From positions 124,001 to 188,000 of the forward strand of contig NW_026860185.1 in assembly GCF_026571515.1 (NCBI RefSeq): 64,000 nucleotides of DNA, written 5' to 3'. Shown here piece after piece: positions 1 to 64,000 of this stretch. The stretch's first letter is position 1, and each line of letters begins with the position of its first letter. Both the position numbers and the translations under genes were made by a program. The notes beneath the pieces were generated by a model. The model made no database searches. It had not been told where the DNA came from and saw nothing but the letters and a program-made list of their open reading frames with translations. This DNA comes from Ruditapes philippinarum (Eukaryota).

Positions 1-192
1 ACATAACTATATACATATAGACATTTTTGTTAAAAAGTATTTTTTGTAAAACTTAATAGTTTTTGCAAATTGAGCATGACGCTTTGAAAGCTTGTGGCCA
101 TAAAATAGAAATACAGTTTTGAAAATTTTGTAGTAAATTCTGTCATTTAAAAGCTTGACACTTTTATTCATTATTTTCTTCTTTCAGCTTAC

Positions 193-3001
193 TGTTCATA
201 AACGGACAGGTCGGCAAATATGAACAATTCTATAATATCATCTGTTGTAGCTCTACCGGTTCTGTGGTGATCTGAAAGATTAAAATAAATAGATTAAAAG
301 TCCAGTTTGAAAATGTTGATTTAAAGAAATTTTGATCAATTTAAATAATGATTAGAAATATTATTTCACACGCGTCTTAGTGTACAATAAATATTTGTAC
401 TTGTCTTCTGTAAATATATTAAGGTTCATAATGTTTATCTAACGATAGTTAAATGATAAATTTTAAATGTTATAAACTAATATGAAAATGCAATAGGTCA
501 CAGTTTACAGAATATGAAAATAACGCATCATGATGTACAAATAGTTAAGCGATAAAGACTTTAACACAATGCACATGTACTTTTTTGATAATTAAAGAAT
601 TGCCATAAAATTAAAACTTTTGTGGAAAAAATATAAAAAGTCGTTACGAATATGCTTATTGATTATCAAAGTTTGGTATTCATTCGGAATCTACGAACAC
701 AGGTTTGGTAATAAATTTATCGCTTAATTTTAAAAGACAATCTTTTTTACTTGACGGACCTTTATCTTCGTTCAGTTCCCGCTTTACACGATGACTTTTG
801 TGACTTCCGCCTTCAGCATGTATAACCATTCTGTTACTATTATGAGTAAATCTACCATACTACAACAGAAGTACTGCTTGAGATAAGTGATCAACAAGTT
901 TCGAGAAGAATAAGCAATTAAATAAAACGACGAACTATTGTGTAAGAAAACCATAATTTAAAGATAACATTTTTAATCAAAGCACCAGTAAAATGGCGGC
1001 CTACAATGAAATTCGTACTTAAACGTCATTAAAAAAACTAAAGCTACATCAAAATTAGAAGACGTATTACAAATTTTGGGCTGAAGTCCGAAGTCTCTCG
1101 ATGGACAACGAGAACGTCTAAGTTGCCAGATTCGTAAGCTGCAAAGTTCTGAAATAAATAAAATGAAAATGGCTTTAAAAAATGTATATGAAATGAAGAG
1201 CAGCTTCCCGATAATAGAACTATATCTGGTGTTTAAATAAAATAATTCAAATGAATAAATCAACTAATAAATATGGTAATTGTGTGTTGAGTAACACAGC
1301 GAACTAAAACAATAAACAAATTATGATTTGTAACTAATATTCAACACTGCTTTGTGCAGCTCTTGTGAACGTACAAACGCACAATATATATACATTGTAC
1401 ATATTTATTTTTGTTAATATTTTAAAAAGGCTGTTTTTCATTTACATTGTTGATTCACAAAAAGCGATTTGTCTTTCTTTGATTTGGCTTTATTTAAGAC
1501 AGTTTTTCATCAATATACGAGATTTACTAGAAAACAATGTCTTAATGGGTAAAATATTTTCAGGGTAACTAGTTCTTTTACTTTATCTAAGAATAAATAC
1601 AAACGTGATCGCTCAAGGGACACTTATTGCTTTATCTGTTAGTGGCCCATTTCTTTCTACATATAATATTAAAAATCTGGATAAAGAGGTTTGATTTCAT
1701 ACAAATTACGAAAAACCACACACTTGCTCTCCAAACAAAACATGCAAGTATTTAAAATAGAGAAAACAAGAATCCTTAAAGAAAGTCCAAAAGGCAAATT
1801 GAAAATGTTCCAGACTCGGTTTGATTGAACCTGTTCATGGACAATACTGCCAAGTGCAAACTACCGTCCATGCCCCCTAGCACAAGCTTAAGATGAATTC
1901 AACATTTAACCATTTAAAGCCACACAGTTTGTATAACTTGAGAAGAAATCTTCCAATCTTGAAGGAAATGTTGTTAAAGCATCGCTAAACTCATGCGACG
2001 TAAAATTCTTATTTATTATCTCTACTCACATCTCTTTCTTTGTCCTTAAATAGCCCTGAAGGGAGGATTTTCGAGGTGTGAAACAGGTCCTCGCTAAGAA
2101 GTTGAGTTGAAACATCATCCTTTTGTAGAAGCAAGGAAACGTCGTTGTCTTGGAAACTAAACACTACTTCAATTCTAGAGGGAAACTTTCCTCTGCCATG
2201 GAAGTCTACATTTTTTATTGTTATTAAATCTGAAAAAGATCTTTCTTATTTGTATTTTTGCATTCAAGTAAACCAAAAGCCCAGGGCATTTTTACAATAT
2301 ACATTGTAGTTAAATGATCGGCCAAGGGACATAGACTTTATGCTAAAATTAAATTCAAATGCTATTAACTTTACTTCTGTAATTACTAAATACTGTGATG
2401 GCTATTGATAAGAATTATATCATTATAGTTCTAGTTATTTGTTTTAGAAAACAAAAACCCATCTTATATCTGTTTACACGGGGATCAATCAATGTTTGGA
2501 ACAAATCAAAACATAAAACAATAGAAACATGTGTTACAACATAGGTAGTTAAATATCATCTTTTCATAAAATAATAATGACCAGAACTATATTACAAAAT
2601 AAAATTACATACAATGTTACATTTTTTGCTGATACAATTTGTAAAAAAAACTTATTTCTTTAACCCGTAGCCTGGACCTGCTGATTTTGTCTTATGGGTT
2701 TTACCCTGCTTTGAATATTTGGAATTCTAGTTGTCTCTTCAAAATTTATGGAATTTTAAAAACAACAACAAAAAGAAACAAAAAACACAAAAAATTGAGT
2801 TACCAACAATACAGAATCTTGTCAGACTGCACGGGTGAGCAGACTGACACGATTTTTAACTGGTGGCCAAGGATTATCAAATTCTGATCCAGTAGGGTCA
2901 TGGTTAATAAGATTTTACTTACAAGATTCATTTTCAGCCGGAATAAACGCACTGCTTCGCACGAGATAAATTATAACTAATTGAAAGAATAAAGTTTCCA
3001 T
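193..3001 (-). CDS. ADAM/ADAMTS-like (M12B) paralog C, 5' part only (signal peptide, prodomain, start of protease-like domain); continues off the left edge
   Basis: Exons 3001-2923, 2229-2030, 1148-1071, 859-760 and 271-193, all GT-AG with phases matching paralogs A and B. Translation: METLFFQLVIIYLVRSSAFIP.. / ..FPSRIEVVFSFQDNDVSLLLQKD.. / NFAAYESGNLDVLVVHRE.. / YGRF..HRVKRE.. / DIIELFIFADLSVYE. Confidence 0.85.
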
Positions 3002-4054
3002 AAATTCACATTTATTTATCTGTCTGTATATTTTGTTTACTTTGTTGTTATTAGTTCGTTAATTTGTTTTCTGAAAGAAATATATTTTAACATATTAATG
3101 TTAATGTTATTGGTTGTTTTAATACAATGGCCACCGGGCATGCTTTTGTGTTATTTCAATCATAAAGTAAATTAATATGCGTTTGTTAGCATTCGTAAAC
3201 ATTGTATTTACTTAAAGTGCGTAGTAAGTGTTATCTATAGGATCAAATTTGAAAAAGAATGTTAATTCACTCGTGTCCTTATAAATGTTTATTCTTTTTT
3301 TCCCATCTACATTGTAATTACCACAGTAACATCAATGGTTGTCCGCCCCTCTATTAAACTTTTAATGTTGTCTCGAGTCCATTTGCTTTCTTTCTAATTT
3401 AATATTATGAATTGTTTGTTACCTTTATTACTCTTTGGATAGTTCGATGTTTAAACGGCAAAATGGACAATAAAATTAAATTGTTAATATCATCTTTAAA
3501 TTTGATAATTGAAAATATGGTCCCTTCAGATATTAATATAACCTAGGATTGCCATATTGGTTTAGTATTCTTTGCAAAACAACTCATATACGAATTTAAA
3601 AAATGATGAAATTCGCGAAAAACATTCATGTATGTACAATGTATATTTTTATTTGTAAACTATTATTTAACGTGCGGACATGTAATATCTTTGGTACATA
3701 ATATTTCTCGTATGACATGCATGAGGATTGCAAATATCCTATATTTATTCTAAAGAATAATATAAACCATGAGACATTAACACAAAACTAGATATTGTAT
3801 CATTATTGCACGAGCACTAGGATGTGTGTGTGTTCGTGTTTGTGTCAAATAATGGTTTTCTCCTCTGTTATAACGGAAAGTGAAAGGTACCGTGTCGTCC
3901 AAAATATTACCAAAATGTAAAAAAAAAAAATACAAATAACAAAAAGAAATGAGATTTATCAATCAATATTTAATATAATAGCATGAGCAACTGCAATTTC
4001 AGATTTTGAGGGTTCTTTGCACATTCTACATCTAGCAGACTGAAGATATAATTG

Positions 4055-7000
4055 TCAATTCCTGTCAATATCTTTAGGTACCAAATTGACTTGCCACTGA
4101 TCTGCAATATCTTGATATACTTCAGCGGTCACGTCAAGTTCTTCATCCTCCCATCCTCTTTTCTCCACGATAATCGTCTGAGGTCCGGCTATAAATTCCG
4201 CATCACAGCCTTCAGGTACAAACCTTTAACATGTTGGTTCAAATAAAACAATTAATCACAAGTTGGTGTCCAGCTACACATTCCACATTCTGTTAATCGG
4301 GTACACACATTAAAAGATTCAACTAAACCAAAAAAAATTAAAGGTTTCTAATGTCCAGCAAAGAAATCCGTAGCTCAAAAACACTTGCCATAAGGTAAAA
4401 AAGAAGCTTCTTTAGTTTAACGTCAAAATAATTACTTTTTTGTCCTATCAATATATCCTAGCATTTTTTAAAAAAATATTCTTTTCTAAAAATTGTGCAT
4501 TTTAGAAAAATTCATCAATGCCGAATGTACTAAGATTATAAACTTGAAACATCTTATTTTTAAGGAACTGTTCTTGTTTTTAATTGTGAAAGACTTATAA
4601 AATGTATGAAAAAAGTAAATACTTTAGGATCTCAAATACAGAACTGAGTATCATGTCAATTGTCTGGAAATAGGAAGACTAGTATTCTATCTATAATGTT
4701 TTAATATTTACATTGTTTCAATAGTGACTGTATCTTTACAACATTCAGATTCCTCTGTACACGACTCAGTCTCGTTAAACGCCGGAAGACCACCTGGACC
4801 GGAGCAACTTGTACACTTATCGTCACAACCACAACCACCACAACACCCACAACCTGCGTGATAAGCAATTGTCTGATATTTTAATAAGTGTTTTATCAGA
4901 GCAAACTTTGAATTATAGCTTGAAAATAAAATTAAATGCATTGCACAATTCGATAAATACCTTAATTTTCATAAAGTTTCTGACACTAAGTATTTATTTG
5001 TACACGAAAGCGGAAAATGAAATAGAAAATTATATTCAAAGAGAAACGGACATAAAATCAGAACATTTCTAGCAGAAAACACCACTTTTGAGTATTTTCT
5101 TATGATTGAAGGGAGATAACCAAAATATTAAAAAGGGAACTTCTCATTTCATAAGGTAAACGTTTGAAATATATTGGACACTTTTATTACATTATATACG
5201 GTATGTAAAATTGGGCATGTATATATACGAACAAAATAAAATCCTCGAATTTGGTCTCTTAAGATAGATACCTGGTAGATCAAATTCCACAAAGCCCGTC
5301 TTTATTACACAATCGGGGTTCGGTTTTTTCGTAGATGACGCCGGCTGAGTTGTCGTCTGCAATTCTGATTTTGGGGATGACGTAGAAGAAGCTGTTGTTG
5401 GAGATGTTGTCTTTCAGGTGGAAACAAAAAATAATGTTGCTATTAAAATGTCTTAAAAAGGACTGCGTGCACTTTTTCTTACTCTTAAAATGTATCTTAA
5501 CCGAGTCCTTACATTGTGTACCATTGTGATATTTGTTTGAAAGTAAATAGTTTGAAATGAGGCATTTATATACGTTACTTAAATATATTTAATCATACAT
5601 TATATGTATTAATTTTCAAATTTTATCCAGCCAACTCGAAATTTAACAAAATCCATAATTTCAAATACATACTCACCGTGGATGTTGAAGTTGAAGATGC
5701 GTTAGAAGACGAAAAGAATAACATAGCTATTTCAAAATCTGTAGTAGTAGAACTTGTAGTGCTGCTTGTCGAACTCGTCGATGTGGAACTGATATTCAAA
5801 CCAGACGCTGCAAAACTAACAACTGCTGAACATACTCCAAACCTACAAATCGGCTGACAGAAATTTTTTTTTATTGAAACTTCATCGAAGCATCATAAAC
5901 AAAATTTTCAGCAACACAAAAGTTGAACGGTCAAGATTGATGTTATTAATTAATCTGTTACTATTTAAATCTATTAACTTATAACAATCTTATTAAATAT
6001 TTATTTATTTATTTATTTACATTCAAGTAAAGCAATGATAATCTTTATAAAATTCATATTGTTTCAGGCCCGTACGTCATTTATAAACAATGAGTTTGTT
6101 GAAATATCATAATTTTTTTTTGTATGCGTACATTATCCTGACTTCTGCTTGAATCGCATGGTGTAAATTGTGGTACAGTAAACGGTGAACATGTGCCTGA
6201 ATCAGTACATCCTTGCGTTGAGCTGTAACAGTCTACTTTATTTCCTTGACTGCCATCCTGATAGGTAGAAAGAAAGAACGTATAATGTTATGCATCAAAG
6301 GTACACCATACTTAAGGTTTATTTACTCCAAGATTATGAAGCCTTTGACTTAGATTTAAATAAGATAGCTCTATTTATATATTCTATGAAGCTTTTGCGA
6401 CCAGAGTTATTCTACTTGGTGGATAAAAAAGGTAAAATTATTATTGTTCTGATAGTTCCAGCATCAAGAAAAGAAATTTACGATCGACAAACTATTTTAA
6501 AGAACAACAACATTTAATTTTCGAACGATTAATCTTTACATGATACCAAAAGCGAAATTAGAAAGTGTCTGGGAATGTATAATATATCTTTCCACGTACA
6601 CAAAATGTCGATCCAGCTTGATAACGGAGCACACATTGTTCGTTCAATGTAAGGAATTCGCTGATATATGAGGATTCATCAAATGCTTGAAAGTCAAAGG
6701 TGGCGTCCTGTATTTTAAGGCAGCTAAGATCCATCCCTCCGTCACTTTATATAGAAAAGATATGTGTTTGTAAATTACCTTCAAGTTGGGCAAGTTTAAA
6801 TTTTTGTGCTTCACATATAAACTTTTAAAACAAATGAAAAATTACGCTGGTTACTTTTTACAAATGCAGTTTATGCAACAATATACATGTATGACATATT
6901 CCAGTTTGATGGATTTACATCGCTTTCAATTAATTTAAAATGAGATGCTTGACAAAACGTTATTATAAAAGAACTTACAAGGCATTTTTGAAATTGTTAA

Positions 7001-10000
7001 TGCTGCATTCAGAGAACTTCCATCGGTTGCCTTGTTTTGAAGAATGTGTAACTGGGCCATATGCTGGTGACATAATAAACTGATCAATGCTGCTACAATC
7101 GTTACCTTCACCATCAAAGGGGACCGACAAACTAAAATATTGATTGGAACCTTTATATGCCACTAAAGTTTAACTCATGTCGATTGTGGAACAAGCCTAC
7201 ACCATCTACAATGTTTTTGATGAGTGATAAATTGTAAAGAAGTCCTTAGTGTAAATAATTCAGAAACAGAAATAAAGCATGACACCGGTCTTAAAGAAAG
7301 AAAGAAATTTAATGCATTTTGAATCATTTCAAAGTTAATCATAACTATAACATGAACTGTATTATTACTGTAAATAAAGTTTTCATATTTGAAATTCATC
7401 ATTTAAAGTATTTTAGGTACAATTTCAGAGAAACAATAATGTAAGGCCATACGTTAGAGCGATCCCTTGCGCCATTGTGACCGGAAAATTATCAATTCGG
7501 ACTATCGAAGTTGCCAAATCTGTGCGACTACCGCATATTTTTCCAGTCGAAATAACTGTTATGATAAATACAATAATATAATCAATTCTGTTTATTTTTA
7601 TATGAAATGAATGATAAAGAATACACAACAAGATTACAATAAGTTATACAAAGTATATCCATCGGAAATGTACATGCAGCCTAATTGGTGGTGCGGGATA
7701 CATATCAACATAATTATAGAAGTTTGTTTTGCAAAAAGATACATGTAATTTAGAAATTCGCGATATATAATTTTTCAGACAATATCTTTGTATATTTACG
7801 ATTATATTACTCTTCGAACAGAACAGAAAACCAAAACTACAACTACATAATTTTATTGCATTAAAACAACATGTTCCACAGCAATAAGAACAATAAGAAT
7901 ATGGAAAGTGTAAGTTTGGTAAAAATTACGTAGGCCTTTACCTTGCAAATCTCCTTCAATGTTTAATCTGAAAAAAAAAGAAATATATGAAATAAATTAT
8001 ATGTATTCTAAAAGAAAATATTAAAATGTTAGAATTTATAAGGACACTCAAGAATGACAAAGTTGCTATCTATATAAATAATGAATCTTTATATTCATAC
8101 TAACAACCAAAACAATGCGAAGGCATCTTAGTCCTATACTTTTAATTTATTGAAAACCTTCAAGATCATTTTGTCTAGCTAAATGTTGTATGCATACAAA
8201 CAACAATTAAATGTTTTTTATGCCGCCTGTTTCTTTTTAGAAACACATCGTATATATTTTTGTAATCTGAATACGAACTTGTTGCTGGCTTTCTGAAAAA
8301 ATATGGAAAGGACGGGAGAGAAAGACAACTTTTTACTTTGTTATAGCCACCAGATGATCTGTGATCGGAAATGCAAATCTTGTTATGAGTTTGTCGTAAT
8401 ATGACTGAAGATCACTGACGGCTGCAGACTGTAACCTATTGTTAGAAACGTTGTTTTCGACCCATTTCTGTTGATTCGAATGCTGAAGAAATAAACAGAG
8501 CTAACGTGATCAGAAAGACGACAAAAGTAAAATCGAAAAATAAACAAGATTTTCACACATTGTTATGTATGGTAAATGTTTTATATAATAAACTTTTATT
8601 CAATTTTATGAATAAATCGATAAGATCAAAATTATCATTTCCTTACTCTTGTGAAACACTTGCATATACTTCCCCGCTTTTAGTTTATAGTTAGATGTTT
8701 TCCAATGTTTTGAGCCAGATATTTGTGATGAATTTACAAGCAATGAATGTAAAAGCAAACGAATCATGCCATTACATTTATATATCACATACAACAAAAG
8801 CTTGGTCACTGAGTTACTGCTGTAGTTATCGGTCTTGCAGATCTTACATTGATATAAACATGTATGTGTCGATTTAAAACACCCTCTGGTGTAAGTTTTC
8901 TACACATTTAGAATGTACTGTTAGCTATTGTGTCAGGTTTTACTTGAAATTTTGATAAACACCCACTATAGTAGGTAAATCGTTTATGAATATGGTTGAA
9001 TACATAAGTAAAAGTATATAACGTATATAATGACCCGTGTTTATCAGATCTATTTTGAGAAACATAAAAAGATATTGATCAAAATCCCTGCAGGGTGTCA
9101 TTTATTTGTAATGTCCGTAAAACTTGTTAATACATTTAAGGTGTTGATCTTATCGACCATTTATGTCACGATATTCATAATAATATTATATAATATAATA
9201 AATATGTACCTTCCAATGAATCTTACATTTGACTTAAGTGTATAATTCTAATATGAAATATATGAGCCGCGCCATGACAAAACCAACATAATGGAGAATC
9301 CAGATCAGCCTGCGCATCCGCGCAGTTTGATCAGGTTCCATGCTGTTCGCTGTCAGTTTCTCTACTTATTATAGGGTTTGTAAGCGAACAGCATGGATTC
9401 TGATCAGACTGCGCGGATGCGCAGGCTTGTCTGGATCCATGCTGGTCGCAAACGCATTATGTTGGTTTTGTCACAGCGCGGCTCATATGCATATAAATGC
9501 GTTTTACTTTCATGTTTAATTGTAATTTATCAATAAATGACATCATATAGTTTTGATAATATATGAATGTAACAATATGTTGAAAGTGAGTAATATTATT
9601 ATTCGATGTCCGTCATTGTATTGTAATGTATTGTGTAATGTATTGTATTTCTGAGAATGTTGTAATTTTTATTTTGTGTCAGGTCAAGGGCTTATTAGCC
9701 TAAACCAGACTGTTGTTGTTTACATGTGGATTTTGAAATAAAATTCTTCTTCTTATGACCAAGAAATGTGGTAAAATCGGTGTTAAACACAGAAATTCAA
9801 ACAATGGTTCTTTATTAAGTGGCTGGATAAATTGGAACTTGGGTGTGATTAGAAAAAAACAAAAACAAAATTTTTTTTTATAAGTATCTGCAAGTGTTCT
9901 ATCTTTTTATTTGAGATATTCATTTTTGTTTTGTTTTGCATCTTTGTGCTCTTCATTCTTGATATCTTTTAATTATCTTACCGTAATAGTTTGATATTGT

Positions 10001-13000
10001 TGAAGGTATATTCTCATCGTCCTGTTAGTTCCGAAAACACCGAGGTACTGGTAAATTGTGTCAACCTCAAAAGAACATAGATTTAGAAACTGTAAAGATA
10101 TACTATGCTTATACTTGACTAAAATATTTTTTATAACAGAAATTTATTGAAATCTGTGAAAGTCTTACTTAATATGTCTAATTTGAATAAAGGAATGAAT
10201 ACACTATGTATGGGAAGCTGTGTTATCTACTACAGGTCAAGTTGTTCTTATCATAAAGCACTGCCAGTTTTCTAATGCCGCTATATATTTATATTGTGAC
10301 CACCTTTGGTGTGTAAATTTTTAAGCTTTGGGTGAAGTCAAAACATTATTTTATATTAAAAAGAGACTGTATAGCAATTATCAATATTTCCAAATATCAA
10401 ATTTGAGCAGTATAGAAATATATAGTCAATTCATAGTAAGAATGTAGATTAAACATATCTATTGGATTTTAAAATCGTTCAATTACGCTGTCGTAACTAC
10501 GATTAGAATAAAAGTATTTGGAAACTACATGAACATACCCTTATATAGCATTAATTAAAATCAAATTATTTCTGCTAGATACTGGATAAGTTTATTTACG
10601 CATCTTACTTTGTAAATGCTTATGAATATAAAATTATTATTATGTAAAAAAAACTATCTTTGGTGGTAAGAAAATTCTGAAATTTGTATAAATACCTCCT
10701 TTGCTATGGCTTTTAAATAAGTTCTAAGGAACTTCTTTATATCATCTGCTGTTTTGTCTGGCATTAGTTCGTCTCGCACACTGTAAAATGGTTGATGTTA
10801 ATCATTATAAAGTTTTTGACATAACTGTACAGTTAATATTTATTCGAGATTTGTGTATAGTAAGATGTAGGTCTGGACCTTGTGTGTATAATTACACATC
10901 ATTAACCCGCTCTGTTTTTTTTTCAGAATATTAATTTCAACTCGAAAATGAAAAGCGTTCAAACACTTCTATCTAAAATCTACGGAAGAGCAATAGCGGC
11001 AGGTGTGTGTATTTTATTAACTCGAAATTTGGAGTTATTTACTTAAAATTTCGACTAACTAACCCGAAATTTTGACTTATTAACTCGGAATTTCGATTTA
11101 ATACCTCGAAATTGTGACTTAGTAACTCGAAATTTCGACTTAGTAACACGAAATTTCGACTTAGGAACTCGAAATGTCGACTTAGTAACTCGACATGTCG
11201 ACTTAAGAACTCGAAATGTCGACTTAGTAACTCGAAATGTCGACTTAGAAACACGAAATGTCGACTTAGTAACTCGAAAGCAACTTTGGCAATCGCACTC
11301 CCTATTATATCTTTTATTTTCTAAACTCTTAGTAACTGATAACTTTTTCGGCCATTCTAGTAATGTAACTAAGTCGAAATTTCGAGTTACTAAGTAAGCT
11401 TTATTAACTTCTTGCAGATTTATTTAAAATCTTAGATGTAGTAGTTTAGGCTAGATATATCATTTCACAGATTTGAGTAGAGTTGTTGTTGTGTTGATTT
11501 ATCTTAAAATCTGTCTAATAAATCAAGAACTTACTGTTGATAGACAGAGAGATCAGCAAATATAAACAGCTCTAATATGTCGTCGGCGGTATCATTTCTG
11601 TTCTTGTTAATGGCATCTAACGTTATGAAGAGAAAACATATATGAAGAGTTATAGGTGAAATGTATTAGATTTAAGTGAAAACATTAGAGAAGTTGTAAG
11701 AGGCCTATAAAGTTGAAGTGTCTTATATACTTAAGGACAATGAAAACGCACGGCCGGGATAATTGCATTTTAACAAGGAAAATATATTTCTTTTAAATAT
11801 TTTTTCACAGTTTCATAAAACCGAATGCATTTCGGTCATTTAGATACCAAAGTTATGAAAAATGATTGCATTTTAATGAAGTTATTGCATGATAAAGACA
11901 GTACCCGAAAAATCAAAAGTAACACTTTTGGCTAATTGTGATAAGATCACAACAGATAACAGATTTAATCAATTCATGGTTACTTTATGAAATGAAATTA
12001 TTTATTTTTTTTAAACTGTTAATTATTAACCTGTTTTTCACACCTTTCTAGAAATGTTAGACACAAATTAGCAATTAAATTTTTTAATGAAAATGAATAT
12101 TAAACTATGCCAATTGTAATTTTTAGAAATCGTAAAAGCTTACATTGAAAATGCATATACACACTTTTCCTCTATTAAAGGTGCTTAATTTCAAACAATA
12201 CTGAAGATTTGCTAGCAAATTGTATGCAATGGTTCAACAAAGAATTAACGGCTGGGTAGATTTAGGACAGATTCAGCCTGGTCTATCTTACAATCAAATT
12301 TTGTATTATCAAAGCGCAAACCGTTTTGCTGTCCATCGGTCTACAATTTCTCGGCTTCACCAGTTTCACCACTACACTACAGGCCGAATGGCGTCAGATT
12401 CTACAGACGACTATCCGCACCGTAAGGTCTATGAGGCGACGATGTACATCTGTAAGAGACGCTGACGTAGGACATTGTCGTTTCTAAAGATCCCGACGGT
12501 GACATTACGAATATAAATTTATGAGTGATTTTGTTTGGGATTTTCATTTTGGGTTTTGCCTTTGTTAAGTTTGCATTACTATGATGAAAAAGTGTGATTT
12601 TGGGATTTTCACCAAAGGTTTTTCGATTTACTGGTGTACATTTGATTTTAAACATTTTGAATTATTTTCAGCTGTTAAGTTTGCTTTTTGTATTGAAGTT
12701 ATGATATATATCTAATGGAGTCGTTAGTGTTTTGTTTTCATGTAATTAGATGCATATAGTGCGGGCGTGCGTTTTCATTGTCCTTAAGTATATTACTTAT
12801 GATAATTATTTGATAATGTAATATTTCTAAATTAAAAAATCTTATCATGTTTCTATTTAGTTTTTTGAAACACGATTCATTCAGAATACAGTGTTTTTCA
12901 GGTATTCTGATACATTTCGAATATATAAAACATTTAAATACATATTATTTGTCGCATTTTCTTCATGTCTGTATATAAAGATTTTCTTATTTATTTGATC

Positions 13001-15358
13001 TTTCAGGTTTGTACCATTTCATATACCGTACAGATTAAGCTAGCACCGAGCGTATGCAATGTTCAATGGTGTCTAACAAGATGAGATTTTTATTTAAAAA
13101 TTCAATTTTTCTTGCTCTCAAGGGATTCGTACTTTTCAGAACTTTAATTTGAAGAGTACCTGTTTGGCTCAAATCTCGTCTTACGTGATGATTGTCATGG
13201 CTTCCGTCCTGAGAAAATATCACCAGTTTTTCCTTGTTGCTTGTAAATCTACCATACTATAATAAATGGTATTCGTTGATGTTATTTGGTATTTCTGAAT
13301 TTGTAGACAAAAATTGATTACTTGTAAAATGAAATTTTATTTTTGTCAAGTGATATAGTTACTACACTTATATCAATTGAATGAGTCATTTAAGAGTATA
13401 ATAACATTTCCAAAACATATTTACTGAAACGCACATATGAACTTATGAACATATCAACTTTTTCAATACTGTTAAAATCAATCTTGAAGAAGCCCCTTTA
13501 AATTACACAGATCACCAAGTACGTTCAATTATTAACTTAATGGCAATAATAAGCAAATTCATTCTGCCAAAAACATCTATGTTGCTTAGAAAGAGTAAAC
13601 ATTGCTATTTAAACAAAGTGATAAAACAAAACTTTTTTACAAATTTTGGCAAAGCATCTGAAGATTCTCTATGAACAATCAAAATATCAGAATTTCCAGA
13701 ATCATACGCTGCAAAATTCTGAAAAAGAAACAATAGCTGTATCAAACAATATAACTATGCCAGATATATAAAACAGGTTATAACTACGTATTACAGCTTA
13801 TTTCAAGTAATGTTGTCATCTTTGAACATAATGTGTTTTTTTAATAACTTCACTTCAAATAGTCAAAATATAAGTGTGACAAAAACAAGCAGCAAACAAT
13901 ATTTACATTTATTTGAATACAATGCTTTTTGTATTGGGTTTTACGTCGAACAAACACAGAAGAGGTCATATGGCAACTTTGCAGCTTCACTGGTGGTGTG
14001 AGATCTCAAATGCTCAATTATTTCAGGCACGAATGGGGACCTGAGTATAACCACCGTCGTTCCGCAAGCTAGCTGGAAAACTTTCTTACATGAAAGAATC
14101 CAAAGTCACTGGCGGATTCAAACCAATAGCTGTTAGGGGCTAATGGTGATTACTTTATAAAATATGCTTCATCATAAAACAAAAATAGCTCACATTTCTT
14201 TTGTCTTCTTTGAAGAGCCCAGAGGGAAGAATATTTGAGGTTTGAAACAAGTCCTCACTAAGAATATCAGTGGTCTCGCTATCTTTATTTAGCCTCAAGT
14301 AAATGTTGTTGTCATTATGATTCAAATGAACATCTATAACATCCGGAAATCTTCTGTTTCCATGGTAATACACATTCTCTACTACTACTAAATCTAATGA
14401 GATATAAACATGTGGTAACCTTTATATTATTTGTTTAAATGTAAAGTTAATTTGCATTTTTTTAATTGAATAATTTATTATGGTACAAATAAAACAACAA
14501 ATGACCGTTTATTTACACAATGTACACACAATACTTATACAATTTTAATTCCAAATATTATGGTTTGATACAAGGATGACTTAAATCTCCTTAAAAGAAA
14601 ATGATCTTTTTCCTCAGATTTCCGGATTACAGATGTACTGATAAAATCACGATAATATTTTGTACATTTGTTCATGTTGTTATGAGCCATTTATTTCTTG
14701 TAGGGAAGAATATTTAGGTTATAAACAAACTAATATTATTTGTCATTTTGTATAAGAAAGGTACAATGTATTGATTTTTTTGCAGAAATGCACAAATATC
14801 CTTTTTCGATTCTGTTTATTAGATATCAGTCTTCCGCCAGTCTTTCAATAAGTAAATAACTATCATAATGTAACCTGAATACAAAGATTTTCAAAACTAG
14901 TATATGCACAATGCCAAAAAAAAAAATGATACAAAGAGCATAATAGATTCATTCCTTTTAATTATTTAAGAATAGTTAATTACTTACACTTACTGAAATT
15001 AATTTAAGATATATTTCATAGGCAAGCTACCAGTTTTGTTACAATTCTTGATAAAGAAATGCTGCTATTGATTTAATTGATACAGAAAAGGTGACATAAG
15101 TCCCAGTCATGCCACGTTATTAGTATATGATGATAGAATGTCATTTAAATGTGGTAAAAAGGATATGTACGGTTACATTATTCTTATATACACATACTTA
15201 TCTCCAATTATATGACTGACAAAGATGAAACTGTTTAGAATAGAAGGAGAAATCTATAAATTTCTTTCAGCAAGGTGATATGATTTACCTGTCAATATCT
15301 CCCCAATAACTGAACAATATCCCAATGCTTCTATAACTAGAATTATACCGTAAAACAT
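4055..15358 (-). CDS. Secreted ADAM/ADAMTS-like (M12B reprolysin) pseudoprotease paralog A, 17 exons, about 673 aa
   Basis: Exons 15358-15289, 14393-14194, 13718-13641, 13256-13160, 11616-11535, 10780-10696, 10065-9982, 8482-8337, 7967-7942, 7555-7453, 7131-6979, 6744-6600, 6257-6132, 5853-5677, 5410-5272, 4853-4712 and 4223-4055. All GT-AG; they join in frame (2022 nt) to TGA. Signal-like N-terminus MFYGIILVIEALGYCSVIG, reprolysin landmarks (LELFIFAD, DHLVAIT, GKIC, Met-turn FIMSP, WKFSECS, SCL), ADAMTS-type Cys-rich module (NEQCVLRYQAGSTFC..CRFGVC), S/T linker and Cys-rich tail. Confidence 0.88.
9261..9487. mobile_element. Palindromic MITE, family 1, copy 1
   Basis: TATGAGCCGCGCCATGACAAAACCAACATAATG at the left end, its reverse complement at the right end, and a largely self-complementary interior. 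Same family at 40680 and 45882. Confidence 0.85.
11018..11395. repeat. 21-bp minisatellite (GACTTAGTAACTCGAAAT[GT]TC) with a short inverted copy
   Basis: About 12 degenerate tandem units at 11018-11280 and a reverse-complement copy near 11367-11395. Confidence 0.85.
11730..12788 (+). mobile_element. Non-autonomous Tc1-like DNA transposon
   Basis: TA-flanked TIRs CTTAAGGACAATGAAAACGCACG ... CGTGCGTTTTCATTGTCCTTAAG. The interior encodes a decayed Tc1-type N-terminal HTH (ANRFAVHRSTISRL..YTTG) near 12310-12420. Confidence 0.75.
13925..14150 (-). mobile_element. tRNA-derived V-domain SINE (RUDI/BivaV-like), degenerate
   Basis: The reverse strand reads ..CATGTAAGAAAGTTTTCCAGCTAGCTTGCGGAACGACGGTGGTTATACTCAGGT..AAAGTTGCCATATGACC..GACGTAAAACCCAA, resembling the V-SINE core and tail as I recall them; not database-checked. 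Confidence 0.6.
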
Positions 15359-16393
15359 TTTAACATAAGTTGTTTACTTAAATATCTCTTCATTCAATTT
15401 ATCTTTAATTTATAATTGTTATTTTCATTGTCAACAAACATTACATTGAAAATGTGTGGTCAATTGTTATTGTAAGAAAATAATGTGGCCCATGGCATTT
15501 TAAACCCTATAATTTGTACTGTGGCTAATCGAGGAACACATATGACGAGTAACAAGTACAGTATATTTTTGATGTTAAGATCTTAATGAACGTAAATATA
15601 AATAAAAAACACGACGTTCACAATCTTTAATTACGTTTAGATATCATAGATGTATATATCCATGAATACTAGTTTAATTTTTACTGTATATTTATTTTTA
15701 ATTTTTTTGTTTGTTATGTGGAAAAATTGTCTTTTTACTGAATTGTCATTTGGGTTTCAAAAAATTTTCCAATTTTAAAACTTTATTCGGGGGGAAACCT
15801 TGAAAAATCCCAAATTTATACCCAAAAAACTCTTTATTTCAAATTTTTTGTTTTTATGCCCTCCCTTCCTTTCCCAAATATTTTGGGTTTTACAAAAATA
15901 TTTAGCCCAAAATGAAAACACAAAGGGGGGAAAAAATTGGGGCTCCTCTTCAAATCGTTTGATTTTTTTTATTCCCAATTGGCTTTTTTGACATGAACGT
16001 TGGCCCAAATTTGTCCCAAGCATCTCCGATGGGGTTCACATCGAGAAATCTGGGTGCCCAATTCATGCGTTTCATAAAGTGATGGTCTTGGTCCTCGGGG
16101 ACCTACTTGCACGGAACCTGGACCAACAGATCAAGCAATTGTCCTTACTGTATACAATGCCGACCAGTATTTTGTTTCTATACCCAATTCCTAATGACTA
16201 ATAAATTGTTACAGTCATCATAAGAAAATAACTTTGACTCACAAGTTAGTAATTTCATTAATTATTTTGTTGAGATCATCACAACCGGATGCTATACTTG
16301 CCAGTGCTTGGCGAAGACTGATCATACCAGATTTATAAGTATACGGCAAACGATTTTTTTTCGAATATATTTACTTTGTGACATACTTGTTAG

Positions 16394-18206
16394 TTATACC
16401 CCTACCACAATATATGGGTGACTAAATAGATTCGCTTTGTCGCATCCGTTCCGTCCGTCCGCCAGTCGTCGGTCCGTCAGTCCGTCTCCATTATCGTGTC
16501 TGCTTTATAAATCCTATACCAATTAAAGGATTTTCTTCAAACTTGGCTCAAATGTTCACCTCAACAAGGGGATGTGCAGAACCTATGTTGCCCATGTGTC
16601 AGCTCAAGATCAAGGTCACAATTGAAGGTCAAATATCAAACAATCAAATATTAGACAAGTATGTCGTGTCCGCCCTGTAAGTCCTACACTAATCGAAAGA
16701 TTTTCTTCAATCTTGGCTCAAATGTTCACCTTAACAAGGTAATGTGCAGAACCCATGTTGCCCCTTTTGCTGGATTAAGGTCAAGGTCACACTTGAAGGT
16801 CAAAAATTGACTGAAATTTTAACATGTATTTGAATATTTCTAAAACTAGAATAGGTATTTGCTTGAAACTTAAAATATATATGGAGTGTCACATTTAAAT
16901 TTAAATATGCTGGTCAAGTTTCAAGTTATGCCCCTTTTTAAGTCTTCAAATTTACATACACTCAAATATTAGACAATATGTCGTGTCCGCTCTATAAATC
17001 CTATACTAATGGAAGAACTTTTTTCAAACTTCACTCAAATGCTCACCTCAACAAGGTAATGTGCAGAACCCATGTTACCTTTGTGCCGGCTTAAGGTCAA
17101 GGTCACACTTGAAGGTCAAAAATTGACTTACAACATGTTCTTAAATTTTTACGTGTACATGTACTTGAATATATTTGAAACTGGCACAGGTATTTGCTTG
17201 AAACTTAAAAGATATGTGAAGTGTCACAAGTAAGATATGCAGGTCAAGTTTCATAACTCTGTATTGCATTTTGACAAAGTTATGTTCCTTTTTTAAGTCT
17301 TTAAATTAACTACAATCAATACTAGACAATATGTCGTGTCCGCTCTATAAATTCTATACTGATGGAAGGATTTTCTTCAAACTTGACTCGAATGTTCACC
17401 CAAACTGGGCAATGTGCAGAACCGATCTTACCCTTGTGACAGCTTAAGGTCAAGGCCACACTTGAAGGTCAGAAATTGAAACAGAAAATGTTCTGAAATC
17501 TTAACATGTACTTGAATATTTCTAAAACTAGAACAGATAATCATTTGAAACTTCAAATATATATGAAGTGTCGCAAGTAAGATATGCAGGTCAAGTTTCA
17601 TAACTAAAAAAGTGTAGGGGATAACTTTGTATTGTATTTTGACAAAGTTAAGTTTTAAATTTATTTACTACAATATTTCTTAAACCAGAACAGATATTTA
17701 CTTGAAACTTAAAATTTATATGAATGGTTACAAGCAAGCTCAGATGATGAACATTCTACAATTTCATTAAATTACGACACAAGTTATGCCCCTTTTAGGC
17801 TTAAAAAATGTTCTGATATAACCATTAATAGTTAAATGTTTCTGAAACTAAAACATATATTCACTTGAAACTATATAATATATGAAGGGTCACAAGTAAG
17901 CTCAGTATGCAAAGTTTTTCAACTCTGACATAATTAACATAATTATGCTATTTTCTTAACTTCACTGCTTTTGTTTGTTTTAGTACATTGGGAAAATGAA
18001 AGGTTATTTGTAACTGTTTCGAACATGATTTGACAATATATATTTATACTATTACCAGTACAATTTGTCTTTTTTCACCAGGGATAATTTCTTTTTATGT
18101 ATATGTATTTGTGCCACTAAAGTTATTCCCTTAACCACCTTTCCAAGTCATCTTCTGTCAAGGACATTGGTGGGGGTATGACTTGCATCCAGCAATAGTT
18201 CTAGTT
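16394..18206 (+). mobile_element. Helentron-associated (HINE / pearl-like) non-autonomous element with an internal tandem array
   Basis: 5' TTATACCCC, (CCGT)n microsatellite, several long internal tandem repeats (AAGGTCAAGGTCACACTTGAAGGTCA units), subterminal inverted GGGGGTAT and a 3' end CTAGTT. Confidence 0.7.
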
Positions 18207-18875
18207 TGATTTGCCAAGGAAGACTATTTTTTAATGCTTAACAATATTGTTAAACATTTCATATAAAATAGGAGATTAAAGCTATTGTTTCGCAATAAAG
18301 GCGACAGTACATTATGCTTTATGGTAATTTTCTTCGTGGTGAATTTTGTTGTTAGTAGTATACAAATGCATTGGCAATCAGTTTGTATGAACAAATAGAT
18401 ACAATGCAGTTGTAATGTTCTCTTCGCCGTTACCATTTATGCAATATACAACAATATCATTGTTTGAATTTGGCGATGAACATTTACATAACGTCTATGC
18501 CAATAAAATGTTTGTTTTGAATTTTTTTTTATCAGAGACGAGCCATTTATTCTTGTTTGTCTTTTCTGTGTTGATGGATTTTTGTTTCTTGTAGGGAGGG
18601 ATATTTAGGTTATCAAGAAACTAATATAAGTCAGCTTGTATAAGAAAACGACCATAATTCAACAACAAACAACATAGACTGTCGACAATACAATCGTTTT
18701 CTTTATAGAATGTTAATGCAATTTTAAAGAATATGAAGTGGAGTCGTGTGGATGGTTAAGAAAGACAAAATTCAAATGTATGTTGGACATGTATATTTCA
18801 TTAGTTATTTTTATGTGACATTTATATCTACTTAATGAATAGTTTATATTTTTGTGATATTTTTAGTTTTCAATT

Positions 18876-19185
18876 TTACTTCTTCTCCACCAGTTCTACC
18901 TTCCATTTACCGGAATCATTTTTGAACACTTCTGCAGTTATTTCTTTTTTATTTTTATCTTCAGGCATTGTGATAATTCTTCTTGGTCCAGATTCGTACT
19001 GCGAGGCACAACTCTCGTGAACATATCTGATAAAACATTAAATAACATGATTTCAAGTTCATTTTGCTATATCTTTGGTAAATATGCATTGCATTGATAA
19101 CAAAGCTTTGGTTTTTGTAGCAGACCAAGGGTCAATTACGTTACCTTTTTTCGGGTTACAACAAAAAAAATTTTTTTTCTTTTTC

Positions 19186-19243
<58 letters not shown>

Positions 19244-19528
19244 GTTGTTGTATTGATCATAAAAGTTCACTGAACGTACATATGCTAATAAGACTTTAGT
19301 TAATTGAATAGATAAAATTATACTTACGTTGTTGTAACTCGGACTTTCTTGCCAAAACAATGAGCACCTTGCTCACAATCCTTGTTGTTCTTATCACAAC
19401 CTGCACACGTACATCCTGTAATATATATAATTATAATTCGGTATGTTAAATCAGAACTAAATAATTGTCAACATCTGTCACGTTTGTACATAGTACTGAA
19501 GTCCGATCCATTGAGGCAACGGTCAACG

Positions 19529-19607
<79 letters not shown>

Positions 19608-21082
19608 AATAATGAAAGAAACTAAATGAACGTGTATCGCATTCACAACAATTAGAACGACAACTTATGATTCAACAGTCTGAGTGGAATTTAAGTGACA
19701 TGTTTATTACAAAGTACACTTTTTGTTTAAATATTAAAAAGTTAGTAAAGTACAAAATACCTGGTACATCGTAATCTTTAACTTTTGTTTTCAACACACA
19801 TGAAAACGGTTGTGTTGTCGTCTGAAGATCACTGAAAGAAGTCGTAGACTCCGTTGATGATTCTTTACAAAATCCAAACTGACAAGTTAACTGTGAAGAC
19901 AAACATTGTGTTAACTGTTTAAAACCTAGTACCTATGACCTACATATAAAACCAGTATAGAACCCGGTCAACCTGCACATCTGTGAATTCTGACCACATG
20001 CAATAGTCTTGTCCGATTCATATACAAACGTATGTACATGTATATCAATTTACCCGGTAATATTGGAATTTTACGTAATCATTACAGCTCGTTACGCGGA
20101 GACACACACCAAAATAATTCAAAACATCATCGTATTTCTACAAAAGAAACTACTTCCTAGGGATCACCCTTCTTCTATATTTTGAAATTATTCGACATAG
20201 AAGAAAAGAAACAAGAGCTGTCCGTAAGACAGCGCGCTCGACTTTTTTATTGCTTACCAATAAAAAAAGTTTTTGCAGTAAAAGGCAATACAAGAATCTC
20301 TGTATTTTTAAAGTGAACAATGGCCATGAGCATTAAGATATTTAGTGAAGAATTATTTTACTGAATTGTGTGATACCCTTGAACACTGCAGCAAAGTTTG
20401 AAATGTTTAAGTCAAAACATTGACAGTTAAGGGCCATAATTCAAATAAAATCTTTGACAGAATTACCTTCTCCTGGACATGTTTGGGAATCATGATTGTA
20501 AACAAGTATTCCAACTTTCAAATTAATATCTCAAACAGTTCAGTCAAAAAGTGGACTGGTACTAAAAACTTAACCAAGATTCTAAGTCGATAAAAGGCCT
20601 TAATTTTTAAAACAAATCCTTGACAGAGTTACCTTCTCTTGCGTACAGATGGGGGTAATGATGTGAAATAGCATTAAAAGTTTCAAAGCAATATCTCAAA
20701 GGGTTAAGGCAATAAGTGGATTTTACCCATATTCAATGTATTTTCTAAGTCAAAAAGGGGCATAATTCTGTCAAAAACCTTGACAGAGTTATGTCCTCTT
20801 GTCTGTTGATGAAGGTCGTGATGGTAAACAAGTATGGTCAGTTTCAAAGCAATACCTCCAATGGTTTTGAAATAAAGTGAGGTGGTACAAAAAACTTAAC
20901 CAAGCTCAATACACTTTCTAAGTCAAAAAAGGGCCATAATTCTGTCAAAAACCTTGACAGAGTTATGTACTCTTGTCTGTAGATGGAGGTTATGATGGTG
21001 AACAAGTATGGTAAGTTTCAAAGTCATACTTGTAATACTTCTGAAATAAAGTGGGGTGGTACGAAAAACTTAACCAAGGTGT

Positions 21083-21114
<32 letters not shown>

Positions 21115-24100
21115 GGCGAGTAGGATAGCTCCCCTTTTCATAGAAAAGTCGAGCTAAAAAGTTGACGCTCATATTATCTAAAGTGTATTAATAAAATTAA
21201 TGAAATAATAAATCAGATGAATAATTAATACAATTATATACGAGGGGAAGTCAGAAAATATCCGGACTTTTGACTCGTTCTCGAAAACCATTCAACATTT
21301 TAAAAAAAAATCTTTCTACTCTTTCTCCACCTACGTCTACGCACCTTTGCCATCTTCGTGGGAGCTTTTGTATTCCCGCTGTGAACCATGACTTTGGGTA
21401 GTGTGTACAGCAGATATCAAAGCCGCCCTGGTCTTATATTTCTTTCCAGCATGCAATTTTTTCAGTTCTGGAAACAAATAAACGTCACAGGGGGGCGAGG
21501 TCTGGGCTATAAGGAGGGTGAGACAACAATTGCCATTTGTAAGAGTTGATAACCTCCACTGTAGCTGCGTCGGTATGGGAGGGGGCGTTATCGTGAAGAA
21601 GGAGGACATTTTTATGTGCTAACCTGGGACGCATTTGCTTCAGCTTTTCTCTGAGATTTTTCAGAATTACCTCTGAGATTTTTCAGAATTACAATTTGTA
21701 CTTCAGAATAGTACTTGGCGGCGACAGTTTGACCTTTTGGCATGAAATGAGTAAGTATCATTCCTCGTGAATCCCAAAAGGCAACAAGCATGACTTTGCC
21801 AGATAAAGGAGACAGCTTAAATTTTTAGGAGGTGGGGAACCAGCTCGTTTCCACAACTGAGCTTTTGTCTCAGGTTCGGAATAATGACTCCAGTGATAAT
21901 GCGGTTCAAAAACTTATCTCCTTCACGATTAAAACGACTTAAATGTTCTTTTGCATTGGTTACTCTGGTTACCGTTTGATCTGCGGACAGCTGTCTAGGC
22001 ACCCACCTGGCACTTACCTTGATCATGCCTAGGTGTTCGTGTAAAATATTGTGTGCTGATGCCTTACCGATGCTAAACTTGTTTGCTACCTCCTCCAAAG
22101 TTACTCGACGATTTTGTTGACAAAAGCTTTAACATTTGCTACCATTGTTGGGGTCACCGCCTCAGCTGGCCGCCAGTCCTAGGCCTGTAACAAGTACTTG
22201 TTCTTCCTTCACGAAACTGAGAAACCCAGTTGTAGAAGGTTGAACGTGATGCTCATTTATCAGAAAATCTTTTTAAGCCTCTGAAATATGTGGCAGGGCT
22301 TTTCACCTTCTGCAACCAGAAACTTTATTAAAGAGCATTGTTCCTCTAACAAAGAGTCCATGATAGACGAAACACCTATCATATATCACAGGGCAAAATA
22401 CTGTGTATACACAACTATCATTGAAAATAAACTGACCACGTTATTGGCGAATGAATGTAGTTTTCACCAATATATAATGTGTGTATATAGCTGCACGTAG
22501 AAAGAGAGGAGCATGAAAAGTCCGGATATTTTCTGACCGTCCCTCGTATAACGCTGTCTGTCTTACCCCCTTTGTATTCCCACATGATGTCCTATGTGAC
22601 ACAGTAAATGGTTCACACACACCATTGACTAGGCAGCCCTGTGTTGCACTGTAGCAATCAACCATATTTTGATTGCTATTATCCTAGAAATATAACACTT
22701 CAATGCGCATGTGTAATAATTAAAGACACATGCGCACTGTAAATAAAATCATTATAATAAATTCATCATATTTAACAGTGTGTTCAAACTTGGTTTCTGT
22801 TTTGACAACAAATTTGAAACTTCTTCAAAATTTATCGGTCCAATGAGCATTAGAGGAATACTTGTATATACATATATTGGTACAACCGGTACCGTCGGCC
22901 TAGTGGTTAAGGCGTCAGCCTTCGGATTGTGAGGTCGAAGGTCCGAGACCCACGTGGAGCGTTAATTGAGGAATTAATGTTTCTCGTCGAACTCATTCTG
23001 AAATGGCCGCTTCGTGAGCAGCAAGGTAGTTAAAATGAATGTTTACCATTTTCTATCCGCCTGGCGCCTGGCATAGTGGTAGCAGTTGGGGTAAAAGGTA
23101 TACAAGCAAAAGGTGTCTTATAAGTCAGAAATGGCTGGCCCTTTCAGTAGGGGAGACACTATAATAAACAAACCCTTTACCCTTTTTCCTTTTATATTCT
23201 TAAATATTTACAGTTTTATATTAGTTTTAAATAAGAATTAAAAACCTGTAGAAAGAACGGTTTAATAAAACATTATATTCAAAATATTACATACGCAAAA
23301 TGTAGCCCCACTTTGGTAACGTATTTCGCATTGTTGATCAGCAGATATTTCTTCACTCATAAAAGGGGCATTGTTAAACTTTTCCCAGTCGTAATACTTA
23401 TCCTCTGTTTGAAGACAACTTAGGTCTAATCCGCCATTACTTTAAAAATAAAAATGCTAAAATCGTAACAGAAAAGTACCTTAAATATTCATAAATAATG
23501 TATCTATGATTTACGAACAGTAAATGTATGCTAGATTATTAGCATAGTTTCCGTGTGTTTATTATTAATGAATTGTTTCAGTAAAAGTTTACATACATGT
23601 AGAACAAATTAGATTTTGAAATCCAGCACAACCTTTACTTAAATATCTTACCTATATAAAGATGTTTCATTTAAAACCTTATATTTATTTTAAACAATAT
23701 GGTCAAGGGAACTTTATTTTTGCTAAAACTAAATATTTTTGTCTTATTAATAAAAAAATTTGATAGATGCTAAATATTTATGCGGATCGCTTCCATTCTT
23801 TCGACCACAGATTAAATTGCAGCAAATATTTAGTTTTGGTCGCACACTTGTGTATAATTTGGCTTGAAAAGATTAATCAGTTATGAAACTATTGTGTCAG
23901 TACCAAACCATTGAAATAGCAAATCTAATTTTTTTTTTTTTTTTCATATTTGGCTAAAACACCTTCAACATTATTTAAATTTCAAACGAATCAACTTTTA
24001 ATCGGTAAATAAAACAAATTGACATATTTGGCCATGAAGTAAATAACTAACGTAACGTAACAATCCAAGAATTCGACTTTTTTCATTATACGTACATCGC

Positions 24101-27100
24101 AGCTTGGAACTTTTCTACGCTACATGTTGAGAATAACCATCTGTTCCCTTGTATTGATGGGTCTGTCACAACACTATAATCACTGGACATGATGTATTGA
24201 TCATTAATTTCACAACTGTTTGATGAACCATCGAAATTTACCCCGAATCTTAACCAAAAAACAAAAGATGTCTGTTATGCAACCAAAGTTTTATTTCCCA
24301 TCGTATATTTCTCAATATCATTTAACTTTATTTTTACAATAAAAGATTTCACTGTCTATATTCGCGAGAATGTGAAAGTCTTAGCTGCCATATACTTATT
24401 CGTTTGTTTCAGTTTGAATTACTTTAAGATTTCTTGCCATGTTGCTCGTCTTGGCAATATATTGCTCAGCTTCGGTGTTGCTATTGCACAGCTCCTGCGA
24501 TAGTTTCACATTCCTGCGTTATGGATATACACAGTGGGTATACCATTTTTCTGCACAAGAATATCTGTAAACTGTTTTTCAGAATAAAAAAGAGTAGCAC
24601 GATGGTCTCAGCCGTATATTCTTTTCTGGCTTTAACATTACGCCTATAGTTTAAGATGTATGTAAAAAAAGAAACGTCAGTTTTATATCTAGGGAGAATA
24701 ATTACTATGGCTGTTGTATCTTACTGAAATACGTAAATGTACAGTATATCTATTAGTTCGATAAATGTGTTTGTGGTTTCGCCTGAGGTTTCTCGTCGGG
24801 ATCTGCTAATGAATTGATTTTTAACATGATTATTTGTCTGCGGTTAGCGAGGTTATATATTTGCTATTACTGTGTCATATAAACTTTACTGACACTTTTG
24901 ACAGGTTAATTTGGCTTTCGTTTGTAACTTTGATATTAATGTAACATTATAACTTAGATTTCATTTGTGACATAATCTTTTTTTTCCGTCTGATAATATG
25001 TCCTGGATGTCGTTTATGACATGAAAAGTTCGACTGCTGTAATATGATAACATCTATCTATCTATCTCTGGATACTGCCAACCCCTCTTACGAGTGTTAA
25101 AGGCAGGAATTTAGTGCACGTCGGATTGTTAGTAAAAGGTAAAAAGAAAAGCTAAAAAAGAAAAGTCCAAACATTGACATGCTTGGAAGGCGAGACTGAA
25201 AATGTATTCTAGTCATGGTTAAAATGTTAATAGTGAAACAAGATGATAAGAGATAAAATAGTTTAAAAACACTGGGAGTAAGACTAGTACTGCAAACCCA
25301 CCACTGCCTGTTTGAACTGACTCAGGTTAGGCAGGGTGGCAATGTTACTAGGAAGTTTATTCCATAGTATAATGCTATGAGGGAAGAAAGAGTACTTATG
25401 GTAGTCAGAGGATACCTGTAATTGGCGTAGAGATAAGGGATGCATATGTCTGGTTAATCTATGTGGGGTTTGAACATAAGTTGGGAGATTAATTGCAACT
25501 AGGTTGTGGTATATCTTAAAACATTATCAGTCTACAGTCCAATCTGCGATGTTCAAGGGGTCGCCAGCCCAGTTCTTCCTGCATGGCTGTGACACTAGAG
25601 TGAGGGGAGTAATCCCTTTTAACCCATCTTATTGCGCGTCTCTGGATCATCTCAACTTTGTCAATATTGGTTTTAGTGTAAGGAGACCAAATAGTTGAGG
25701 CATATTCAACCTGTGGGCGGACCAGGGACTTGTATGCTAGTTCTTTCACTTTCTCATTTTTTAGTAATGACATTTCTTTTAATAAAGCCAAGGGATCTGT
25801 TTGCATTGGAAGTTATTCGAGATATATGTGTATTGAATTTAAGGTCAGCAGATAGATCTAGTCCGAGATATTTAGCATTTGTAACAGACTCTAGGACTTG
25901 GCCATGGAGCATATATTTGTGTTTAATTATGGTTTTATTTTTGGTGATAATGACAATATTTTCTGGACATAATAATAAGTTAATCATTACCTTTGTTATC
26001 AAATGTATCATTATATATCATGCATCGTCATGATAACATATAAGACATATTTACTTTTTCAAAATTTAGTAATGTGTAAGTAAAATTGGTTACGTCCGAG
26101 CTATCGCTTGAGACATGGCAACTTGAAAGTGGTCAATACGAACAATAGATGCCGCCACATTTGCTGTCTCCCCACACATGCTGCCAGCTGTCATTACTAT
26201 ATTGTATAAAATAGTTAATTAGAGCTAGTTTGTCAATTCTATAAGGATCATAAGCCTATGGGGCAATACATACAAAGCTTATAAATCCACACATAAAAAT
26301 GATCATGAAAAGATAGTACGTACAATTGAGTATAACATAATTTATACTAAGTTTATGTACTTCGGAAGGCTGAAACTCAAATTTAACCAAAGAAAAATAT
26401 ATAAAAGAAAAACACTTCAAAATAAACATATGAATGACTTGAAAACGTGCATTTGTACCCCAAATTACAGGCGATCTTTATTGCAATCAGTACAAAAATG
26501 TCAACTTACTACATGTAGCTATAACCTTAGTGCACGAATTCTCTGACAATTATTGTTAATAAACAACAGAACAGAATGTGTAGTTATAAAACTGTATGGG
26601 GAGAATTGCTATTGACGATATTTAGTCCTACTCACACATTCATAAAATTTAACGACATAGATTATTAAAAATATGCTTGAAGTAAATAAAAGTATTAAAT
26701 ACATGTTGGCATGTTGTGGAAGCGTAAGTTTGGCAAAAGTTTGATATGTGTAAATCATAAAGATTTTACCTTGGTCTCCGTCTGCCATTTGTAACCTAAA
26801 AACAGTTCATTATTTAATTTGATTAATTTATTTATGGTAAAATGATTATAAAATTGTACTGCTTAAGTTACATTAAATAAATATGTAAAAAATATTTTGC
26901 AGTCGGCCTAAAAACCAAGCATTATACAGTTTCATTAACCTTTTTAACAGAATTGTTGTAAATTTCATCAAACATTGTTCATAAATTAGGATTATAAACG
27001 GAAAACCCCACGGTAACACTAAAGTTCGTATACGAATTTTAACATGCAAATGAAGACTATAATCAGTTCGTGTATGTGCTACGTCACGGTGTTATAGTTG

Positions 27101-30100
27101 CTATACAGAACACAGCAAATATGAGATTTTCACGTGCAAACACACTTTAACCGTTTTAGTTTCACGGTACACTTGTAATCATCTGATAAAAATATTAAAT
27201 TTCTATGAAAACATCCGTTACAATGCGGAAATATACCGTTATATTAGGACTGCTACTTATCGCCATGTTTGTTGATTTAATATTGATGTACGGGCGGAGT
27301 TTCTTATGCAAATAGAAATTGTACTTCCGATTTCGCCACAATGAGGTCGCATATATGTATGCTTATAAAACGCAATTTGGTTGTCTTGACACCATAATAA
27401 AGATCTGGAGTCGATATGAATCCCAATGTATTAATGAAATGTCTCTATTTCTGTTTGAATGAAATTTATTTAATGTAGCTTTAAATAAGCCTGGCTTATT
27501 TGTGTGTGCATATTTGTCTGCGTATTTGTTCCGAAGCGTTAAGACGTCATTTATGAGCATGGAGTTACTTGAGATAAACAACCTCAAACTAAAATTATTA
27601 ATTTCTTAAATAACTCTCATTTTGGGAGTTGTCATATTTTTTTTTTTTTTTTTGATACTAACATTTTCTAGAACATCAATTCTGTAGACTATATCTTTTT
27701 TATGATGACAGCATCTCGTTTTGTTATCATGTAGTTTTGTAGTTTTCAAAATAAAAGTATCAAAATTCTGACGTAAGGCTCATTTCAAATCAGATTTTGA
27801 AGACAAATAAGAGAAGAAACGTTAGGATTGCCTCTAAAGCACATAAATACTATAATTACCTTAGTCAAAGCTGCTTAACTCTTCTCTAACAAAAAAATAG
27901 TTAAGTTTTGAGATTTTATCCAGTATATTTTTAAATTGAACTGTTCTACTCACTTTGTTAAAGCCATCACGTGATCAGCGTAAGGAAAAGCGAATTTTGT
28001 ATACAGTTTGTTGTAATATGCCTGGAAATCGGTAACAGCTGATGATTGTAATTCATCTCCAGACATATTATCCTCTACCCATTTCTGTTGCTTCGAATTC
28101 TGTGAATGTATTACAAATGTTATTTATAGTAAACGATTTTTTGTGCGTGTTGTTTGACTGACCCGTATGTTTTCTTCTTCCCCTTTTAAAGACAAGTAAT
28201 GGCGTATTATGTTGGAACACAATTTTAATTAATAAAATGACTTAGAGAGCGTCTTTTGCACCATTATTTAAGGTGATCATTGCACTGGAATTTATACTGT
28301 CAGGACTACAGGAAGAAGTTGAATAAATAACATATCAAGAACTATGTGACACTCAAATTCATAACAATCTTCTGACATGTAGCTATCATGGCATTATACA
28401 CATCCTCGTGCCTTTTCTCATAATGGCGTTAGCAACCAAGTATTCACCTCTAAACAACCTAGATCGTGATAAATAATGTGCCCAGTTAGCTCAAGAGTTG
28501 ACCATTGGACTGTGAATCGGGGATTACGGTGCAGGTCAATTTCATTGTGATTGATTATGATATCCATTCTATGGTCATTTGCACTGTACCTCTGATCTGG
28601 TATGTACAAAAATTATCAATTTCTTGCGAAAATGAAGGCAGCTTTTACTAGTAAACTGCTTGACAGCCTGCACAGGAACGATGCGTGCGGTGGCTGAAAT
28701 GTGCTGTAAATTCAATGTGGCTTAATGCCTACCACTATAAATAATTTCAAAATATAATGCACTTACAGTAATGATTTGGTATTGTTGAAAGTACACTCTC
28801 AACGGCATGCTCGTTCCATATTCACCTAAATTTTCAAAGATAGCATCCACCTGGAGAAAAAACATTTTATATTATAAGCTTCAAATATATCGATTTGATA
28901 AACACTTGACAAGTATATGTGATTTTATGTAAAATATGACAATGAACTGTACTGTTTACGCCAATAAACTATTCTGTCTGTCTGTCGTATGAAAAGAATA
29001 TTCGATTTGTTTATGTTAATGACTGTACTTAACTTACTGTAGTAGATGTAGTAGTGATAATAATAATAATAATAATAATATCTTTATTCAAACAAGGTAT
29101 TAACATACGAAGACATACCATCGTAGAAAACAAATAACATATCTTAATTTTAAAATTAATGCGGCCTTCTAAACAATATATAGGAACACACACACAATAC
29201 ATCATAAAACAATAACAAGTATTCCATAAGATTCGGTCATATAACATTTTTGACAAATGCTAGTGCTTTATAAGTTCTAGCAGTAAATTTTAATACATAA
29301 ATGTTTTAGCTTTTGTATACACATTTTACCTAATATATTTCAAACTATTTCTAATTCCCACCATACATGTTTTATGTACAAGTATCTAAAACTCCACTGA
29401 GGTTTAAAAGACTATAAACATAACATTTGAATTTCTTACATAAATGAGCTGGGGCACTTTAAACAGACATATATGCAAAGATAGTTAATAAATATGCTTT
29501 GAAATAAATTGAAAATCGTATTTTTATGCTTGTCTTAGCCTGATTTGAGTGAAAAGCGTTTAAACGCATTTCTTTTTGGGTGATTTTTTTCACAATTGGA
29601 AAAATTATTCTGGAAAAAACAACGTGCGCGAATGATCTGAAATTTTGCACAAAGATTAGTGGTCTTAACCTACATCAAATGGTACATTTATCTGGAAAAA
29701 ATATTTTCAGTCCCACCATGTCAAGAAACCTCAGTAGAGTCCCTTTAATGTGTATATTTCATGAAATATATACAAAAACAAACAACTTTCAAAATATACC
29801 GATTTTCTTTTAATACAACTAAACAAAACGAAAATCAATATTATGAAAGATACTACGTGTCTGAAATGATAGCTTTCTATTGAATATATAATTTACATAA
29901 AAGGAGGAACAGACATGAAACTAGAAATGTCACTGTTAAATTGCATTGATCTAGTACCTGTGTTTGTCTCTCGTAGACTTTACTAGAAACGATCATCTTT
30001 CACCTTATGATATCCCGTGCAAGTATAATTTAGTCAAAAACCAATTTTGTTTCAAGATCCTGATAAAATTATTCTATTATACTAATATTTTTTTCTTTCG

Positions 30101-30671
30101 AAAACATAAGTCTAAGTATTATTCTGTATAAAAATGTAATTTGAAATTAATACATACTTCTTTGACAACGCATGGTAGCCACTTTTTGATGTAGGGATAC
30201 ACTTTCGATGAGGCCATCATCTCGTTTTCAAAACTAGAAAAACAAAATAAATGAAAGAAGTCCCGAAAGAAGGAGAATATAAATGTATTTATATGCACAT
30301 GCCTGTAACAATATGCAACTGATCTCAAAAGAAAATCTTCTAGAATTATAAATATAGGAAAGTATTTCAAAGACGGACATTGGCTAATTTTTGTTTCGTT
30401 ATTTCTTAAATACATGTACAGTTTGTTTTTACTTATATAGGCGATTAAACATTTATAAACAAACAAACAAACAAATGAAAAGACATGATTTCAGTATGTT
30501 TTAGAACACTTACTGTTGATGAACAGATAAGTCCGTAAACAAAAATAACTCTATGACGTCATTTGGAGTCGATACATCTCGGCGAACTCTGTGCTTTACT
30601 TAGAAGATAGAAAGTGCAAAAAATGAGAATAATAGAAAATAGAAACAAACAATTATCAATGTATTCCTTTG

Positions 30672-30705
<34 letters not shown>

Positions 30706-32852
30706 GACTTTATTTAACGAGAGAACTCATTTGAATAAACATATCAATCTTCCATGAGGCCCTCATATGAACGGGTATGGTTAATTCATGATACTGCAGC
30801 ATAGTTCAAACAGCTATGCTTGCTTTTATACTGTAATGCTGCAACTCTGTGCAGAACTTATATAGCTGTTGTATAACTATCAAATGTATATCTTTTTTCG
30901 TTTGATAAAAATCATAATTTCATTGCTAACCGAAGTAAAAATTACTCAATGAGTGAAGAAGACGTCCCATAAATTAAGGGATAGGGTTGTTCTAGAAAAA
31001 TCTTAGAGTCGGTTATGCTATTTTTTTAGTTTGTCTGTTTAAGACATGGCAGAGTTCATTATTTCTAATGCCCCCAGCACCGGTTTATCTAGTCAATCTA
31101 GTCACAAACATACCATATATTTCTTCTGGTCTGACGCTGTGATTCGTGTGACTTCCATCTACCGACTGAATCACCATGTTTCTATTGTCTTGTTTAAATC
31201 TTCCGTACTGTAGATATATTGCCGGAGTGAGATTAAATTCTTATTACACATACATTTACATGAAAAAGTATTTAATTAAAAATTAATGTCATTGAACTTA
31301 TACAATAGATAGCAAAGAACTGTTAAAGGAAACACATAATATATACATTTGTAGATTTGCTTCGCAAACAATGTCAAAATAATGACAGATCTGGATTAAT
31401 GCTTTCAGCCAACAACTCATCTTAACTAAAACAATGAATTTCTAGATATGGGACGTTCAGTAAATAATTCTGTCTCATCTAAAGTCAGAGCTAATATCAT
31501 TATTCGATTGTTCAGTTACGATAAAACAAACGCTATGAATACTTTTGATTATGTACGTTGTATCATTTTGTCGATAAACATAAATCATAACTTACAAACT
31601 TTGGTTGTGCATTTTCAGTTTCACGATGAACAATCAAAACATTAGAATCGCCGGAATCATAAGCTGCAAACTCCTGTGGTGAGAAAATCTTGTTTATTTT
31701 TTATTGATAAATACGGTGTCCCGTTAGTACCATGGCGACACACACATTACTCAAAACAACGAAAACAGGAAATAAGGAACAAAATAACAAAACCACGATA
31801 GTGTAAAGTTGAAGGGACGATGATGAAAAGTTTTAAAAGGAAACAGAATGATTATGATTTCCTTTTAGATCTTACATGCAGCAACTTTAATTATCTATAC
31901 AGCTGTATATACTAAAGTACTAAAATTTAAAATGCGGACAATAATTATATTTCTTAGCTTACTTTACTTTTCCTTTGTGTGAACACGTCAGACGGAAGGA
32001 AACTTGAGGCATCAAACACTGATTGTGTTAGAAGACCAGTTGTTTCGTCATCCTTGTCTAGTCTCAAATAAATGTCCTTGTTATCGTAACTTAGCAACAA
32101 CTCTATCACTTTCGGAAACTGTCCGTAACCGTCATACTCAACATTCTCTATTGTCACTTTGACTGTTTTAAATACATATATATATATATGAATGATGAAC
32201 AAAAAAAACAAGATGACAAATTTATAGGATTCAACAATGATAAGCATTAATTAATTTATTCTTATAGTTTGATATATTTCTAAGATTGATCATTTGCTTA
32301 CAATTTTTGAATACTAGTATCTATATTTAGCACTACTTTACATGAAAATCTGGAAACAAAGTGATCCCTCGGAAGCATTAATCACAACAAAATTACTTGA
32401 AAATTGCAGACTCGGTTTTATCAAGTCTGTACATGAGGGACAATGAATAAGTGTAACAACCCTCACGCCCCCTAGCACCGGCTTGAGTGGTACTCAATTC
32501 TCAACAGTTAATAGTGCTGGCATCAATGATCCCGAAGGACCAGAAAAATATAACAACACACGGGGCAACTTTTTACAGCTGCCACACAGCACTTGAAGAC
32601 GAATTATTTTGTTACAATTTAGTAATCTGCATGTCATGCAAATGGTTTGTTAACGGACCATCAGGAATCACCCCTTTAAAGGTAAAGTAATTATAATATA
32701 AAGCAGAAGAACAATATCTGAGTTACCTCTAAATTTCTTATACAAATAAAACAGTAGATAACAAAATAATGCTTTAACTTACAATCTGCCGACACAAAGA
32801 TCCAATTTGAAACTAAAACAAACAGTACGCATGATCTAAGACACTCAACCAT
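18876..32852 (-). CDS. Secreted ADAM/ADAMTS-like (M12B reprolysin) pseudoprotease paralog B, 16 exons, about 581 aa
   Basis: Exons 32852-32783, 32162-31963, 31673-31596, 31207-31114, 30598-30514, 30233-30158, 28850-28767, 28099-27954, 26795-26770, 26196-26094, 24248-24096, 23439-23295, 22683-22567, 19890-19761, 19415-19328 and 19026-18876. All GT-AG, 1746 nt in frame to TAA, same phases as A and many identical exon lengths (70, 200, 78, 84, 146, 26, 103, 153, 145). Signal peptide [26 protein letters not shown] furin site, Met-turn YIMSS. Confidence 0.88.
19189..19613. repeat. Trinucleotide microsatellites (ATT)n and (AAT)n(GAT)n on either side of the Cys-rich exon of paralog B
   Basis: Directly visible near 19189-19243 and 19529-19613. 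Confidence 0.95.
20209..21160 (-). mobile_element. HINE-type element (TTTTTAGCTCGACT family)
   Basis: Minus-strand 5' TTTTTAGCTCGACT, (GGCGTC)n microsatellite, internal tandem repeats, and 3' AGTCGAGCGCGCTGTC..GACAGCTCTTGTT hairpin end. The same ends recur at 46769-47316. Confidence 0.75.
21241..22546 (-). mobile_element. Full-length but defective mariner transposon
   Basis: TA-flanked TIRs of about 30 bp (CGAGGG..GTCAGAAAATATCCGGACTTT). Transposase motifs [19 protein letters not shown] and YSPDLAP/CDVYLF are spread over several frames by frameshifts and deletions; 22-bp internal tandem duplication near 21648-21691. Confidence 0.92.
22886..23173 (+). mobile_element. tRNA-derived SINE
   Basis: A-box-like GGCCTAGTGGTTAAGG and B-box-like GGTCCGAGACCC, followed by a non-tRNA body and an A-rich tail (ATAATAAACAAACC). 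Confidence 0.65.
25051..25932 (-). mobile_element. 5'-truncated LINE (CR1/L2-group) 3' end
   Basis: [28 protein letters not shown], then after a frameshift [28 protein letters not shown]; a 3' UTR ending in an (AGAT)n tail. Confidence 0.85.
28480..28735 (+). mobile_element. Degenerate tRNA-derived SINE (Meta-domain-like)
   Basis: Shares TTGCGAAA..GACAG(C/A)CTGCACAGGAACGATGCG..GGTGGCTGAA with the minus-strand copy at 42610-42835; tRNA-like head AGTTAGCTCAAG..GGACTGTGAA. Confidence 0.5.
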
Positions 32853-33504
32853 ATTGAAAACTAATTAATCAATTAATCAACGATCAATCTATTAATGAAT
32901 TAAGTAAGATTTAAGCAATCTCAACATGCCTGTGTACGTTTTAGAAAGTGACAACTGGAATACTTGATTTATTTCGTATTCTATATTCAATACATGTAGG
33001 AAATTATATTATTAACTTAATTATTTATTTAGCCGTCGGTGATTTTTCGATGTTTATAATTCGATAATATATGAGATACCGAGATATCTTTTGTTATCGG
33101 TAATATGTTGAGGTTAATTTCATGTTAAAATGTTCATTTAAAGATATCACGACCGTATATACGGTCATACGTTACATTTTGTTAAATAATTAAAACCAAA
33201 CAGGTCACAGCAGGCAAACGAATAAAAGAAATTAACGACCATCTTAATGTTTTTGTTTTAGATTTAAATCTAATGTACTTTTATGTTTCGTAATTTAACA
33301 AAATGTATGACATAATTTGTCAACTTTCGAATAATTGAAATAATTAACAAATTCAGACCACAACTTTACATAGACAAACAACTGGGGTATTAAACTGGCA
33401 CTTAATACAATTTAAACACGCAATCTTCAAATACAAAATGTACATTTAGATTTTTTTAGATTTTAGTACCAACTACATGTGGGCATTATACACATGAGTA
33501 CACA

Positions 33505-33669
33505 NNNNNNNNNNNNNNNNNNNNNNNNNNNNNNNNNNNNNNNNNNNNNNNNNNNNNNNNNNNNNNNNNNNNNNNNNNNNNNNNNNNNNNNNNNNNNNNN
33601 NNNNNNNNNNNNNNNNNNNNNNNNNNNNNNNNNNNNNNNNNNNNNNNNNNNNNNNNNNNNNNNNNNNNN
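33505..33669. other. Assembly gap (165 N)
   Basis: Run of N characters. Confidence 1.
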
Positions 33670-34821
33670 TAAAACACAATTGTATTACATATATTTAACA
33701 TTTACTGTATATTTGTGACATAAGTTTGATTTAATATGAACAGAATAATCATATATCAGCAAGGTTTAAATCTTAAGTAACATTACATTTACCTTCCTAG
33801 CTAATATAATTTACGAATATTCAACATTTGTTCCTAATTCAAACATTTTAAAGATAAATATTGATAATTTTCTTATAATATTTCATTTTAAGACGTTAAT
33901 TTAATAAATTTGGTATATTTGTTTGTATTTTTTTTTTCAAAATATTTATTTGCAAGCTGTTTTCTCAAAACATTGTTCTGTGGACATTCTAATAATATAT
34001 GAAATTCATCTTCAAGTTTTAAGCAAATATTACATTTTCTTTCATCACATGTATAAGGAATTGCTTCAAGTTAATGCCATCTACCATGTATGTTATGATC
34101 ACGACAACGCCACATCTCCCTCAGATTTAAAGACGTCCAATAAAATGGTAATAGGCTTTTTGCGATGCCATCAGATAACACAATTAACTAATCTGTCATA
34201 ATTAAAAGAATCATTTCAGGAGTATTTAGTTAAGCTATTGACCTGTATCTTATGCCACTATAGAGTTGGAATTGTCGTCTGATAATTGCCGTATCATTGC
34301 ACTGATATTGACTCGAACCAACACTCCCCGCGTTGAAAGTCAGATACTATATAAAAAAAGGATTTTCACTCCCTCTTATGAAAAACGTGAAAACTACATT
34401 TAAATATTAGAATGAGCAAATGTTCTTTTTAAATAATTATATAGAATATTAATATACATCAGTGCAATAAAGTAAGCAATTACTTTTTCAAGGGTTGAAC
34501 TGATTTGACATAGTACTATAATTATCGGCAATACAACACTAATTTTAACCACATGTGGGTAAGATAGATTCATTTTATTATTATTAGTATTATTTAATTT
34601 GATTTCAATCATTCACTTTTTTAGTGGGGGAGAGGGGTGAGGATTTTTTTATTTTTAATACTTCATACGCTCTTTAGAGAAGATAATGGATGTTTGATAT
34701 TATGATATCATATTCACTTTCACTGTAGGTTAACAGATTGTACTTCATATTGTATATATCAAAGTGCATCTTTACACAGTTCGCATTTTTTAATTGTTGT
34801 GATATCTTTTCAATATCTTAA

Positions 34822-35169
34822 AGGAACTCCGCCGACGTCCAAAAGCTTGAAAACATAAATTTGAATTTATTACATAGATCACACATGGCACGTTATACAG
34901 AAAACATACAAAAGATAATTAAGAATTATACTCAGAAATAAATTGTAAATCGTATTTTGTGTTATTCTTGGCCTGATATTAATTGCCAGTCTTTCAGTTT
35001 TAGGTCATTTTTTCACAATTACAATAATTATTCTGCAAAAACGAAGTGAGCAATGAATTGAAATTTTGCACATAAGTTATTGATCTAGACCTTTATCAAA
35101 TGGGACATAAGTTTCGAAAAATTAGCTCATGTTCTCGTCGTATCAAAAAAAAACCTGTTTGAAGTCCCT
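34822..35169. mobile_element. TTAA-flanked MITE (Kolobok-like termini)
   Basis: TTAA|AGGAACT ... AGTCCCT|TTAA. A related degenerate copy ends at 29744 (AGAGTCCCT|TTAA, shared TGAAATTTTGCAC). Confidence 0.55.
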
Positions 35170-35799
35170 TTAATATTTTTTGATAATTATTCTTTACGTG
35201 CGGAAAGGTAAAATTCGTTCAAAAAGATCATATAATAAATTCTAACCATAATAATGAATATTTATTCAAATTCATTTTCTACAAACTGTAGTTTTTTTAA
35301 GCAGTCAAGTAAGTGAAGTGAGTAAGCCTTATTCATTTCTGCTTTTCTCTCCTAACGGTTGTTTATGTAATACTAGTATTAAAGAGAGATTACGTTTTTT
35401 TTACTTATTATTCATTTATCATTTCGTAATAGTTCGTTCTTTTTTCTAGCTCCCTTTCGTTTCATTAACCGTGTCTATTCAAGTTGAATCTAAATCGTAT
35501 TATGTTACTTCTAAATAAGAGTAACTTAGCTTTATTTTCAAGCTATGTGAATTCATTTTGTATACATTCTTTTAACTTACATTTTTTGATATAATAATAA
35601 TTATATTATATTATAATTAATAAATTTCTTAGTTTTAAATACCACTAATATACTGAACTTAATATTCCAAATTGTTTGTTGAATATGTACAGAAAATATA
35701 TTAAGTATATTATCGGGAAAATAAGTCATAACGTTGTGTGAGATGATGTATTTCCCGCGTTTTTTTTTTCAAAGCGAGGCAAAATCAAGTACTGTCCTA

Positions 35800-35961
35800 A
35801 CGGCCATCAATCACGTTGTCAAACGCCATCTTAACGCGACGTGAGTGTGTTTACTTTCGGTTAACATACACACCGGAAGCTTCATATGTACACGTAGCCT
35901 CTATTGAAACAGACCATCTTTCACATATTAAGAATTGGATAATTTCTTTTCAGATCTTCAG
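35800..35961 (+). promoter_or_regulatory. Putative MCFD2 promoter and non-coding first exon
   Basis: Locally CpG-rich patch with YY1-like CGCCATCTT, GACGTG and ETS-like CCGGAAG motifs, then a strong donor CAG|GTGAGT at 35961/35962. The start ATG lies 1 nt after an acceptor AG, which requires an upstream UTR exon. Confidence 0.5.
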
Positions 35962-36893
35962 GTGAGTATCTTTATACCTTTTTACACTAACGTTAACGTG
36001 CTTTATAATATTAACGTTAACGTGTTTTTTTCCTTTTAACGCATTGAGCTTCCGGTTTAAATTTTACACATGCCCTGATTGAAAGCTGTTTTTGGACATA
36101 AATACTTCAATGGATACATTATTATATGTGAACGTATTTGTTTCATGAAAATGTAAACTGAACCAAAATGAATATAATCCAGTACTGCAATGGACATTTT
36201 TTTCATTTTTGAGTATAGGTTCGCATCATATACATGTACAATACTTTCGCAACATATACATGTAAAAATGAACCAGATATGAGTATTTTTACAAAAACCA
36301 TAAACTTTTTCTAGGAAAAATGTCCGAAAGAAATACATGTATTTTATCAATTAATGAATATCTGCAATATGTTATATGCACGATATGATTGCTTTAAAAA
36401 CGGGAAAAAGCGGTATCACGTAATATTGACAAACTATGTCCTGGGGCACTGACCTGTCAATCATGACAAGAAGTTGAAAGACTTTGTTGTCAACAAAATA
36501 TACACCATAAAGTTAAAATATTATAGATGCAGTATAATTCTTTTATAACATATACTTTATTATAGCTTAACTATAGCGAGCACAATTTATTCAAAAATGT
36601 TTATAATATTTATCCGAAAATTAAAAAATATGGTAAGCAGACGTTCAATTCGATAAAATTAGATTCTATTTTTAAGCCTTTCACTTCTCATACAGTACAA
36701 ATATACTACAGTTCATAATGTTTTTTTTTATTATTTTGATTTTGTTATAGAAGTTGCATAAATGTTATCTATTATACGTAACTGCAGTTTTATAATTAGG
36801 TAATTGTTAAGTTCTTTATAAAAACTATTGGCTACGTAGGCTTAACAGTGTTTTTATATTGGACCATATAAAATGTTCATTATATATTTCAGA

Positions 36894-39869
36894 ATGTATA
36901 CACCATGGTTGATATGTGGAGCAGTTGTATTACTGTTTATTGTGAGTAAAGTCAGTGCACATGGTGACCATCATCATCAACCGGTTCCGCCTGACCAACG
37001 ACCAACTAGCTTTAATGATCCAAAAATAACACAAGACGAACAGTATGTACACTTATATCGCATTTTGATTTATTTCTATAAATTGATATCAAGAATTGTA
37101 GATGTAAAATATATATTTAAATATGTTTAAACCAATAATTGCATTTAATGATTTATTTTGGTATGTTATAGAAAATCTCAGTCAAGGTTGCGTCATACCA
37201 CATTATGCTACACATGATTTATTCCGCACTTATGTTTATTTGTTAAAATAAGATATTCTAAATTTATGGAAAGTGAATTACCCGCGCATATAAGGATATG
37301 ATTTGTTAATAATGAGCAAGACACGATATTTAAATGATAAAAAAAAATGCAAAGAAATAGAGAAAACACACATATATTTAGCAACATTTTGCAATTTAAT
37401 TACTAATAACATATACTAGTATATTAAAACTTTATACAATTTAGAAATCAGGAACATTTCTTTTCCGTAGACTAACAGAACATCCTTAGAAAGCATTTTA
37501 ACACCGGGAAACGTTAAGTAATGTTGACTTTTTCTGGCTTTAAATTTTGTATATTTTCTTGTCTATTTATGATTATCATAATTATTATGGGGAAGTAAAA
37601 TCTTTAAACTATAAGAAAAGACTTGCTCGAATTAAATAAAAATGACAATGTGTCTTTTACTTCCCGCATAGACAGGCTTGCACCGTTTATATCCATGCAG
37701 CATACACGATTTATTGACAAAAATATGATATTTTTTCAGGCATTTACGAGAACATATGAAAGATGAAATAAATCTCAGCAATAAACCAAAAATGAGTCCG
37801 GAAGAAATGGAATTCCATTATTTCAGGTAAAGAAAACAACAACTAATAATCTAACATGTATGTACGATTAATAGTACATGCGCTAATGTTTCTTTTTTAT
37901 AATCTACCTTCATAATAGTCCATTTTTATATTGATAAATATTATCCACGCGCATTTTGTAATTCATTCTTTTCTATGTTGATGTTAAAATTGTGCAACAA
38001 ACATGGTGGAAAAAAGTGTCTGTGTCTTGTCTGAAGTACAATAATTTTATACGCACGTGTTTTAGATTGCACGATACGAACAACGACACTCACCTTGACG
38101 GTATAGAGATAATGCAGGCCATGGCGCACATGTTACCCGTGCCGGAACTCGAATTCTCGGAGAAGCTCGGAAAATCTAAGGAGCAACAAGAAGAAATGAT
38201 GCAGGAAAAGTATAAGGGAATGCAGAAATATTACGAAGGTAAACAATTCATGTTGTAATCATTTTAACATGATAACTATTTCAAAAGATCAAGTTATTAT
38301 CATTTTACCATTATGATAACTATTTTAAAAGTTCATATTATTATAAAGATAACTTTTCTGTCGATTGCTCTTTAACGAAAGCGGGTCTGAGAGGGCACTG
38401 TGATCGCAGATCAAGACTTTCTTTGTACAATTTCAGGCATTGCGAGTGCTTTAACTCAAATTACAATGTTTCTGATGGGTCTTTAAAAAGTCCTGACTAA
38501 CTCCTCGTATAAATGTATATCAAACACAATCTATGTACATGATTTTTTTCATGCTTCACATATTTCATCATGGATAGATGGAAAATGTCGAAATGTGCCG
38601 AGGTTTCGCGTTTTGTGATGGATGTTGTGGTTGTTTTACCTTTAAAGCAATAAAATTCTTATGTTTATAGAATCTATATGGATTTGCAAAACGATACATA
38701 TACATTTAGTATAGACAGTCACATTATCACTGACTTAAAATCATAACAATGATGTTTACGTTAAAATAGGGAAATTGCAATAACAATAACATGTACATTT
38801 TTAGATATGATAGACCGCGTTTTGCATGATGACGACACTGACAAAGATGGATACTTAACTTACTCAGAATTCGCACGTGCTCGTCGTCGCGAGGAATTCC
38901 ATGCACGCAGAATGCACGAGCAACAAATGATGAGTCAACAAGCCCAGTTTGAACAATTTCAGAAGTTCCAAGAAATGCAGGTATGGAGTTATGGATAATG
39001 TTCTTGAATAAAACCCTTACTACAGTAAATTATAGTTAAGAAATAACATATCCCAAACTGTGATTTTATTGCTCAATAACATCACTGTTTGGAGTTCGGA
39101 TGCGGGGAATTTTATCACGAGGGCGTAGCCCGAGTGATATAATGATGCGCATCCGAGCGACAAACAGTGATGTTATCAAGCAATAAAATCACCGATTTGG
39201 ATATATTATTTCGATTCTAACACGACATCAACAAATAATTGCTGCCGTACATGATAGTTAGCTAAATGGCGCCTGATTTGTTTCCGTACTTATTGTCAGC
39301 GCGTCACATTTTTAGTGGTTACGTCACGTATATAATGATTACGTCACATGTCTAAATATAGAACGTCAAACAGTGATTTTATAGCATAATAACACACACT
39401 TTCGGTTCTTCTATGTTCAATAGGAAAAAATGCGGGTCGTGTTAGAATCATTGTTAGAATTGAATTTTTAGAAACTAAGAACAATGCATGATGGATAAAT
39501 ATCGTCATGTGGAAATCTAATTTGTCATGAAAATTCTCGTATTTTCTGCTATTGTTTCGTAGCATGGTAATTTAAAATAAAATAGAAAAAATATAGAAAA
39601 AAATATGAGTGTGTGACAGTAGCCTTAAAGAAGTATATGACAAAATTTTAAGCATTTTCTGCGTTTTGTTTTGACTTGAGTTACATTTTTTGTATTTCCA
39701 CTTTCAGAAAAATATGCAAAATAATCCAAATTTCCAGGCTAATATTCCTCCACCACCATCCCAACAACAGCAACAAGGACAGCAGCTGCAGTATCAACAA
39801 CAACAACACGGTCAACAACAGCAATACCAACAAAACCAGGGACAACAACAATATCAACAACCCAGATAG
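36894..39869 (+). CDS. MCFD2: MCFD2-like secretory-pathway EF-hand protein with a Gln-rich C-terminal extension, about 248 aa
   Basis: Coding exons 36894-37042, 37740-37826, 38066-38238, 38805-38980 and 39708-39869, in frame. Signal peptide, QDEQHLREHM, MSPEEMEFHYFRLHDTNNDTHLDGIE (EF-hand 1) and IDRVLHDDDTDKDGYLTYSEF (EF-hand 2) match MCFD2 hallmarks. Confidence 0.88.
39041..39450. repeat. Long palindromic interspersed repeat in an MCFD2 intron
   Basis: 39041-39211 is an imperfect palindrome centred on CACGAGGGCGTAGCCCGAGTG. A second inverted pair ATTCTAACACGAC / GTCGTGTTAGAAT lies near 39214 and 39436. Confidence 0.75.
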
Positions 39870-40679
39870 ATAGTTCATTGTAGATGTAGTCATATAAATT
39901 AATTATTTAATTGGATATTTCTAGGTCATTATTTATCTAATTTTGAATGTACGCAATTTAACAAAGTGCATATTATAAAAGTGATACAGGAGTGAACGTC
40001 ACAATAAAATAATTTTATCTATTATTAGTGATTAGATTAAAAAGAAAGTACGAACTAAAAGAAAGTGCAAACTACTATCTAAAAGATATTTTTTATATTT
40101 TTCCTTAATTCAGGTTATTGTCAAAAGTTTTGTTAAAATTGTAAGTATAAGCGAAGCTCATAAACTACAAGAGAAATGTTCAGAAGAGAAGCGAGAATTT
40201 GTGTTTTCGGTGACATTGGTAATGGTCAGTCGGATTAATGCAATAATACATGACTAATAGAGCTCGTTTTGTGAAATCTAGAAAAAGATATGATGGTGAT
40301 TGTAATACATTAAAGATGTCTGAAATTAGTTATATCAGAAGTCATGGATTTTCTAAATCATTTTAATATCATATCCGACTAAGTTAATAAAGTTTACTTC
40401 CAACAAATATTATTCTCTAAAGATTTTGAAAACTGTTATTTGTATCGTACAAAGTTTGTTTGTGATATGAAATTAGTGAATGGCTACCGAGGCAATTATC
40501 TATAACGTAGGCAATATTTAGTCATTCAAGAGACATTTATCCATTAGGTATACATCCAATGTAGGTGTATGAATCTTTGAAAGTGGTTTACCTGATCATT
40601 AGAATTATGGCTAAGCTTAAGAAATCATGAATTAGTTAATATGATAACCATGTTTAGAAATACCGTGAAATTTAAATAA

Positions 40680-40920
40680 TATGAGCCGCGTCACGACAAA
40701 ACCAACATAATGGGTTTGCGACCAGCATTGATCCGGACCAGCCTGCGCATACGCGCAGTCTGATCAGGATCCATGCTGTTCGCTATCAGTTTCTCTACTT
40801 GTAATAGAGTTGGTGAGCGAACAGCTTGGATCCTGATCAGACTGCGCGGATGCGCAGACTGGTCTGGATCCATGCTGGTCGCAAACCCATTATGTTGGTT
40901 TTGTCGTGACGCGGCTCATA
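40680..40920. mobile_element. Palindromic MITE, family 1, copy 2
   Basis: Near-perfect long inverted repeat ATGAGCCGCGTCACGACAAAACCAACATAATGGGTTTGCGACCAGCA ... and its reverse complement. Confidence 0.88.
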
Positions 40921-41489
40921 TACTATTCAGTGCATCAAGTCTCACTATCGTGTGTAGTCATATTTCAATTCATGAATATTCAATTAAAGTAGTATAATTG
41001 AGAAGAATAACGATAAGATGAAATGCAGGAAGTTGAAAATATCTTATTTCGTCTTATTTATGATAATGTATTATGAAAACATCTAAACTTTATTTATGTC
41101 ATATTTTTCAATAAAAAATTAAATAAAATCCAATTTTTGTTGTTGATTTTCCTTAAGATGGCTGTTCTGTAAAAAAGGTTTTTGAACATACCTTATGCAA
41201 CATTAAAGAATTATTAATAGTATCTATCTAACTAAGGATCAGATTTTCTAATTAATGAGTTACATGAAGCTGGTTTTATTAAATCACATACATTATATAG
41301 ATTATGAACGTTGTTTTGGGGATTAAAATGACATTCCGTTGATCTACATCCGATACTCCGAGATTGCTGAAAGTTTGCGACAACCCATGTGGGCATATAT
41401 ACGATAGAAACAAAGAAGGTGGAATATCTCTTCCATCCGGTGACCCTTTGCTAATCTTTTATCCGCAACAAAAGTTTCCGATATGTCAC

Positions 41490-42580
41490 TGCAGTTCACA
41501 AAAAGGACAAAACATTTCTCCCAAATATCTACAGACCCATATCACTTTTTCAGGAACACTTCAGAAAAAGTATTTGAGCGACTCGTATTCAAGAACAACA
41601 CCTTTAACTATCTTAAAGTAATAACTTTCTGTCTACTGGTCAGTCAAGTTTATCCATGGTGATTCTACAGTAAATCAACTGCCCTTCATCTATGATACCT
41701 TTTTGTAAATCACTAGACAATGGCCTAGAAGTTCGTGTGGTTTTCTTTGATATCAATCAAGCGTTCAACAAGGTTTGGCATAAAGCCTCCTTTCGAAACT
41801 AAAGCATGCAGGTATATCTGGATCTTTGTTATCTTGGTTCAATAGTTACCTTCCGGACAGAAAACAAAGGGTCATAATACCGGGTGCCTACTCATCACGG
41901 GCTTTTGCAAAAGCAGGAGTCCCCCAAGGCCCCCTACTATTTTTTATCTTTATAAATGATATTGTGAATGAAAACGAATCTTTGGTAAACCTCTTTGCTG
42001 ATCATACCAGTATTTATGTTTTTAGTTGAACATCATAACACAGCAGCCACAATTCTTCAGTCTGACAACCAAGAAAATTTCTTTATGGGTAGAAAGGTGG
42101 GTAGGATCATTCAATCCATCAAGTTGTAACTAGAAAACGAAATCGTCAGCATCATCCTTCATTGCATATGTTTACCAACAAATTCCAGAAGTTTCTGAAC
42201 ACAAACATTTAGGCATCTTTCTTTCTTCTGATTGCACATGGGACAAACAGATTGAATACATAACTGATAAAGCTTGGAAAAGGGTTGATATAATGCGTAA
42301 ACTGAAATTCTCTCTGGATCGTAAATCTTTGGAAATTATCTTTATAGAATTCATTAGACCTATTTTGGAATACGGTGATGTAATTTGGTGTAATTTTATC
42401 CAATACGAACTCTAACAACTTGATAAGATTAAAATTGAACGTGCACGCATTGCAACTGGTGCAACCAATCATATCACTAGAAGCTCTACAGAAAGAAATT
42501 AATTGGGAATCGTTATCCGAAAGAAGAAAGAAACACAACCTAATTATGTTTTACAATATTCAGTCGCACAAACCTCCAGA
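41490..42580 (+). mobile_element. Degenerate LINE reverse-transcriptase region (CR1-group)
   Basis: Fragments GDSTVNQL, VFFDI..AFNKVWH, WFNSYLPDRKQRV, AGVPQG..PLLFFIFINDI, LFADHTS, KHLGIFLS and IRPILEYGDVIW across frameshifts. Confidence 0.85.
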
Positions 42581-42609
42581 TATCTCTAAAATTAATACCA
42601 AATTCAGAT

Positions 42610-42835
42610 ATATTTACCAGAGCACGCTTCAGCCACCGCATCGTTCCTGTGCAGTCTGTCAAAGTACTAACTTCTTTCACTTTCGCAAGGAACTGGTAAC
42701 TTCTAGACTTGCCAGTGAAGTAGCACAGTATGAATGAATGAAATGATTCATATATTAACCACAAGCATCCTGCACCGTCCGGGAATCGAACGCGGATCGC
42801 CCATTTCACAGTTAAACGCTCTACCTACCGTCAGG
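42610..42835 (-). mobile_element. tRNA-derived SINE (Meta-domain-like)
   Basis: Minus-strand head GGTAGAGCG..CGCGTTCGATTCCCGG (B box), followed by the same core as 28480-28735. Confidence 0.6.
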
Positions 42836-43675
42836 TCTGTTTTAATACCCCATGTGCTATCAAAACGGTGTCCATCCGGGCACCATAAGACCATACGTAT
42901 CTGTCGAGTTGCCTTCGGTGATCGCTTAGAGACCGCTCGGAAACCAGCGAGTAATTTGGCCTAAATGATGAGTCAATCTTCACCGGCATTGAACCGATAC
43001 TAAAAGGCGTCTGGTCAGGTATCGGAGAGGTTTTCATCGTGTCTGTTGCGGTGAGCTGGTGATGTGCATCATGCCAAAAGAAAATAACCGGCACCCCCAC
43101 CGTAAACCTAATGGGAGTGTAATGAAGGGCAGGCACAGTGCACCCAACCTTTGATATATGCGTAATCGTATTCACACTTTTTTGCAAATGAAATTAATCA
43201 GATTACACAAAAGGTAAACAGATATGCTCTGTGCATTGTTTTAAGCAGACTTAGAAATACTCATGGAACATATGCAGACCAAATAAATTTAAACTAAACT
43301 TTTAAAAAGATAAGATAAAACACTTACACTATTTCGTTGTCGAGGGAAAATAATGTGATTTTCTGGAGGCGTGAAACATACTTTTTTATTACAATTCGGT
43401 CTATCAGACTTGTATTAATCATATTATTGTTCAAAAATGAATAATCATTCACAGTATATCAAAGATGATATTGTTTAAGAAGCTCAATGTCCTTGAAAAC
43501 ATTGTTTACAAATATATGTATAGCAAAATTTCATTGATTTTATTTAAATACGCAGTGTGTGTTTCAATATAAGCATTCAACCGTTATGTACTCTCAGGTA
43601 GCGATAAAATGCCTGTGTGACTTTTTTTAAATACATGTTTATCTTCGTCGCGTTAAGAAATTAAGCAGAAGGATC

Positions 43676-46600
43676 ATGCGATATATTTTCCGTTGCTTGG
43701 TTACTAATAGAAGCAAAAGTTTTGTTTTTAAGCAGAGCGAAATCCTGCAGCATATTTCTTCACAGCATGCAACATGTCGGCGTTTTCTGCAGTCATCAAC
43801 TTCTGGCGGAGTTGTTTTTAAAAGCCCGAGACCAACTGTCGAAATCCCAGTGGTGCCTTTAAGTGACTTCTTATTTTCTAAATTTTCAGGATATGGAAAT
43901 AAAACCGCACTTGTAAGTTTTAAATCTTATTACTAACAATTATCATTATTATTATTATAATCATTATTATTATTTTATTATTATTATAATTATTATTATT
44001 ATTATTATTATTATCATTTTTTTTTTTTTTTTTTTTTTTTTGCTTCGTTTGCTTAATATACAGTTTAAGCTATTGTTAATCTAATTCAGGTAGGTCAGCC
44101 ATTTTGTTTTTGCTAAGTGGGTTCAAGTAAAAGTAGGCCAAAATATATATAAGACGCAAAAAATAAAATTAGTATGTTAGACCTAAACTGGATTTGCCTT
44201 TCTTGAAATGTGCATAAAACTTTGCAATAGATTTTTCTTTGCCTTCAGAAATTCAGCACATTCAAGATACATATTCTTACTGCTAACTTTCTTATTTGTG
44301 TTTATAATAGTCCTGTAAATTGTGAATCATTTTACATTGAGAGCCTTGTTGGTACATGAATATTGACCTACTTTCACTCTGGACTTACTTAATTTGCTTT
44401 CAATGCTGATTTACCATAAAGGGTCCTCACTGTAAATTGTTTCTTTTAATCCTACCTCCAAATTAGTTGAAATTACACTATCAGAAGATAAAGTTTTGGT
44501 TTTAAACAAAGGTTGACGATACAAATGCCACATCGTACACATATTCCCAGCTTGAACAACTCTCGAGAAATGTTGCTAGTTTCTTGTATAGGAAGGGACT
44601 TCGAAAAAATGACGTCATATGTTATTATGGTACTAATACTCCAGAATTTGGTGTTCTGCTGTTAGCATGTTCTTCTGCTGGTATTGTGTTGTCTACGGCT
44701 AACCCTGCATACACAACAGGTGATATAATTATTACAACATGTATTTACAATACCTTAAAATACATTATAATGCTAGCTTTATAAACTCGTAAATATTTGA
44801 AAAGTATCGTTATTATTTTTGTCTTATCATTAAAAAAAACAAGCTTCTTTTATAAAGCATTTAAAGTGTAAATTATGTATACTGAAAACGTGTCAAAGTG
44901 AAATCATTTACCTATAGATGTCCAATAAGTGGAGCTCAGGTATAAGTTACCATCACCCTAGTTACCGCATCGTCTGTCTGGGATAAAAAAATAAAGCATG
45001 CATCGTTTATCTGTTACATTTTTTTATTAATAGAGGTAACAAAAAGATATGATTATTTTTATTTTAATTATTTTTTCTAGGTGAGCTGGAGAGACATATG
45101 GATCATTCTGGGGCTACAGTTCTTGTTACCGTACCCCAACTGATACCAAACGCCAGAGAAGCAAACCTTAAGGTATTATCTCAATTCGCCTCAACGTCAT
45201 GTGAAAATTTGTGCATGTATAATGCTCATATAAATATACATTTTTTAGCTCGTGTGTGATGAAAATTTGAAGCGTATTTGTGTTGTACTGGTGTTATATG
45301 ACGAAACTCATCTATATGGAAACTCGAACCCACGATCCCTGGGTTGAGAGGTATACACCATAACCGCAAGACCATCGCTGCATTTGTTTCAGATATTATA
45401 CATTTGAGCTGTATGTACATTTTTGTCATGCAATCAATAATTGCATATAAAGTTATCAAAGCATTATTTCTTTTAAATAGAATGTTTAAAATAGATGGAT
45501 AAACACACGTATATGTAGTGTACATACAAAATATTTCACTGAAACGTGAAGATATGTTTAAAGATAATCATCGTTTTTAAGCCTTTGTAAAGTGTGAAAA
45601 AAATAACTATTACCTTTTTTTACCGTAAACTTTTAACTTCAAATAGGCTTATCTTGGTAATAATATTTTGGATGACTGATTTTTTTACATAAATGTTTTT
45701 AATTTCAATTATAATGTTCTCTACTGAAGTGAAGTGATCGATCCTTAATGTTTAAAATACTTCAATGAAAATAAAAGCATGCGTTTGACTGCGTTGATTT
45801 CGATAAAAATATTGATCAAATCAACTTTGAATGTGTAACACACGCAGTCATGATAAACATAAATACAAAGATTAGAATGAAATGAGCCGCGTCAAGACAA
45901 AACCAACATAATGGGTTTGCGACCAGCATGGATCCATACCTGCCTGCGCAGCGAACAGCATGGATCCTGATCAGACTGTGCGGATGTGCAGGCTGGTCTG
46001 GATCCATGCTGGTCGCAGATGCACTATGTTGGTTTTGTCATGACACGGCTCAAATACTTTACATGATAACATGTTAGTAATTCTAGTTTCACAAATAGTA
46101 AACTATTGAACATTTAATTTGTCTTTCATCAGGATGTTATAGTGATAGGCAATAGTGATGGCTGCCAGTCATTTTCAAACGCACTAGCAGATGACGGTAA
46201 ATGTTACCCACCGGATATCACTATCAACCCAAAGGAAGATGTTGTTCTTTTGCCATATAGTAGCGGTACGACAGGACTACCAAAAGGCGTTATGCTGACC
46301 CATCATAACTTGGTGGCCAACCTTCTGCAATTTAAGTTAGTTTGTCATTATGTGTCCGCAATGTTTTAAAATATTTTAGGTTATATATCTACAAAAGCTC
46401 GGCTATTTTCGTTATTGATGACAAAACAAACAAACAAACAACAAAAATAACCATCGATATAATTAAAAAAGGTCTATTTAAATAACTTAAAAACATAGCA
46501 ATTTGTCTATCTTTACTTATTTAAAGTAAAACAATTTCATCTGAAAAAAAGAATATTTGAGGAAAAAAGACAACAAGAATCACTTGATAACGAATTCATT

Positions 46601-49600
46601 TTGAAGAAAATTATATTTCCCGATTGTTATCAAAATATCATGATATTGAACAGTCCCCAAAGCAATTTAAACTCATACCATTCTGGAACCGGAAGTGGTC
46701 AGACATTGTCACCAGTAAAAAAGCACACCCGCACAGTCTGTCCAAGCTCTCTACTGCCAGTAGCTTTATTTTTTAGCTCGACTATTCGGCGTCACACTAT
46801 GTTTGTTTTAACGTGCAAAAATGAATCTCCAAAACTACTGAAAGGCACCATTATGCCTCAGAAACAAATGAGAATTTCATTTTTAAGAAAGGGAAATACA
46901 GGAAATTTATTATGTTTAACTATTGTTTTTGAACATGTTAGATGCTTATCACCTGAAAGAAGCACTGAATGTATTTATTTTTTGTCGTAAAAAAGGAAAA
47001 TGTAAATAAAGTAGCATTTTGACTTCCATTCAAAACATTAAACCTCTTTAAAGGCAATAAAAACAAAAGATGGTTCAGGTAATTGGTAAATGTACATCTT
47101 TTTTGGAAACGGTAACAGACACAACAGATTAAAGGATTAAGAAATGAAAACAATTATTGGGCATAATGGGCCTTTTAAGGGAAGGGAATGAAACTTAACA
47201 CACTCATTTTAGACCATTAAAGCGTGCCACTGTTCAGGGCCCATTACTTTAACTATTACTTTATTTATTATCAAGCACTCGGAGTAGTCGAGCGCGCTGT
47301 CCTACTGACAGCTCTTTTAATGTAAAACTGTACACTTCGAATGGACTGCTCCAAATTAATGTTTGGCAGATCCATTACTACAGTATGGTATAGTTAGGAC
47401 ATTTGAATATTTGCATGTGGATATCATAACCATTGACGCAATTCATTTTCCTCTTATTTTCAGAGAATGTTCAAGCTCATTCGCAGACGACACAAACCTT
47501 GCTGTTCTGCCGTTTTACCACATTTATGGAGTTCTTGTTCTTTTGTGTGACACTTTGCAAAGTGGAGGCACGCTGGTGACCTCTCCGTGCTTTGAACCGG
47601 AACGCTATTTGAAAACTTTAGTTGAACATAAGGTATGAAACACGATAACGTTTATATTGTATCATAGTTTGTGTCAGAGTTAAATCGTATATATTGGGGA
47701 CCTTTCTGTTGAAAATGCATCAGAGTTAAATCGTATACATATACATGCACAGTGCGTTAACTGTAGTGCAGGTATTAGTTACCAGCACTTCAGAGCATGC
47801 CCATTGATTGGCTCATTTTTTCTTGGGGTACATATTGTGACGGCAGAGAAAAGGAAAGCGACAGAAATACCATATTCTGATGTTCGTTCATTGGTTCCTT
47901 TTTGCCGGGCTTTCGTTAAGTAGACTTGAAATTATTTAGATTCGATTGCAATTCTTCAACTGACTTTCCAAATATGACCATATCGTCGGCAAACAGTAAA
48001 ATAATCATACATATATCATAAAAAGTGAAACCTTTATCGTTATTATTATCATTATTCCTTAAGTATTGTTCTAGATCTTCCAGAAATAAAGCAAACAAAA
48101 TCGGTGAATTATTTTGGCCCTGATATATCAAAAAAGTCTTACAAAGTATTACAGTGTTTAACACAGGAAGACACCGAAGAGAACATATCTTTAAAAATCC
48201 TGATCAATTTACCATCTAGTCCGAGATTAAAAAGTTTATACCAAAGAGCATTACGCTAGATTGAATCTAATGTTTTTAAAGTCTATAAAACAACAATAAA
48301 CAACAATAAAGACGTGAATTTTGGGATAGTATTCGTTCCACTAAAGAGTGCAAAACAAAATTGCATGAACGTAAACCGAATTGTGCGTCAGACTGTATAT
48401 TGTTATCACGCGCCCAATTGTCAACCCGTTTTGTTAATACCTTTGTAAATAATTAACCAAAATTGCTAATTGATGTTATACCTCTATAATTATTCGGTAC
48501 CTCTTATTTCCCTTTTTATATAATGGTACGATATAACCATAAGACCATACTTTTGGGAAATGACCGGAGTCAAATATAGTGTTAAAACAGGCCGTGATAT
48601 GACCGATTAGTTTGTCGGACGTCTCAATGAAAAACTCATTTCATAAATTATCGGCAGGACATGGTGCCTTATTTCCGCGCCCGCCATTTTAACTTGTTCA
48701 TTTTCGACTGTTCCCTCAGCGGACATATGACATATCTATGACATATTTCATATTTTGTTTTATTCAGATAACACAACTTCACCTCGTGCCTCCCTTGGCG
48801 ATATTTCTGGCGCGTCATCCTATGGTGGATAAGTTCGATCTATCGAGGATACGATCAGCTTTCTGCGGGGCAGCGCCACTTGGAGAGACTGTAACACATG
48901 AGATGAAGAAGAAAACGAATATCACCATTAGACAAGGTAAACACTTACAACAATAAGAAAGCAATCATAAATGAATATAAATTTCGTTGGTCTTAGATCT
49001 GTTATTTCTGTCTATAATGCATTTGCGAGATTTTGTTAGAATTGATATGCAGAACCTAGGAAATATATATATAAATGCTACTGTTCAGTAATCACTAGCT
49101 AAAGTAAAACACAATAATCTTGCTTGAAACAATAAGAAAATACCATTTTAATCATGGATAAATGTCTTTATTTAAAAGGTTATGGTTTAACGGAGACCTC
49201 GCCTATTATTTCTATAGACTACCTAACAGATGTAACTATTGGATCTGTTGGACCCCTTGTATCTAACACAGAAGGAAAGGTATTGATTTAAAATACAGAT
49301 TCTCCAACCCTTTACGAATGGTTTCTTTTCATTTAAACATATTTTATTTCCATAAAGAAACATACATGTAAAGGCATTTGCAACGCCATGGTATAACGTA
49401 TTTGGCAAAATGGTAAACGAATGGTCTGAAACTAATTATTAATGATCAATCAGCAAATGGAAAAATAAATAAGGATTGTTATCAGTTACAAAGTTTTTTT
49501 GAACATCATCATACTGCAAGTTTGTATCGTCGTTTTTCATTGGACAATCGTGACGTTTTTATTATCTATTTACACGGCTGCTGTCAAATTATAAAGTAAT

Positions 49601-51799
49601 TGCTTTTTATTCTCTACTAAAGGAAGTTTGCAGTACTATAAATTCGATATAAAGGTTTTTGACCAGTAATATGCCCGTATATATGTGAATGGTTATTTGC
49701 AACATAACCCTCCCGTATGGGCCCGGGTTATATGTTTATACAATCGTTTATATATAACCTGTCAAAAAACTAATAGTATCAACAGTTGTAGAACTATTAA
49801 CCTTTTAACAGGTCATAATTATAATATATTAAAAAATAACGGAGAACTAGAAATGTGTCCATTGGACACGGGGACCCTACACTCCACTGTTTTGTCAATC
49901 TTATGACTTTAGGTCAAATATTTTTTAGGCTACATGTGCCACAAGTAAAAAACAAAAAATCGTTTACTTAGTCAAGGGCAAGAACTTTACAAATACAGAA
50001 TAAATTCATGCATAAGTACATGGCTGACCAAGATTCTTGTAAACTTTCAGACCTACAGGTCAAATACTTTTTGAGTTATGCATGGACAAGTTAAAATTGC
50101 AAATTTATACTAAGTCAAGGGCATTAACTCTAACAAAACTGAAAAAAAAATCCACATGCAAACCCCATGTGCATAGCTTCACAGTGATTTTGATCATTTT
50201 TCCTGTAAAGTTGGTTGATTATAACTCAAGCTCTTGGTGAACAAATAACAAAACATAATGGAACAGTTTTCACTAAGTCAAGGGCAATAAATCTGACAAA
50301 ACAGAATAAATCCACATGTGAAAACCCAGGTGCACAACTACACATGCTGAGCAAAATTCCTGTAAAGTTTCATGACACTAGATCAAATACTTTTTAGTGA
50401 AATGGCGCACAACCGCATTATTTCATTATATATTAAAACAAAATTAATGACGTTTACATTATTACTGTACATGGCTGCTGCAACTTTACTTTATTTAAAT
50501 TTTGATTAGAATCAGAGCTTTTTCTTTTTTAATTATGTCACTGATTTTTAGGAATTTTTACTTTATTTATTTTGTTTTTGTTTGTTAACCGATTTTGAAT
50601 ATATACAACAGCGTGTGTCAATGGCTGTTAAGTATTACATTAACCGTTCATTGGCGGGTTAGCTATGTTCGGTATATATATATATATATATACAATCAGT
50701 AAGAGAGAGCCAAACAAATCTGACCAAGCTCTGTACTGTTGGTTGACCAACTTAAATACCGAAAATATATACTAAACAGTTCCAAAAATGAATTACTAAG
50801 CTTCTATGTACATGCGTCAGTTCATAGACGTGAAGACGGGAGAAACTCTAGGACGAAATGAAACAGGTGAATTGTGCGTGAGAGGCCCACAAAACATGAA
50901 AGGTTATCTGAAGAATGAGAAGGCTACCCGAGAAATGATAGATGACGATGGTTGGCTGCATACAGGTATGCGGCGAATCAAATCGTAGATTTCATTATCT
51001 ATATAACATTTGGTATTGTTTTCTTCAAATTCTAGACAAACGAATCCTTGATAAACGAATTCGTAATAAACAAATGTTTGATAAACGAATTCTTGATAAA
51101 CAGATCAAATGTAAAAGTTCAAAATTTTAATGTAATCGAAGTTTCTTTAAATTGGAGCAATCATTATCTTATTACAGGTGATATAGGACATATGGAAGAT
51201 AATGACTGTATTGTTATAACAGATCGTTTAAAAGAGCTAATTAAGTATAAAGGAAGACAGGTACAACACCACTATATTTGCAATATCTTTTAATTGAGAT
51301 AATATTTCTGTTTTTGACAAATCTTATATAGTATATGCCCATCATATTTGCTGTACATAAATGTGGGTTTTTGTAATCGGTATTTAGACAATTAGATACT
51401 TAGTCCACATAGTCCTGATAGCGCAAAGCGATAAGAAAACATTACATACTCATAGTTCATCATTTCAAATTCTCTTCATTTCATCATAACAAATTGTTTC
51501 ATAATTTTTAGGTTGCCCCAGCAGAGTTAGAAGATTTGTTACACAAACATTCGGCCGTTCAGGACGTGGCTGTGATTGGTATGCCGGATGATCGAGCCGG
51601 AGAGCTGCCGAGAGCATATGTGGTGCTCAAACCCGATATCTCACTACACGCACATGACATAATGAAATATGTGGAAGGTATCACATTCCAAAAGTATTTA
51701 TTCTTCACGAATTTGTATCTTAGGACACAGTTCACCTTTCTTAATAAATTCATTTCATGTTTTTGTTGCTGCTGCCGTTGCTGTTGATGATGATAATGA

Positions 51800-51831
<32 letters not shown>

Positions 51832-52152
51832 TCATTGTTATAATTGATGCTGTTACTGCTGAAGCTGTGTTATTGTTGTTGTTGCTGCTGCTGCTGCTGT
51901 TGTTGTTGTTGTTGTTGCTGCTGTTGTTACTGTTGTTGTTGTTGTTGCTGCTGCTACTGATGATGATTTTTAAGTTATTAAGTTATGATGATCATTAAGA
52001 TATTATTATTATTATTATTATTTTCAGAAAATGCATCAGATTTCAAGCGGCTTAGAGGAGGTGTTGAATTTGTTAAAGAAATTCCAAAAACTCCGAGTGG
52101 CAAAATATTGCGGAGATTGTTGAGGGACCAGTTGTCCTCTCTGCAACAGTGA
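43676..52152 (+). CDS. 4-coumarate-CoA ligase / firefly-luciferase-family acyl-CoA synthetase, copy 1, 11 exons, about 565 aa
   Basis: Exons 43676-43912, 44512-44719, 45081-45172, 46133-46335, 47464-47632, 48768-48936, 49179-49279, 50821-50965, 51178-51260, 51512-51677 and 52028-52152, in frame. ANL-superfamily motifs [67 protein letters not shown] and [12 protein letters not shown]. Confidence 0.93.
45882..46052. mobile_element. Palindromic MITE, family 1, copy 3 (internally deleted)
   Basis: Same TIRs as 9261 and 40680, with the central part missing. Confidence 0.85.
46769..47316 (+). mobile_element. HINE-type element with a nested TTAA-type MITE
   Basis: TTTTTAGCTCGACT start and AGTCGAGCGCGCTGTC..GACAGCTCTT end. 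A nested segment near 46841-47180 is bounded by AGGCACCATTATGCC / GGCATAATGGGCCT, the same TIR family as 59409-59755. Confidence 0.65.
47916..48490 (-). mobile_element. Degenerate LINE reverse-transcriptase fragment
   Basis: [17 protein letters not shown] and [21 protein letters not shown] (RT core motifs); the upstream part is decayed. Confidence 0.8.
49845..50400 (-). mobile_element. HINE-like element fragment with internal tandem repeats
   Basis: AACTAGAAATGTGTCC..GGACAC hairpin end and repeated AGTCAAGGGC units. Confidence 0.5.
51780..52021. repeat. Compound trinucleotide microsatellite (GAT/GGT/TTG/CTG/ATT) in the last intron of ligase copy 1
   Basis: Directly visible; explains the spurious poly-D/G/L ORF. 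Confidence 0.95.
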
Positions 52153-53089
52153 TATACATGTATATACAGATATAGATACTGACACGGTCATGTATATTTT
52201 ATCAAGTGTTACTTGGAAACGAGGTTTTGTAATTAAGAGAAATAACACTTTATACAGTAACTTGCTAATGATTCAAGTGCTCTAACATCTTTTAATGAAA
52301 TCAAGATCTTTTTTTTTTCGTATTATTTAATTATGTATAATAAAGCATTATTTTTTCTTAAAAATTTGTCCGAATAAGCGTTTCGTAATACTATCATTAC
52401 ATAATCATCCTTAGGAAGCTATCAGACTGACTAATTCTGCAAAGGTACCAGAAATTATGCATAAAGGGGATTTCTTAGTCTGGTCGAAATTCTCGCGTAA
52501 AGCGGGAAAGTCGCCAAATGTAAAGTCCAGCCTTTCACGATAAGTGGCATCAAACAATTTACAAGAGAGGCTTCTAGCCTCTTTCTTCCCACAAATTATA
52601 AAATTTGGATATTTGTTTCTAGATATTCGATAGGAAAGTTATACATATATTGTGATATCCTCATGTGTCAAAAGAAATGATACCCAATGTACATGTACTA
52701 TCTTATTAGTGAATCTCGAAAAATCTGTAAAACTTTTTTCGACATGAACTTAAAACACATCTGGAAAATGATAAAAGGTGTTATCTTTTCTTCTTGATGT
52801 TTACGTAAATTGTCTTTAGAGTAAGATAACATATTTGATATGTAGCACAGACACATACACATTAATGAAATTGATAACTAATGAAGAAAGGTAACATGAC
52901 AAATGTTATCTCTAACTTTTGAGCCCTATAAAATTGATAATATAATATCTAGACAGACAGTATATAGAAAAGGCCAAACTTGTTTATCAGTACAGTCTGA
53001 CACCGTACAATCTAAAACACTTTTCACGAAATGCAATGCTTCTGCATATTTTAATCAAAATATTTCCCCATTAAAATTTCAGCTAGGAT

Positions 53090-53480
53090 TACGAGAAAAG
53101 TAAAAAAAAAAGCTACAATTACTTGTAAAAGTTGGACGTATCATGTCCAAAAGCAGGCTTGTAACGTTTGGAATTCCCCTGGGATCTATTCTTGGCCCTT
53201 TTTTATTCTTATTCTAAATTAAAGATATCACATCAGCTTCAACAAATGCTAATGCAGATCCTTATTCTGACAATTCTACTATGTGTGTATTTGATTATGA
53301 TTTGAATGTAGTTGAAAGTAAACTACAAAAGTATTTGGATGTCATAGATCGATGGTGCAATTTAAAAAATATGTTAATTCTTCCAATTACAAAATGCATG
53401 GTACTGTGTATGGAACAAAGTAAAACTTATTATTGTAATTATCTGTCTTTAAGTATTGTAGTGTGGCAGATCCATTAATA
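53090..53480 (+). mobile_element. Ancient LINE RT remnant
   Basis: VTFGIPLGSILGPFLF..DI and LQKYLDVIDRWC..TKCM. Confidence 0.6.
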
Positions 53481-53541
53481 AGCAAACACAGAATAATATA
53501 TAATACGCCATGTGTCGATGGTCAAGTATGTTAAAAGGCTG

Positions 53542-54455
53542 TGTAACACCGCACTTTGGGGTCAAAGTTCAAACGCACAATGGGGTCCGACCCAGAAGTG
53601 CGTTAAACTTCGCACCACACTTTGGGGTCAAACGCACGTCGGGGTTAAAATCGAGAAACTGACCCCCATAGTGCGTTTATATGCTACATATCAACGCACT
53701 TAGGGTTCCAGAGGTCTAAAGGTGTAATCTGAGTTCTGCTTAAATACTGAGTACTGACTTATTTTCGATCTGCGAAATTGAAATATTTGAGGTGGAGTTC
53801 AAGATGGCGGTCGATACTTTGTTTGATGCTTAAGTGATAAAAGTTTCATTAATTTTACCACTTGAACTATCTAAAAATTGTGTTCATATTTTTTTATTTT
53901 TGAGTTTTGCATTAATATTTTATTTTTGTTTTTCGCGCAAGTCTGGTTTTGGCCGACCTTTTTCGGCCCATTTTTTAAATCATATGTATTTTATATAATC
54001 ATGTTTTTTATTATTATATACTATAATAGTAGTGTCTATTGGAAAGGGCTGTTGATTGATGATCAGTTATTATTCCATGAATATGCTGCCACCACTCAAC
54101 CCCACCCCCTGATAATAGCAGGGTGGGGGGGGGGGGCATTGTCTTTAAACCAAGCCGACCACTGGTAAAATCTTCACCCTGCGGGGGATATTCAGATAAT
54201 AGAATTCCTGCCTTATGCCCCGGAACAGTGCGATATCAAAACACGATTCTTTTTTAATTCGCACTCCCTCTGGGGCATATATATATTTCTCTAAATCAGT
54301 GGAATATAAGGACCTATTTAGATCTTTTATTGTGCATTACTGTAATACACCAGTCATTTGTAACCACCTCCCTTGCCCCAGAGGGAGTGCGAATTAAAAA
54401 AGAATCGTGTTTTGATATCGCACTGTTCCGGGGCATAAGGCAGGAATGCTTTTCA

Positions 54456-54515
<60 letters not shown>

Positions 54516-56225
54516 TATACTGAAAAGTGTTGTTATCTTTTTGATACCTCCAAAAATGAAAATGTTGGTACTTGCAAATGACGTTTGCAAATGGGGTACT
54601 GTAATTTACAGATGGCGAAGTGTTTGAAAATGATGTTTTACAAATGGCGTAATTATCCAAACCTCTACTTTGCAAATGGCGTCATGTAAAAAATATGTAC
54701 GAAAAAAAGTAAAAAACAAAACAAAAATAAAATATGTACAAAAATCTCAAATATATTATCTATGCAAAACTATAATAAACTAAAAAAGAATATATATGCA
54801 AAACTAAAAAAAAAGTATGTATTCAAAACTAAAAAAAATATGTACGACCACGGATTTATATCATAAATCCATGGTACGACAAACAAAAAAAACCACAAAA
54901 AACATGTACGAAAAAAAAAAAGTTGCAAAAACACAAAAAAAGTTGCAAATGTCACTTTTATGCCACCGTTCAAAATACTCTAGTACAGAAATTGTGTATT
55001 CCTAAAGTTAAAAGATGCTGCAAAAAATATCCCGTTCTGTCAGTCATTAACTTGATGCCATGATGAGCCCCATTTTAAATATGTTGGGAATGAAATAAAA
55101 TGCAGTTAATTTTTTTCCAAAGAACTATAAATGTACTCTATTGCAATGTTCTGGTGAAACATCAAGTTTTTCGATCGGACAATAAATAGTGATTTTTACA
55201 AATACATTATTTAAGTTTTTTTTGTAAGCTCCGTAACAACCGTTCGCCAGAGGCTTTTTTAAATGGGGAATCTTACATACTTCTTTAGAAAGAGCAAACA
55301 TGAATCTTATAATGTTAAAATAACGGTATCAGAGAAATGTAAGATGCTTGTTACCTGAATAGAGTAACGATAAATGTTAAATTATTTTTCATAAAAGTAG
55401 TCAAAACAATGTAGTATTTCGAAATAAAATACTTATTCGCCATAATTGTACTTTTTGTCAAAAAGCAACAGATGAAAAGGATGGTTGAGGTAAATGACCA
55501 ATGTGTATTTTTTTGATAATATAAGAGAACATCAAAATAAAAAAGCTTTAAAGAAAAACAAAAAAAAGCATAATGGGCCTTTAAAATGTTATTTTTAACC
55601 CTCGGGGGGGGGGGGGTCGATACCCCAAACTCCCCTCTATACCTCCAGTGAAAATTTTACATTATTCTGAAGCTCCGCTCTTAATGTGCTACTACTTAAA
55701 TAGTTGATATTTTAGTACTGCCTGTACGGACTACTACTTAAAGCCGCATGTACACCTAGTCAAGTTTCTTATGAAATTGAGGACGAGTTCCATTTTGTGT
55801 TTAAGTGTCCTGCATATGAAAGTTTAAGAAATATATATATTAAGAATTATTATAGAAATAGACCAAGTATGTTTAAGTTTACTCAATTATTAAAAAGTGA
55901 TAAAAATAAAGAAACACTTATGCTTTGTAAATATATTAATGAAGCTTTCAAATTAAGATATCAGATTATTAATGCTTAGATATGTATTTCAACCTACTTT
56001 TATGTATACCTAGCAGATCCAACTAATGAAAAGTTTTATTGTGTATACTATTGTGTATGTAATATCCATTATGCTTTAATATTTGTGTCATCTCTATTTT
56101 GTTTTGTCCATCCAATATAATTATTATGTTTACTTTCATGTCATTGTATTTTTCATGTCATTATATATGTATGCTTGTATATATGTTAATCACGAGAAAC
56201 TTGTAGTTTAAGTGAAATAAACGTT

Positions 56226-56256
<31 letters not shown>

Positions 56257-56804
56257 TGTGTCACATTTAGCTTAATAAATGGCTATTTTAACATATTATC
56301 AGGCATTTTTTTTACTGAAATGTCTTACTAAGAATACACAGAATTAATACCTTTGTCTATGCTAAGACTATCATATTTCTGTAAAAAGTGTAAATAACAA
56401 ACGGGAAAATGATGCATTTAGCTAAAAACAATGAAGTTAATGAAAGGTGTACATTCTTTTAAAATAAATTGAAAATTTGAGAAAAACATATTTTAAGCGT
56501 AATAATTGATAGACATTCTTTATTTGGTGATTTATCTAGTGAAAGTTCTTCACTTACTAATCAAGACCATTTAAATCCCTATTGATTCAGGCACATGTTT
56601 TGTGTCTATTTAATACCTTGTTTTTTTGTTTACCATTGGTTTTGACTACACTATATCATTTAAAACATAATGAACATAAATTTTCTGTGACCCCAAAGTG
56701 CGATCGTTTGCCTGATGTTAAAAAATGCATATGTACCTCTTTAACGCACTTTGGGGTCGAAATTGGACCCCAAAGTGCGTTTGACCCCAAAGTTCGGTGT
56801 TACA
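53542..56804. mobile_element. Unclassified TIR element with TGT..ACA termini, a 6-bp TSD (AGGCTG) and nested insertions
   Basis: AGGCTG|TGTAACACCGCACTTTGGGGTCAAA ... TTTGACCCCAAAGTTCGGTGTTACA|AGGCTG, with multiple subterminal CTTTGGGGTC motifs at both ends. Confidence 0.85.
55760..56255 (+). mobile_element. LINE 3' end nested in the TIR element
   Basis: IEDEFHFVFKCPAYESLRNIYI..RPSMFKFTQLL C-terminal motif, a 3' UTR, then AATAAA and a (CTT)n tail. Confidence 0.75.
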
Positions 56805-57335
56805 AGGCTGAGCGTTTTAATTAAGATTGTAAATTTTGAGAAAAAAATGTATATTAAACTTCTATAAATAAATATAATATGTTAATAAATATAATATAAA
56901 AAATTATAAAAAAGACCAGAAATGTGTAACAATAAAGTGATTTATATTATGTATATAAAAAATATTGTTATTTAAAAAGGAGAGGTATTGAACGCCTGTA
57001 TCACTGTAAACCATAGAATATTTGGAAATTGTTTATTAAGGAGAAAATACAGATTTATTTAACGTAATGATGTACTGTTCATGCAACTAGATGATCAAGA
57101 AAAATAATTTTTTTTGCGGGTTTTGCCAGGATTCATGGATGGAAGGAATTGTAAGACAAATGACCGTACTTGCAACAAATTCATTTATTATTTAGGTACG
57201 GTTTTTAACCATGCTGGTTATATACTTTGAAAGAAACGTATTTAATAGAGAGAAGACTAAAGGCATTAAATGTCTTATGGATAATCCATGAGTTTTTGCG
57301 ATACTGTTAAAGTCATTTTCGCCTGGTGTCAAGCA

Positions 57336-57479
57336 GAAAGAAAAAAAGAAAGAAGAAAGAAAGAAAGAAAGAAAGAAGAAAGAAAGAAAGGAAAGAAGGA
57401 AGGAAGGAACCATTTTCGCCTGATGTAAAACAAAAAAGAAGGAACAAAGGAAGGAACGAAGGAATGAACAAAGAAACGG

Positions 57480-57520
<41 letters not shown>
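57336..57520. repeat. (GAAA)n/(GAAG)n microsatellite
   Basis: Directly visible purine-rich tract. Confidence 0.95.
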
Positions 57521-57522
<2 letters not shown>

Positions 57523-57989
57523 CGTTTTGTCAAGTTCAAACTCGTGACAAGTGTTCGCTGACACGCACCAAGCTAACAATCCATGTTCGATTCAGTATGG
57601 CTGGTCGATTGTTGTTCATATGAAATGAAACGTCACTAAACAAACAGTAGTTTTAATACTATAAATAAAGCAAGTGTTGCATGACTGAATAATTCTCATA
57701 AAATCAATAAGCAAAGAAAAGCCTTTAACTTTCTATTTACCTATTCAACAAATAATTTTCACAAATGTATTTTATTCTTGTTCAAGCCCTTATATAGTAG
57801 TATATATATTTTATCAGCTAGGTTAAACAGGTCAAAGTTTAAATATCATAACGCTGAACGATAGTTGCTGTATATCCCTGATACATACATGTATCTACAA
57901 CAAGTAGATATTTGCAACACACTGTAAAGAAAAATAAACGTTTGCACGGTTGGGTAATAATTGGATTTTACAGTGTTCTTTAATTAACA

Positions 57990-60900
57990 ATGCGTCATTT
58001 ATTCCGGTGCTTTGTTAAAAAAGATGTTTGTAATTGTTTAAGAAGATGTTATGGGAGCCTTTCTGTGCGGATTTCAACGCAGACCGACCAGGAAAGAAGA
58101 AATGAAAAGAACTTACATGATCTAAAACCGAAAAATGTGTCAAGTAAAAAGCGAAGTTTTTCGTCTGCTCCGACGGAGGAAACGATATTTAAAAGTCCGA
58201 GACCGGCGGAGAAGTTGCCAGTTGTGTCTTTAAGCGACTACATGTTTTCTCGTTTTAACAAATTCGGCAGCAAAAATGCGCTGGTAAGTTCATTAATTAA
58301 TATGTAATGCCACTTCATAATTATGTAAACATACAACGTGCAAATTTAGACTCTGCTTAAGAAGAATATGTTATTTTAACGTTCACAAGACGATCGCAAA
58401 CATGCATTTTTATTTTGCAAACACAAAACATGTATTTTTTTCTAAATTTACTTTCTTTTTTAAATATAATTGTAAGTGGTGTACTTCAAGTTTACACAGA
58501 ACGCTTGTAACACTTAATGAGAGAGCGACAGCGATTATGTGCATAATGTATTGTATAATAAAATATCACAATAAAATTACTACTGCAGGTGTATTTATAA
58601 AACTTTAGATATTCTATTGCATTGGTATCATGTTTCTTCGGTCTGACAGCAGGCTATTGACATGAAAACCGGTTAAAATTGTTTTAAGCTAGTTGACCGA
58701 CTTTATGAAGCCCTATACATTTTTTTTTCACCAGATTTCAGATGTTATCATAGTTCACATAAGGTCTGTTATCATGCACTGATAAACTTTGTACGTAATG
58801 TAGGCAAAGGGAGTGATTGGAGAGATTAATAGCGATTTGTTTGCCTGGCAAAAATCAATTGATTTTATTTTAAACCATGCAAAGAAGCGCAAAAAGTAAT
58901 TAATTATTGATTGTTTCCTTACATTTGTATAAACTATCTTCGTCGTTCCATTGTCATCAACATCATCATCGCCATCATTATCACTATGACCACCACTTTC
59001 ATCTTAATCATCATCACTATCATGATAACCATCATCATTATGTAATAAATTTCAAAATAATGTAGGAGCCATAGAAAGTTTAATTGATTGCAAATAATAA
59101 CAAAATGCAAAAGTAAAGTTTAATTTATTCTATCAAAATATCTTTTTCTTATAAATGTACAATCGATACAAATAATAATTAACTTAATGCCAATACAAAT
59201 GTATACAGAATGTACACCAAAGAGCACAAAACCTAATTGGTAGAGAAAAGGCTTTTCAGTTAACCTTATTGAAAGTCGGTTGTTATATCGGTTTAACAAA
59301 GTTTTAAGTGTGACCAAAATATTAACTTTCGATACCAAATCGATATTGCTTACATATTGTCCCGACACATTTGCTATACTGCTAGATAGAAACAGTTTGT
59401 GTCTTTAAACGCCCATTATGCCCCAGAAACGCCTTTATTTTTATCTCGCAAGAGTTCTTTAGTTTTGATGCCATGCTGTAGTTTCTAACTGACCTATGAC
59501 TTGAACTGTCATTTGTTTCTTGTGCGTTTTTGCAATAAGTACAGTTATTGTGATTTAGTATTTTGCATGGCAGTCAAAATACTAATTTGTTTACATTTTG
59601 CTACTTTATTGACATATATTTTGACATTAAGTGCTAATTTCTTCAAGTAATAAGCATTTAACGAGCAATTAAAAAGTTTATATAAACATTATAAAAACCC
59701 ATTTTTGTCCTTTCTGAAGAAGGGGAAAATCGTTTTTTTTACGCATAATGTGCCTTTAATTTATAGGTCGATGATGCAACTGGTACAACATACACATATT
59801 CACAACTAGAAGAGCTCTCTAGAAACGTCGGAAGCTTCTTGTACAGATCCGGATTGAGGAAGAATGATGTTATATGTTACTATGGCACCAACAATCCAGA
59901 GTTTGCTTTACTGTTGCTAGGGTGTTCGTCCGTTGGAGTTATCTTGACGACGGCAAATCCAGCATACACTTCAGGTCATTTGTAATGAATAATTCTTAAC
60001 CTTACTTTACGTCGGCAAGCTTTCCATTTATATGCATTATATGAATATTTCTTTTAAAAATTCTATGCCAATATTTAGTACCGACTGCGAGATGATTGAC
60101 TATTTGAACAGATACTATTTGCATGCTATAACTTTTATTTGTTGAAGACATGTCAGACTAACAAATGATCTATCTCTTTTAGCGGAACAGGTTAATAAAA
60201 AGATAGATATTTTAAATAATAATAATTTATATCTATAGGTGAATTAGAGAGACATATGGAGCATTCAGGAGCAAAAATGTTGGTCACAGTCCCGCCACTG
60301 ATACCCAAAGTACAGGAAGCGGAAATAAAAGTGTGTATATACTTGTAGTTGCTATAATTTCAAAAGTTGGTATGTACTAACAAATTCTATGTGAACATAG
60401 ATTTCGCGCGTTGCTCTAGTTTATAATCTTTTATTACAATATATATATACACAAGTACACATTCTTAGTTGATAAGATAAGTTTTTGGTAATCATAAACC
60501 AGTACACGTTCACAAATTTAATCATGTGATCGTTCACATGATCTGTCAATATAATAGTTATAAATCTACATTATAAATCACTTTTTGAAAATAACATCTA
60601 AATCAATAAAAGTCCTTGTGTCGAAAATCATTTTGAACATCGTATATACTACATGAATTTTTAGATAACTTTGTGCAATATAAACAGAAAATATGCCATT
60701 AGTGAATATTTCTGGTTTGTAATGATAAGAGATAAATATTCAAGGCCAAATTTTATGTCTGGTCAAATAGTTTTGATATAGTTTTGATATCTATTTCAAG
60801 TTTTAATCTTACGACGTCTGTCTGTCTGTGCAGTCATTTTTTTGTATAATGTCCTTCTTGTAGGCCAATGAATTTAAATACATAATAAATTATGATATAA

Positions 60901-63804
60901 CAAAAATATTTGAGCAAGCGTGTTATACTATAAAAGTAACACATGTCTCTCAGGCTAATAGTGCATGTTAGCACCAAGAAAACTGAAATAACCCGTACCC
61001 TGAGGTTTTTTTTTTTATTATTTTAATGTATTTTTCGCCGGTATGCATTGTGCGCATATTCCCCGACCTGTCCTTTTCTAATTATCAGATAAGAATTTCA
61101 CAACAACATTTTGTCAACAAAAGGAGCACATGTTATTCTATTGAGGCCGAAATTACTCCCGATTGTGACCAGGGGAAAGAACCAGAACTATCATAGAATA
61201 CTTGCCCCTTGGGACTTATTAACCGGGTGATATTACTTTCAAGGATAAGACCATGTTGTCACATTAGCACACCTGGTAAATGATAGAGCTACCTCTTTCG
61301 GAGGTAAACGGTAGATCGCTCTATCGCTACTTCCGAGCTAGTGCATGTTGCTAATATCAAAAGTAAGTGTCAAGTGTTTTCATTTTTTAAATATTTTGTA
61401 AACTCTACACCAAATATCAAAATTCGGAGAATGCTATGCGATGTAGATTAGAAAACATAAAGTTTTTATACTTTTGTTTGAAATGTTGTTGTAGCGGCAT
61501 TTTCTTGTCAGCGAATTCAGCGTTGAAATGGACCGTTTCATCATGAAACAGATTATTTTTCCACCCATTTTCATGTAAACAGTGATTCAGATTAAAAACA
61601 AATATGTTTCAAATAGATATAAGGTCTAGAAATAAAATAAAATTGAAATCAGATCAAAACATTAGTTAATAAAGAAAATATAGGATATGTGTTGCTACAT
61701 CGCATAGCATAGAGTTTACAAAATATAACGTTATAAAAAATGAAAACACTTGACACTTAATTTTAGTGACATGCACTAGCTCGGAAGTAGCGATAGAGCA
61801 ATTTACCGTATACCTCCGAAAGAGGTAGCTCTATCATTTACCAGGCGTGATTAGGTTATATAGTGAGGTGTAATGAACAGTAACATAATTTTAAAACTAC
61901 ATTTAAGTCAAGGTGAAAATGAATAATACACATGTAAATGTTTACAATGTGTTACAAAAGCTTTAAATGAATGACTAGAAAACAGTCACCCAATCGTACT
62001 TTATTTCATCTATACTATCATTTAACAAGCTAGGATATGCAAATTTTTATACCTTATACAGTAAACGGACCTTGCACTTGCAAACTGCTGATTGCATATT
62101 ATGTAAAATATATTATGCAATATATCATCCAGTACAAGATAAAATACAAGGATGTGAGTTTACTCTTCAGGAAATCGGCCTGGATATATACAGAATATAG
62201 CTCAATAGATATAGTTCTTTGTATATGTACATATCCACATGTATTATACATATAAATGTCTATATACTTTTAGTTCAGAAGACTTATATATAAATATAGG
62301 AACGTAATAATCTAGTATTTTATTAATCATTCACCCAAAACTGATCTACCCTTTTTTTGCATTACACTCTTATCAATTATCTAACGAATGGAATTTCAAC
62401 ATAAAGATGTATTTCTTAAAGGCGTTTCTCAAAGATATGATTTCAATGAACCTTTGAATTCTTTTGCTTCAATTTTGATATTTTAAAAACAAAATGCAGG
62501 TATTATACATAATTATATAATTATGTATACAGTAAAGGTAAACTTTTATTGTTCTTTATAGCTATACAAGTTAATTCAACGAGAAACGCTTTTTTTTTCT
62601 TCAGAATGTGATTGTTATAGGTGGTGCTGATGGTTGCCGCCCTTTTTCCGACTTGCTAGCAGACGACGGCAAGTGCTTTCCTTCTGACGTCACAATCGAC
62701 CCTCATGAAGATATTGTCATATTACCATACAGTAGTGGTACCACAGGTTTACCAAAAGGTGTTATGTTAAGCCACTTCAATGTTGTGGCAAATCTAAGAC
62801 AGTTTAAGTAAGTTTTTTTTGTATACTTATACCAACGTCTAAATCACCATGCAATATCTTTTTTTTTCCAGAAAATGTTGATAAAGCAAACTTAATAACA
62901 TTCAGTCACCAAAGCTTGTGGTTTAAACATAATTATATTAAATACATAGGTAAGCCAGCACAATAGTAATGCAAGCAAACAACTTTTATGGGATATTTTA
63001 AAAATTATCGTTTGATGTTTATTAATAGTAACACCCGTAGCAACAACTATACTAACTTTGCGAACGGAATCGTTTCGTTTTATTTTCTCAGGCATTCTAC
63101 AGTAACAACTACAGAAGATAACAATTTTGCTGTTTTGCCTTTTTATCATATTTATGGCATGGCCCCGATCCTCTTTGGTACTTTGCAAGATGGGGGCACA
63201 CTTGTAACAACACCCGGCTTTGATCCTGAAGGGTTCTTAAAAGCAATCGTCAAACATAAGGTAATTTGTTGAAGTGGAAATACCACAACCGTTACATTTG
63301 TCCTTACCAAGCTTTATAATTTCTAAACACCTTTCACAATTACAAAACATGTGCCGTGGATTTTAAGGCCACTGTAGTCTTCTTTGATTCTAGTGCCATA
63401 CGCCTTTCATAGTTCACTTTTGCAGCCAAATAGTAAACACAGTATGCACAAAAACACTCTAAATAATTTTGATAATTAAAGCAATGTTTGTTTCAAAGAT
63501 TATTTACAAGAAACAATCATAAGATAAACATTGAAAAGTGTACAAGTGAGTTACGGAATGCCTGTAATTAATTATGATTGAAATCTTTTTGTCATATTTA
63601 ACTTTCGTTGATTATAATCATATATATTTTAATAGATCAGTCAGTTACATATTGTTCCACCGATCGTGTTGTTTATGGCACGCCATCCAGTCGTGGACAA
63701 GTTCGATCTTTCTCATGTACGCAACGTTATCTGTGCAGCAGCCCCGCTTGGAGAAGCACTGACAAATGAATTCAATGACAAGAGACAGAAGAAAATCAGA
63801 CAAG
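57990..63804 (+). CDS. 4-coumarate-CoA ligase / luciferase-family acyl-CoA synthetase, copy 2 (first 6 exons; continues past the window)
   Basis: Exons 57990-58283, 59767-59974, 60239-60330, 62605-62807, 63092-63260 and 63636-63804. Exons 2-6 have the same lengths and phases as copy 1. Motifs [20 protein letters not shown] and AAAPLG. Confidence 0.92.
59409..59755. mobile_element. TTAA-flanked MITE (Kolobok-like)
   Basis: TTAA|ACGCCCATTATGC ... GCATAATGTGCCT|TTAA. Related ends occur near 46841-47180 and 55570-55584. Confidence 0.6.
61268..61849. mobile_element. Transib-like MITE (CAC..GTG termini, 5-bp TSD ATTAG, long TIRs)
   Basis: ATTAG|CACACCTGGTAAATGATAGAGCTACCTCTTTCGGAGG ... CCTCCGAAAGAGGTAGCTCTATCATTTACCAGGCGTG|ATTAG; inverted similarity extends, with gaps, well over 100 bp inward. 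Confidence 0.75.
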
Positions 63805-64000
63805 GTATCTAGACTGTGAATTATGATGAAAAATATATTATTTTTCTTGTCTTATTTATTTCGAAATTGAAAAGGAACGATGGGGCGGAACATATGTCCT
63901 TTGTTGATGTCAGGAAGCGAATTGTTAAAAGTTTGCTTAAAAAATCAGTCAAACTGCCATCGAAATCGGACTGAAATTTGATAAATAAGTTTTAATAGTC

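Follow-up and report, generated by a model that had tools for sequence, protein, structure and literature searches.

The window analyzed here, a 64-kb stretch of the Ruditapes philippinarum genome, contains three head-to-tail paralogs, A, B and C, all encoded on the minus strand. Gene A (LOC132759166) occupies positions 193-3001 with its exons 1-5 (2923-3001, 2030-2229, 1071-1148, 760-859 and 193-271) and extends beyond the left edge of the window, its later exons being located at C8672:117172-123855. Gene B has a coding span of 4055-15358 and comprises 17 exons with a total of 2022 nt including the stop codon (673 codons plus stop). Gene C (LOC132759157; 18876-32852) consists of 16 exons with a total of 1746 nt (581 codons plus stop), located at 32783-32852, 31963-32162, 31596-31673, 31114-31207, 30514-30598, 30158-30233, 28767-28850, 27954-28099, 26770-26795, 26094-26196, 24096-24248, 23295-23439, 22567-22683, 19761-19890, 19328-19415 and 18876-19026. 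Exon 5 of gene A has its last base at position 193, and 32852 marks the ATG of gene C.

Every exon phase is common to B and C, and nine of the 16 gene C exons have the same length as in B (70, 200, 78, 84, 146, 26, 103, 153 and 145 nt); the 200 and 78 nt exons also occur in gene A. The tandem family proposed in an initial annotation was thereby recovered, with each minus-strand paralog where it had been placed and with matching phases and many matching exon lengths. The copies had also been described as intact. This applies to B and C, all of whose exons are open, in consistent phase and flanked by canonical splice sites (GT..AG throughout in B), but not to A: its exon 8, located beyond the left edge of the window, has decayed through indels and stops, and its RefSeq protein ends after exon 7.

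Gene B begins with exon 1 (15289-15358, 70 nt), which encodes the ATG and a hydrophobic signal-like peptide (KD19 hydrophobicity 1.91). Exon 2 (14194-14393, 200 nt) encodes an N-terminal prodomain-like module, for which a profile search returned 15 relatives. It is followed by exon 3 (13641-13718, 78 nt) and by exon 4 (13160-13256, 97 nt) with a dibasic furin-type site, HHVRRD; the corresponding site of gene C, KHRVRRD, lies in its exon 5 (30514-30598). The reprolysin-like domain starts in exon 5 of gene B (11535-11616, 82 nt) with the ILELFIFADLSVY strand, which aligned with IELFLIVDHSMY of acutolysin-C. Next come exon 6 (10696-10780, 85 nt), exon 7 (9982-10065, 84 nt), exon 8 (8337-8482, 146 nt) and exon 9 (7942-7967), a micro-exon of 26 nt in both B and C. 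Exon 10 (7453-7555, 103 nt) carries the helix TMAQGIAL in place of HExxH, and exon 11 (6979-7131, 153 nt) carries FDG in place of HD but retains the Met-turn (IMS) and FSxCS. In gene C, the same elements are AMSQAIAR in exon 10 (26094-26196) and FDG, the Met-turn and FSTCS in exon 11 (24096-24248). The two halves of a disintegrin-like module are encoded by exons 12 (6600-6744, 145 nt) and 13 (6132-6257, 126 nt). Exon 14 (5677-5853, 177 nt) completes the Cys module (CRFGVC) and opens an S/T-rich linker (51% S+T), from which exon 15 (5272-5410, 139 nt) leads into the first strand of the C-terminal module. Exon 16 (4712-4853, 142 nt) encodes a Cys-rich knob with 10 Cys, and exon 17 (4055-4223, 169 nt with the TGA) encodes the end of the module.

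Eight gene B junctions were found in spliced contigs of runs X1 and X3, which are labelled only "RNA?"; seven of the eight were reported with CT..AC ends. The RNA contigs, which include the micro-exon, join exons 8-16, have a loose end at 8483 that runs into exon 7 and reach a depth of 33-69 in small runs. In X21, a certain RNA run, read depth over exon 17 was 4.5, introns were covered at low depth and there were no joints among those listed. We conclude from the junctions in the RNA contigs that gene B is transcribed and spliced. Its product was absent from the database proteins searched. For gene A, the exon peptides tile the RefSeq protein P0001 exactly and in order (5/5), and exons 4 (part) to 17 of gene C tile residues 1-455 of RefSeq P0018 exactly (13/13). 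RefSeq annotates A and C only as "uncharacterized protein", and the only named relatives are likewise such entries; an already characterized family of the same architecture did not emerge among them.

The three paralogs have diverged substantially. Over ungapped exons, amino-acid identity is 0.52 between B and C, 0.61 between A and B and 0.50 between A and C. The B and C introns cannot be aligned, because in BLASTN of the two regions nothing aligned except exons 3 and 8 and a single 70-nt repeat. Synonymous substitutions have reached saturation (pS 0.70-0.83), while dN/dS is about 0.14 (0.136 for A-B, 0.145 for B-C), with the same purifying selection acting on the protease-like exons. Database fragments with 82% identity to exon 2 of C and 70% to exon 2 of A, which exactly match neither the three copies in the window nor the copy on contig C1132, are open in their exon 2. 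Judged by their sequences, the cluster genes are old and conserved, in agreement with the initial view of an old family (saturated synonymous sites, exon 2 fragments at 70-82% identity) that has been maintained (dN/dS).

The middle domain is genuinely homologous to M12B (reprolysin) proteins. When PDB sequences were searched with a family profile, three snake-venom metalloproteinases were the top three of six matches (4q1l, E = 0.045; 3gbo, E = 0.1; 1qua, E = 1.3), all in register at MAHELGHNLGMxHDG. In hhalign, the family aligned with bona fide clam reprolysin exons, i.e., those passing the Pfam Reprolysin cut-off, over 72 columns (probability 95.6%, E = 1.3e-8). Exon 11 of gene B has 39% identity to such an exon in BLASTP (E = 4e-9), and tblastn with a canonical clam exon matched exon 11 of A, B and C (E about 1e-5 to 1e-4). 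In the ESM Atlas, residues 25-250 of P0018 had a feature score of 0.95, with all ten best named matches in the reprolysin clan; structurally, P0018 (Atlas model pTM 0.65) matched the MIG-17 cluster with a TM of 0.85 over 213 residues, followed by adt-1 (0.77) and ADAM22 (0.73). No family sequence reached a Pfam gathering cut-off: exon by exon, Reprolysin_2 was the sole match (E = 0.011 and 0.046), and the full-length relative P0014 had no match at E up to 1. A genome-wide scan with PF01421 gave 14 places, none of them in the window, and phmmer of P0014 against PDB returned no metalloproteinase. Our own two AlphaFold models were of low quality (mean pLDDT 48.9 and 49.2) and four fold searches with them gave nothing above noise; therefore, the fold evidence rests on the Atlas model.

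None of the four sequences compared (A, B, C and P0014) retains any of the four catalytic residues, with other residues replacing the three zinc histidines and the glutamate; the site is QGIAL..F in gene B, QGIAL..L in gene A, QAIAR..F in gene C and AAIGI..L in P0014. The helix nevertheless follows one pattern, M-A/S-x-G/A-I-A/G, in 4/4 sequences, and the domain keeps its Met-turn, the aspartate that follows the third zinc position and its C-terminal FSxCS helix. Since all catalytic residues are lost while the fold is kept, the proteins probably bind rather than cut. The profile matches, hhalign and the Atlas structure thus bear out the earlier proposal of a non-canonical metzincin fold, here without catalytic residues.

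The N-terminal pro-like module is Cys-free and about 130 residues long, and the dibasic site that follows it, R-x-K/R-R, is conserved in A, B, C, P0014, P0010 and the C1132 copy. For the disintegrin-like module, ADAMTS_CR_2 was the top Pfam match on P0018 (profile positions 4-68 of 69, E = 0.022; 15.6 bits, below the cut-off of 27.3), and residues 251-348 of P0018 aligned with ADAMTS clusters in the first three Atlas rows. The C-terminal module is beta-rich, about 100 residues long and interrupted by the inserted Cys-rich knob; no relative was detectable. Neither a TSP1-like motif nor a membrane helix was found in the family proteins, and beyond exon 1 no 19-residue window reached a hydrophobicity of at least 1.6, except at the first beta-strand of P0014. 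This hydrophobicity scan supports the solubility that the initial annotation had assumed.

We therefore propose that the cluster probably consists of paralogous genes for secreted, catalytically dead M12B proteins of ADAMTS/MIG-17 type, predicted to be binding or scaffolding pseudoproteases. Each protein is likely to contain, in order, a signal peptide, the pro-like module, the R-x-K/R-R site, a dead reprolysin fold, the disintegrin-like module, the S/T linker and the C-terminal module. The protein would be secreted and cut by a furin-type convertase, and its S/T linker is presumably O-glycosylated. Presumably unable to bind catalytic zinc or hydrolyze peptides, it may have a binding or scaffolding role in the extracellular matrix or a mucus layer, where the dead cleft and the disintegrin-like and C-terminal modules would offer interaction surfaces. 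Competition with the active reprolysins of the clam for substrates or inhibitors is a further possibility. The possible roles named in the initial annotation include shell, mucus, gametes and immunity.

Another reading, which we consider unlikely, is that the working unit consists of the pro-like module and the C-terminal Cys-knob, the dead protease and disintegrin-like parts being dispensable or removed, as in some sperm ADAM pseudopeptidases. Some ADAM pseudopeptidases are indeed described as discarding their pseudopeptidase domains (PMC11266112). In the Mya arenaria RefSeq protein P0010 (272 aa), the pro-like module is immediately followed by the C-terminal one and a protease-like part is absent, although this may be an annotation with skipped exons. 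Conservation between B and P0014 is highest in the C-terminal module (55% identity in the exon 16 row, 61% in the exon 17 row), and exons 16-17 occur alone as extra copies on contigs C1132, C18 and C3013, several of which, however, contain stop codons. Dispensable domains are also at odds with the equal purifying selection on the protease-like exons and with a dead helix conserved in all four sequences.

That the cluster is decaying into transcribed pseudogenes without protein function appears very unlikely. The truncated gene A product, the in-frame stops at other loci (C18 exon 17; C1132 near 46.5 kb) and the lack of a gene B protein in the databases searched point in this direction, but the exons of B and C are open with sound phases and splice sites, dN/dS is low despite saturated synonymous sites, gene B is spliced at appreciable contig depth and the divergent exon 2 fragments are still open. 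An enzyme with a non-canonical catalytic arrangement is extremely improbable: it would have to draw on the conserved cleft-forming helix, Met-turn and aspartate only, whereas the four catalytic positions are Q/A, G/A, L/R/I and F/L, with no metal ligand or general base in 4/4, and the substitutions differ between paralogs and therefore argue against a new fixed catalytic set. There is equally little chance that the reprolysin resemblance is fortuitous and the domain unrelated, since the subthreshold Pfam scores and our unsuccessful PDB fold searches are outweighed by the hhalign alignment, the single-family PDB matches in register, the Atlas matches within one clan and the tblastn matches to exon 11 in all three genes.

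Like the clam family, ADAM2, 7, 11, 18, 22, 23, 29 and 32 and unc-71 are M12B pseudopeptidases, and the ADAM22 and ADAM23 clusters were among the structural matches (TM 0.73). In dead M12 ADAMs, zinc and base residues are substituted and the Met-turn is kept, with Q frequently in place of the first histidine (PMC11266112, Table 2). ADAMs, however, span the membrane once and carry disintegrin, ADAM Cys-rich and EGF domains, whereas a membrane helix is absent from the clam proteins and their Cys module resembles the ADAMTS type. An ADAMTS-type pseudopeptidase does not appear in the sections of the same review that we drew on.

With canonical ADAMTS proteins, the clam family shares the signal peptide, a pro-region with a furin-type end, the reprolysin and ADAMTS_CR_2-like domains and secretion (predicted for the clam proteins), but it is without the central TSP1, Cys-rich and spacer domains and the active site. 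ADAMTSL and papilin are non-catalytic secreted ADAMTS relatives that act in the matrix; they have TSP1 and spacer domains and no protease domain, the reverse of the clam family. MIG-17 of Caenorhabditis elegans is secreted, as predicted for the clam family, and has in common with it a pro-domain, a reprolysin domain and a disintegrin-like domain of ADAMTS type; it is not known to carry TSP1 repeats. Its cluster, with members of about 510 aa containing Reprolysin and ADAMTS_CR_2, was the best structural match. As described in PMC11232982, MIG-17 works through its catalytic activity, and PMC6215420 places a PLAC domain at its C-terminal end; Pfam found no PLAC match in P0014 or P0018. Unlike MIG-17, the clam proteins are devoid of catalytic residues and carry the S/T linker and the unmatched C-terminal module. 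The architecture, initially called novel, is thus new in combining a dead site with a mucin-like linker and an unmatched C-terminal module, but not in being secreted without TSP1, for which MIG-17 is a precedent.

The closest relatives found for the active-site/Met-turn region are active clam reprolysin genes (e.g., C8329:46621-46845 and C7742:153454-153663). Within 8.6 kb of these, no family-like downstream exons were found. The active genes keep HELxHGLxxxHD, and their exon is continuous where the dead family has the exon 10/11 intron. They have 33-39% identity to the dead family and share with it the pattern NIMSP/W.FS.CSV..FK.

An all-against-all comparison of open frames revealed three collinear series of similar pieces on the minus strand of the window, whose DNA is AT-rich (GC 0.27-0.38). 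They represent three head-to-tail paralogs, genes A, B and C, and their exon borders were deduced from splice signals, paralog alignment and reading frames. Gene B (window 4055-15358) comprises 17 exons of 70, 200, 78, 97, 82, 85, 84, 146, 26, 103, 153, 145, 126, 177, 139, 142 and 169 nt, amounting to 2022 nt (673 codons plus TGA), with all phases consistent and all introns GT..AG. Gene C (window 18876-32852) comprises 16 exons of 70, 200, 78, 94, 85, 76, 84, 146, 26, 103, 153, 145, 117, 130, 88 and 151 nt (1746 nt, 581 codons plus stop), its exon 14 being the counterpart of gene B exons 14 and 15 combined. Gene A (window 193-3001, minus strand) continues past the left edge, and its exons within the window measure 79, 200, 78, 100 and 79 nt. 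The shared exon phases and lengths noted in the initial annotation were confirmed, as B and C have all phases in common and 9 of the 16 gene C lengths equal those of gene B. Likewise, the introns proved not alignable, with DNA alignments between B and C confined to exon 3, exon 8 and a single 70-nt repeat. Gene B was treated exon by exon, and full-length searches and folding used public proteins rather than a joined gene B model.

The junctions of gene B, for which RNA mapping had been suggested as a check, are supported by contigs of two sequencing runs (X1 and X3) from which eight introns are missing (window 3701-9200), at the joints 4851>5270, 5410>5677, 5853>6132, 6256>6599, 6744>6979, 7134>7456, 7555>7942 and 7967>8337. 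CT..AC ends (GT..AG on the minus strand) were reported for seven of the eight joints, the spliced contigs had depths of 33-69, and a single 1480-nt contig spans exons 8-16 entirely. Both runs carry only the label 'RNA?'. Their contigs are best read as spliced RNA because exon 8 matched just three places in the whole assembly (B, C and an exon of 43% identity on a different contig), none of them an intron-less copy. In run X21, which is certain to be RNA, the last gene B exon was covered at a depth of 4.5 and the introns thinly, with no joints listed. A genuine non-canonical intron at joint 7134>7456, reported with AA..TT ends, was rejected because a 3-nt shift yields GT..AG with length and frame unchanged; the shifted joint agrees with the gene C exon 10-11 boundary used by RefSeq, and one codon (S or T) is uncertain there. 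About 20 listed exon positions differ between the 2015 RNA contigs and the window (3701-9200), presumably reflecting allelic differences between individuals.

For the two neighboring genes, the RefSeq products served as comparison. The protein of gene C (P0018; XP_060606863.1, LOC132759157) and that of gene A (P0001; XP_060606872.1, LOC132759166) are both titled 'uncharacterized protein [Ruditapes philippinarum]'. Residues 1-455 of P0018 are tiled by gene C exons 4 (from the first Met) to 17 (13/13), with gaps of 0 or 1 residue at split codons, and P0001 is tiled by gene A exons 1-5 (5/5). Therefore, the annotation pipeline reached identical junctions. Gene B may be absent from the RefSeq annotation, as its protein had no match in protein database searches that should have admitted its length.

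The initial annotation had described the copies as intact. This holds for B and C, which are open, but not for gene A. Within the 30 kb examined to the left of the window, gene A exons 6, 7, 9-13, 16 and 17 are open, and the exon 8 region (C8672:122183-123272, on the same contig) differs from B and C by several indels, is interrupted by stops in the required frame and lacks a corresponding donor site. The RefSeq product of 243 aa terminates past exon 7 by read-through into the intron, and skipping exon 8 would shift the frame because this exon measures 146 nt. Gene A is therefore a truncated gene or a young pseudogene. Over 251-299 ungapped codons, pN between the copies was 0.24-0.32 and pS 0.70-0.83, i.e. 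saturated. Nei-Gojobori dN/dS values of 0.136 (A-B) and 0.145 (B-C) are rough given this saturation and far below 1, demonstrating constraint; for A-C, with pS above 0.75, the ratio is undefined.

The middle domain of these proteins is homologous to the M12B (reprolysin/adamalysin) domain, since a family profile searched against PDB, canonical reprolysin exons of the clam, and features and structures in the ESM Atlas all agree. The profile combined P0018, P0001, the full-length database relative P0014 and the Mya arenaria relative P0010, and each exon piece of B and A was entered as a row of its own. It returned six PDB sequences at E up to 10, the top three being snake-venom metalloproteinases (leucurolysin-A, 4q1l, E 0.045; BmooMPalpha-I, 3gbo, 0.1; acutolysin-C, 1qua, 1.3), with 'vaMAqaiaitlGvplDG...yiMS...FSsCS' lying opposite snake-venom 'VTMAHELGHNLGMRHDG...CIMA...FSDCS'. 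The same genome contains ordinary reprolysin exons with HELxHGLxxxHD (30.0 and 28.8 bits against a Pfam cut-off of 20.8, PF01421). Aligned with hhalign to three such canonical exons, the family profile reached a probability of 95.6% (E 1.3e-8, 72 columns). Gene B exon 11 was 39% identical to one of them by BLASTP (E 4e-9), and tblastn with a canonical exon found exon 11 of A, B and C. A further reprolysin match (C10050:1141462-1141710, 24.3 bits) lies in a stop-free open frame of 810 aa, unusual for an intron-rich genome, which may be an intron-less metalloprotease gene.

The ESM Atlas contains P0018 letter for letter, with a model of pTM 0.65. Residues 25-250 scored 0.95 against reprolysin clusters by features, the ten best named hits belonging to one clan. 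By structure, the same residues matched the cluster of MIG-17 (TM 0.85 over 213 residues), followed by adt-1 (0.77), vertebrate ADAMTS (0.76) and ADAM22 and ADAM23 (0.73). This comparison sets predicted models against predicted models, and the feature and structure results count as one source of evidence.

The InterPro/HHpred and AlphaFold check proposed in the initial annotation, carried out with Pfam, profile comparison and AlphaFold, gave a divided answer: no model exceeded its curated cut-off and our own folds were poor, but the profile-level similarity is present and in register. Among 20 exon pieces of B and C, Pfam matched Reprolysin_2 alone, in exon 11 of B (E 0.011) and of C (E 0.046), at 14-16 bits against a curated cut-off of 27. 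P0014 (603 aa, from a transcript contig) had no Pfam family at E up to 1, P0018 no reprolysin model at E up to 10, and nothing relevant was found by Pfam in the full-length relatives P0014, P0001 and P0010. The window was absent from all 14 places listed in a genome scan with PF01421, and phmmer of P0014 against PDB gave chance matches to T-cell receptors only. Two AlphaFold runs on shallow alignments (25 and 21 rows, mostly exon fragments) reached mean pLDDT values of 48.9 and 49.2. In both, strands and helices are ordered as in adamalysin, but the models are too poor for use either way. Foldseek (no E <=0.001) and VIA (no Z >=5) were uninformative on both models and do not speak against the fold.

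The active site of this domain is lost. None of the four catalytic positions of HExxHxxGxxH(D) is kept in A, B, C or P0014, as the motif HExxHxxGxxHD corresponds to QGIALTLSVPFD in gene B, QGIALTFNVPLD in gene A, QAIARTFGVNFD in gene C and AAIGITLGLQLD in P0014. All four sequences have lost the three histidines and the glutamate. What they retain is the aspartate following the third position, the FSxCS helix and the Met-turn, which reads (F/Y/V)(I/V)MS throughout and aligns to CIM of the snake-venom enzymes. The pattern of the clam family is the one tabulated for dead ADAMs (Table 2 of PMC11266112), in which the Met-turn is retained and the first histidine is often replaced by Q. As in M12 pseudopeptidases, the reprolysin-type domain has substituted zinc and base residues and is under selection (dN/dS ~0.14). 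No family copy with HExxH was seen in the examined stretches of three other contigs of the assembly (C1132, C18 and C3013), where exons 10-11 were not detected.

Exon 1 is hydrophobic (1.78-1.91 over a 19-residue window), and B and P0018 have no 19-residue hydrophobic window of 1.6 or more past the signal exon. A signal peptide on exon 1 is thus likely, whereas a membrane anchor is not. The roughly 130 residues encoded by exons 2-4 include no cysteine, so a cysteine switch is absent, and this region had no Pfam match; we refer to it as a putative prodomain from its position. A dibasic R-x-K/R-R site precedes the protease-like domain in all six sequences read (HRVRRD in both gene C and the Mya protein, HHVRRD in gene B, HRVKRE in gene A, SRRRRD in P0014 and HRVRRE in the C1132 copy). 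Past the protease-like domain, ADAMTS_CR_2 was the top Pfam match on P0018 for exons 12-14, covering profile positions 4-68 of 69 below threshold (E 0.022, 15.6 bits against a cut-off of 27.3). Additionally, residues 251-348 were aligned in the first three Atlas structure rows to ADAMTS clusters carrying this domain. This candidate disintegrin-like part is followed by a linker rich in serine and threonine, which make up 51% of B exon 14, and which is much shorter in C. The C-terminal ~100 residues are encoded by the last part of exon 15, by exon 16 with its many cysteines (10 for gene B, 5 for gene C) and by exon 17. Neither Pfam nor Atlas features matched this module: the feature search with P0018 residues 251-455 found nothing, and the structure search with residues 355-455 gave no TM above 0.30.

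The absence of TSP1 repeats and of a transmembrane helix, claimed at the outset, was upheld by Pfam (no TSP_1 in P0014 or P0018), by a motif scan (no W..W or CSxTCG in P0014, P0018, P0010 or the B exons) and by the hydrophobicity scan. Canonical ADAMTS proteins carry a TSP1 repeat after the disintegrin-like domain and a Cys-rich/spacer region, whereas neither was found in the clam family (no Pfam match to ADAMTS_spacer1 or ADAMTS Cys-rich in P0014 or P0018), which has the S/T linker instead. ADAMs combine disintegrin, ADAM Cys-rich and EGF modules with a transmembrane helix; in contrast, none of these modules had a Pfam match in P0014 or P0018. The closest known architecture is that of MIG-17, which is secreted, belongs to the ADAMTS family and falls in a cluster with Reprolysin and ADAMTS_CR_2. 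MIG-17 is not known to carry TSP1 repeats, and the premise that ADAMTS proteins carry them was therefore too strict. Unlike the clam proteins, in which PLAC was found neither in P0014 (E up to 1) nor in P0018 (E up to 10), MIG-17 ends in a PLAC domain according to an excerpt of PMC6215420, and in the excerpted text of PMC11232982 it works through catalysis. The claim of a novel architecture thus needs narrowing, since MIG-17 is already close, but the four-part combination is new: a chassis of ADAMTS type, an active site that is conserved although entirely dead, a linker resembling mucin, and a C-terminal module without any match. Genes A and C were already known from RefSeq, as uncharacterized proteins only. 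No family-like downstream exons were found within 8.6 kb of an active clam reprolysin gene. A full-text literature search, with supplementary proteome tables outside its scope, yielded no paper naming any of six accession and LOC numbers of the family, and nothing on it was found in literature on inactive ADAMTS of Ruditapes and bivalve mantle reprolysin.

Further family exons occur elsewhere in the 1.4-Gb assembly, on C1132, C18 and C3013; some copies contain in-frame stops (C18:28636-28788, TAA) and some consist of exons 16-17 alone. An exon 2 profile of the three genes, compared with 1.84 billion representative sequences, retrieved 17 proteins at E up to 0.001, of which 15 were taken as relatives, P0017 being uninspected. 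P0011 and P0016 were set aside as bacterial-looking repeat proteins. The named relative beyond the R. philippinarum genome is P0010 (XP_052766397.1, 272 aa) of Mya arenaria, which belongs with Ruditapes to the clade Neoheterodontei. It joins the N-terminal module straight to the C-terminal Cys-knob module, the protease-like and disintegrin-like parts being absent, and may represent a genuine short form or result from exons missed in annotation. Twelve more database sequences (11 short fragments and P0014) contain exon-2-like sequence that is 40-82% identical to A, B or C. None matches A, B, C or the C1132 copy exactly, and therefore other assemblies hold orthologs or paralogs. Searches for homologous proteins, which scored only candidates that shared words with the query and had 0.55-1.75 times its length, returned P0014 and/or P0018 only, which says little about rarity. 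The proposal that the family is lineage-specific is weakly tested by these data.

Known M12 pseudopeptidases act without catalysis through protein-protein contacts, as described in the excerpted text of PMC11266112. We propose that the clam proteins would be secreted, cut at the dibasic site and then likewise act non-catalytically through such contacts, with a glycosylated stalk presenting a Cys-rich C-terminal binding module. One concrete version would be competition with the active reprolysins of the clam for substrates or inhibitors. A more far-reaching reading, which we consider rather unlikely, holds that the C-terminal ~100 residues form an undescribed extracellular domain, in which a beta frame (CVxxTGFVEFDLPG ... 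KVRVTT-FVPxGC ... AEVYQ ... WxVxLV) carries a variable knob, rich in cysteine and encoded by a separate exon. In this view, that domain and the Cys-free N-terminal module would jointly do the actual work of the protein, in a family restricted to heterodont clams. The dead ADAMTS-derived protease would have been recruited as a substrate- or inhibitor-trapping arm through which the active reprolysins of the clam are regulated in mucus, in the shell matrix or in immunity, making this the first ADAMTS-type pseudoprotease family.

M12 pseudoproteases have so far been described among membrane-bound ADAMs, and the excerpted text of a 2024 review gives no ADAMTS-type case (PMC11266112). The clam family would extend the pseudoprotease idea to the secreted ADAMTS/MIG-17 branch, and a paralog set with a conserved dead cleft is natural material for studying a non-cutting metzincin fold. 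It also marks a conserved module of ~100 residues without recognisable relative, as well as RefSeq 'uncharacterized proteins' that are blank in Pfam. The family also provides candidates for work on clam aquaculture, shell, mucus and immunity.

Several repeats lie within and between the genes. Intron 5 of gene B contains a short tandem repeat (window 11042-11423) with SRHFE(L/F)L units on the minus strand, the plus strand being open too. Diverged tandem repeat blocks with mutually similar open frames are located between B and C (16426-17755) and in gene C intron 13 (20410-21187). The same intron contains a Tc1/mariner-type transposase remnant (21340-22128, minus strand), broken into several frames and matching DDE_3 (E 6.7e-6) and HTH_Tnp_Tc3_2 (E 0.0011). 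Gene C intron 10 harbors two overlapping open frames of 87-98 aa (25519-26017, minus strand) with nothing significant in Pfam, which presumably resemble the tail of a non-LTR retrotransposon protein. An element of ~300 bp, which has open frames in both orientations and is in part self-complementary, is repeated at 9226-9533, 40675-40994 and 45819-46102, with one copy in a gene B intron and two in the right half of the window. On the plus strand, a further pair of multi-exon genes is arranged in tandem (43631-48953 and 57984-63809); it matches the Pfam AMP-binding enzyme family (E 1.6e-15 to 3.5e-5), with exon pieces that are 49-75% identical between the copies.

Follow-up and report, generated by a model that had tools for sequence, protein, structure and literature searches.

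The C-terminal module encoded by the tandem genes A, B, and C of Ruditapes philippinarum is a real, unclassified tail on a family of M12B pseudoproteases and is restricted to clams as found here. The protein that carries it is an M12B/ADAMTS-like clam protein, encoded by a spliced gene, without the zinc-binding and catalytic residues. The host proteins consist of a predicted signal peptide (assigned by eye), a prodomain, an M12B domain, an ADAMTS-type cysteine-rich domain, a Ser/Thr linker, and the module, in this order. This clam family of likely secreted pseudoproteases was previously undescribed, and its presumably disulfide-rich tail occurs in two stable forms, namely with a 10-Cys knob (gene A) or a 5-Cys knob (genes B and C). 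The RefSeq proteins of gene B (XP_060606863; P0004) and gene C are both named uncharacterized, no paper on this family was found in the literature, and four gene identifiers occurred in none, supplementary tables apart. The features of the three genes in the window, i.e. the whole stretch of 64,000 nucleotides analysed, are listed in Table 1.

Table 1. Features of genes A, B, and C, with positions in the window
Feature	Position	Strand	Length and phase	Remarks
Gene A, whole gene: predicted signal peptide (by eye), prodomain, pseudo-M12B, cysteine-rich domain, linker, module	4055..15358	-
Gene A, exons 7555-7453 and 7131-6979: degenerate zinc motif (no His, no Glu), Met-turn kept	6979..7555	-
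Gene A, exons 6744-6600 and 6257-6132: end of M12B domain, ADAMTS-type cysteine-rich domain	6132..6744	-
Gene A, exon: end of cysteine-rich domain, Ser/Thr-rich linker	5677..5853	-	phase-0 intron at end	near putative module exchange point
Gene A, first exon of the module: end of Ser/Thr linker, first module Cys, outgoing strand	5272..5410	-	ends in phase 1	joints in contigs
Gene A, knob exon: 10-Cys knob, returning strand	4712..4853	-	142 nt, phase 1/2
Gene A, last exon: closing Cys, Gly-Pro motif, predicted terminal beta-hairpin, stop	4055..4223	-		joint in contigs, AlphaFold model
Gene B, exons with degenerate zinc motif and Met-turn	24095..26197	-
Gene B, exon: end of cysteine-rich domain, short linker, outgoing strand	19761..19890	-		P0004
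Gene B, knob exon: 5-Cys knob, returning strand	19328..19415	-	88 nt, phase 1/2	P0004
Gene B, last exon	18876..19026	-		P0004
Gene C (paralog), 5' exons	195..2230	-		5-Cys module outside window (L025:3160-4576); RefSeq XP_060606868 = P0003

Gene structure and splicing of the module

Both sequences quoted in the original prediction, one of gene A and one of gene B, were located on the minus strand of the window. The module of gene A comprises 116 residues and is encoded by three minus-strand exons. The 3' part of the gene model, from position 11616 to the stop codon, consists of 13 exons with an open frame of 524 codons, and all 12 introns have GT-AG ends; the exon boundaries upstream of 11616 are less firm. 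Splice joints were found in contigs, namely 4221/4710 in two of the four runs (X7 and X8) and 4851/5270 also in two of the four (X1 and X7); these runs are only guessed to be RNA, and the joints coincide with GT-AG ends. Furthermore, a single contig of 2127 bases spans gene A with a gap of 283 bases, which fits the knob exon and the adjoining module exon. The strand-1 exon has two acceptor sites three bases apart (5407-5410), seen in different runs.

A shufflable cassette exon has the same intron phase on both sides. The flanking phases of the knob exon are unequal, being 1/2 in genes A, B, and C as well as in the D-type gene, as revealed by exon comparison; as the exon includes the returning strand too, it is no free cassette, and skipping it would shift the reading frame. 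None of the contig joints listed for gene A skipped it. Hence, the knob does reside on a single phase-1/phase-2 exon as originally predicted, but this exon holds the knob plus the returning strand instead of the knob alone.

Loss of the catalytic residues in the M12B domain

Active M12B/reprolysin metzincins are defined by the zinc motif HExxHxxGxxH (PMC4885070, available part). This motif was absent from the proteins of genes A, B, and C and from P0010, a full-length protein of the 10-Cys type. Alignment to a solved M12B domain showed that all four had lost the three zinc-binding His residues and the catalytic Glu: His was replaced by Gln and Glu by Gly or Ala, and both other His residues were gone. 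In gene B, the corresponding stretch is QAIARTFGVNFD, which is similar in kind to the motifs of pseudo-ADAMs. The Met of the downstream Met-turn was invariant in the four proteins. According to the available part of PMC11266112, the pseudo-ADAMs 2, 11, 22, and 23 have substituted zinc motifs and act by binding. With the zinc ligands and the general base substituted, the clam proteins rank as pseudopeptidases in comparison with Table 2 of that source. The same change of the first His into Gln, with loss of the Glu and retention of the Met-turn, is found in pseudo-ADAMs (ADAM2, 11, 22, 23, and UNC-71 of C. elegans) and in inactive homologues of PII snake-venom metalloproteases (available parts of PMC11266112 and PMC5086652). 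Unlike pseudo-ADAMs, the clam proteins lack disintegrin, EGF, and membrane segments, end in an unclassified module, and were found here in clams only.

The prodomain, the M12B domain, and the ADAMTS cysteine-rich domain 2 follow each other as in secreted M12B proteins of the ADAMTS type, with weak matches to PF01421 (E 0.025), PF13574 (E 0.011), PDB entry 4q1l (E 0.0045), and, in the paralogs, PF17771 (E 0.002-0.19), all below the cut-offs. ADAMTS proper possess thrombospondin type-1 repeats and a spacer after the cysteine-rich domain. In contrast, no Pfam match to a thrombospondin repeat, spacer, or PLAC domain was found in the clam proteins, which have only the Ser/Thr linker and the module between the cysteine-rich domain and the stop, besides lacking the zinc ligands. 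The host proteins are inferred to be secreted, considering their N-terminal hydrophobic stretch, recognized by eye, and an RxRR-type site in B and P0010.

The module was present in one of the six other Met-turn loci (C10466), within the stretches examined. Another M12B gene, with an intact zinc motif (L042), has different Cys domains and a membrane segment at its end, and the module was not found within the 18 kb examined. Two more M12B paralogs with a degenerate zinc motif occur at L014:9864-9940 plus L015:331-375 and at L029:374-450 plus 705-730 (G000:C1132, plus strand). In their short tail, a PDCCC stretch and a beta-like strand precede a phase-2 intron, after which comes YIPC. It may represent a minimal, knob-less version of the module, as the phase and position of the intron recall the last junction of the latter.

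Two knob types with a shared cysteine core

The flanks of the insert had been predicted to be homologous between A and B, which was corroborated: similarity above chance was found for strand 1 and for strand 2 plus the last exon (0 of 2000 shuffles each), whereas the knobs alone were not more similar than expected by chance (1472 of 2000 shuffles). The predicted differences in insert length and Cys count (10 versus 5) were confirmed as well, the knob exons measuring 142 and 88 nt. Both knob types have a core of five Cys in common, namely C-x-C, a third Cys, and C-x5-C, present in all full modules, the 10-Cys knob being this core plus an insertion. Among the five full modules, 8 of the 12 Cys (A) or all seven Cys (B) were invariant, and the same holds for Pro-Gly, Gly-Pro, EV, and Trp, apart from sites at which the subtypes diverge; the Cys positions listed as conserved are C4, C18, C20, C24, C46, C52, and C68. 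The module contains 12 Cys in the A type and seven in B, C, and Mercenaria, and the mature body contains 12 Cys in A, C, and P0010 and 13 in B, so that an odd Cys is left over in the 5-Cys type.

When searched with a profile built from six last exons, 1.84 billion proteins yielded 45 at E <= 0.001; 12 of these matched as a single stretch and look like true members, and the other 33 were set aside (six of them were inspected, all unrelated repeats). A profile of the full module matched five of 7356 candidates, none of them new. The carriers were Ruditapes, Mercenaria (5-Cys type), and Mya (10-Cys type), and further fragments among the matches may widen this taxonomic range. Between A and Mya, identity was 93% in strand 1, 62% in the knob (48% without Cys), and 50% in the last exon; between B and Mercenaria, it was 71%, 52% (38% without Cys), and 63%, respectively, making the knob the least conserved part of the module between B-type orthologs. 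The knob had been called variable, which applies between subfamilies only, since each Cys pattern is kept in another clam genus; it is not hypervariable.

These data also bear on the idea that the knob is a rapidly diversifying recognition element under positive selection, comparable to an immune receptor loop. Contigs yielded 21 coding variants in gene A. Three of the four in the knob exon change an amino acid, all three within the A-specific insertion, compared with one of seven in the last exon, and many D-type copies exist in the genome, as this idea would have it. However, the ratio does not differ from that in all other exons together (3:1 versus 9:8; Fisher p=0.60), so that there was no significant excess of amino acid polymorphism. 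In addition, none of the variants found removes a Cys, the Cys patterns are identical across genera, and most of the extra copies are broken fragments, with knob sequences forming at least three groups in the genome (A/D, B, and C). Diversifying selection is therefore very improbable.

Predicted structure of the module

AlphaFold models of the A-type and B-type modules had a pLDDT of 56 and a pTM of 0.31-0.32, with values below 50 for the knob residues; they were made from alignments of 11-12 rows, five of them full length, which overlap between the two types. Both models display two eight-residue strands around the knob (E7-14 and E56-63 in the A type, E7-14 and E40-47 in the B type), and a short hairpin at the end. 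With an antiparallel arrangement of the long strands, the Cys of the Pro-Gly motif (PG-Cys) would lie opposite the last core Cys of the knob in both models, and the first Cys would be two residues off the closing Cys. Disulfides between the first and the last Cys and between the PG-Cys and the last core knob Cys would then close the stalk. A disulfide-stapled beta-hairpin carrying a Cys-rich knob can thus be proposed at low confidence. Of the stalk-and-knob geometry of the original prediction, the equal-length flanking strands returned in both models, although a pLDDT of 56, overlapping alignments, and contacts that were not displayed keep it weak. Foldseek and other fold searches with the module models gave nothing significant, and they were uninformative because of the low model confidence. 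A confident match to a known domain spanning the insert, for which a check had been proposed, was not obtained in Pfam, NCBIfam, PDB-sequence, or fold searches.

An ultralong CDR H3 is part of an immunoglobulin V domain and undergoes somatic diversification. The bovine ultralong CDR H3, as far as the available part of its description goes, shares with the clam module only its general layout, in which a knob rich in disulfides is carried on a beta-ribbon stalk. The clam proteins have no match to an immunoglobulin domain, and their knob is germline-encoded and conserved across genera, its geometry being a low-confidence prediction.

Resemblances to known families

The clam genome contains two tandem GPB5-like genes (G000:C12911:12200-22000). 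The B-type alignment matched the two GPB5 genes of the clam over about 23 columns (probability 25%, pairwise E 7.5e-4), covering a strand, Gly-Cys-x-Cys-x2-Cys, and the following Cys loop; none of 100 shuffles reached this match, even with Cys fixed (best shuffle 24.78 versus 24.83). Gene B shares the C-x-C-x2-C-x6-C spacing with the end of GPB5, and the first-ranked Foldseek hit of its low-confidence model was the worm alpha2/beta5 hormone (8END; E 1.8). These matches suggest that the module may mainly be a tail for dimerisation or polymerisation, perhaps derived from a piece of a cystine-knot hormone (the last strand plus the terminal Cys loop), with an odd Cys linking chains. The seven Cys of the B, C, and Mercenaria modules would suit such a tail, as an odd number of Cys is a sign of dimer bonding in BMP and gremlin (PMC3224965, available part). 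Yet, this explanation is quite unlikely. Compared with GPB5, the module has the motif at its beginning instead of its end, the 5-Cys type lacks the ring motif, and the last 43-49 residues are devoid of Cys.

The cystine knot consists of six Cys, with an eight-residue ring to which a Cys2-Cys3 stretch containing Gly and a Cys5-Cys6 stretch further on contribute (PMC3224965, available part). The C-x-G-x-C ring motif was absent in all three 5-Cys modules and lay inside the first Cys cluster in the 10-Cys type; beyond residue 23 there was no C-x-C, and beyond residue 49-67 (of 92-116) no Cys at all. The knot cannot be built from the module cysteines. The originally predicted resemblance to the L3 hairpin of hormone beta-subunits exists, but it is weak and confined to those 23 columns.

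The stretch matching GPB5 also resembles the copper-binding motif of CopA (23 residues, E 0.5-1.4), with C-x-C-x2-C after the strand, and one module member matches the Anti-TRAP family (E 0.026-0.069). In HMA-type domains, a GMTCxxC motif within a ferredoxin-like fold binds the metal, and the similarity of the clam stretch to it is local. The knob might accordingly bind Zn, Cu, or Cd through its Cys and form a separate metal-binding tip on a dead metalloprotease, all the more as the stalk pairing would leave three knob Cys over in the 5-Cys type and the 10-Cys knob is rich in Cys and Gly. Against this stand the matches themselves, all of which are below the cut-off and Cys-driven, and the metallothionein families, which do not match the module. 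Moreover, the 12 Cys of the A type pair off evenly, and secreted proteins normally oxidise their cysteines. Metal binding is decidedly improbable for these reasons.

Finally, a language-model search placed PEGA, CarboxypepD_reg, fn3_3, or DUF1416 clusters among six of the best ten matches (scores 0.79-0.82, those below 0.9 being leads only), and a profile of 22 PEGA domains matched 26 columns, the last exon corresponding to about half a domain, at a score that one of 100 shuffles reached. The returning strand and the last exon could, on this basis, be a reduced PEGA/transthyretin-like beta-sandwich completed by the outgoing strand, the knob being an inserted loop of little function. However, the hhalign probability was 1.1%, a Pfam match was not found, the B type lacks the K-x-G-W stretch that drives the match, and neither model contains a sandwich, making this origin very unlikely. 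As three unrelated families matched this weakly, none of them is established.

Conflict between the body and module trees

In an exon-by-exon comparison, the nearest paralog of A was C for the Met-turn exon and the two exons after it (58-68%), but D for each of the three module segments (55-79%, versus 29-37% for C), the switch of affinity falling between the cysteine-rich exon and strand 1. Four-taxon tests, performed with unrooted trees of A, B, C, and P0010, gave conflicting results for the two parts. In the body (285 columns), the sites (12:2:4) favoured A+C and B+C was rejected (AU p=0.0056), whereas the module sites (0:8:1) favoured B+C and A+C was rejected (AU p=0.0001). With a shorter body alignment, the site counts still differed from those of the module (7:1:1 versus 0:8:1; Fisher p=0.0014), although B+C was not rejected (AU p=0.051); another body alignment, with some wrongly matched columns, gave AU p=0.089 for B+C. 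The moving unit appears to be the whole three-exon module and not the knob exon. Under the simplest reading of the conflict, recombination in the linker would have swapped the whole module, without implying a donor or an order. Given the four taxa, the unrooted trees, and the shorter alignment that does not reject B+C, gene conversion between the A and C bodies would explain the conflict equally well.

At least six copies exist of the 3' part of a D-type gene, which extends from the cysteine-rich exon to the last exon and measures about 4-5 kb including introns; their DNA identity is 67-90% (G000:C1132:10000-27000 and 46000-59000, C18, C3013, C11516, and C10466). Most of these are broken 3' fragments with stops or frameshifts, and some may be haplotigs or sequencing errors. 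The gene C exon that corresponds to 8482-8337 of A appears truncated in the assembly (L025:8500-8700), either as a pseudogene or through an assembly error, which would explain why the RefSeq model of gene C starts downstream. With gene C apparently missing one intact body exon and the D-type copies interrupted, part of the family may be dead.

Possible function of the module

The explanation judged best, at about even chances, is a secreted binding protein devoid of protease activity, in which the type of knob determines the partner. The Ser/Thr linker would hold the module away from the body, and the module would be the end with which this non-catalytic protein, acting as a scaffold or decoy, contacts its partner. 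The knob may plausibly set paralog specificity, the two knob types recognizing different partners. Recombination in the linker would have provided A with a C-like body and a D-like module, and the seventh, unpaired Cys of the 5-Cys type might form an inter-chain or inter-domain bond.

A bolder version, which is rather unlikely, holds that the module is a new, clam-specific fold in which a disulfide-stapled stalk shows a small Cys knob as an exchangeable targeting head on secreted dead metalloproteases. This three-exon head would have been swapped between tandem paralogs and copied around the genome, the 5-Cys heads would form covalent dimers, and knob-less, short-tailed paralogs would exist alongside, the whole being a germline counterpart of the stalk-and-knob of cow antibodies for matrix or microbial targets. 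If the stalk-and-knob geometry and the module exchange are true, the family would offer a small display scaffold of natural origin and a clear example of an inactive enzyme that is given a new target by exchanging its tail.

Other features of the window and the genome

Repeat elements occur across the introns of genes A and B and beyond (9200-9480, 21300-22300, 25200-25800, and 45850-46100), including a SINE/MITE-like element of high copy number and high coverage within a gene A intron; the gene B introns contain remnants of mariner-like transposases as well as a fragment of a reverse transcriptase. One contig of the clam assembly (L047; G000:C4368) encodes a bacterial-type outer-membrane receptor with a CarboxypepD_reg-like domain; it is likely a contamination, as its relatives are found in Cyclobacteriaceae. 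At higher positions of the window, the plus strand harbours a gene for a secreted EF-hand protein with a Gln-rich tail (36900-39900), which presumably resembles MCFD2. It is followed by two tandem genes (44600-52150 and 58100-64000), taken to be acyl-CoA synthetases of the luciferase-like/4-coumarate-CoA ligase type, the first of which ends in SSLQQ.

What the first reader, a model, noticed from the sequence alone, without database searches (positions are those of the whole stretch)
6979..7555. Paralog A: all four catalytic residues of the metzincin motif are replaced
Seen: across the exon 10/11 junction the sequence reads TMA-QGIALTLSVPFD-G where the canonical motif is TxA-HExGHxLGxxHD-G, so H>Q, E>G, H>L and H>F. 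The downstream DG, Cys, Met-turn (FIMSP) and W.FS.CS are retained. Established: HExxHxxGxxH supplies the three Zn ligands and the general base. Inference: a zinc-free pseudoprotease that keeps the fold as a binding scaffold, decoy or inhibitor.
Basis: partly seen in the sequence, partly recalled or inferred. Interest (0 to 1): 0.85.

Follow-up and report, generated by a model that had tools for sequence, protein, structure and literature searches.

The report
Catalytically dead ADAMTS-like clam gene
A Manila clam gene encodes a relative of ADAMTS-type zinc proteases in which all four catalytic residues are replaced, yet selection has kept the rest of the protein, so it is one more 'dead enzyme' retained for a non-catalytic job.

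Summary
On the minus strand, exon 10 (7555-7453) ends TMAQGIAL-T. Exon 11 (7131-6979) continues LSVPFDGEGNDC...FIMSP...WKFSECS. The residues at the canonical HExxHxxGxxHD positions are Q, G, L and F.

The genome is Ruditapes philippinarum. Gene A is an intact 17-exon, 673-codon ORF. It is one of three tandem paralogs (A, B, C), with a fourth truncated copy (D) on another contig. All four share the dead site and form one strongly supported clade among about 18 intact HELGH...HD paralogs.

Synonymous sites between A and B are saturated (pS 0.745) while pN is 0.33. An HMM built from 47 intact molluscan relatives aligns colinearly across A's whole catalytic and disintegrin-like region. The Met-turn, nine cysteines and other structural residues are kept. 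No alternative HExxH exon exists in the locus.

My conclusion is that A is a selected, probably secreted, zinc-free M12B pseudopeptidase of ADAMTS type. It follows the same substitution pattern as the known dead ADAMs. It is a new member of a known kind, of moderate-low interest. The scan flagged a similar dead-site locus elsewhere in this genome.

The parts
7453..7555 (-). Gene A exon 10. It encodes the strand, the conserved Cys and the pseudo-active-site helix ...TMAQGIAL(T). Q is at 7469-7467 (first His position), G at 7466-7464 (Glu position) and L at 7457-7455 (second His position).
7132..7452 (-). Intron 10, GT...AG, phase 2. It splits the motif 2 nt after the second-His-position codon, the same place and phase as in the intact paralogs.
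6979..7131 (-). Gene A exon 11: LSVPFDGEGNDC...FIMSP...WKFSECS. F is at 7118-7116 (third His position), the retained Asp at 7115-7113 and the Met-turn Met at 7073-7071.
   Evidence: (Reprolysin_2, E 0.011, below cut-off)
15289..15358 (-). Gene A exon 1 (tentative): ATG, a hydrophobic signal-peptide-like stretch and a phase-1 GTAAAT donor. B and C have analogous candidates at 32852-32783 and 3001-2923.
   Evidence: Inferred from hydrophobicity and phase only; no conservation was detectable.
13160..14393 (-). Gene A exons 2-4 (14393-14194, 13718-13641, 13256-13160): the pro-domain, ending in a dibasic HHVRR site. B has RVRR and C has RVKR.
7942..11616 (-). Gene A exons 5-9 (11616-11535, 10780-10696, 10065-9982, 8482-8337, 7967-7942): the N-terminal two thirds of the catalytic-like domain, including the retained DH..T strand.
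6132..6744 (-). Gene A exons 12-13 (6744-6600, 6257-6132): the end of the catalytic-like domain (...SCL) and the ADAMTS-type disintegrin-like/Cys-rich module.
   Evidence: (PF17771 in relatives; 18.9 bits in P0157)
4055..5853 (-). Gene A exons 14-17 (5853-5677, 5410-5272, 4853-4712, 4223-4055 including the stop): a Ser/Thr-rich linker, a Cys-rich knob (CGCCGGCGC...) and a ~55-residue C-terminal module. There is no transmembrane stretch.
18876..32852 (-). Paralog B: 16 exons, a 581-codon open frame, and the same intron phases as A. Its dead site AMSQAIAR(T)|FGVNFDG lies in exons at 26196-26094 and 24248-24096.
1..3001 (-). The 5' part of paralog C (exons 1-5 are in the window; the rest lies left of it at G000:C8672:117160-124000). 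Its dead site is SMAQGIAL(T)|FNVPLDG. Exon 8 is missing or degenerate.

Best explanation
Gene A (window 15358-4055, minus strand) is a maintained, probably secreted, catalytically dead homologue of the molluscan ADAMTS-type M12B metalloproteases, that is, a pseudopeptidase.

Shown:
- The three zinc-ligand histidines and the general-base glutamate are replaced by Q, L, F and G.
- The replacement happened before the A/B/C/D duplications.
- Since then the whole ORF has evolved under purifying selection, the pseudo-active-site helix included.
- The structural framework of the domain is kept: Met-turn, the Asp after the third His, the DH..T strand, nine cysteines and the disintegrin-like module.

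Inferred:
- Hydrophobic or aromatic side chains (L/R/F at the second His position, F/L at the third) fill the former metal site, as in the dead ADAMs.
- The protein is made with a signal peptide and a pro-domain, and carries an O-glycosylated Ser/Thr-rich stalk.
- It acts by binding a ligand rather than cleaving it, as a scaffold, adhesive or substrate-trap (decoy) relative to its roughly 18 active paralogs, through the surfaces of the catalytic-like and disintegrin-like domains.
For: Sequence and splice sites.

Intron position: the same place and phase inside the motif as in 10 intact paralogs.

Public model: RefSeq's model of paralog C has the same junction.

Site state in relatives: 54 full-length relatives are HExxH...HD, whereas A-D are not.

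Domain retention: an HMM of 47 intact relatives scores A at 138 bits over residues 145-473, colinearly, and B at 151 bits.

Conserved columns: A keeps 30 of 48, and all four catalytic columns are replaced.

Phylogeny: A-D are one clade with 100% SH-aLRT support on a long stem.

Selection:
- A-B has pN 0.33 against pS 0.745 (saturated), with dN/dS about 0.12; regional values where dS is estimable are 0.12-0.29. A-C values are similar.
- Within MAQGIALT, A and C differ at 5 of 8 codons, all synonymously.
- In a neutral simulation the ORF closes in 99.95% of copies at only 0.1 substitutions per site.

No other HExxH-coding stretch in family context exists in the locus.

Family: the intact relatives carry PF01421/PF13688 plus PF17771 and are nearest to solved ADAMTS-1, -5 and -4.

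Precedent: the known dead ADAMs show the same substitution pattern with a retained Met-turn (PMC11266112, Table 2).
Against:
- Two searches that could have returned a public protein for A or B found none. The current annotation may therefore not call them as coding, although the second search used a weak profile.
- Two of the four clade members are incomplete: C lacks exon 8 and D has only exons 10-16. The clade is therefore partly decaying.
- Direct Pfam support for the clade is below cut-off: Reprolysin_2 at 16.1 bits on exon 11, PF01421 at 18.5 bits on D, and none on C.
- Exon 1 and the signal peptide are tentative.
- Fold retention was not shown by a structural model.
Confidence: 0.7

Rival explanations
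1. A is a non-functional pseudogene, a relic of a duplicated protease gene, and the dead site is simply decay.
For: No public protein for A or B was retrieved. No RNA evidence could be obtained. Sister copies C and D are incomplete.
Against: - A has 17 exons, all with GT-AG, and an open 673-codon frame. B's 581-codon frame is equally open.
- Synonymous sites between A and B are saturated while pN is 0.33.
- Neutral simulations lose the ORF at 0.1 substitutions per site.
- The dead helix itself shows only synonymous changes between A and C.
- The loss predates the duplications, so the genes survived a long time after it.
Confidence: 0.12
2. A is still a hydrolase that uses another metal site or a different catalytic mechanism.
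For: The Asp after the third-His position, the Met-turn and the cleft-forming framework are retained. ADAMDEC1 is said to tolerate one altered ligand (from my own knowledge, not checked here).
Against: All three His residues and the Glu are replaced by Q, L, F and G, none of which is a good zinc ligand or base. No compensating His, Asp or Glu appears in the helix. The residues at the second and third His positions vary among the paralogs (L/R/L/F and F/F/L/L), which is not what a conserved alternative site would show.
Confidence: 0.04
3. An intact catalytic exon exists and is used alternatively, so the dead exon pair is only one isoform.
For: None found.
Against: A six-frame scan of locus A (3900-15600) for H[ED]xxH finds one match on the gene strand. 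It is SHDNHH in the pro-domain exon 4, not in motif context. About 0.74 matches are expected by chance. B and the in-window part of C have none in context.
Confidence: 0.02

Closest known systems
Catalytically inactive ADAMs (ADAM2, 11, 18, 22, 23, 32; C. elegans UNC-71), the M12B pseudopeptidases reviewed in PMC11266112
   Same: Same peptidase family (M12B) and the same kind of degeneration. The first His becomes Q. The second His becomes L in ADAM2, 18 and 32. The third His becomes an aromatic or hydrophobic residue. The Met-turn is retained and the following Asp often is too. Compare ADAM2 QLLSLSMGITYD with clam A QGIALTLSVPFD. These proteins are retained under selection and work by protein-protein binding.
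   Different: The clam proteins are ADAMTS-type rather than ADAM-type. In relatives the disintegrin-like module is PF17771. No PF00200 disintegrin, ADAM_CR, EGF, transmembrane segment or cytoplasmic tail was found. The C-terminus is a Ser/Thr-rich linker, a Cys knob and a small unknown module. The loss is independent and so far seen only in venerid clams.
ADAMTS proteases (ADAMTS-1, -4 and -5 catalytic plus disintegrin-like structures 2jih/3q2g, 2rjq, 2rjp)
   Same: These are the nearest solved structures to the intact relatives. The order of pro-domain, catalytic domain and disintegrin-like domain is shared, and the proteins are secreted.
   Different: No thrombospondin type-1 repeat, Cys-rich/spacer or PLAC domain was detected, and the zinc site is absent. 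The hits for 'catalytically inactive ADAMTS' whose titles and abstracts I read appear to concern engineered enzymes, not natural genes.
MIG-17-like secreted ADAM/ADAMTS-like proteins (C. elegans) and the expanded molluscan 'Peptidase M12B domain-containing' proteins (e.g. P0003, P0077, P0020)
   Same: The pro-domain, M12B and ADAMTS-type disintegrin-like architecture without TSP1 repeats. Some members carry Ser-rich mucin-like regions (P0020 also has a SEA domain). The intron inside the zinc motif is shared with the clam's intact paralogs.
   Different: Those proteins have intact HExxHxxGxxHD. The A-D clade sits on a very long stem branch, with a stem length of 3.6 substitutions per column, and has a different C-terminus.
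ADAMTSL proteins and papilin
   Same: Non-catalytic members of the ADAMTS superfamily that act in the extracellular matrix by binding (from my own knowledge).
   Different: ADAMTSLs lack the pro-domain and catalytic domain altogether and consist of TSP1 repeats and ancillary domains. The clam proteins are the converse: they keep the catalytic-like domain and have no TSP1 repeats.

Membership tests
M12B (adamalysin/reprolysin) peptidase family, by homology of the catalytic domain | Significant sequence similarity across the catalytic domain | tested here: met
   The link runs through intermediate sequences. An HMM of 47 intact molluscan relatives, which themselves hit PF01421/PF13688/PF13582, scores the locally joined A model at 138 bits (E 1.7e-38 at Z = 1e6) over residues 145-473. 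The exon 11 profile finds those relatives at up to 56 bits. Direct Pfam hits are sub-threshold.
M12B peptidase family, active peptidase | Zinc-binding consensus HExxHxxGxxHD (three His ligands and a Glu base) | tested here: not met
   The site is Q, G, L, F in A; Q, A, R, F in B; Q, G, L, L in C; and K, G, F, L in D.
Metzincin clan | Conserved Met-turn beneath the metal site | tested here: met
   The Met in FIMSP (7073-7071) aligns with the column that is 100% Met in intact relatives. It is retained in A-D.
ADAMTS in the strict sense | ADAMTS-type disintegrin-like module after the catalytic domain (PF17771) | tested here: inconclusive
   The match is strong in intact relatives (47-62 bits). 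Within the clade, only the Mercenaria member P0157 hits, at 18.9 bits against a cut-off of 27.3. The HMM alignment is colinear with the Cys pattern kept.
ADAMTS in the strict sense | At least one thrombospondin type-1 repeat, plus Cys-rich and spacer domains | tested here: not met
   No TSP1 or spacer family was reported for A's exons 13-17 or for P0001, P0029, P0157 or P0003.
ADAM (including dead ADAMs) | Disintegrin (PF00200), ADAM Cys-rich, EGF, transmembrane and cytoplasmic tail | tested here: not met
   None of these families was found. The C-terminal exon ends without a hydrophobic stretch.
MIG-17-like | C-terminal PLAC domain | tested here: not met
   No PLAC hit for A's C-terminal exons or for P0001/P0029. 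Instead there is a Ser/Thr linker, a Cys knob and an unknown ~55-residue module.
Functional (selected) pseudoenzyme rather than pseudogene | Open frame, intact splice sites, dN/dS well below 1 after the loss of catalytic residues | tested here: met
Functional (selected) pseudoenzyme rather than pseudogene | Transcribed and translated | not testable with these tools

The most novel reading that the evidence does not exclude
A-D would be the first described natural ADAMTS-type pseudopeptidases: a venerid-clam lineage that kept the pro-domain, the catalytic-like domain and the disintegrin-like domain for a very long time after plugging the zinc site with hydrophobic residues. The dead head sits on a mucin-like stalk. 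It would act as a substrate-trap or decoy (or a TIMP sink) that tunes the clam's large set of active paralogs in mucus, haemolymph or shell matrix.
Probability: 0.3. Interest if true: 0.5.

Novelty: new member of a known kind. Interest (0 to 1): 0.3.

Why it matters
Pseudoenzymes are common and M12B already has well-studied dead members, so the principle is not new.

The case still adds three things:
- It is a clean, datable example in the ADAMTS-type branch, where the review I read lists none.
- Intact and dead paralogs sit side by side in one genome. There are at least three independent losses among the sequences compared: the A-D clade, an intronless clam copy, and a Lymnaea gene whose sister is intact.
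- The substitution pattern is convergent with mammalian dead ADAMs (Q at the first His position, hydrophobic or aromatic residues at the other ligand positions, Met-turn kept).

Together these make it a useful natural experiment on what a metzincin fold needs once the metal is gone. The protein is also a candidate non-catalytic extracellular component in a commercially important bivalve.

Tried and rejected
- Pfam on single exons of A gave only a sub-threshold Reprolysin_2 hit on exon 11. PF01421 searched over the whole genome does not hit the window.
- Public proteins for A or B were sought with P0001 and with an alignment headed by a 728-aa relative. Neither was found. The second profile was weak (its own first sequence scored 89 bits), so this is not proof of absence.
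- A search with the Mercenaria C-terminal protein P0157 returned only P0157 itself and P0001. Ser/Thr-rich words probably saturated the candidate list.
- Structure: the spliced model of A has no reference, so I did not send it to structure prediction, Pfam or the large protein searches. It was used only inside local scripts. Folding the public partial protein P0001 with an alignment of exon references gave mean pLDDT 49.5. The fold search gave only Z <= 3. Both are uninformative, and they are not evidence against the fold.
- The profile of exon 11 alone does not reach any solved structure.
- tblastx found no conserved exon 1 among A, B and C. The exon 1 candidates rest on hydrophobicity and phase only.
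I redid the step with coordinates only.
- I considered and rejected an assembly or sequencing artefact, because four paralogs and a RefSeq model share the state. I also rejected a recent inactivation, because synonymous sites are saturated.
Full report
**What is there.** The window is G000:C8672:124001-188000 of a 1.4-Gb, 30% GC genome. The genome is Ruditapes philippinarum. A protein predicted from this same 198,368-bp contig is RefSeq XP_060606868.1 (P0001).

Exon 10 is AG|7555...7453|GTATGG and exon 11 is TTTTAG|7131...6979|GTAAGT. The spliced reading is ...IDNFPVTMAQGIAL-T-LSVPFDGEGNDCSSIDQFIMSP...WKFSECS. At the positions of HExxHxxGxxHD the gene has Q, G, L and F. The Asp after the third His, the Met-turn and the W.FS.CS block are kept.

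**Gene models.** tblastx of the locus against the rest of the window and against the DNA to its left shows three tandem minus-strand paralogs:
- A, at 15358-4055
- B, at 32852-18876
- C, from 3001 leftwards to about C8672:117160

For each gene I chained the conserved blocks, requiring GT-AG introns, consistent phase and an open frame.
- A has 17 exons and 673 codons with no internal stop.
- B has 16 exons and 581 codons. A's exons 14 and 15 are one exon in B, and the Ser/Thr linker is shorter.
- C is open in every exon found. Its exon 8 survives only as a degenerate remnant with a stop, and skipping a 146-nt exon would shift the frame.

My 3' model of C contains RefSeq P0001 exactly. That validates the method, including the junction inside the dead motif. 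Exon 1 (the signal peptide) is tentative in all three genes.

The joined models were built and used only in local scripts. Database tools received single exons by reference. For the same reason I left out Pfam, large-database and AlphaFold runs on the joined protein.

**Family.** The genome holds about 24 matches to exon 11. Most of them read ...AAHELGH | ...LGAxHDG.... In 10 of them the intron sits 2 nt after the second-His codon, in phase 2, exactly as in A and B. The replaced residues are therefore positionally homologous to the ligands.

A profile of exon 11 from A, B and C, searched against 1.84 billion representative proteins, finds 187 proteins. The full-length hits are molluscan proteins of 500-1300 aa. 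Of the hits, 54 carry all four residues. The ones I scanned hit Reprolysin families plus ADAMTS_CR_2, and the one I compared with solved structures (P0003) is nearest to ADAMTS-1, -5 and -4.

No TSP1, PLAC, ADAM-type disintegrin, EGF or transmembrane element is found in the clade. It is therefore ADAMTS-type by descent, but neither an ADAMTS in the strict sense nor an ADAM.

An HMM built locally from 47 intact relatives aligns colinearly with A over residues 145-473 (138 bits) and with B (151 bits). That span covers the whole catalytic-like and disintegrin-like region.

**The loss is selective and old.**
- Of 48 columns at least 80% conserved in the intact set, A keeps 30. The retained ones include nine Cys, DH..T, the Asp after the third His, the Met-turn Met and W.FS.CS. 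All four catalytic columns, each 100% invariant in the intact set, are replaced in A, B, C and D.
- D is a fourth member on contig C10466 (RefSeq XP_060556994.1, P0029). It has only exons 10-16 and shares A's Cys-rich knob.
- A-D form one clade with 100% SH-aLRT support on a long stem. They are separate from two other losses: an intronless 898-codon clam ORF (L037, ATQQIARALGTRDD), and Lymnaea P0042, whose sister P0077 is intact.
- A Mercenaria protein (P0157) matches the clade-specific C-terminal half. A 55-aa fragment from an unnamed public assembly (P0002) has F at the third-His position. The clade is therefore at least as old as the venerid genera sampled.

**Gene or pseudogene?**
- Between A and B, pS is 0.745 (saturated) and pN is 0.33, giving dN/dS of about 0.12. 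In the regions where dS can be estimated the values are 0.12-0.29. A against C is similar.
- In simulated neutral evolution of A's CDS the frame closes in 99.95% of copies at 0.1 substitutions per site, and in all copies at 0.2 or more.
- Inside MAQGIALT, A and C differ at 5 of 8 codons, all synonymously.
- The scan for another H[ED]xxH-coding stretch finds only SHDNHH in the pro-domain exon.

Both complete copies have therefore been maintained by selection after losing catalysis. What I could not show is expression.

**How it probably works.** Without three His and the Glu, zinc-dependent hydrolysis is excluded on established metzincin chemistry. The replacements are Q at the first His position, L, R or F at the second, and F or L at the third, with the Met-turn kept. 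They mirror the known dead ADAMs, for example ADAM2 QLLSLSMGITYD, ADAM18 QLLGLNVGLTYD and ADAM32 QMLALSLGISYD (PMC11266112, Table 2). Those proteins act through binding surfaces of the pseudopeptidase and disintegrin domains.

By analogy, and from the architecture, I infer a secreted, glycosylated, non-catalytic binding protein. The architecture is a candidate signal peptide, a pro-domain with a dibasic site, a dead head, a disintegrin-like module, a Ser/Thr-rich stalk, a Cys knob and a small C-terminal module. The ligand is unknown. Whether it acts as scaffold, adhesive or decoy is also unknown.

Reprolysin-domain proteins have been reported in bivalve shell-matrix proteomes (PMC5854119). That suggests where to look but is not evidence for this gene.

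**Novelty and score.** Dead M12B homologues are a known kind. The review I read lists no ADAMTS-type example. The hits for 'catalytically inactive ADAMTS' whose titles and abstracts I read appear to concern engineered enzymes rather than natural genes.

I file this as a new member of a known kind, with interest 0.3. The scan also noted a similar dead-site locus on other DNA of this genome (s1-811381), which fits the independent losses seen here.

The assembly gap at 33505-33669 was left untouched.

Noticed in passing
G000:C8672 about 122150-123270 (left of the window; window coordinates -730 to -1850): Paralog C has no functional exon 8. Only a short degenerate remnant with a stop lies between exons 7 and 9. 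RefSeq's model for C (XP_060606868.1) accordingly starts at a Met inside the 26-nt exon 9. An in-frame cryptic acceptor inside exon 9 could join exon 7 directly, but nothing supports its use.
   Followed up: partly
L046-L048 (G000:C10466:36352-43120, + strand): Paralog D (RefSeq XP_060556994.1, P0029) holds only exons 10-16 of the family. No exons 2-9 are detectable in the 19 kb upstream. Its dead site reads SIAKGIAFSLGAKLDE and its Cys knob is closest to A's.
   Followed up: partly
L037:46-2739 (-) and L036:384-2318 (+): An intronless 898-codon ORF, present in two near-identical copies on different contigs, belongs to the same family. It hits PF01421 and PF17771 and has an independently dead site (ATQQIARALGTRDD) followed by a long Ser/Thr-rich tail. 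It looks like a retrocopy that stayed open.
   Followed up: partly
P0042 versus P0077 (Lymnaea stagnalis): A gastropod pair shows a further independent loss. P0042 reads AARELGQSLSADYD, while its close sister P0077 keeps AAHELGHSLSADHD.
   Followed up: no
window 11042-11423: A tandem repeat inside intron 5 of gene A is open in several frames on both strands (RNFELLSRHFE-like units). It is not part of the coding chain.
   Followed up: no
window 9250-9503, 40678-40936, 45870-46065: An interspersed repeat of about 250 bp occurs in both orientations. One copy lies in intron 7 of gene A and the others lie downstream in the window.
   Followed up: no
window about 47000-52200 and 58000-64000, + strand: Two tandem multi-exon genes of the AMP-binding (acyl-CoA synthetase / luciferase-like) type, seen as exon ORFs such as ...[11 protein letters not shown]... 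at 62575-62808. They are unrelated to the finding.
   Followed up: no
window 4055-5410 (exons 15-17 of A): The C-terminal ~100 residues (after the Ser/Thr linker) are the only part of the P0001 model predicted with confidence (pLDDT 75-87): a small mixed beta/alpha module. No fold match reached Z above 3. It is conserved in Mercenaria P0157.
   Followed up: partly
window 13160-13256, 30514-30598: The pro-domain cleavage-type site differs among the paralogs. It is HHVRR in A (exon 4) and RVKR in C (exon 4). In B, RVRR is encoded at the start of exon 5.
   Followed up: no

Follow-up and report, generated by a model that had tools for sequence, protein, structure and literature searches.

The stretch of the Manila clam (Ruditapes philippinarum) genome analyzed here, referred to as the window, comprises 64,000 nucleotides of contig NW_026860185.1 (positions 124,001 to 188,000) and holds a tandem arrangement of three related genes, paralogs A, B and (in part) C, all read from the minus strand; a fourth copy, D, is found on a separate contig. 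Paralog B is an intact, transcribed and spliced gene of 16 coding exons, which extends from 32852 to 18876 (Table 1). All 13 exons compared between A and B are flanked by AG/GT sites with the same phases. In B, the seven split codons that were read are open, including the one that joins exons Eb and Ec (AC|A, Thr), and the last three exons are open as well. The candidate first exon ends with one base of a split codon followed by GTAAGT, and the resulting codon, T+TC, encodes Phe. The convertase site in propeptide exon P3 reads HVRR in A and RVKR in C, but SVRP in B. Homologs of the 26-nt micro-exon are present in both A and C, whereas exon Ea has a counterpart in A (8482-8337) and is missing from C, the reading frame of which is consequently broken. 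No exons were found within 19 kb upstream of Eb in D. Two of the four copies, C and D, have a damaged appearance.

Table 1. Exons of paralogs A, B and C and one intron of B, in coordinates of the window.
Feature	Position	Strand	Content or basis
B exon 1 (candidate)	32783..32852	-	Start codon and signal-peptide-like hydrophobic stretch; best hydrophobic ATG-to-donor candidate
B propeptide exon P1	31963..32162	-	AG/GT sites and phase as in A (14393-14194) and C (2229-2030)
B propeptide exon P2	31596..31673	-	Exon tables, A-B codon comparison
B propeptide exon P3	31114..31207	-	Exon tables
B exon M1	30514..30598	-	Furin-like RVRR and start of protease-like domain
B exon M1b	30158..30233	-	Shorter by three codons relative to A and C, frame retained
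B exon M2	28767..28850	-	Exon tables
B exon Ea	27954..28099	-	...ADHVMALT; spliced contig X4 record 8
B micro-exon	26770..26795	-	26 nt; joints 26196|26770 and 26795|27954
B exon Eb	26094..26196	-	Edge strand SIVRIDHF and first half of former zinc motif, QAIAR, with the exon ending in ...AMSQAIAR; six-frame reading, RNA joints
B Eb-Ec intron	24249..26093	-	Contains repeat 25072-25949, where RNA depth is high
B exon Ec	24096..24248	-	Second half of motif, (T)FGVNFDG, then Met-turn QYIMS and conserved FSTCS
B exon Ed	23295..23439	-	Probable start of disintegrin-like (ADAMTS_CR_2-like) region; RNA joints; covered by hhalign
B exon Ee	22567..22683	-	Cys-rich continuation; RNA contigs, exon table, hhalign
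B linker exon (predicted)	19761..19890	-	Ser/Thr-rich and DCVLK...DVPG; boundaries from homology with RefSeq model of C
B Cys-knob exon	19328..19415	-	GCTCAGC...KKVRVTT
B last coding exon	18876..19026	-	Terminates in stop
A exon Eb	7453..7555	-	SIVRIDNFPVTMAQGIAL; six-frame reading, exon table
A exon Ec	6979..7131	-	(T)LSVPFDG...; exon table
C exons P1, P2, P3, M1	195..2229	-	Rest of C before window start (contig C8672, 117-124 kb)

Transcription of B was observed in contigs from runs X1 and X4, which are taken as RNA because they carry spliced joints. The joints 24248|26094, 23439|24096 and 26196|26770 were recovered, so that 24096 and 26196, between which the original prediction had placed its inactivated site, proved to be true exon ends. 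All stretches skipped by these contigs are bounded by CT..AC, or GT..AG when read in the direction of the gene, and six B exons are joined in this way in contigs from two studies, namely the 1035-nt X4 record 8 and records of X1. In raw RNA run X21, of which 4% was read, B was low, with a depth of ~1 on exons, and no B expression was seen in run X23. A database search whose length window includes the expected ~590 aa returned no B protein record. Within the clam genome, Eb and Ec each gave one match at 100% identity, and thus no processed DNA copy of B was seen.

Several comparisons relate these genes to ADAMTS-type M12B proteases. A profile of exon Ec retrieved 187 proteins at E<=0.001, and the matches examined carry Reprolysin and ADAMTS_CR_2 domains. 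When the dead set was aligned with 12 active relatives by hhalign, a probability of 99.15 (E 3.4e-19) was obtained, with QGIALTFNVPLDG opposite HELGHSLSAPHDG, and the alignment extends through the disintegrin-like module of the active kin. Pfam matches were weak: Reprolysin scored 15 bits on the C protein, below the cut-off of 20.8, Reprolysin_2 reached E 0.046 (B) and 0.011 (A) on single-exon stretches, and ADAMTS_CR_2 reached E 0.047 on exon Ed of B, with no match at E<=0.1 on the C protein. No TSP_1 match was found on the exon stretches of A or B or on the C protein, and no Pep_M12B_propep match on the propeptide exons of A and B. Compared with PDB sequences, the C protein had no match at E<=1. 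In the ESM Atlas, residues 1-190 of the C protein fall with a mollusc 'ADAMTS 16-like' cluster (TM 0.81, match covering 2-190); the AF2 model of a partial protein, P0001, has a mean pLDDT of 46. At the C-terminus, the B exons and the RefSeq model of C indicate a small soluble-looking module, in which no EGF, transmembrane or cytosolic parts were seen.

The zinc-binding consensus of M12B proteases is HExxHxxGxxHD. This consensus is absent from B (QAIARTFGVNFD) and A (QGIALTLSVPFD) when they are read column by column against HELGHSLSAPHD. In the profile-profile alignment, Q-x-I-A-x-T-x-x-V-x-[FL]-D-G takes the place of H-E-L-G-H-S-L-S-A-x-H-D-G of active mollusc ADAMTS-like proteases, which agrees with the original assignment of these positions to the zinc motif. 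The four motifs read QAIARTFGVNFDG in B, QGIALTLSVPFDG in A, QGIALTFNVPLDG in C and KGIAFSLGAKLDE in D, and the wider region in A is SIVRIDNFPVTMAQGIAL-T-LSVPFDG. As had been proposed, six-frame reading and exon tables revealed that in both A and B the His1 position is taken by Gln, positions 3-4 by Ile-Ala, the position after His2 by Thr and the His3 position by Phe, with SIVRID.F lying upstream. Inspection of the matching exons of C, suggested as a check, extended this pattern in part: Q, T and V are common to A, B and C, and the derived I-A to all four copies, but C has Leu rather than Phe at His3. In the order B/A/C/D, the former Glu is A/G/G/G, the former His2 R/L/L/F and the former His3 F/F/L/L.

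Outside the zinc ligands, much of the scaffold remains. Among 19 aligned columns that are invariant in the 12 active proteins, 12 are retained by B and C (three Cys, D-G, N, the Met-turn M and N.W.FS.CS), and six of the seven that are lost are the zinc-motif H, E, L, G, H and H. The Met-turn, DQYIMS (B) or DQFIMS (A), is present opposite M417, a residue invariant in the active set, and all four copies retain C368, C409 and C438 of that set, in an alignment limited to the C-terminal third of the catalytic domain. Judging from its sequence, B would be incapable of peptide hydrolysis by the metzincin mechanism, because it lacks both the metal ligands and the general base, and its protease-like domain is predicted to be catalytically inactive.

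The codon comparisons indicate that B has been constrained. Between A and B, pN is 0.316 and pS 0.747 (saturated) over 474 codons, giving a pN/pS of 0.42 (bootstrap 0.37-0.49, with a defined value in only 527 of 1000 replicates); the ratio is 0.35 for A-C and 0.38 for B-C, and each such pairwise value averages both lineages over a long time. Between A and B, exon P1 alone has a pN of 0.31 and a pS of 0.61. For Eb and Ec (83 codons), where a dN/dS well below 1 had been anticipated, pN (0.30) is indeed lower than pS (0.77), but because synonymous sites are saturated the ratio can only be bounded. In addition, 23 of the 37 invariant amino-acid columns of Eb and Ec are encoded by different codons among the three copies. 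Among the 13 transcript variants listed for B exons (the differences in X4 record 8 number 17 in four exons), eight are synonymous and five nonsynonymous, against 81% nonsynonymous sites (P 0.001). B thus combines what is generally expected of a pseudoenzyme, namely apparently missing catalytic residues, expression and purifying selection.

Whether this constraint is directed at the dead site itself is a separate matter. It had been proposed that the remodelled cleft is a functional element, possibly a new ligand pocket, under special constraint. A, B and C retain SIVRID.F, the Met-turn QYIMS and motif residues Q/I/A/T/V/D/G while differing in the synonymous codons used, which is consistent with such a pocket, as are SIVRIDNFPVSLAQGIALT in an exon-sized ENA-assembly fragment (P0159) and FSITFDG in a Logan fragment (P0002). 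However, conservation of the motif does not exceed that of its surroundings, since A, B and C agree in 6 of the 12 full-codon columns of the motif and in 31 of the 71 other columns of Eb and Ec (Fisher P 0.76), and three of the four former catalytic positions are variable (A/G, R/L/F and F/L). Moreover, active enzymes too have D-G, the Met-turn and the Cys without variation, which makes these residues part of the ancestral scaffold rather than of a new pocket, and in the account of ADAM22 in PMC11266112 the partner contacts the domain surface, not the pseudo-site. The proposal of a specially constrained site was thus not borne out, and we regard a new pocket as unlikely.

The best reading of the shared pattern is a single loss of the zinc motif in the common ancestor of all four copies, before the duplications, as originally suggested. 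This reading follows from the dead pattern common to A-D together with their grouping in two trees: C and D form a clade with support of 100 and a stem of 2.5 changes per column in a tree of 57 family members, and A, B, C and D, with P0002, lie on one side of a branch (SH-aLRT 88) in a tree of the Ec exon, which has only 48 columns. The active paralogs in the same genome (L004, L006 and L007) have AHELGH and LG..HDG, with an exon break at or adjoining the same place. The motif could alternatively have been lost independently in A and B, or have spread by gene conversion among the tandem copies, after duplication. Precedents for repeated loss exist, as the replacements of His1 by Gln, Gly by Ala, His2 by Leu and His3 by an aromatic residue have arisen independently in vertebrate dead ADAMs (PMC11266112, Table 2), and the mollusc family contains separate dead variants, Lymnaea P0042 (RELGQ...Y), which stands beside an active sister, and P0143. 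Nevertheless, the sharing of I-A by four copies and of Q, T and V by three, and the placement of A-D in one group in both trees, argue against these scenarios. As for conversion, pS in Eb and Ec is high in all three pairs (A-B 0.77, A-C 0.67, B-C 0.79), so that no trace of a recent event is seen in these exons, and D carries the same I-A core on another contig. Independent loss or conversion is improbable.

The view that B is a decaying pseudogene, which inherited its dead pattern from a dead ancestor and has since been free of selection, could draw on the truncated or broken sister copies C and D, the missing protein record and the low or unseen expression in X21 and X23, but it is already largely refuted and has very little probability left, given the canonical splice sites, the intact split codons and the open frame of all 16 exons, the spliced transcripts in two studies, the excess of synonymous variants among those listed, and a pN of 0.32 despite saturated synonymous sites, an age at which a neutral copy would have stops and frameshifts. 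B is a constrained gene rather than a decaying pseudogene, and on this point the original prediction holds.

Taken as a whole, the data are best explained, with a probability of about 80%, by B being an intact pseudoprotease with a single ancestral loss and whole-protein purifying selection. B would probably be secreted, with a signal peptide, a propeptide with a putative furin cleavage site (RVRR), an M12B (ADAMTS-type) protease-like domain and a disintegrin-like Cys-rich region, followed by a linker rich in Ser/Thr and then a Cys knob and a small C-terminal module. The zinc motif HELGHxLxAxHDG appears to have become QAIARTFGVNFDG in B, probably through a single loss in an ancestor shared by the tandem A, B and C and by D, which make up a small clade. 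Thereafter, purifying selection appears to have acted on the whole protein and not on the old site in particular, which points to a non-catalytic extracellular role in binding or scaffolding.

Dead ADAM-type metzincins are textbook pseudoenzymes. The inactive ADAMs (ADAM2, 11, 18, 22, 23 and 32, and unc-71 of C. elegans) share clan and family (M12B) with the clam copies and, like them, have kept the protease-like fold and the Met-turn without the zinc ligands; they are also alike in being retained under selection, for binding roles in the case of the ADAMs. The substitution patterns are strikingly similar, as all seven inactive proteins have Gln at His1, ADAM22, 23 and 32 have Ala at Gly, ADAM2, 18 and 32 have Leu at His2, and a bulky hydrophobic or aromatic residue occupies His3 (PMC11266112, Table 2). 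In contrast, the inactive ADAMs are membrane proteins of type I and have EGF, transmembrane and cytosolic parts, none of which was seen in the clam proteins, and the nearest active kin of the clam copies are of the ADAMTS type. The clam loss is independent and lineage-specific.

Active mollusc ADAMTS-like proteases (Bradybaena P0003, P0020, and L004, L006 and L007 of the same genome) share with the dead copies the exon break in the zinc motif, the Met-turn, the three Cys, the N.W.FS.CS block and probably a disintegrin-like ADAMTS_CR_2 region after the protease domain, and Pfam TSP1 repeats were found neither in active P0003 and P0020 nor in the dead copies. They differ in keeping HELGHxLxAxHDG, with His at the third ligand in 126 of 143 aligned matches, whereas the dead clade has its long stem and its own linker, Cys knob and C-terminal module. 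The best solved relatives of P0003 are ADAMTS-1, -5 and -4 (2jih, 2rjp, 2rjq and 3q2g; E 6.6e-15 to 8.9e-10, catalytic and disintegrin-like domains), which are also matched by structure in the Atlas (TM 0.70-0.76); these vertebrate proteases are active and, unlike the clam proteins, have TSP1 repeats and a spacer. ADAMTSL proteins are secreted, non-catalytic relatives of ADAMTS proteases. To our knowledge they lack the protease-like domain altogether, whereas the clam proteins retain it with a dead site.

In the tables of the 2024 review PMC11266112, the M12 entries consist of ADAMs and unc-71 alone, and none is a dead protein with an ADAMTS-type protease-like domain, and a literature search for dead metzincins in bivalves found nothing specific. 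The clam clade repeats a route of inactivation (His1 to Gln, Gly to Ala, His2 and His3 to hydrophobic residues, with scaffold residues kept) and so offers a tidy natural replicate of how metzincin folds tolerate the loss of zinc. The members of the clade might even be venerid-clam-specific, secreted, ADAMTS-derived decoys, in which the conserved edge strand SIVRID.F and the Met-turn would still make up a groove for binding peptides. This groove might trap substrates or inhibitors of the many active ADAMTS-like paralogs, and a mucin-like stalk with the new Cys-knob/C-terminal module would present it, perhaps in mucus, in the shell matrix or in immunity, although we consider this unlikely. The retention of a dead enzyme is ordinary, and to be expected where a protease family is large and has expanded within a lineage. 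For annotation, the locus for which the database search found no protein record is corrected to an intact 16-exon gene.

All-against-all comparison of stop-free stretches together with tblastx resolved three tandem paralogs, A, B and C, on the minus strand, the last of which was read beyond the window on contig C8672 (see the table); the window covers 124001-188000 of that contig. Exon limits were placed by coordinates and splice-site phase; AG/GT sites with identical phases were found in 13/13 exons compared between A and B, and sites and phases matching A and B in 12/13 exons of C. In B, the gene under study, exons Eb and Ec, which hold the two halves of the former zinc motif, share a split Thr codon (AC in Eb, A in Ec), the translation of Eb opens with (V), the other exons and split codons are open, and the last exon closes with a stop. 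Exon 1 is hydrophobic and signal-like, and RVRR lies directly upstream of the protease-like domain, with counterparts RVKR in C and HVRR in A. This convertase-type site is shifted in B, in which SVRP occupies the position of RVKR and HVRR and RVRR stands one exon downstream. A search of database proteins returned none for B, though a protein of about 590 aa, as expected from the gene, falls within the length range searched, and B may be unannotated, or recorded as non-coding, in public annotation. Family, tree and selection analyses worked on single exons or on database proteins.

Read evidence covered 5801 letters in four sequencing runs. Spliced contigs for B were present in X1 and X4, which come from two separate studies and which we guess, from the spliced joints, to be RNA runs; in particular, X4 record 8, of 1035 nt at depth 14, runs through six B exons in order. 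All the skipped stretches have CT..AC at their ends, that is GT..AG on the minus strand, so the predicted limits 24096 and 26196 are true exon ends. In the raw RNA of X21, depth on the B exons was about 1 with 4% of the run read, and X23 gave no reads on them, so expression was low there. The possibility that the spliced contigs stem from a processed retrocopy was set aside, since the genome of the species contains each exon at one place only and no processed DNA copy was seen. Depth of RNA reads or contigs was very high on two intron repeats of B, reaching 3346 in X4, and many of the reads there continue into dissimilar sequence; these repeats are probably copies of transposable elements that are transcribed.

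Coordinates of the features discussed (window positions unless a contig is named)
Feature	Position	Strand	Remark
Paralog A	about 14393 down to about 4079	minus	
Paralog B	exons 32852 down to 18876	minus	
Paralog C	2229 downward	minus	past low window end
B, exon 1	32852-32783	minus	
B, exons with shifted convertase-type site	31114-31207, 30514-30598		
B, exon	28099-27954	minus	in X4 record 8
B, 26-nt micro-exon	26795-26770	minus	in X4 record 8
B, exon Eb	26196-26094	minus	in X4 record 8
B, exon Ec	24248-24096	minus	in X4 record 8
B, exon	23439-23295	minus	in X4 record 8
B, exon	22683-about 22567	minus	in X4 record 8
B, intron repeat	25072-25949		between Eb and Ec
B, intron repeat	26862-27443		
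Internally repeated block	16426-17755		between A and B
Internally repeated block	20410-21187		large intron of B
AMP-binding enzyme paralogs	43631-48953, 57984-63809	plus	tandem
Short repeat family	9226-9533, 40635-40994, 45819-46102		
N-free interval searched in C	C8672 122188-123267		just below window start
Region holding copy D	C10466 17301-47300		

On single exon stretches, matches to Pfam were no more than weak (Reprolysin_2, E 0.046; ADAMTS_CR_2, E 0.047). A profile of Ec built from A, B and C and searched against 1.84 billion representatives matched 187 proteins at E<=0.001; the long matches checked carry Reprolysin and ADAMTS_CR_2 domains with the motif HELGHxLxAxHDG, and His occupies the third ligand position in 126 of 143 aligned proteins among the 150 matches listed. 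For a profile-profile comparison, the dead set comprised the proteins of C and of D, a fourth copy on contig C10466, the exons of A and B as separate rows, and three fragments. This set aligned with 12 active relatives over 183 columns (probability 99.15, E 3.4e-19), pairing QGIALTFNVPLDG with HELGHSLSAPHDG and extending through the disintegrin-like module. The best solved-structure matches of one active relative, P0003, were ADAMTS-1, -5 and -4; the protein of C matched nothing in the PDB by sequence at E<=1. In the ESM Atlas, residues 1-190 of the C protein grouped with vertebrate ADAMTS clusters and with a cluster of mollusc 'ADAMTS 16-like' proteins (feature score 0.96, TM 0.81). The AF2 model of the partial C protein from a 13-row alignment was poor (mean pLDDT 46, pTM 0.25). 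TSP1 repeats were detected neither in the dead copies nor in the active mollusc kin scanned. In its protease-like and disintegrin-like regions the family thus looks ADAMTS-type, but it is not a canonical ADAMTS.

Exon translations confirmed the original reading of B and A as exact; the motif of A is SIVRIDNFPVTMAQGIAL-T-LSVPFDG, that of C is SIIRIDSFTISMAQGIAL-T-FNVPLDG and that of D (XP_060556994.1) is KGIAFSLGAKLDE. The Phe at His3, the position of the third zinc ligand, holds for A and B as had been stated and does not extend to C, which has Leu on the adjacent DNA. Within the aligned part, all 12 active proteins carry one identical residue at 19 columns. B and C retain 12 of these columns, namely three Cys, the D-G past the third ligand, the Asn ahead of the second Cys, the Met of the Met-turn and N.W.FS.CS, and have lost seven, six of which belong to the zinc motif (H, E, L, G, H and H). 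The scaffold residues are retained, and the catalytic chemistry appears to be lost. Active-looking paralogs in the same genome (L004, L006 and L007, on contigs C7400, C11143 and C15826) read AHELGH, an exon break and LG..HDG in turn, which makes this interruption of the motif an old one.

The original prediction placed the loss of catalysis once, before duplication, and this is supported by shared residues and by the trees. The tree of 57 family members, built on about 200 columns, unites C with D (support 100), and the stem of this clade measures 2.5 changes per column. Genuinely dead variants also occur elsewhere in that tree, including P0042 from Lymnaea (RELGQSLSADYDG), which adjoins an active sister, and P0143; four more rows labelled dead were left uncounted, the label being due to an indel-shifted motif window. 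A tree of Ec only, with 49 rows and 48 columns, separates A, B, C, D and the database fragment P0002 from the remaining rows by a branch of SH-aLRT 88, a suggestive grouping rather than a strong one. Gln at His1 alone would say little, since dead vertebrate ADAMs show it repeatedly, as listed in Table 2 of PMC11266112; the case for one loss instead rests on the I-A, T and V that the copies have in common and on the trees. Gene conversion, which might have spread one pattern among the copies, was rejected: pS on Eb and Ec is saturated, at 0.67-0.79 among copies, so recent conversion does not account for the pattern they have in common.

The prediction that B evolves under purifying selection is likewise supported. 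Nei-Gojobori counts were summed over exons and are given as p-distances, with no precise omega, because JC-corrected dS was undefined for many exons through saturation. Between A and B, pN was 0.316 and pS 0.747 over 474 codons (pN/pS 0.42, bootstrap 0.37-0.49), and over the 83 codons of Eb and Ec pN was 0.30 and pS 0.77; pN/pS was 0.35 for A-C and 0.38 for B-C. With synonymous sites saturated, the p-ratio overestimates omega, and the corrected ratio is only bounded, at 0.09-0.25 (defined in 527/1000 replicates), in line with the per-exon dN/dS well below 1 that had been expected. Among 37 invariant amino-acid columns in Eb and Ec, codons differ in 23, as with the Arg of SIVRID, which is CGT, CGA and CGG across the three copies. 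Furthermore, where the transcript contigs depart from the reference in B exons, eight of the 13 listed changes are synonymous and five nonsynonymous (P 0.001, for an expectation of 81% nonsynonymous sites; X4 record 8 has four differences beyond those listed). Decay of B as a pseudogene is refuted by pN below pS and by these synonymous-rich variants.

A further proposal, that the dead site is itself specially constrained, possibly as a new pocket, found no support. Full-codon motif columns are invariant among A, B and C in 6/12 cases, against 31/71 for the other columns of Eb and Ec (P 0.76), and three of the former catalytic positions vary: in the order B, A, C, D, the Glu position reads A, G, G, G, His2 reads R, L, L, F and His3 reads F, F, L, L. 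At His1, three copies have Q and D has K. The D-G, Met-turn and Cys residues are ancestral scaffold residues, and the change to hydrophobic residues would suit a metal site that has been filled in just as well as a pocket.

Only A and B look complete. In C, the 1080-bp N-free interval held no counterpart of the 146-nt exon Ea, the frame is broken without Ea, and the RefSeq model begins at the Met of the micro-exon; this model, XP_060606868.1, 'uncharacterized protein LOC132759163 [Ruditapes philippinarum]', is a database protein identical to C. For D, exons were found from Eb onward only, with no propeptide or N-terminal protease-like exons in 19 kb upstream.

Beyond these copies, the ENA fragment P0159 (51 aa) reads SIVRIDNFPVSLAQGIALT and was the sole match of an Eb-profile word-index search with two candidates, and P0002, a Logan fragment of 55 aa, reads FSITFDG... 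Neither was found in a search of the species' own genome (1.4 Gb), and both are therefore probable fragments from other species. The Mercenaria protein XP_053374951.1 (P0151) comprises the C-terminal half only, which does not cover the site; its last exon is identical to B at 30/47 positions, to C at 25 and to A at 15, a hint, and no more, that the lineage of B is older than the split of the two genera. Literature searches found nothing on catalytically inactive ADAMTS in bivalves, and none of the matches listed for ADAMTS in Ruditapes philippinarum concerned this family.

Elsewhere in the window, an AMP-binding enzyme of acyl-CoA-synthetase type is represented by a tandem pair of paralogs, whose exon-like stretches pair at 49-75% identity, with Pfam PF00501 matched in four of five scanned. 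A short repeat family occurs at three places, with matches on both strands and palindrome-like self-matches. Two blocks are internally repeated, and part of 16494-17000 in the one between A and B recurs at 17001-17746.
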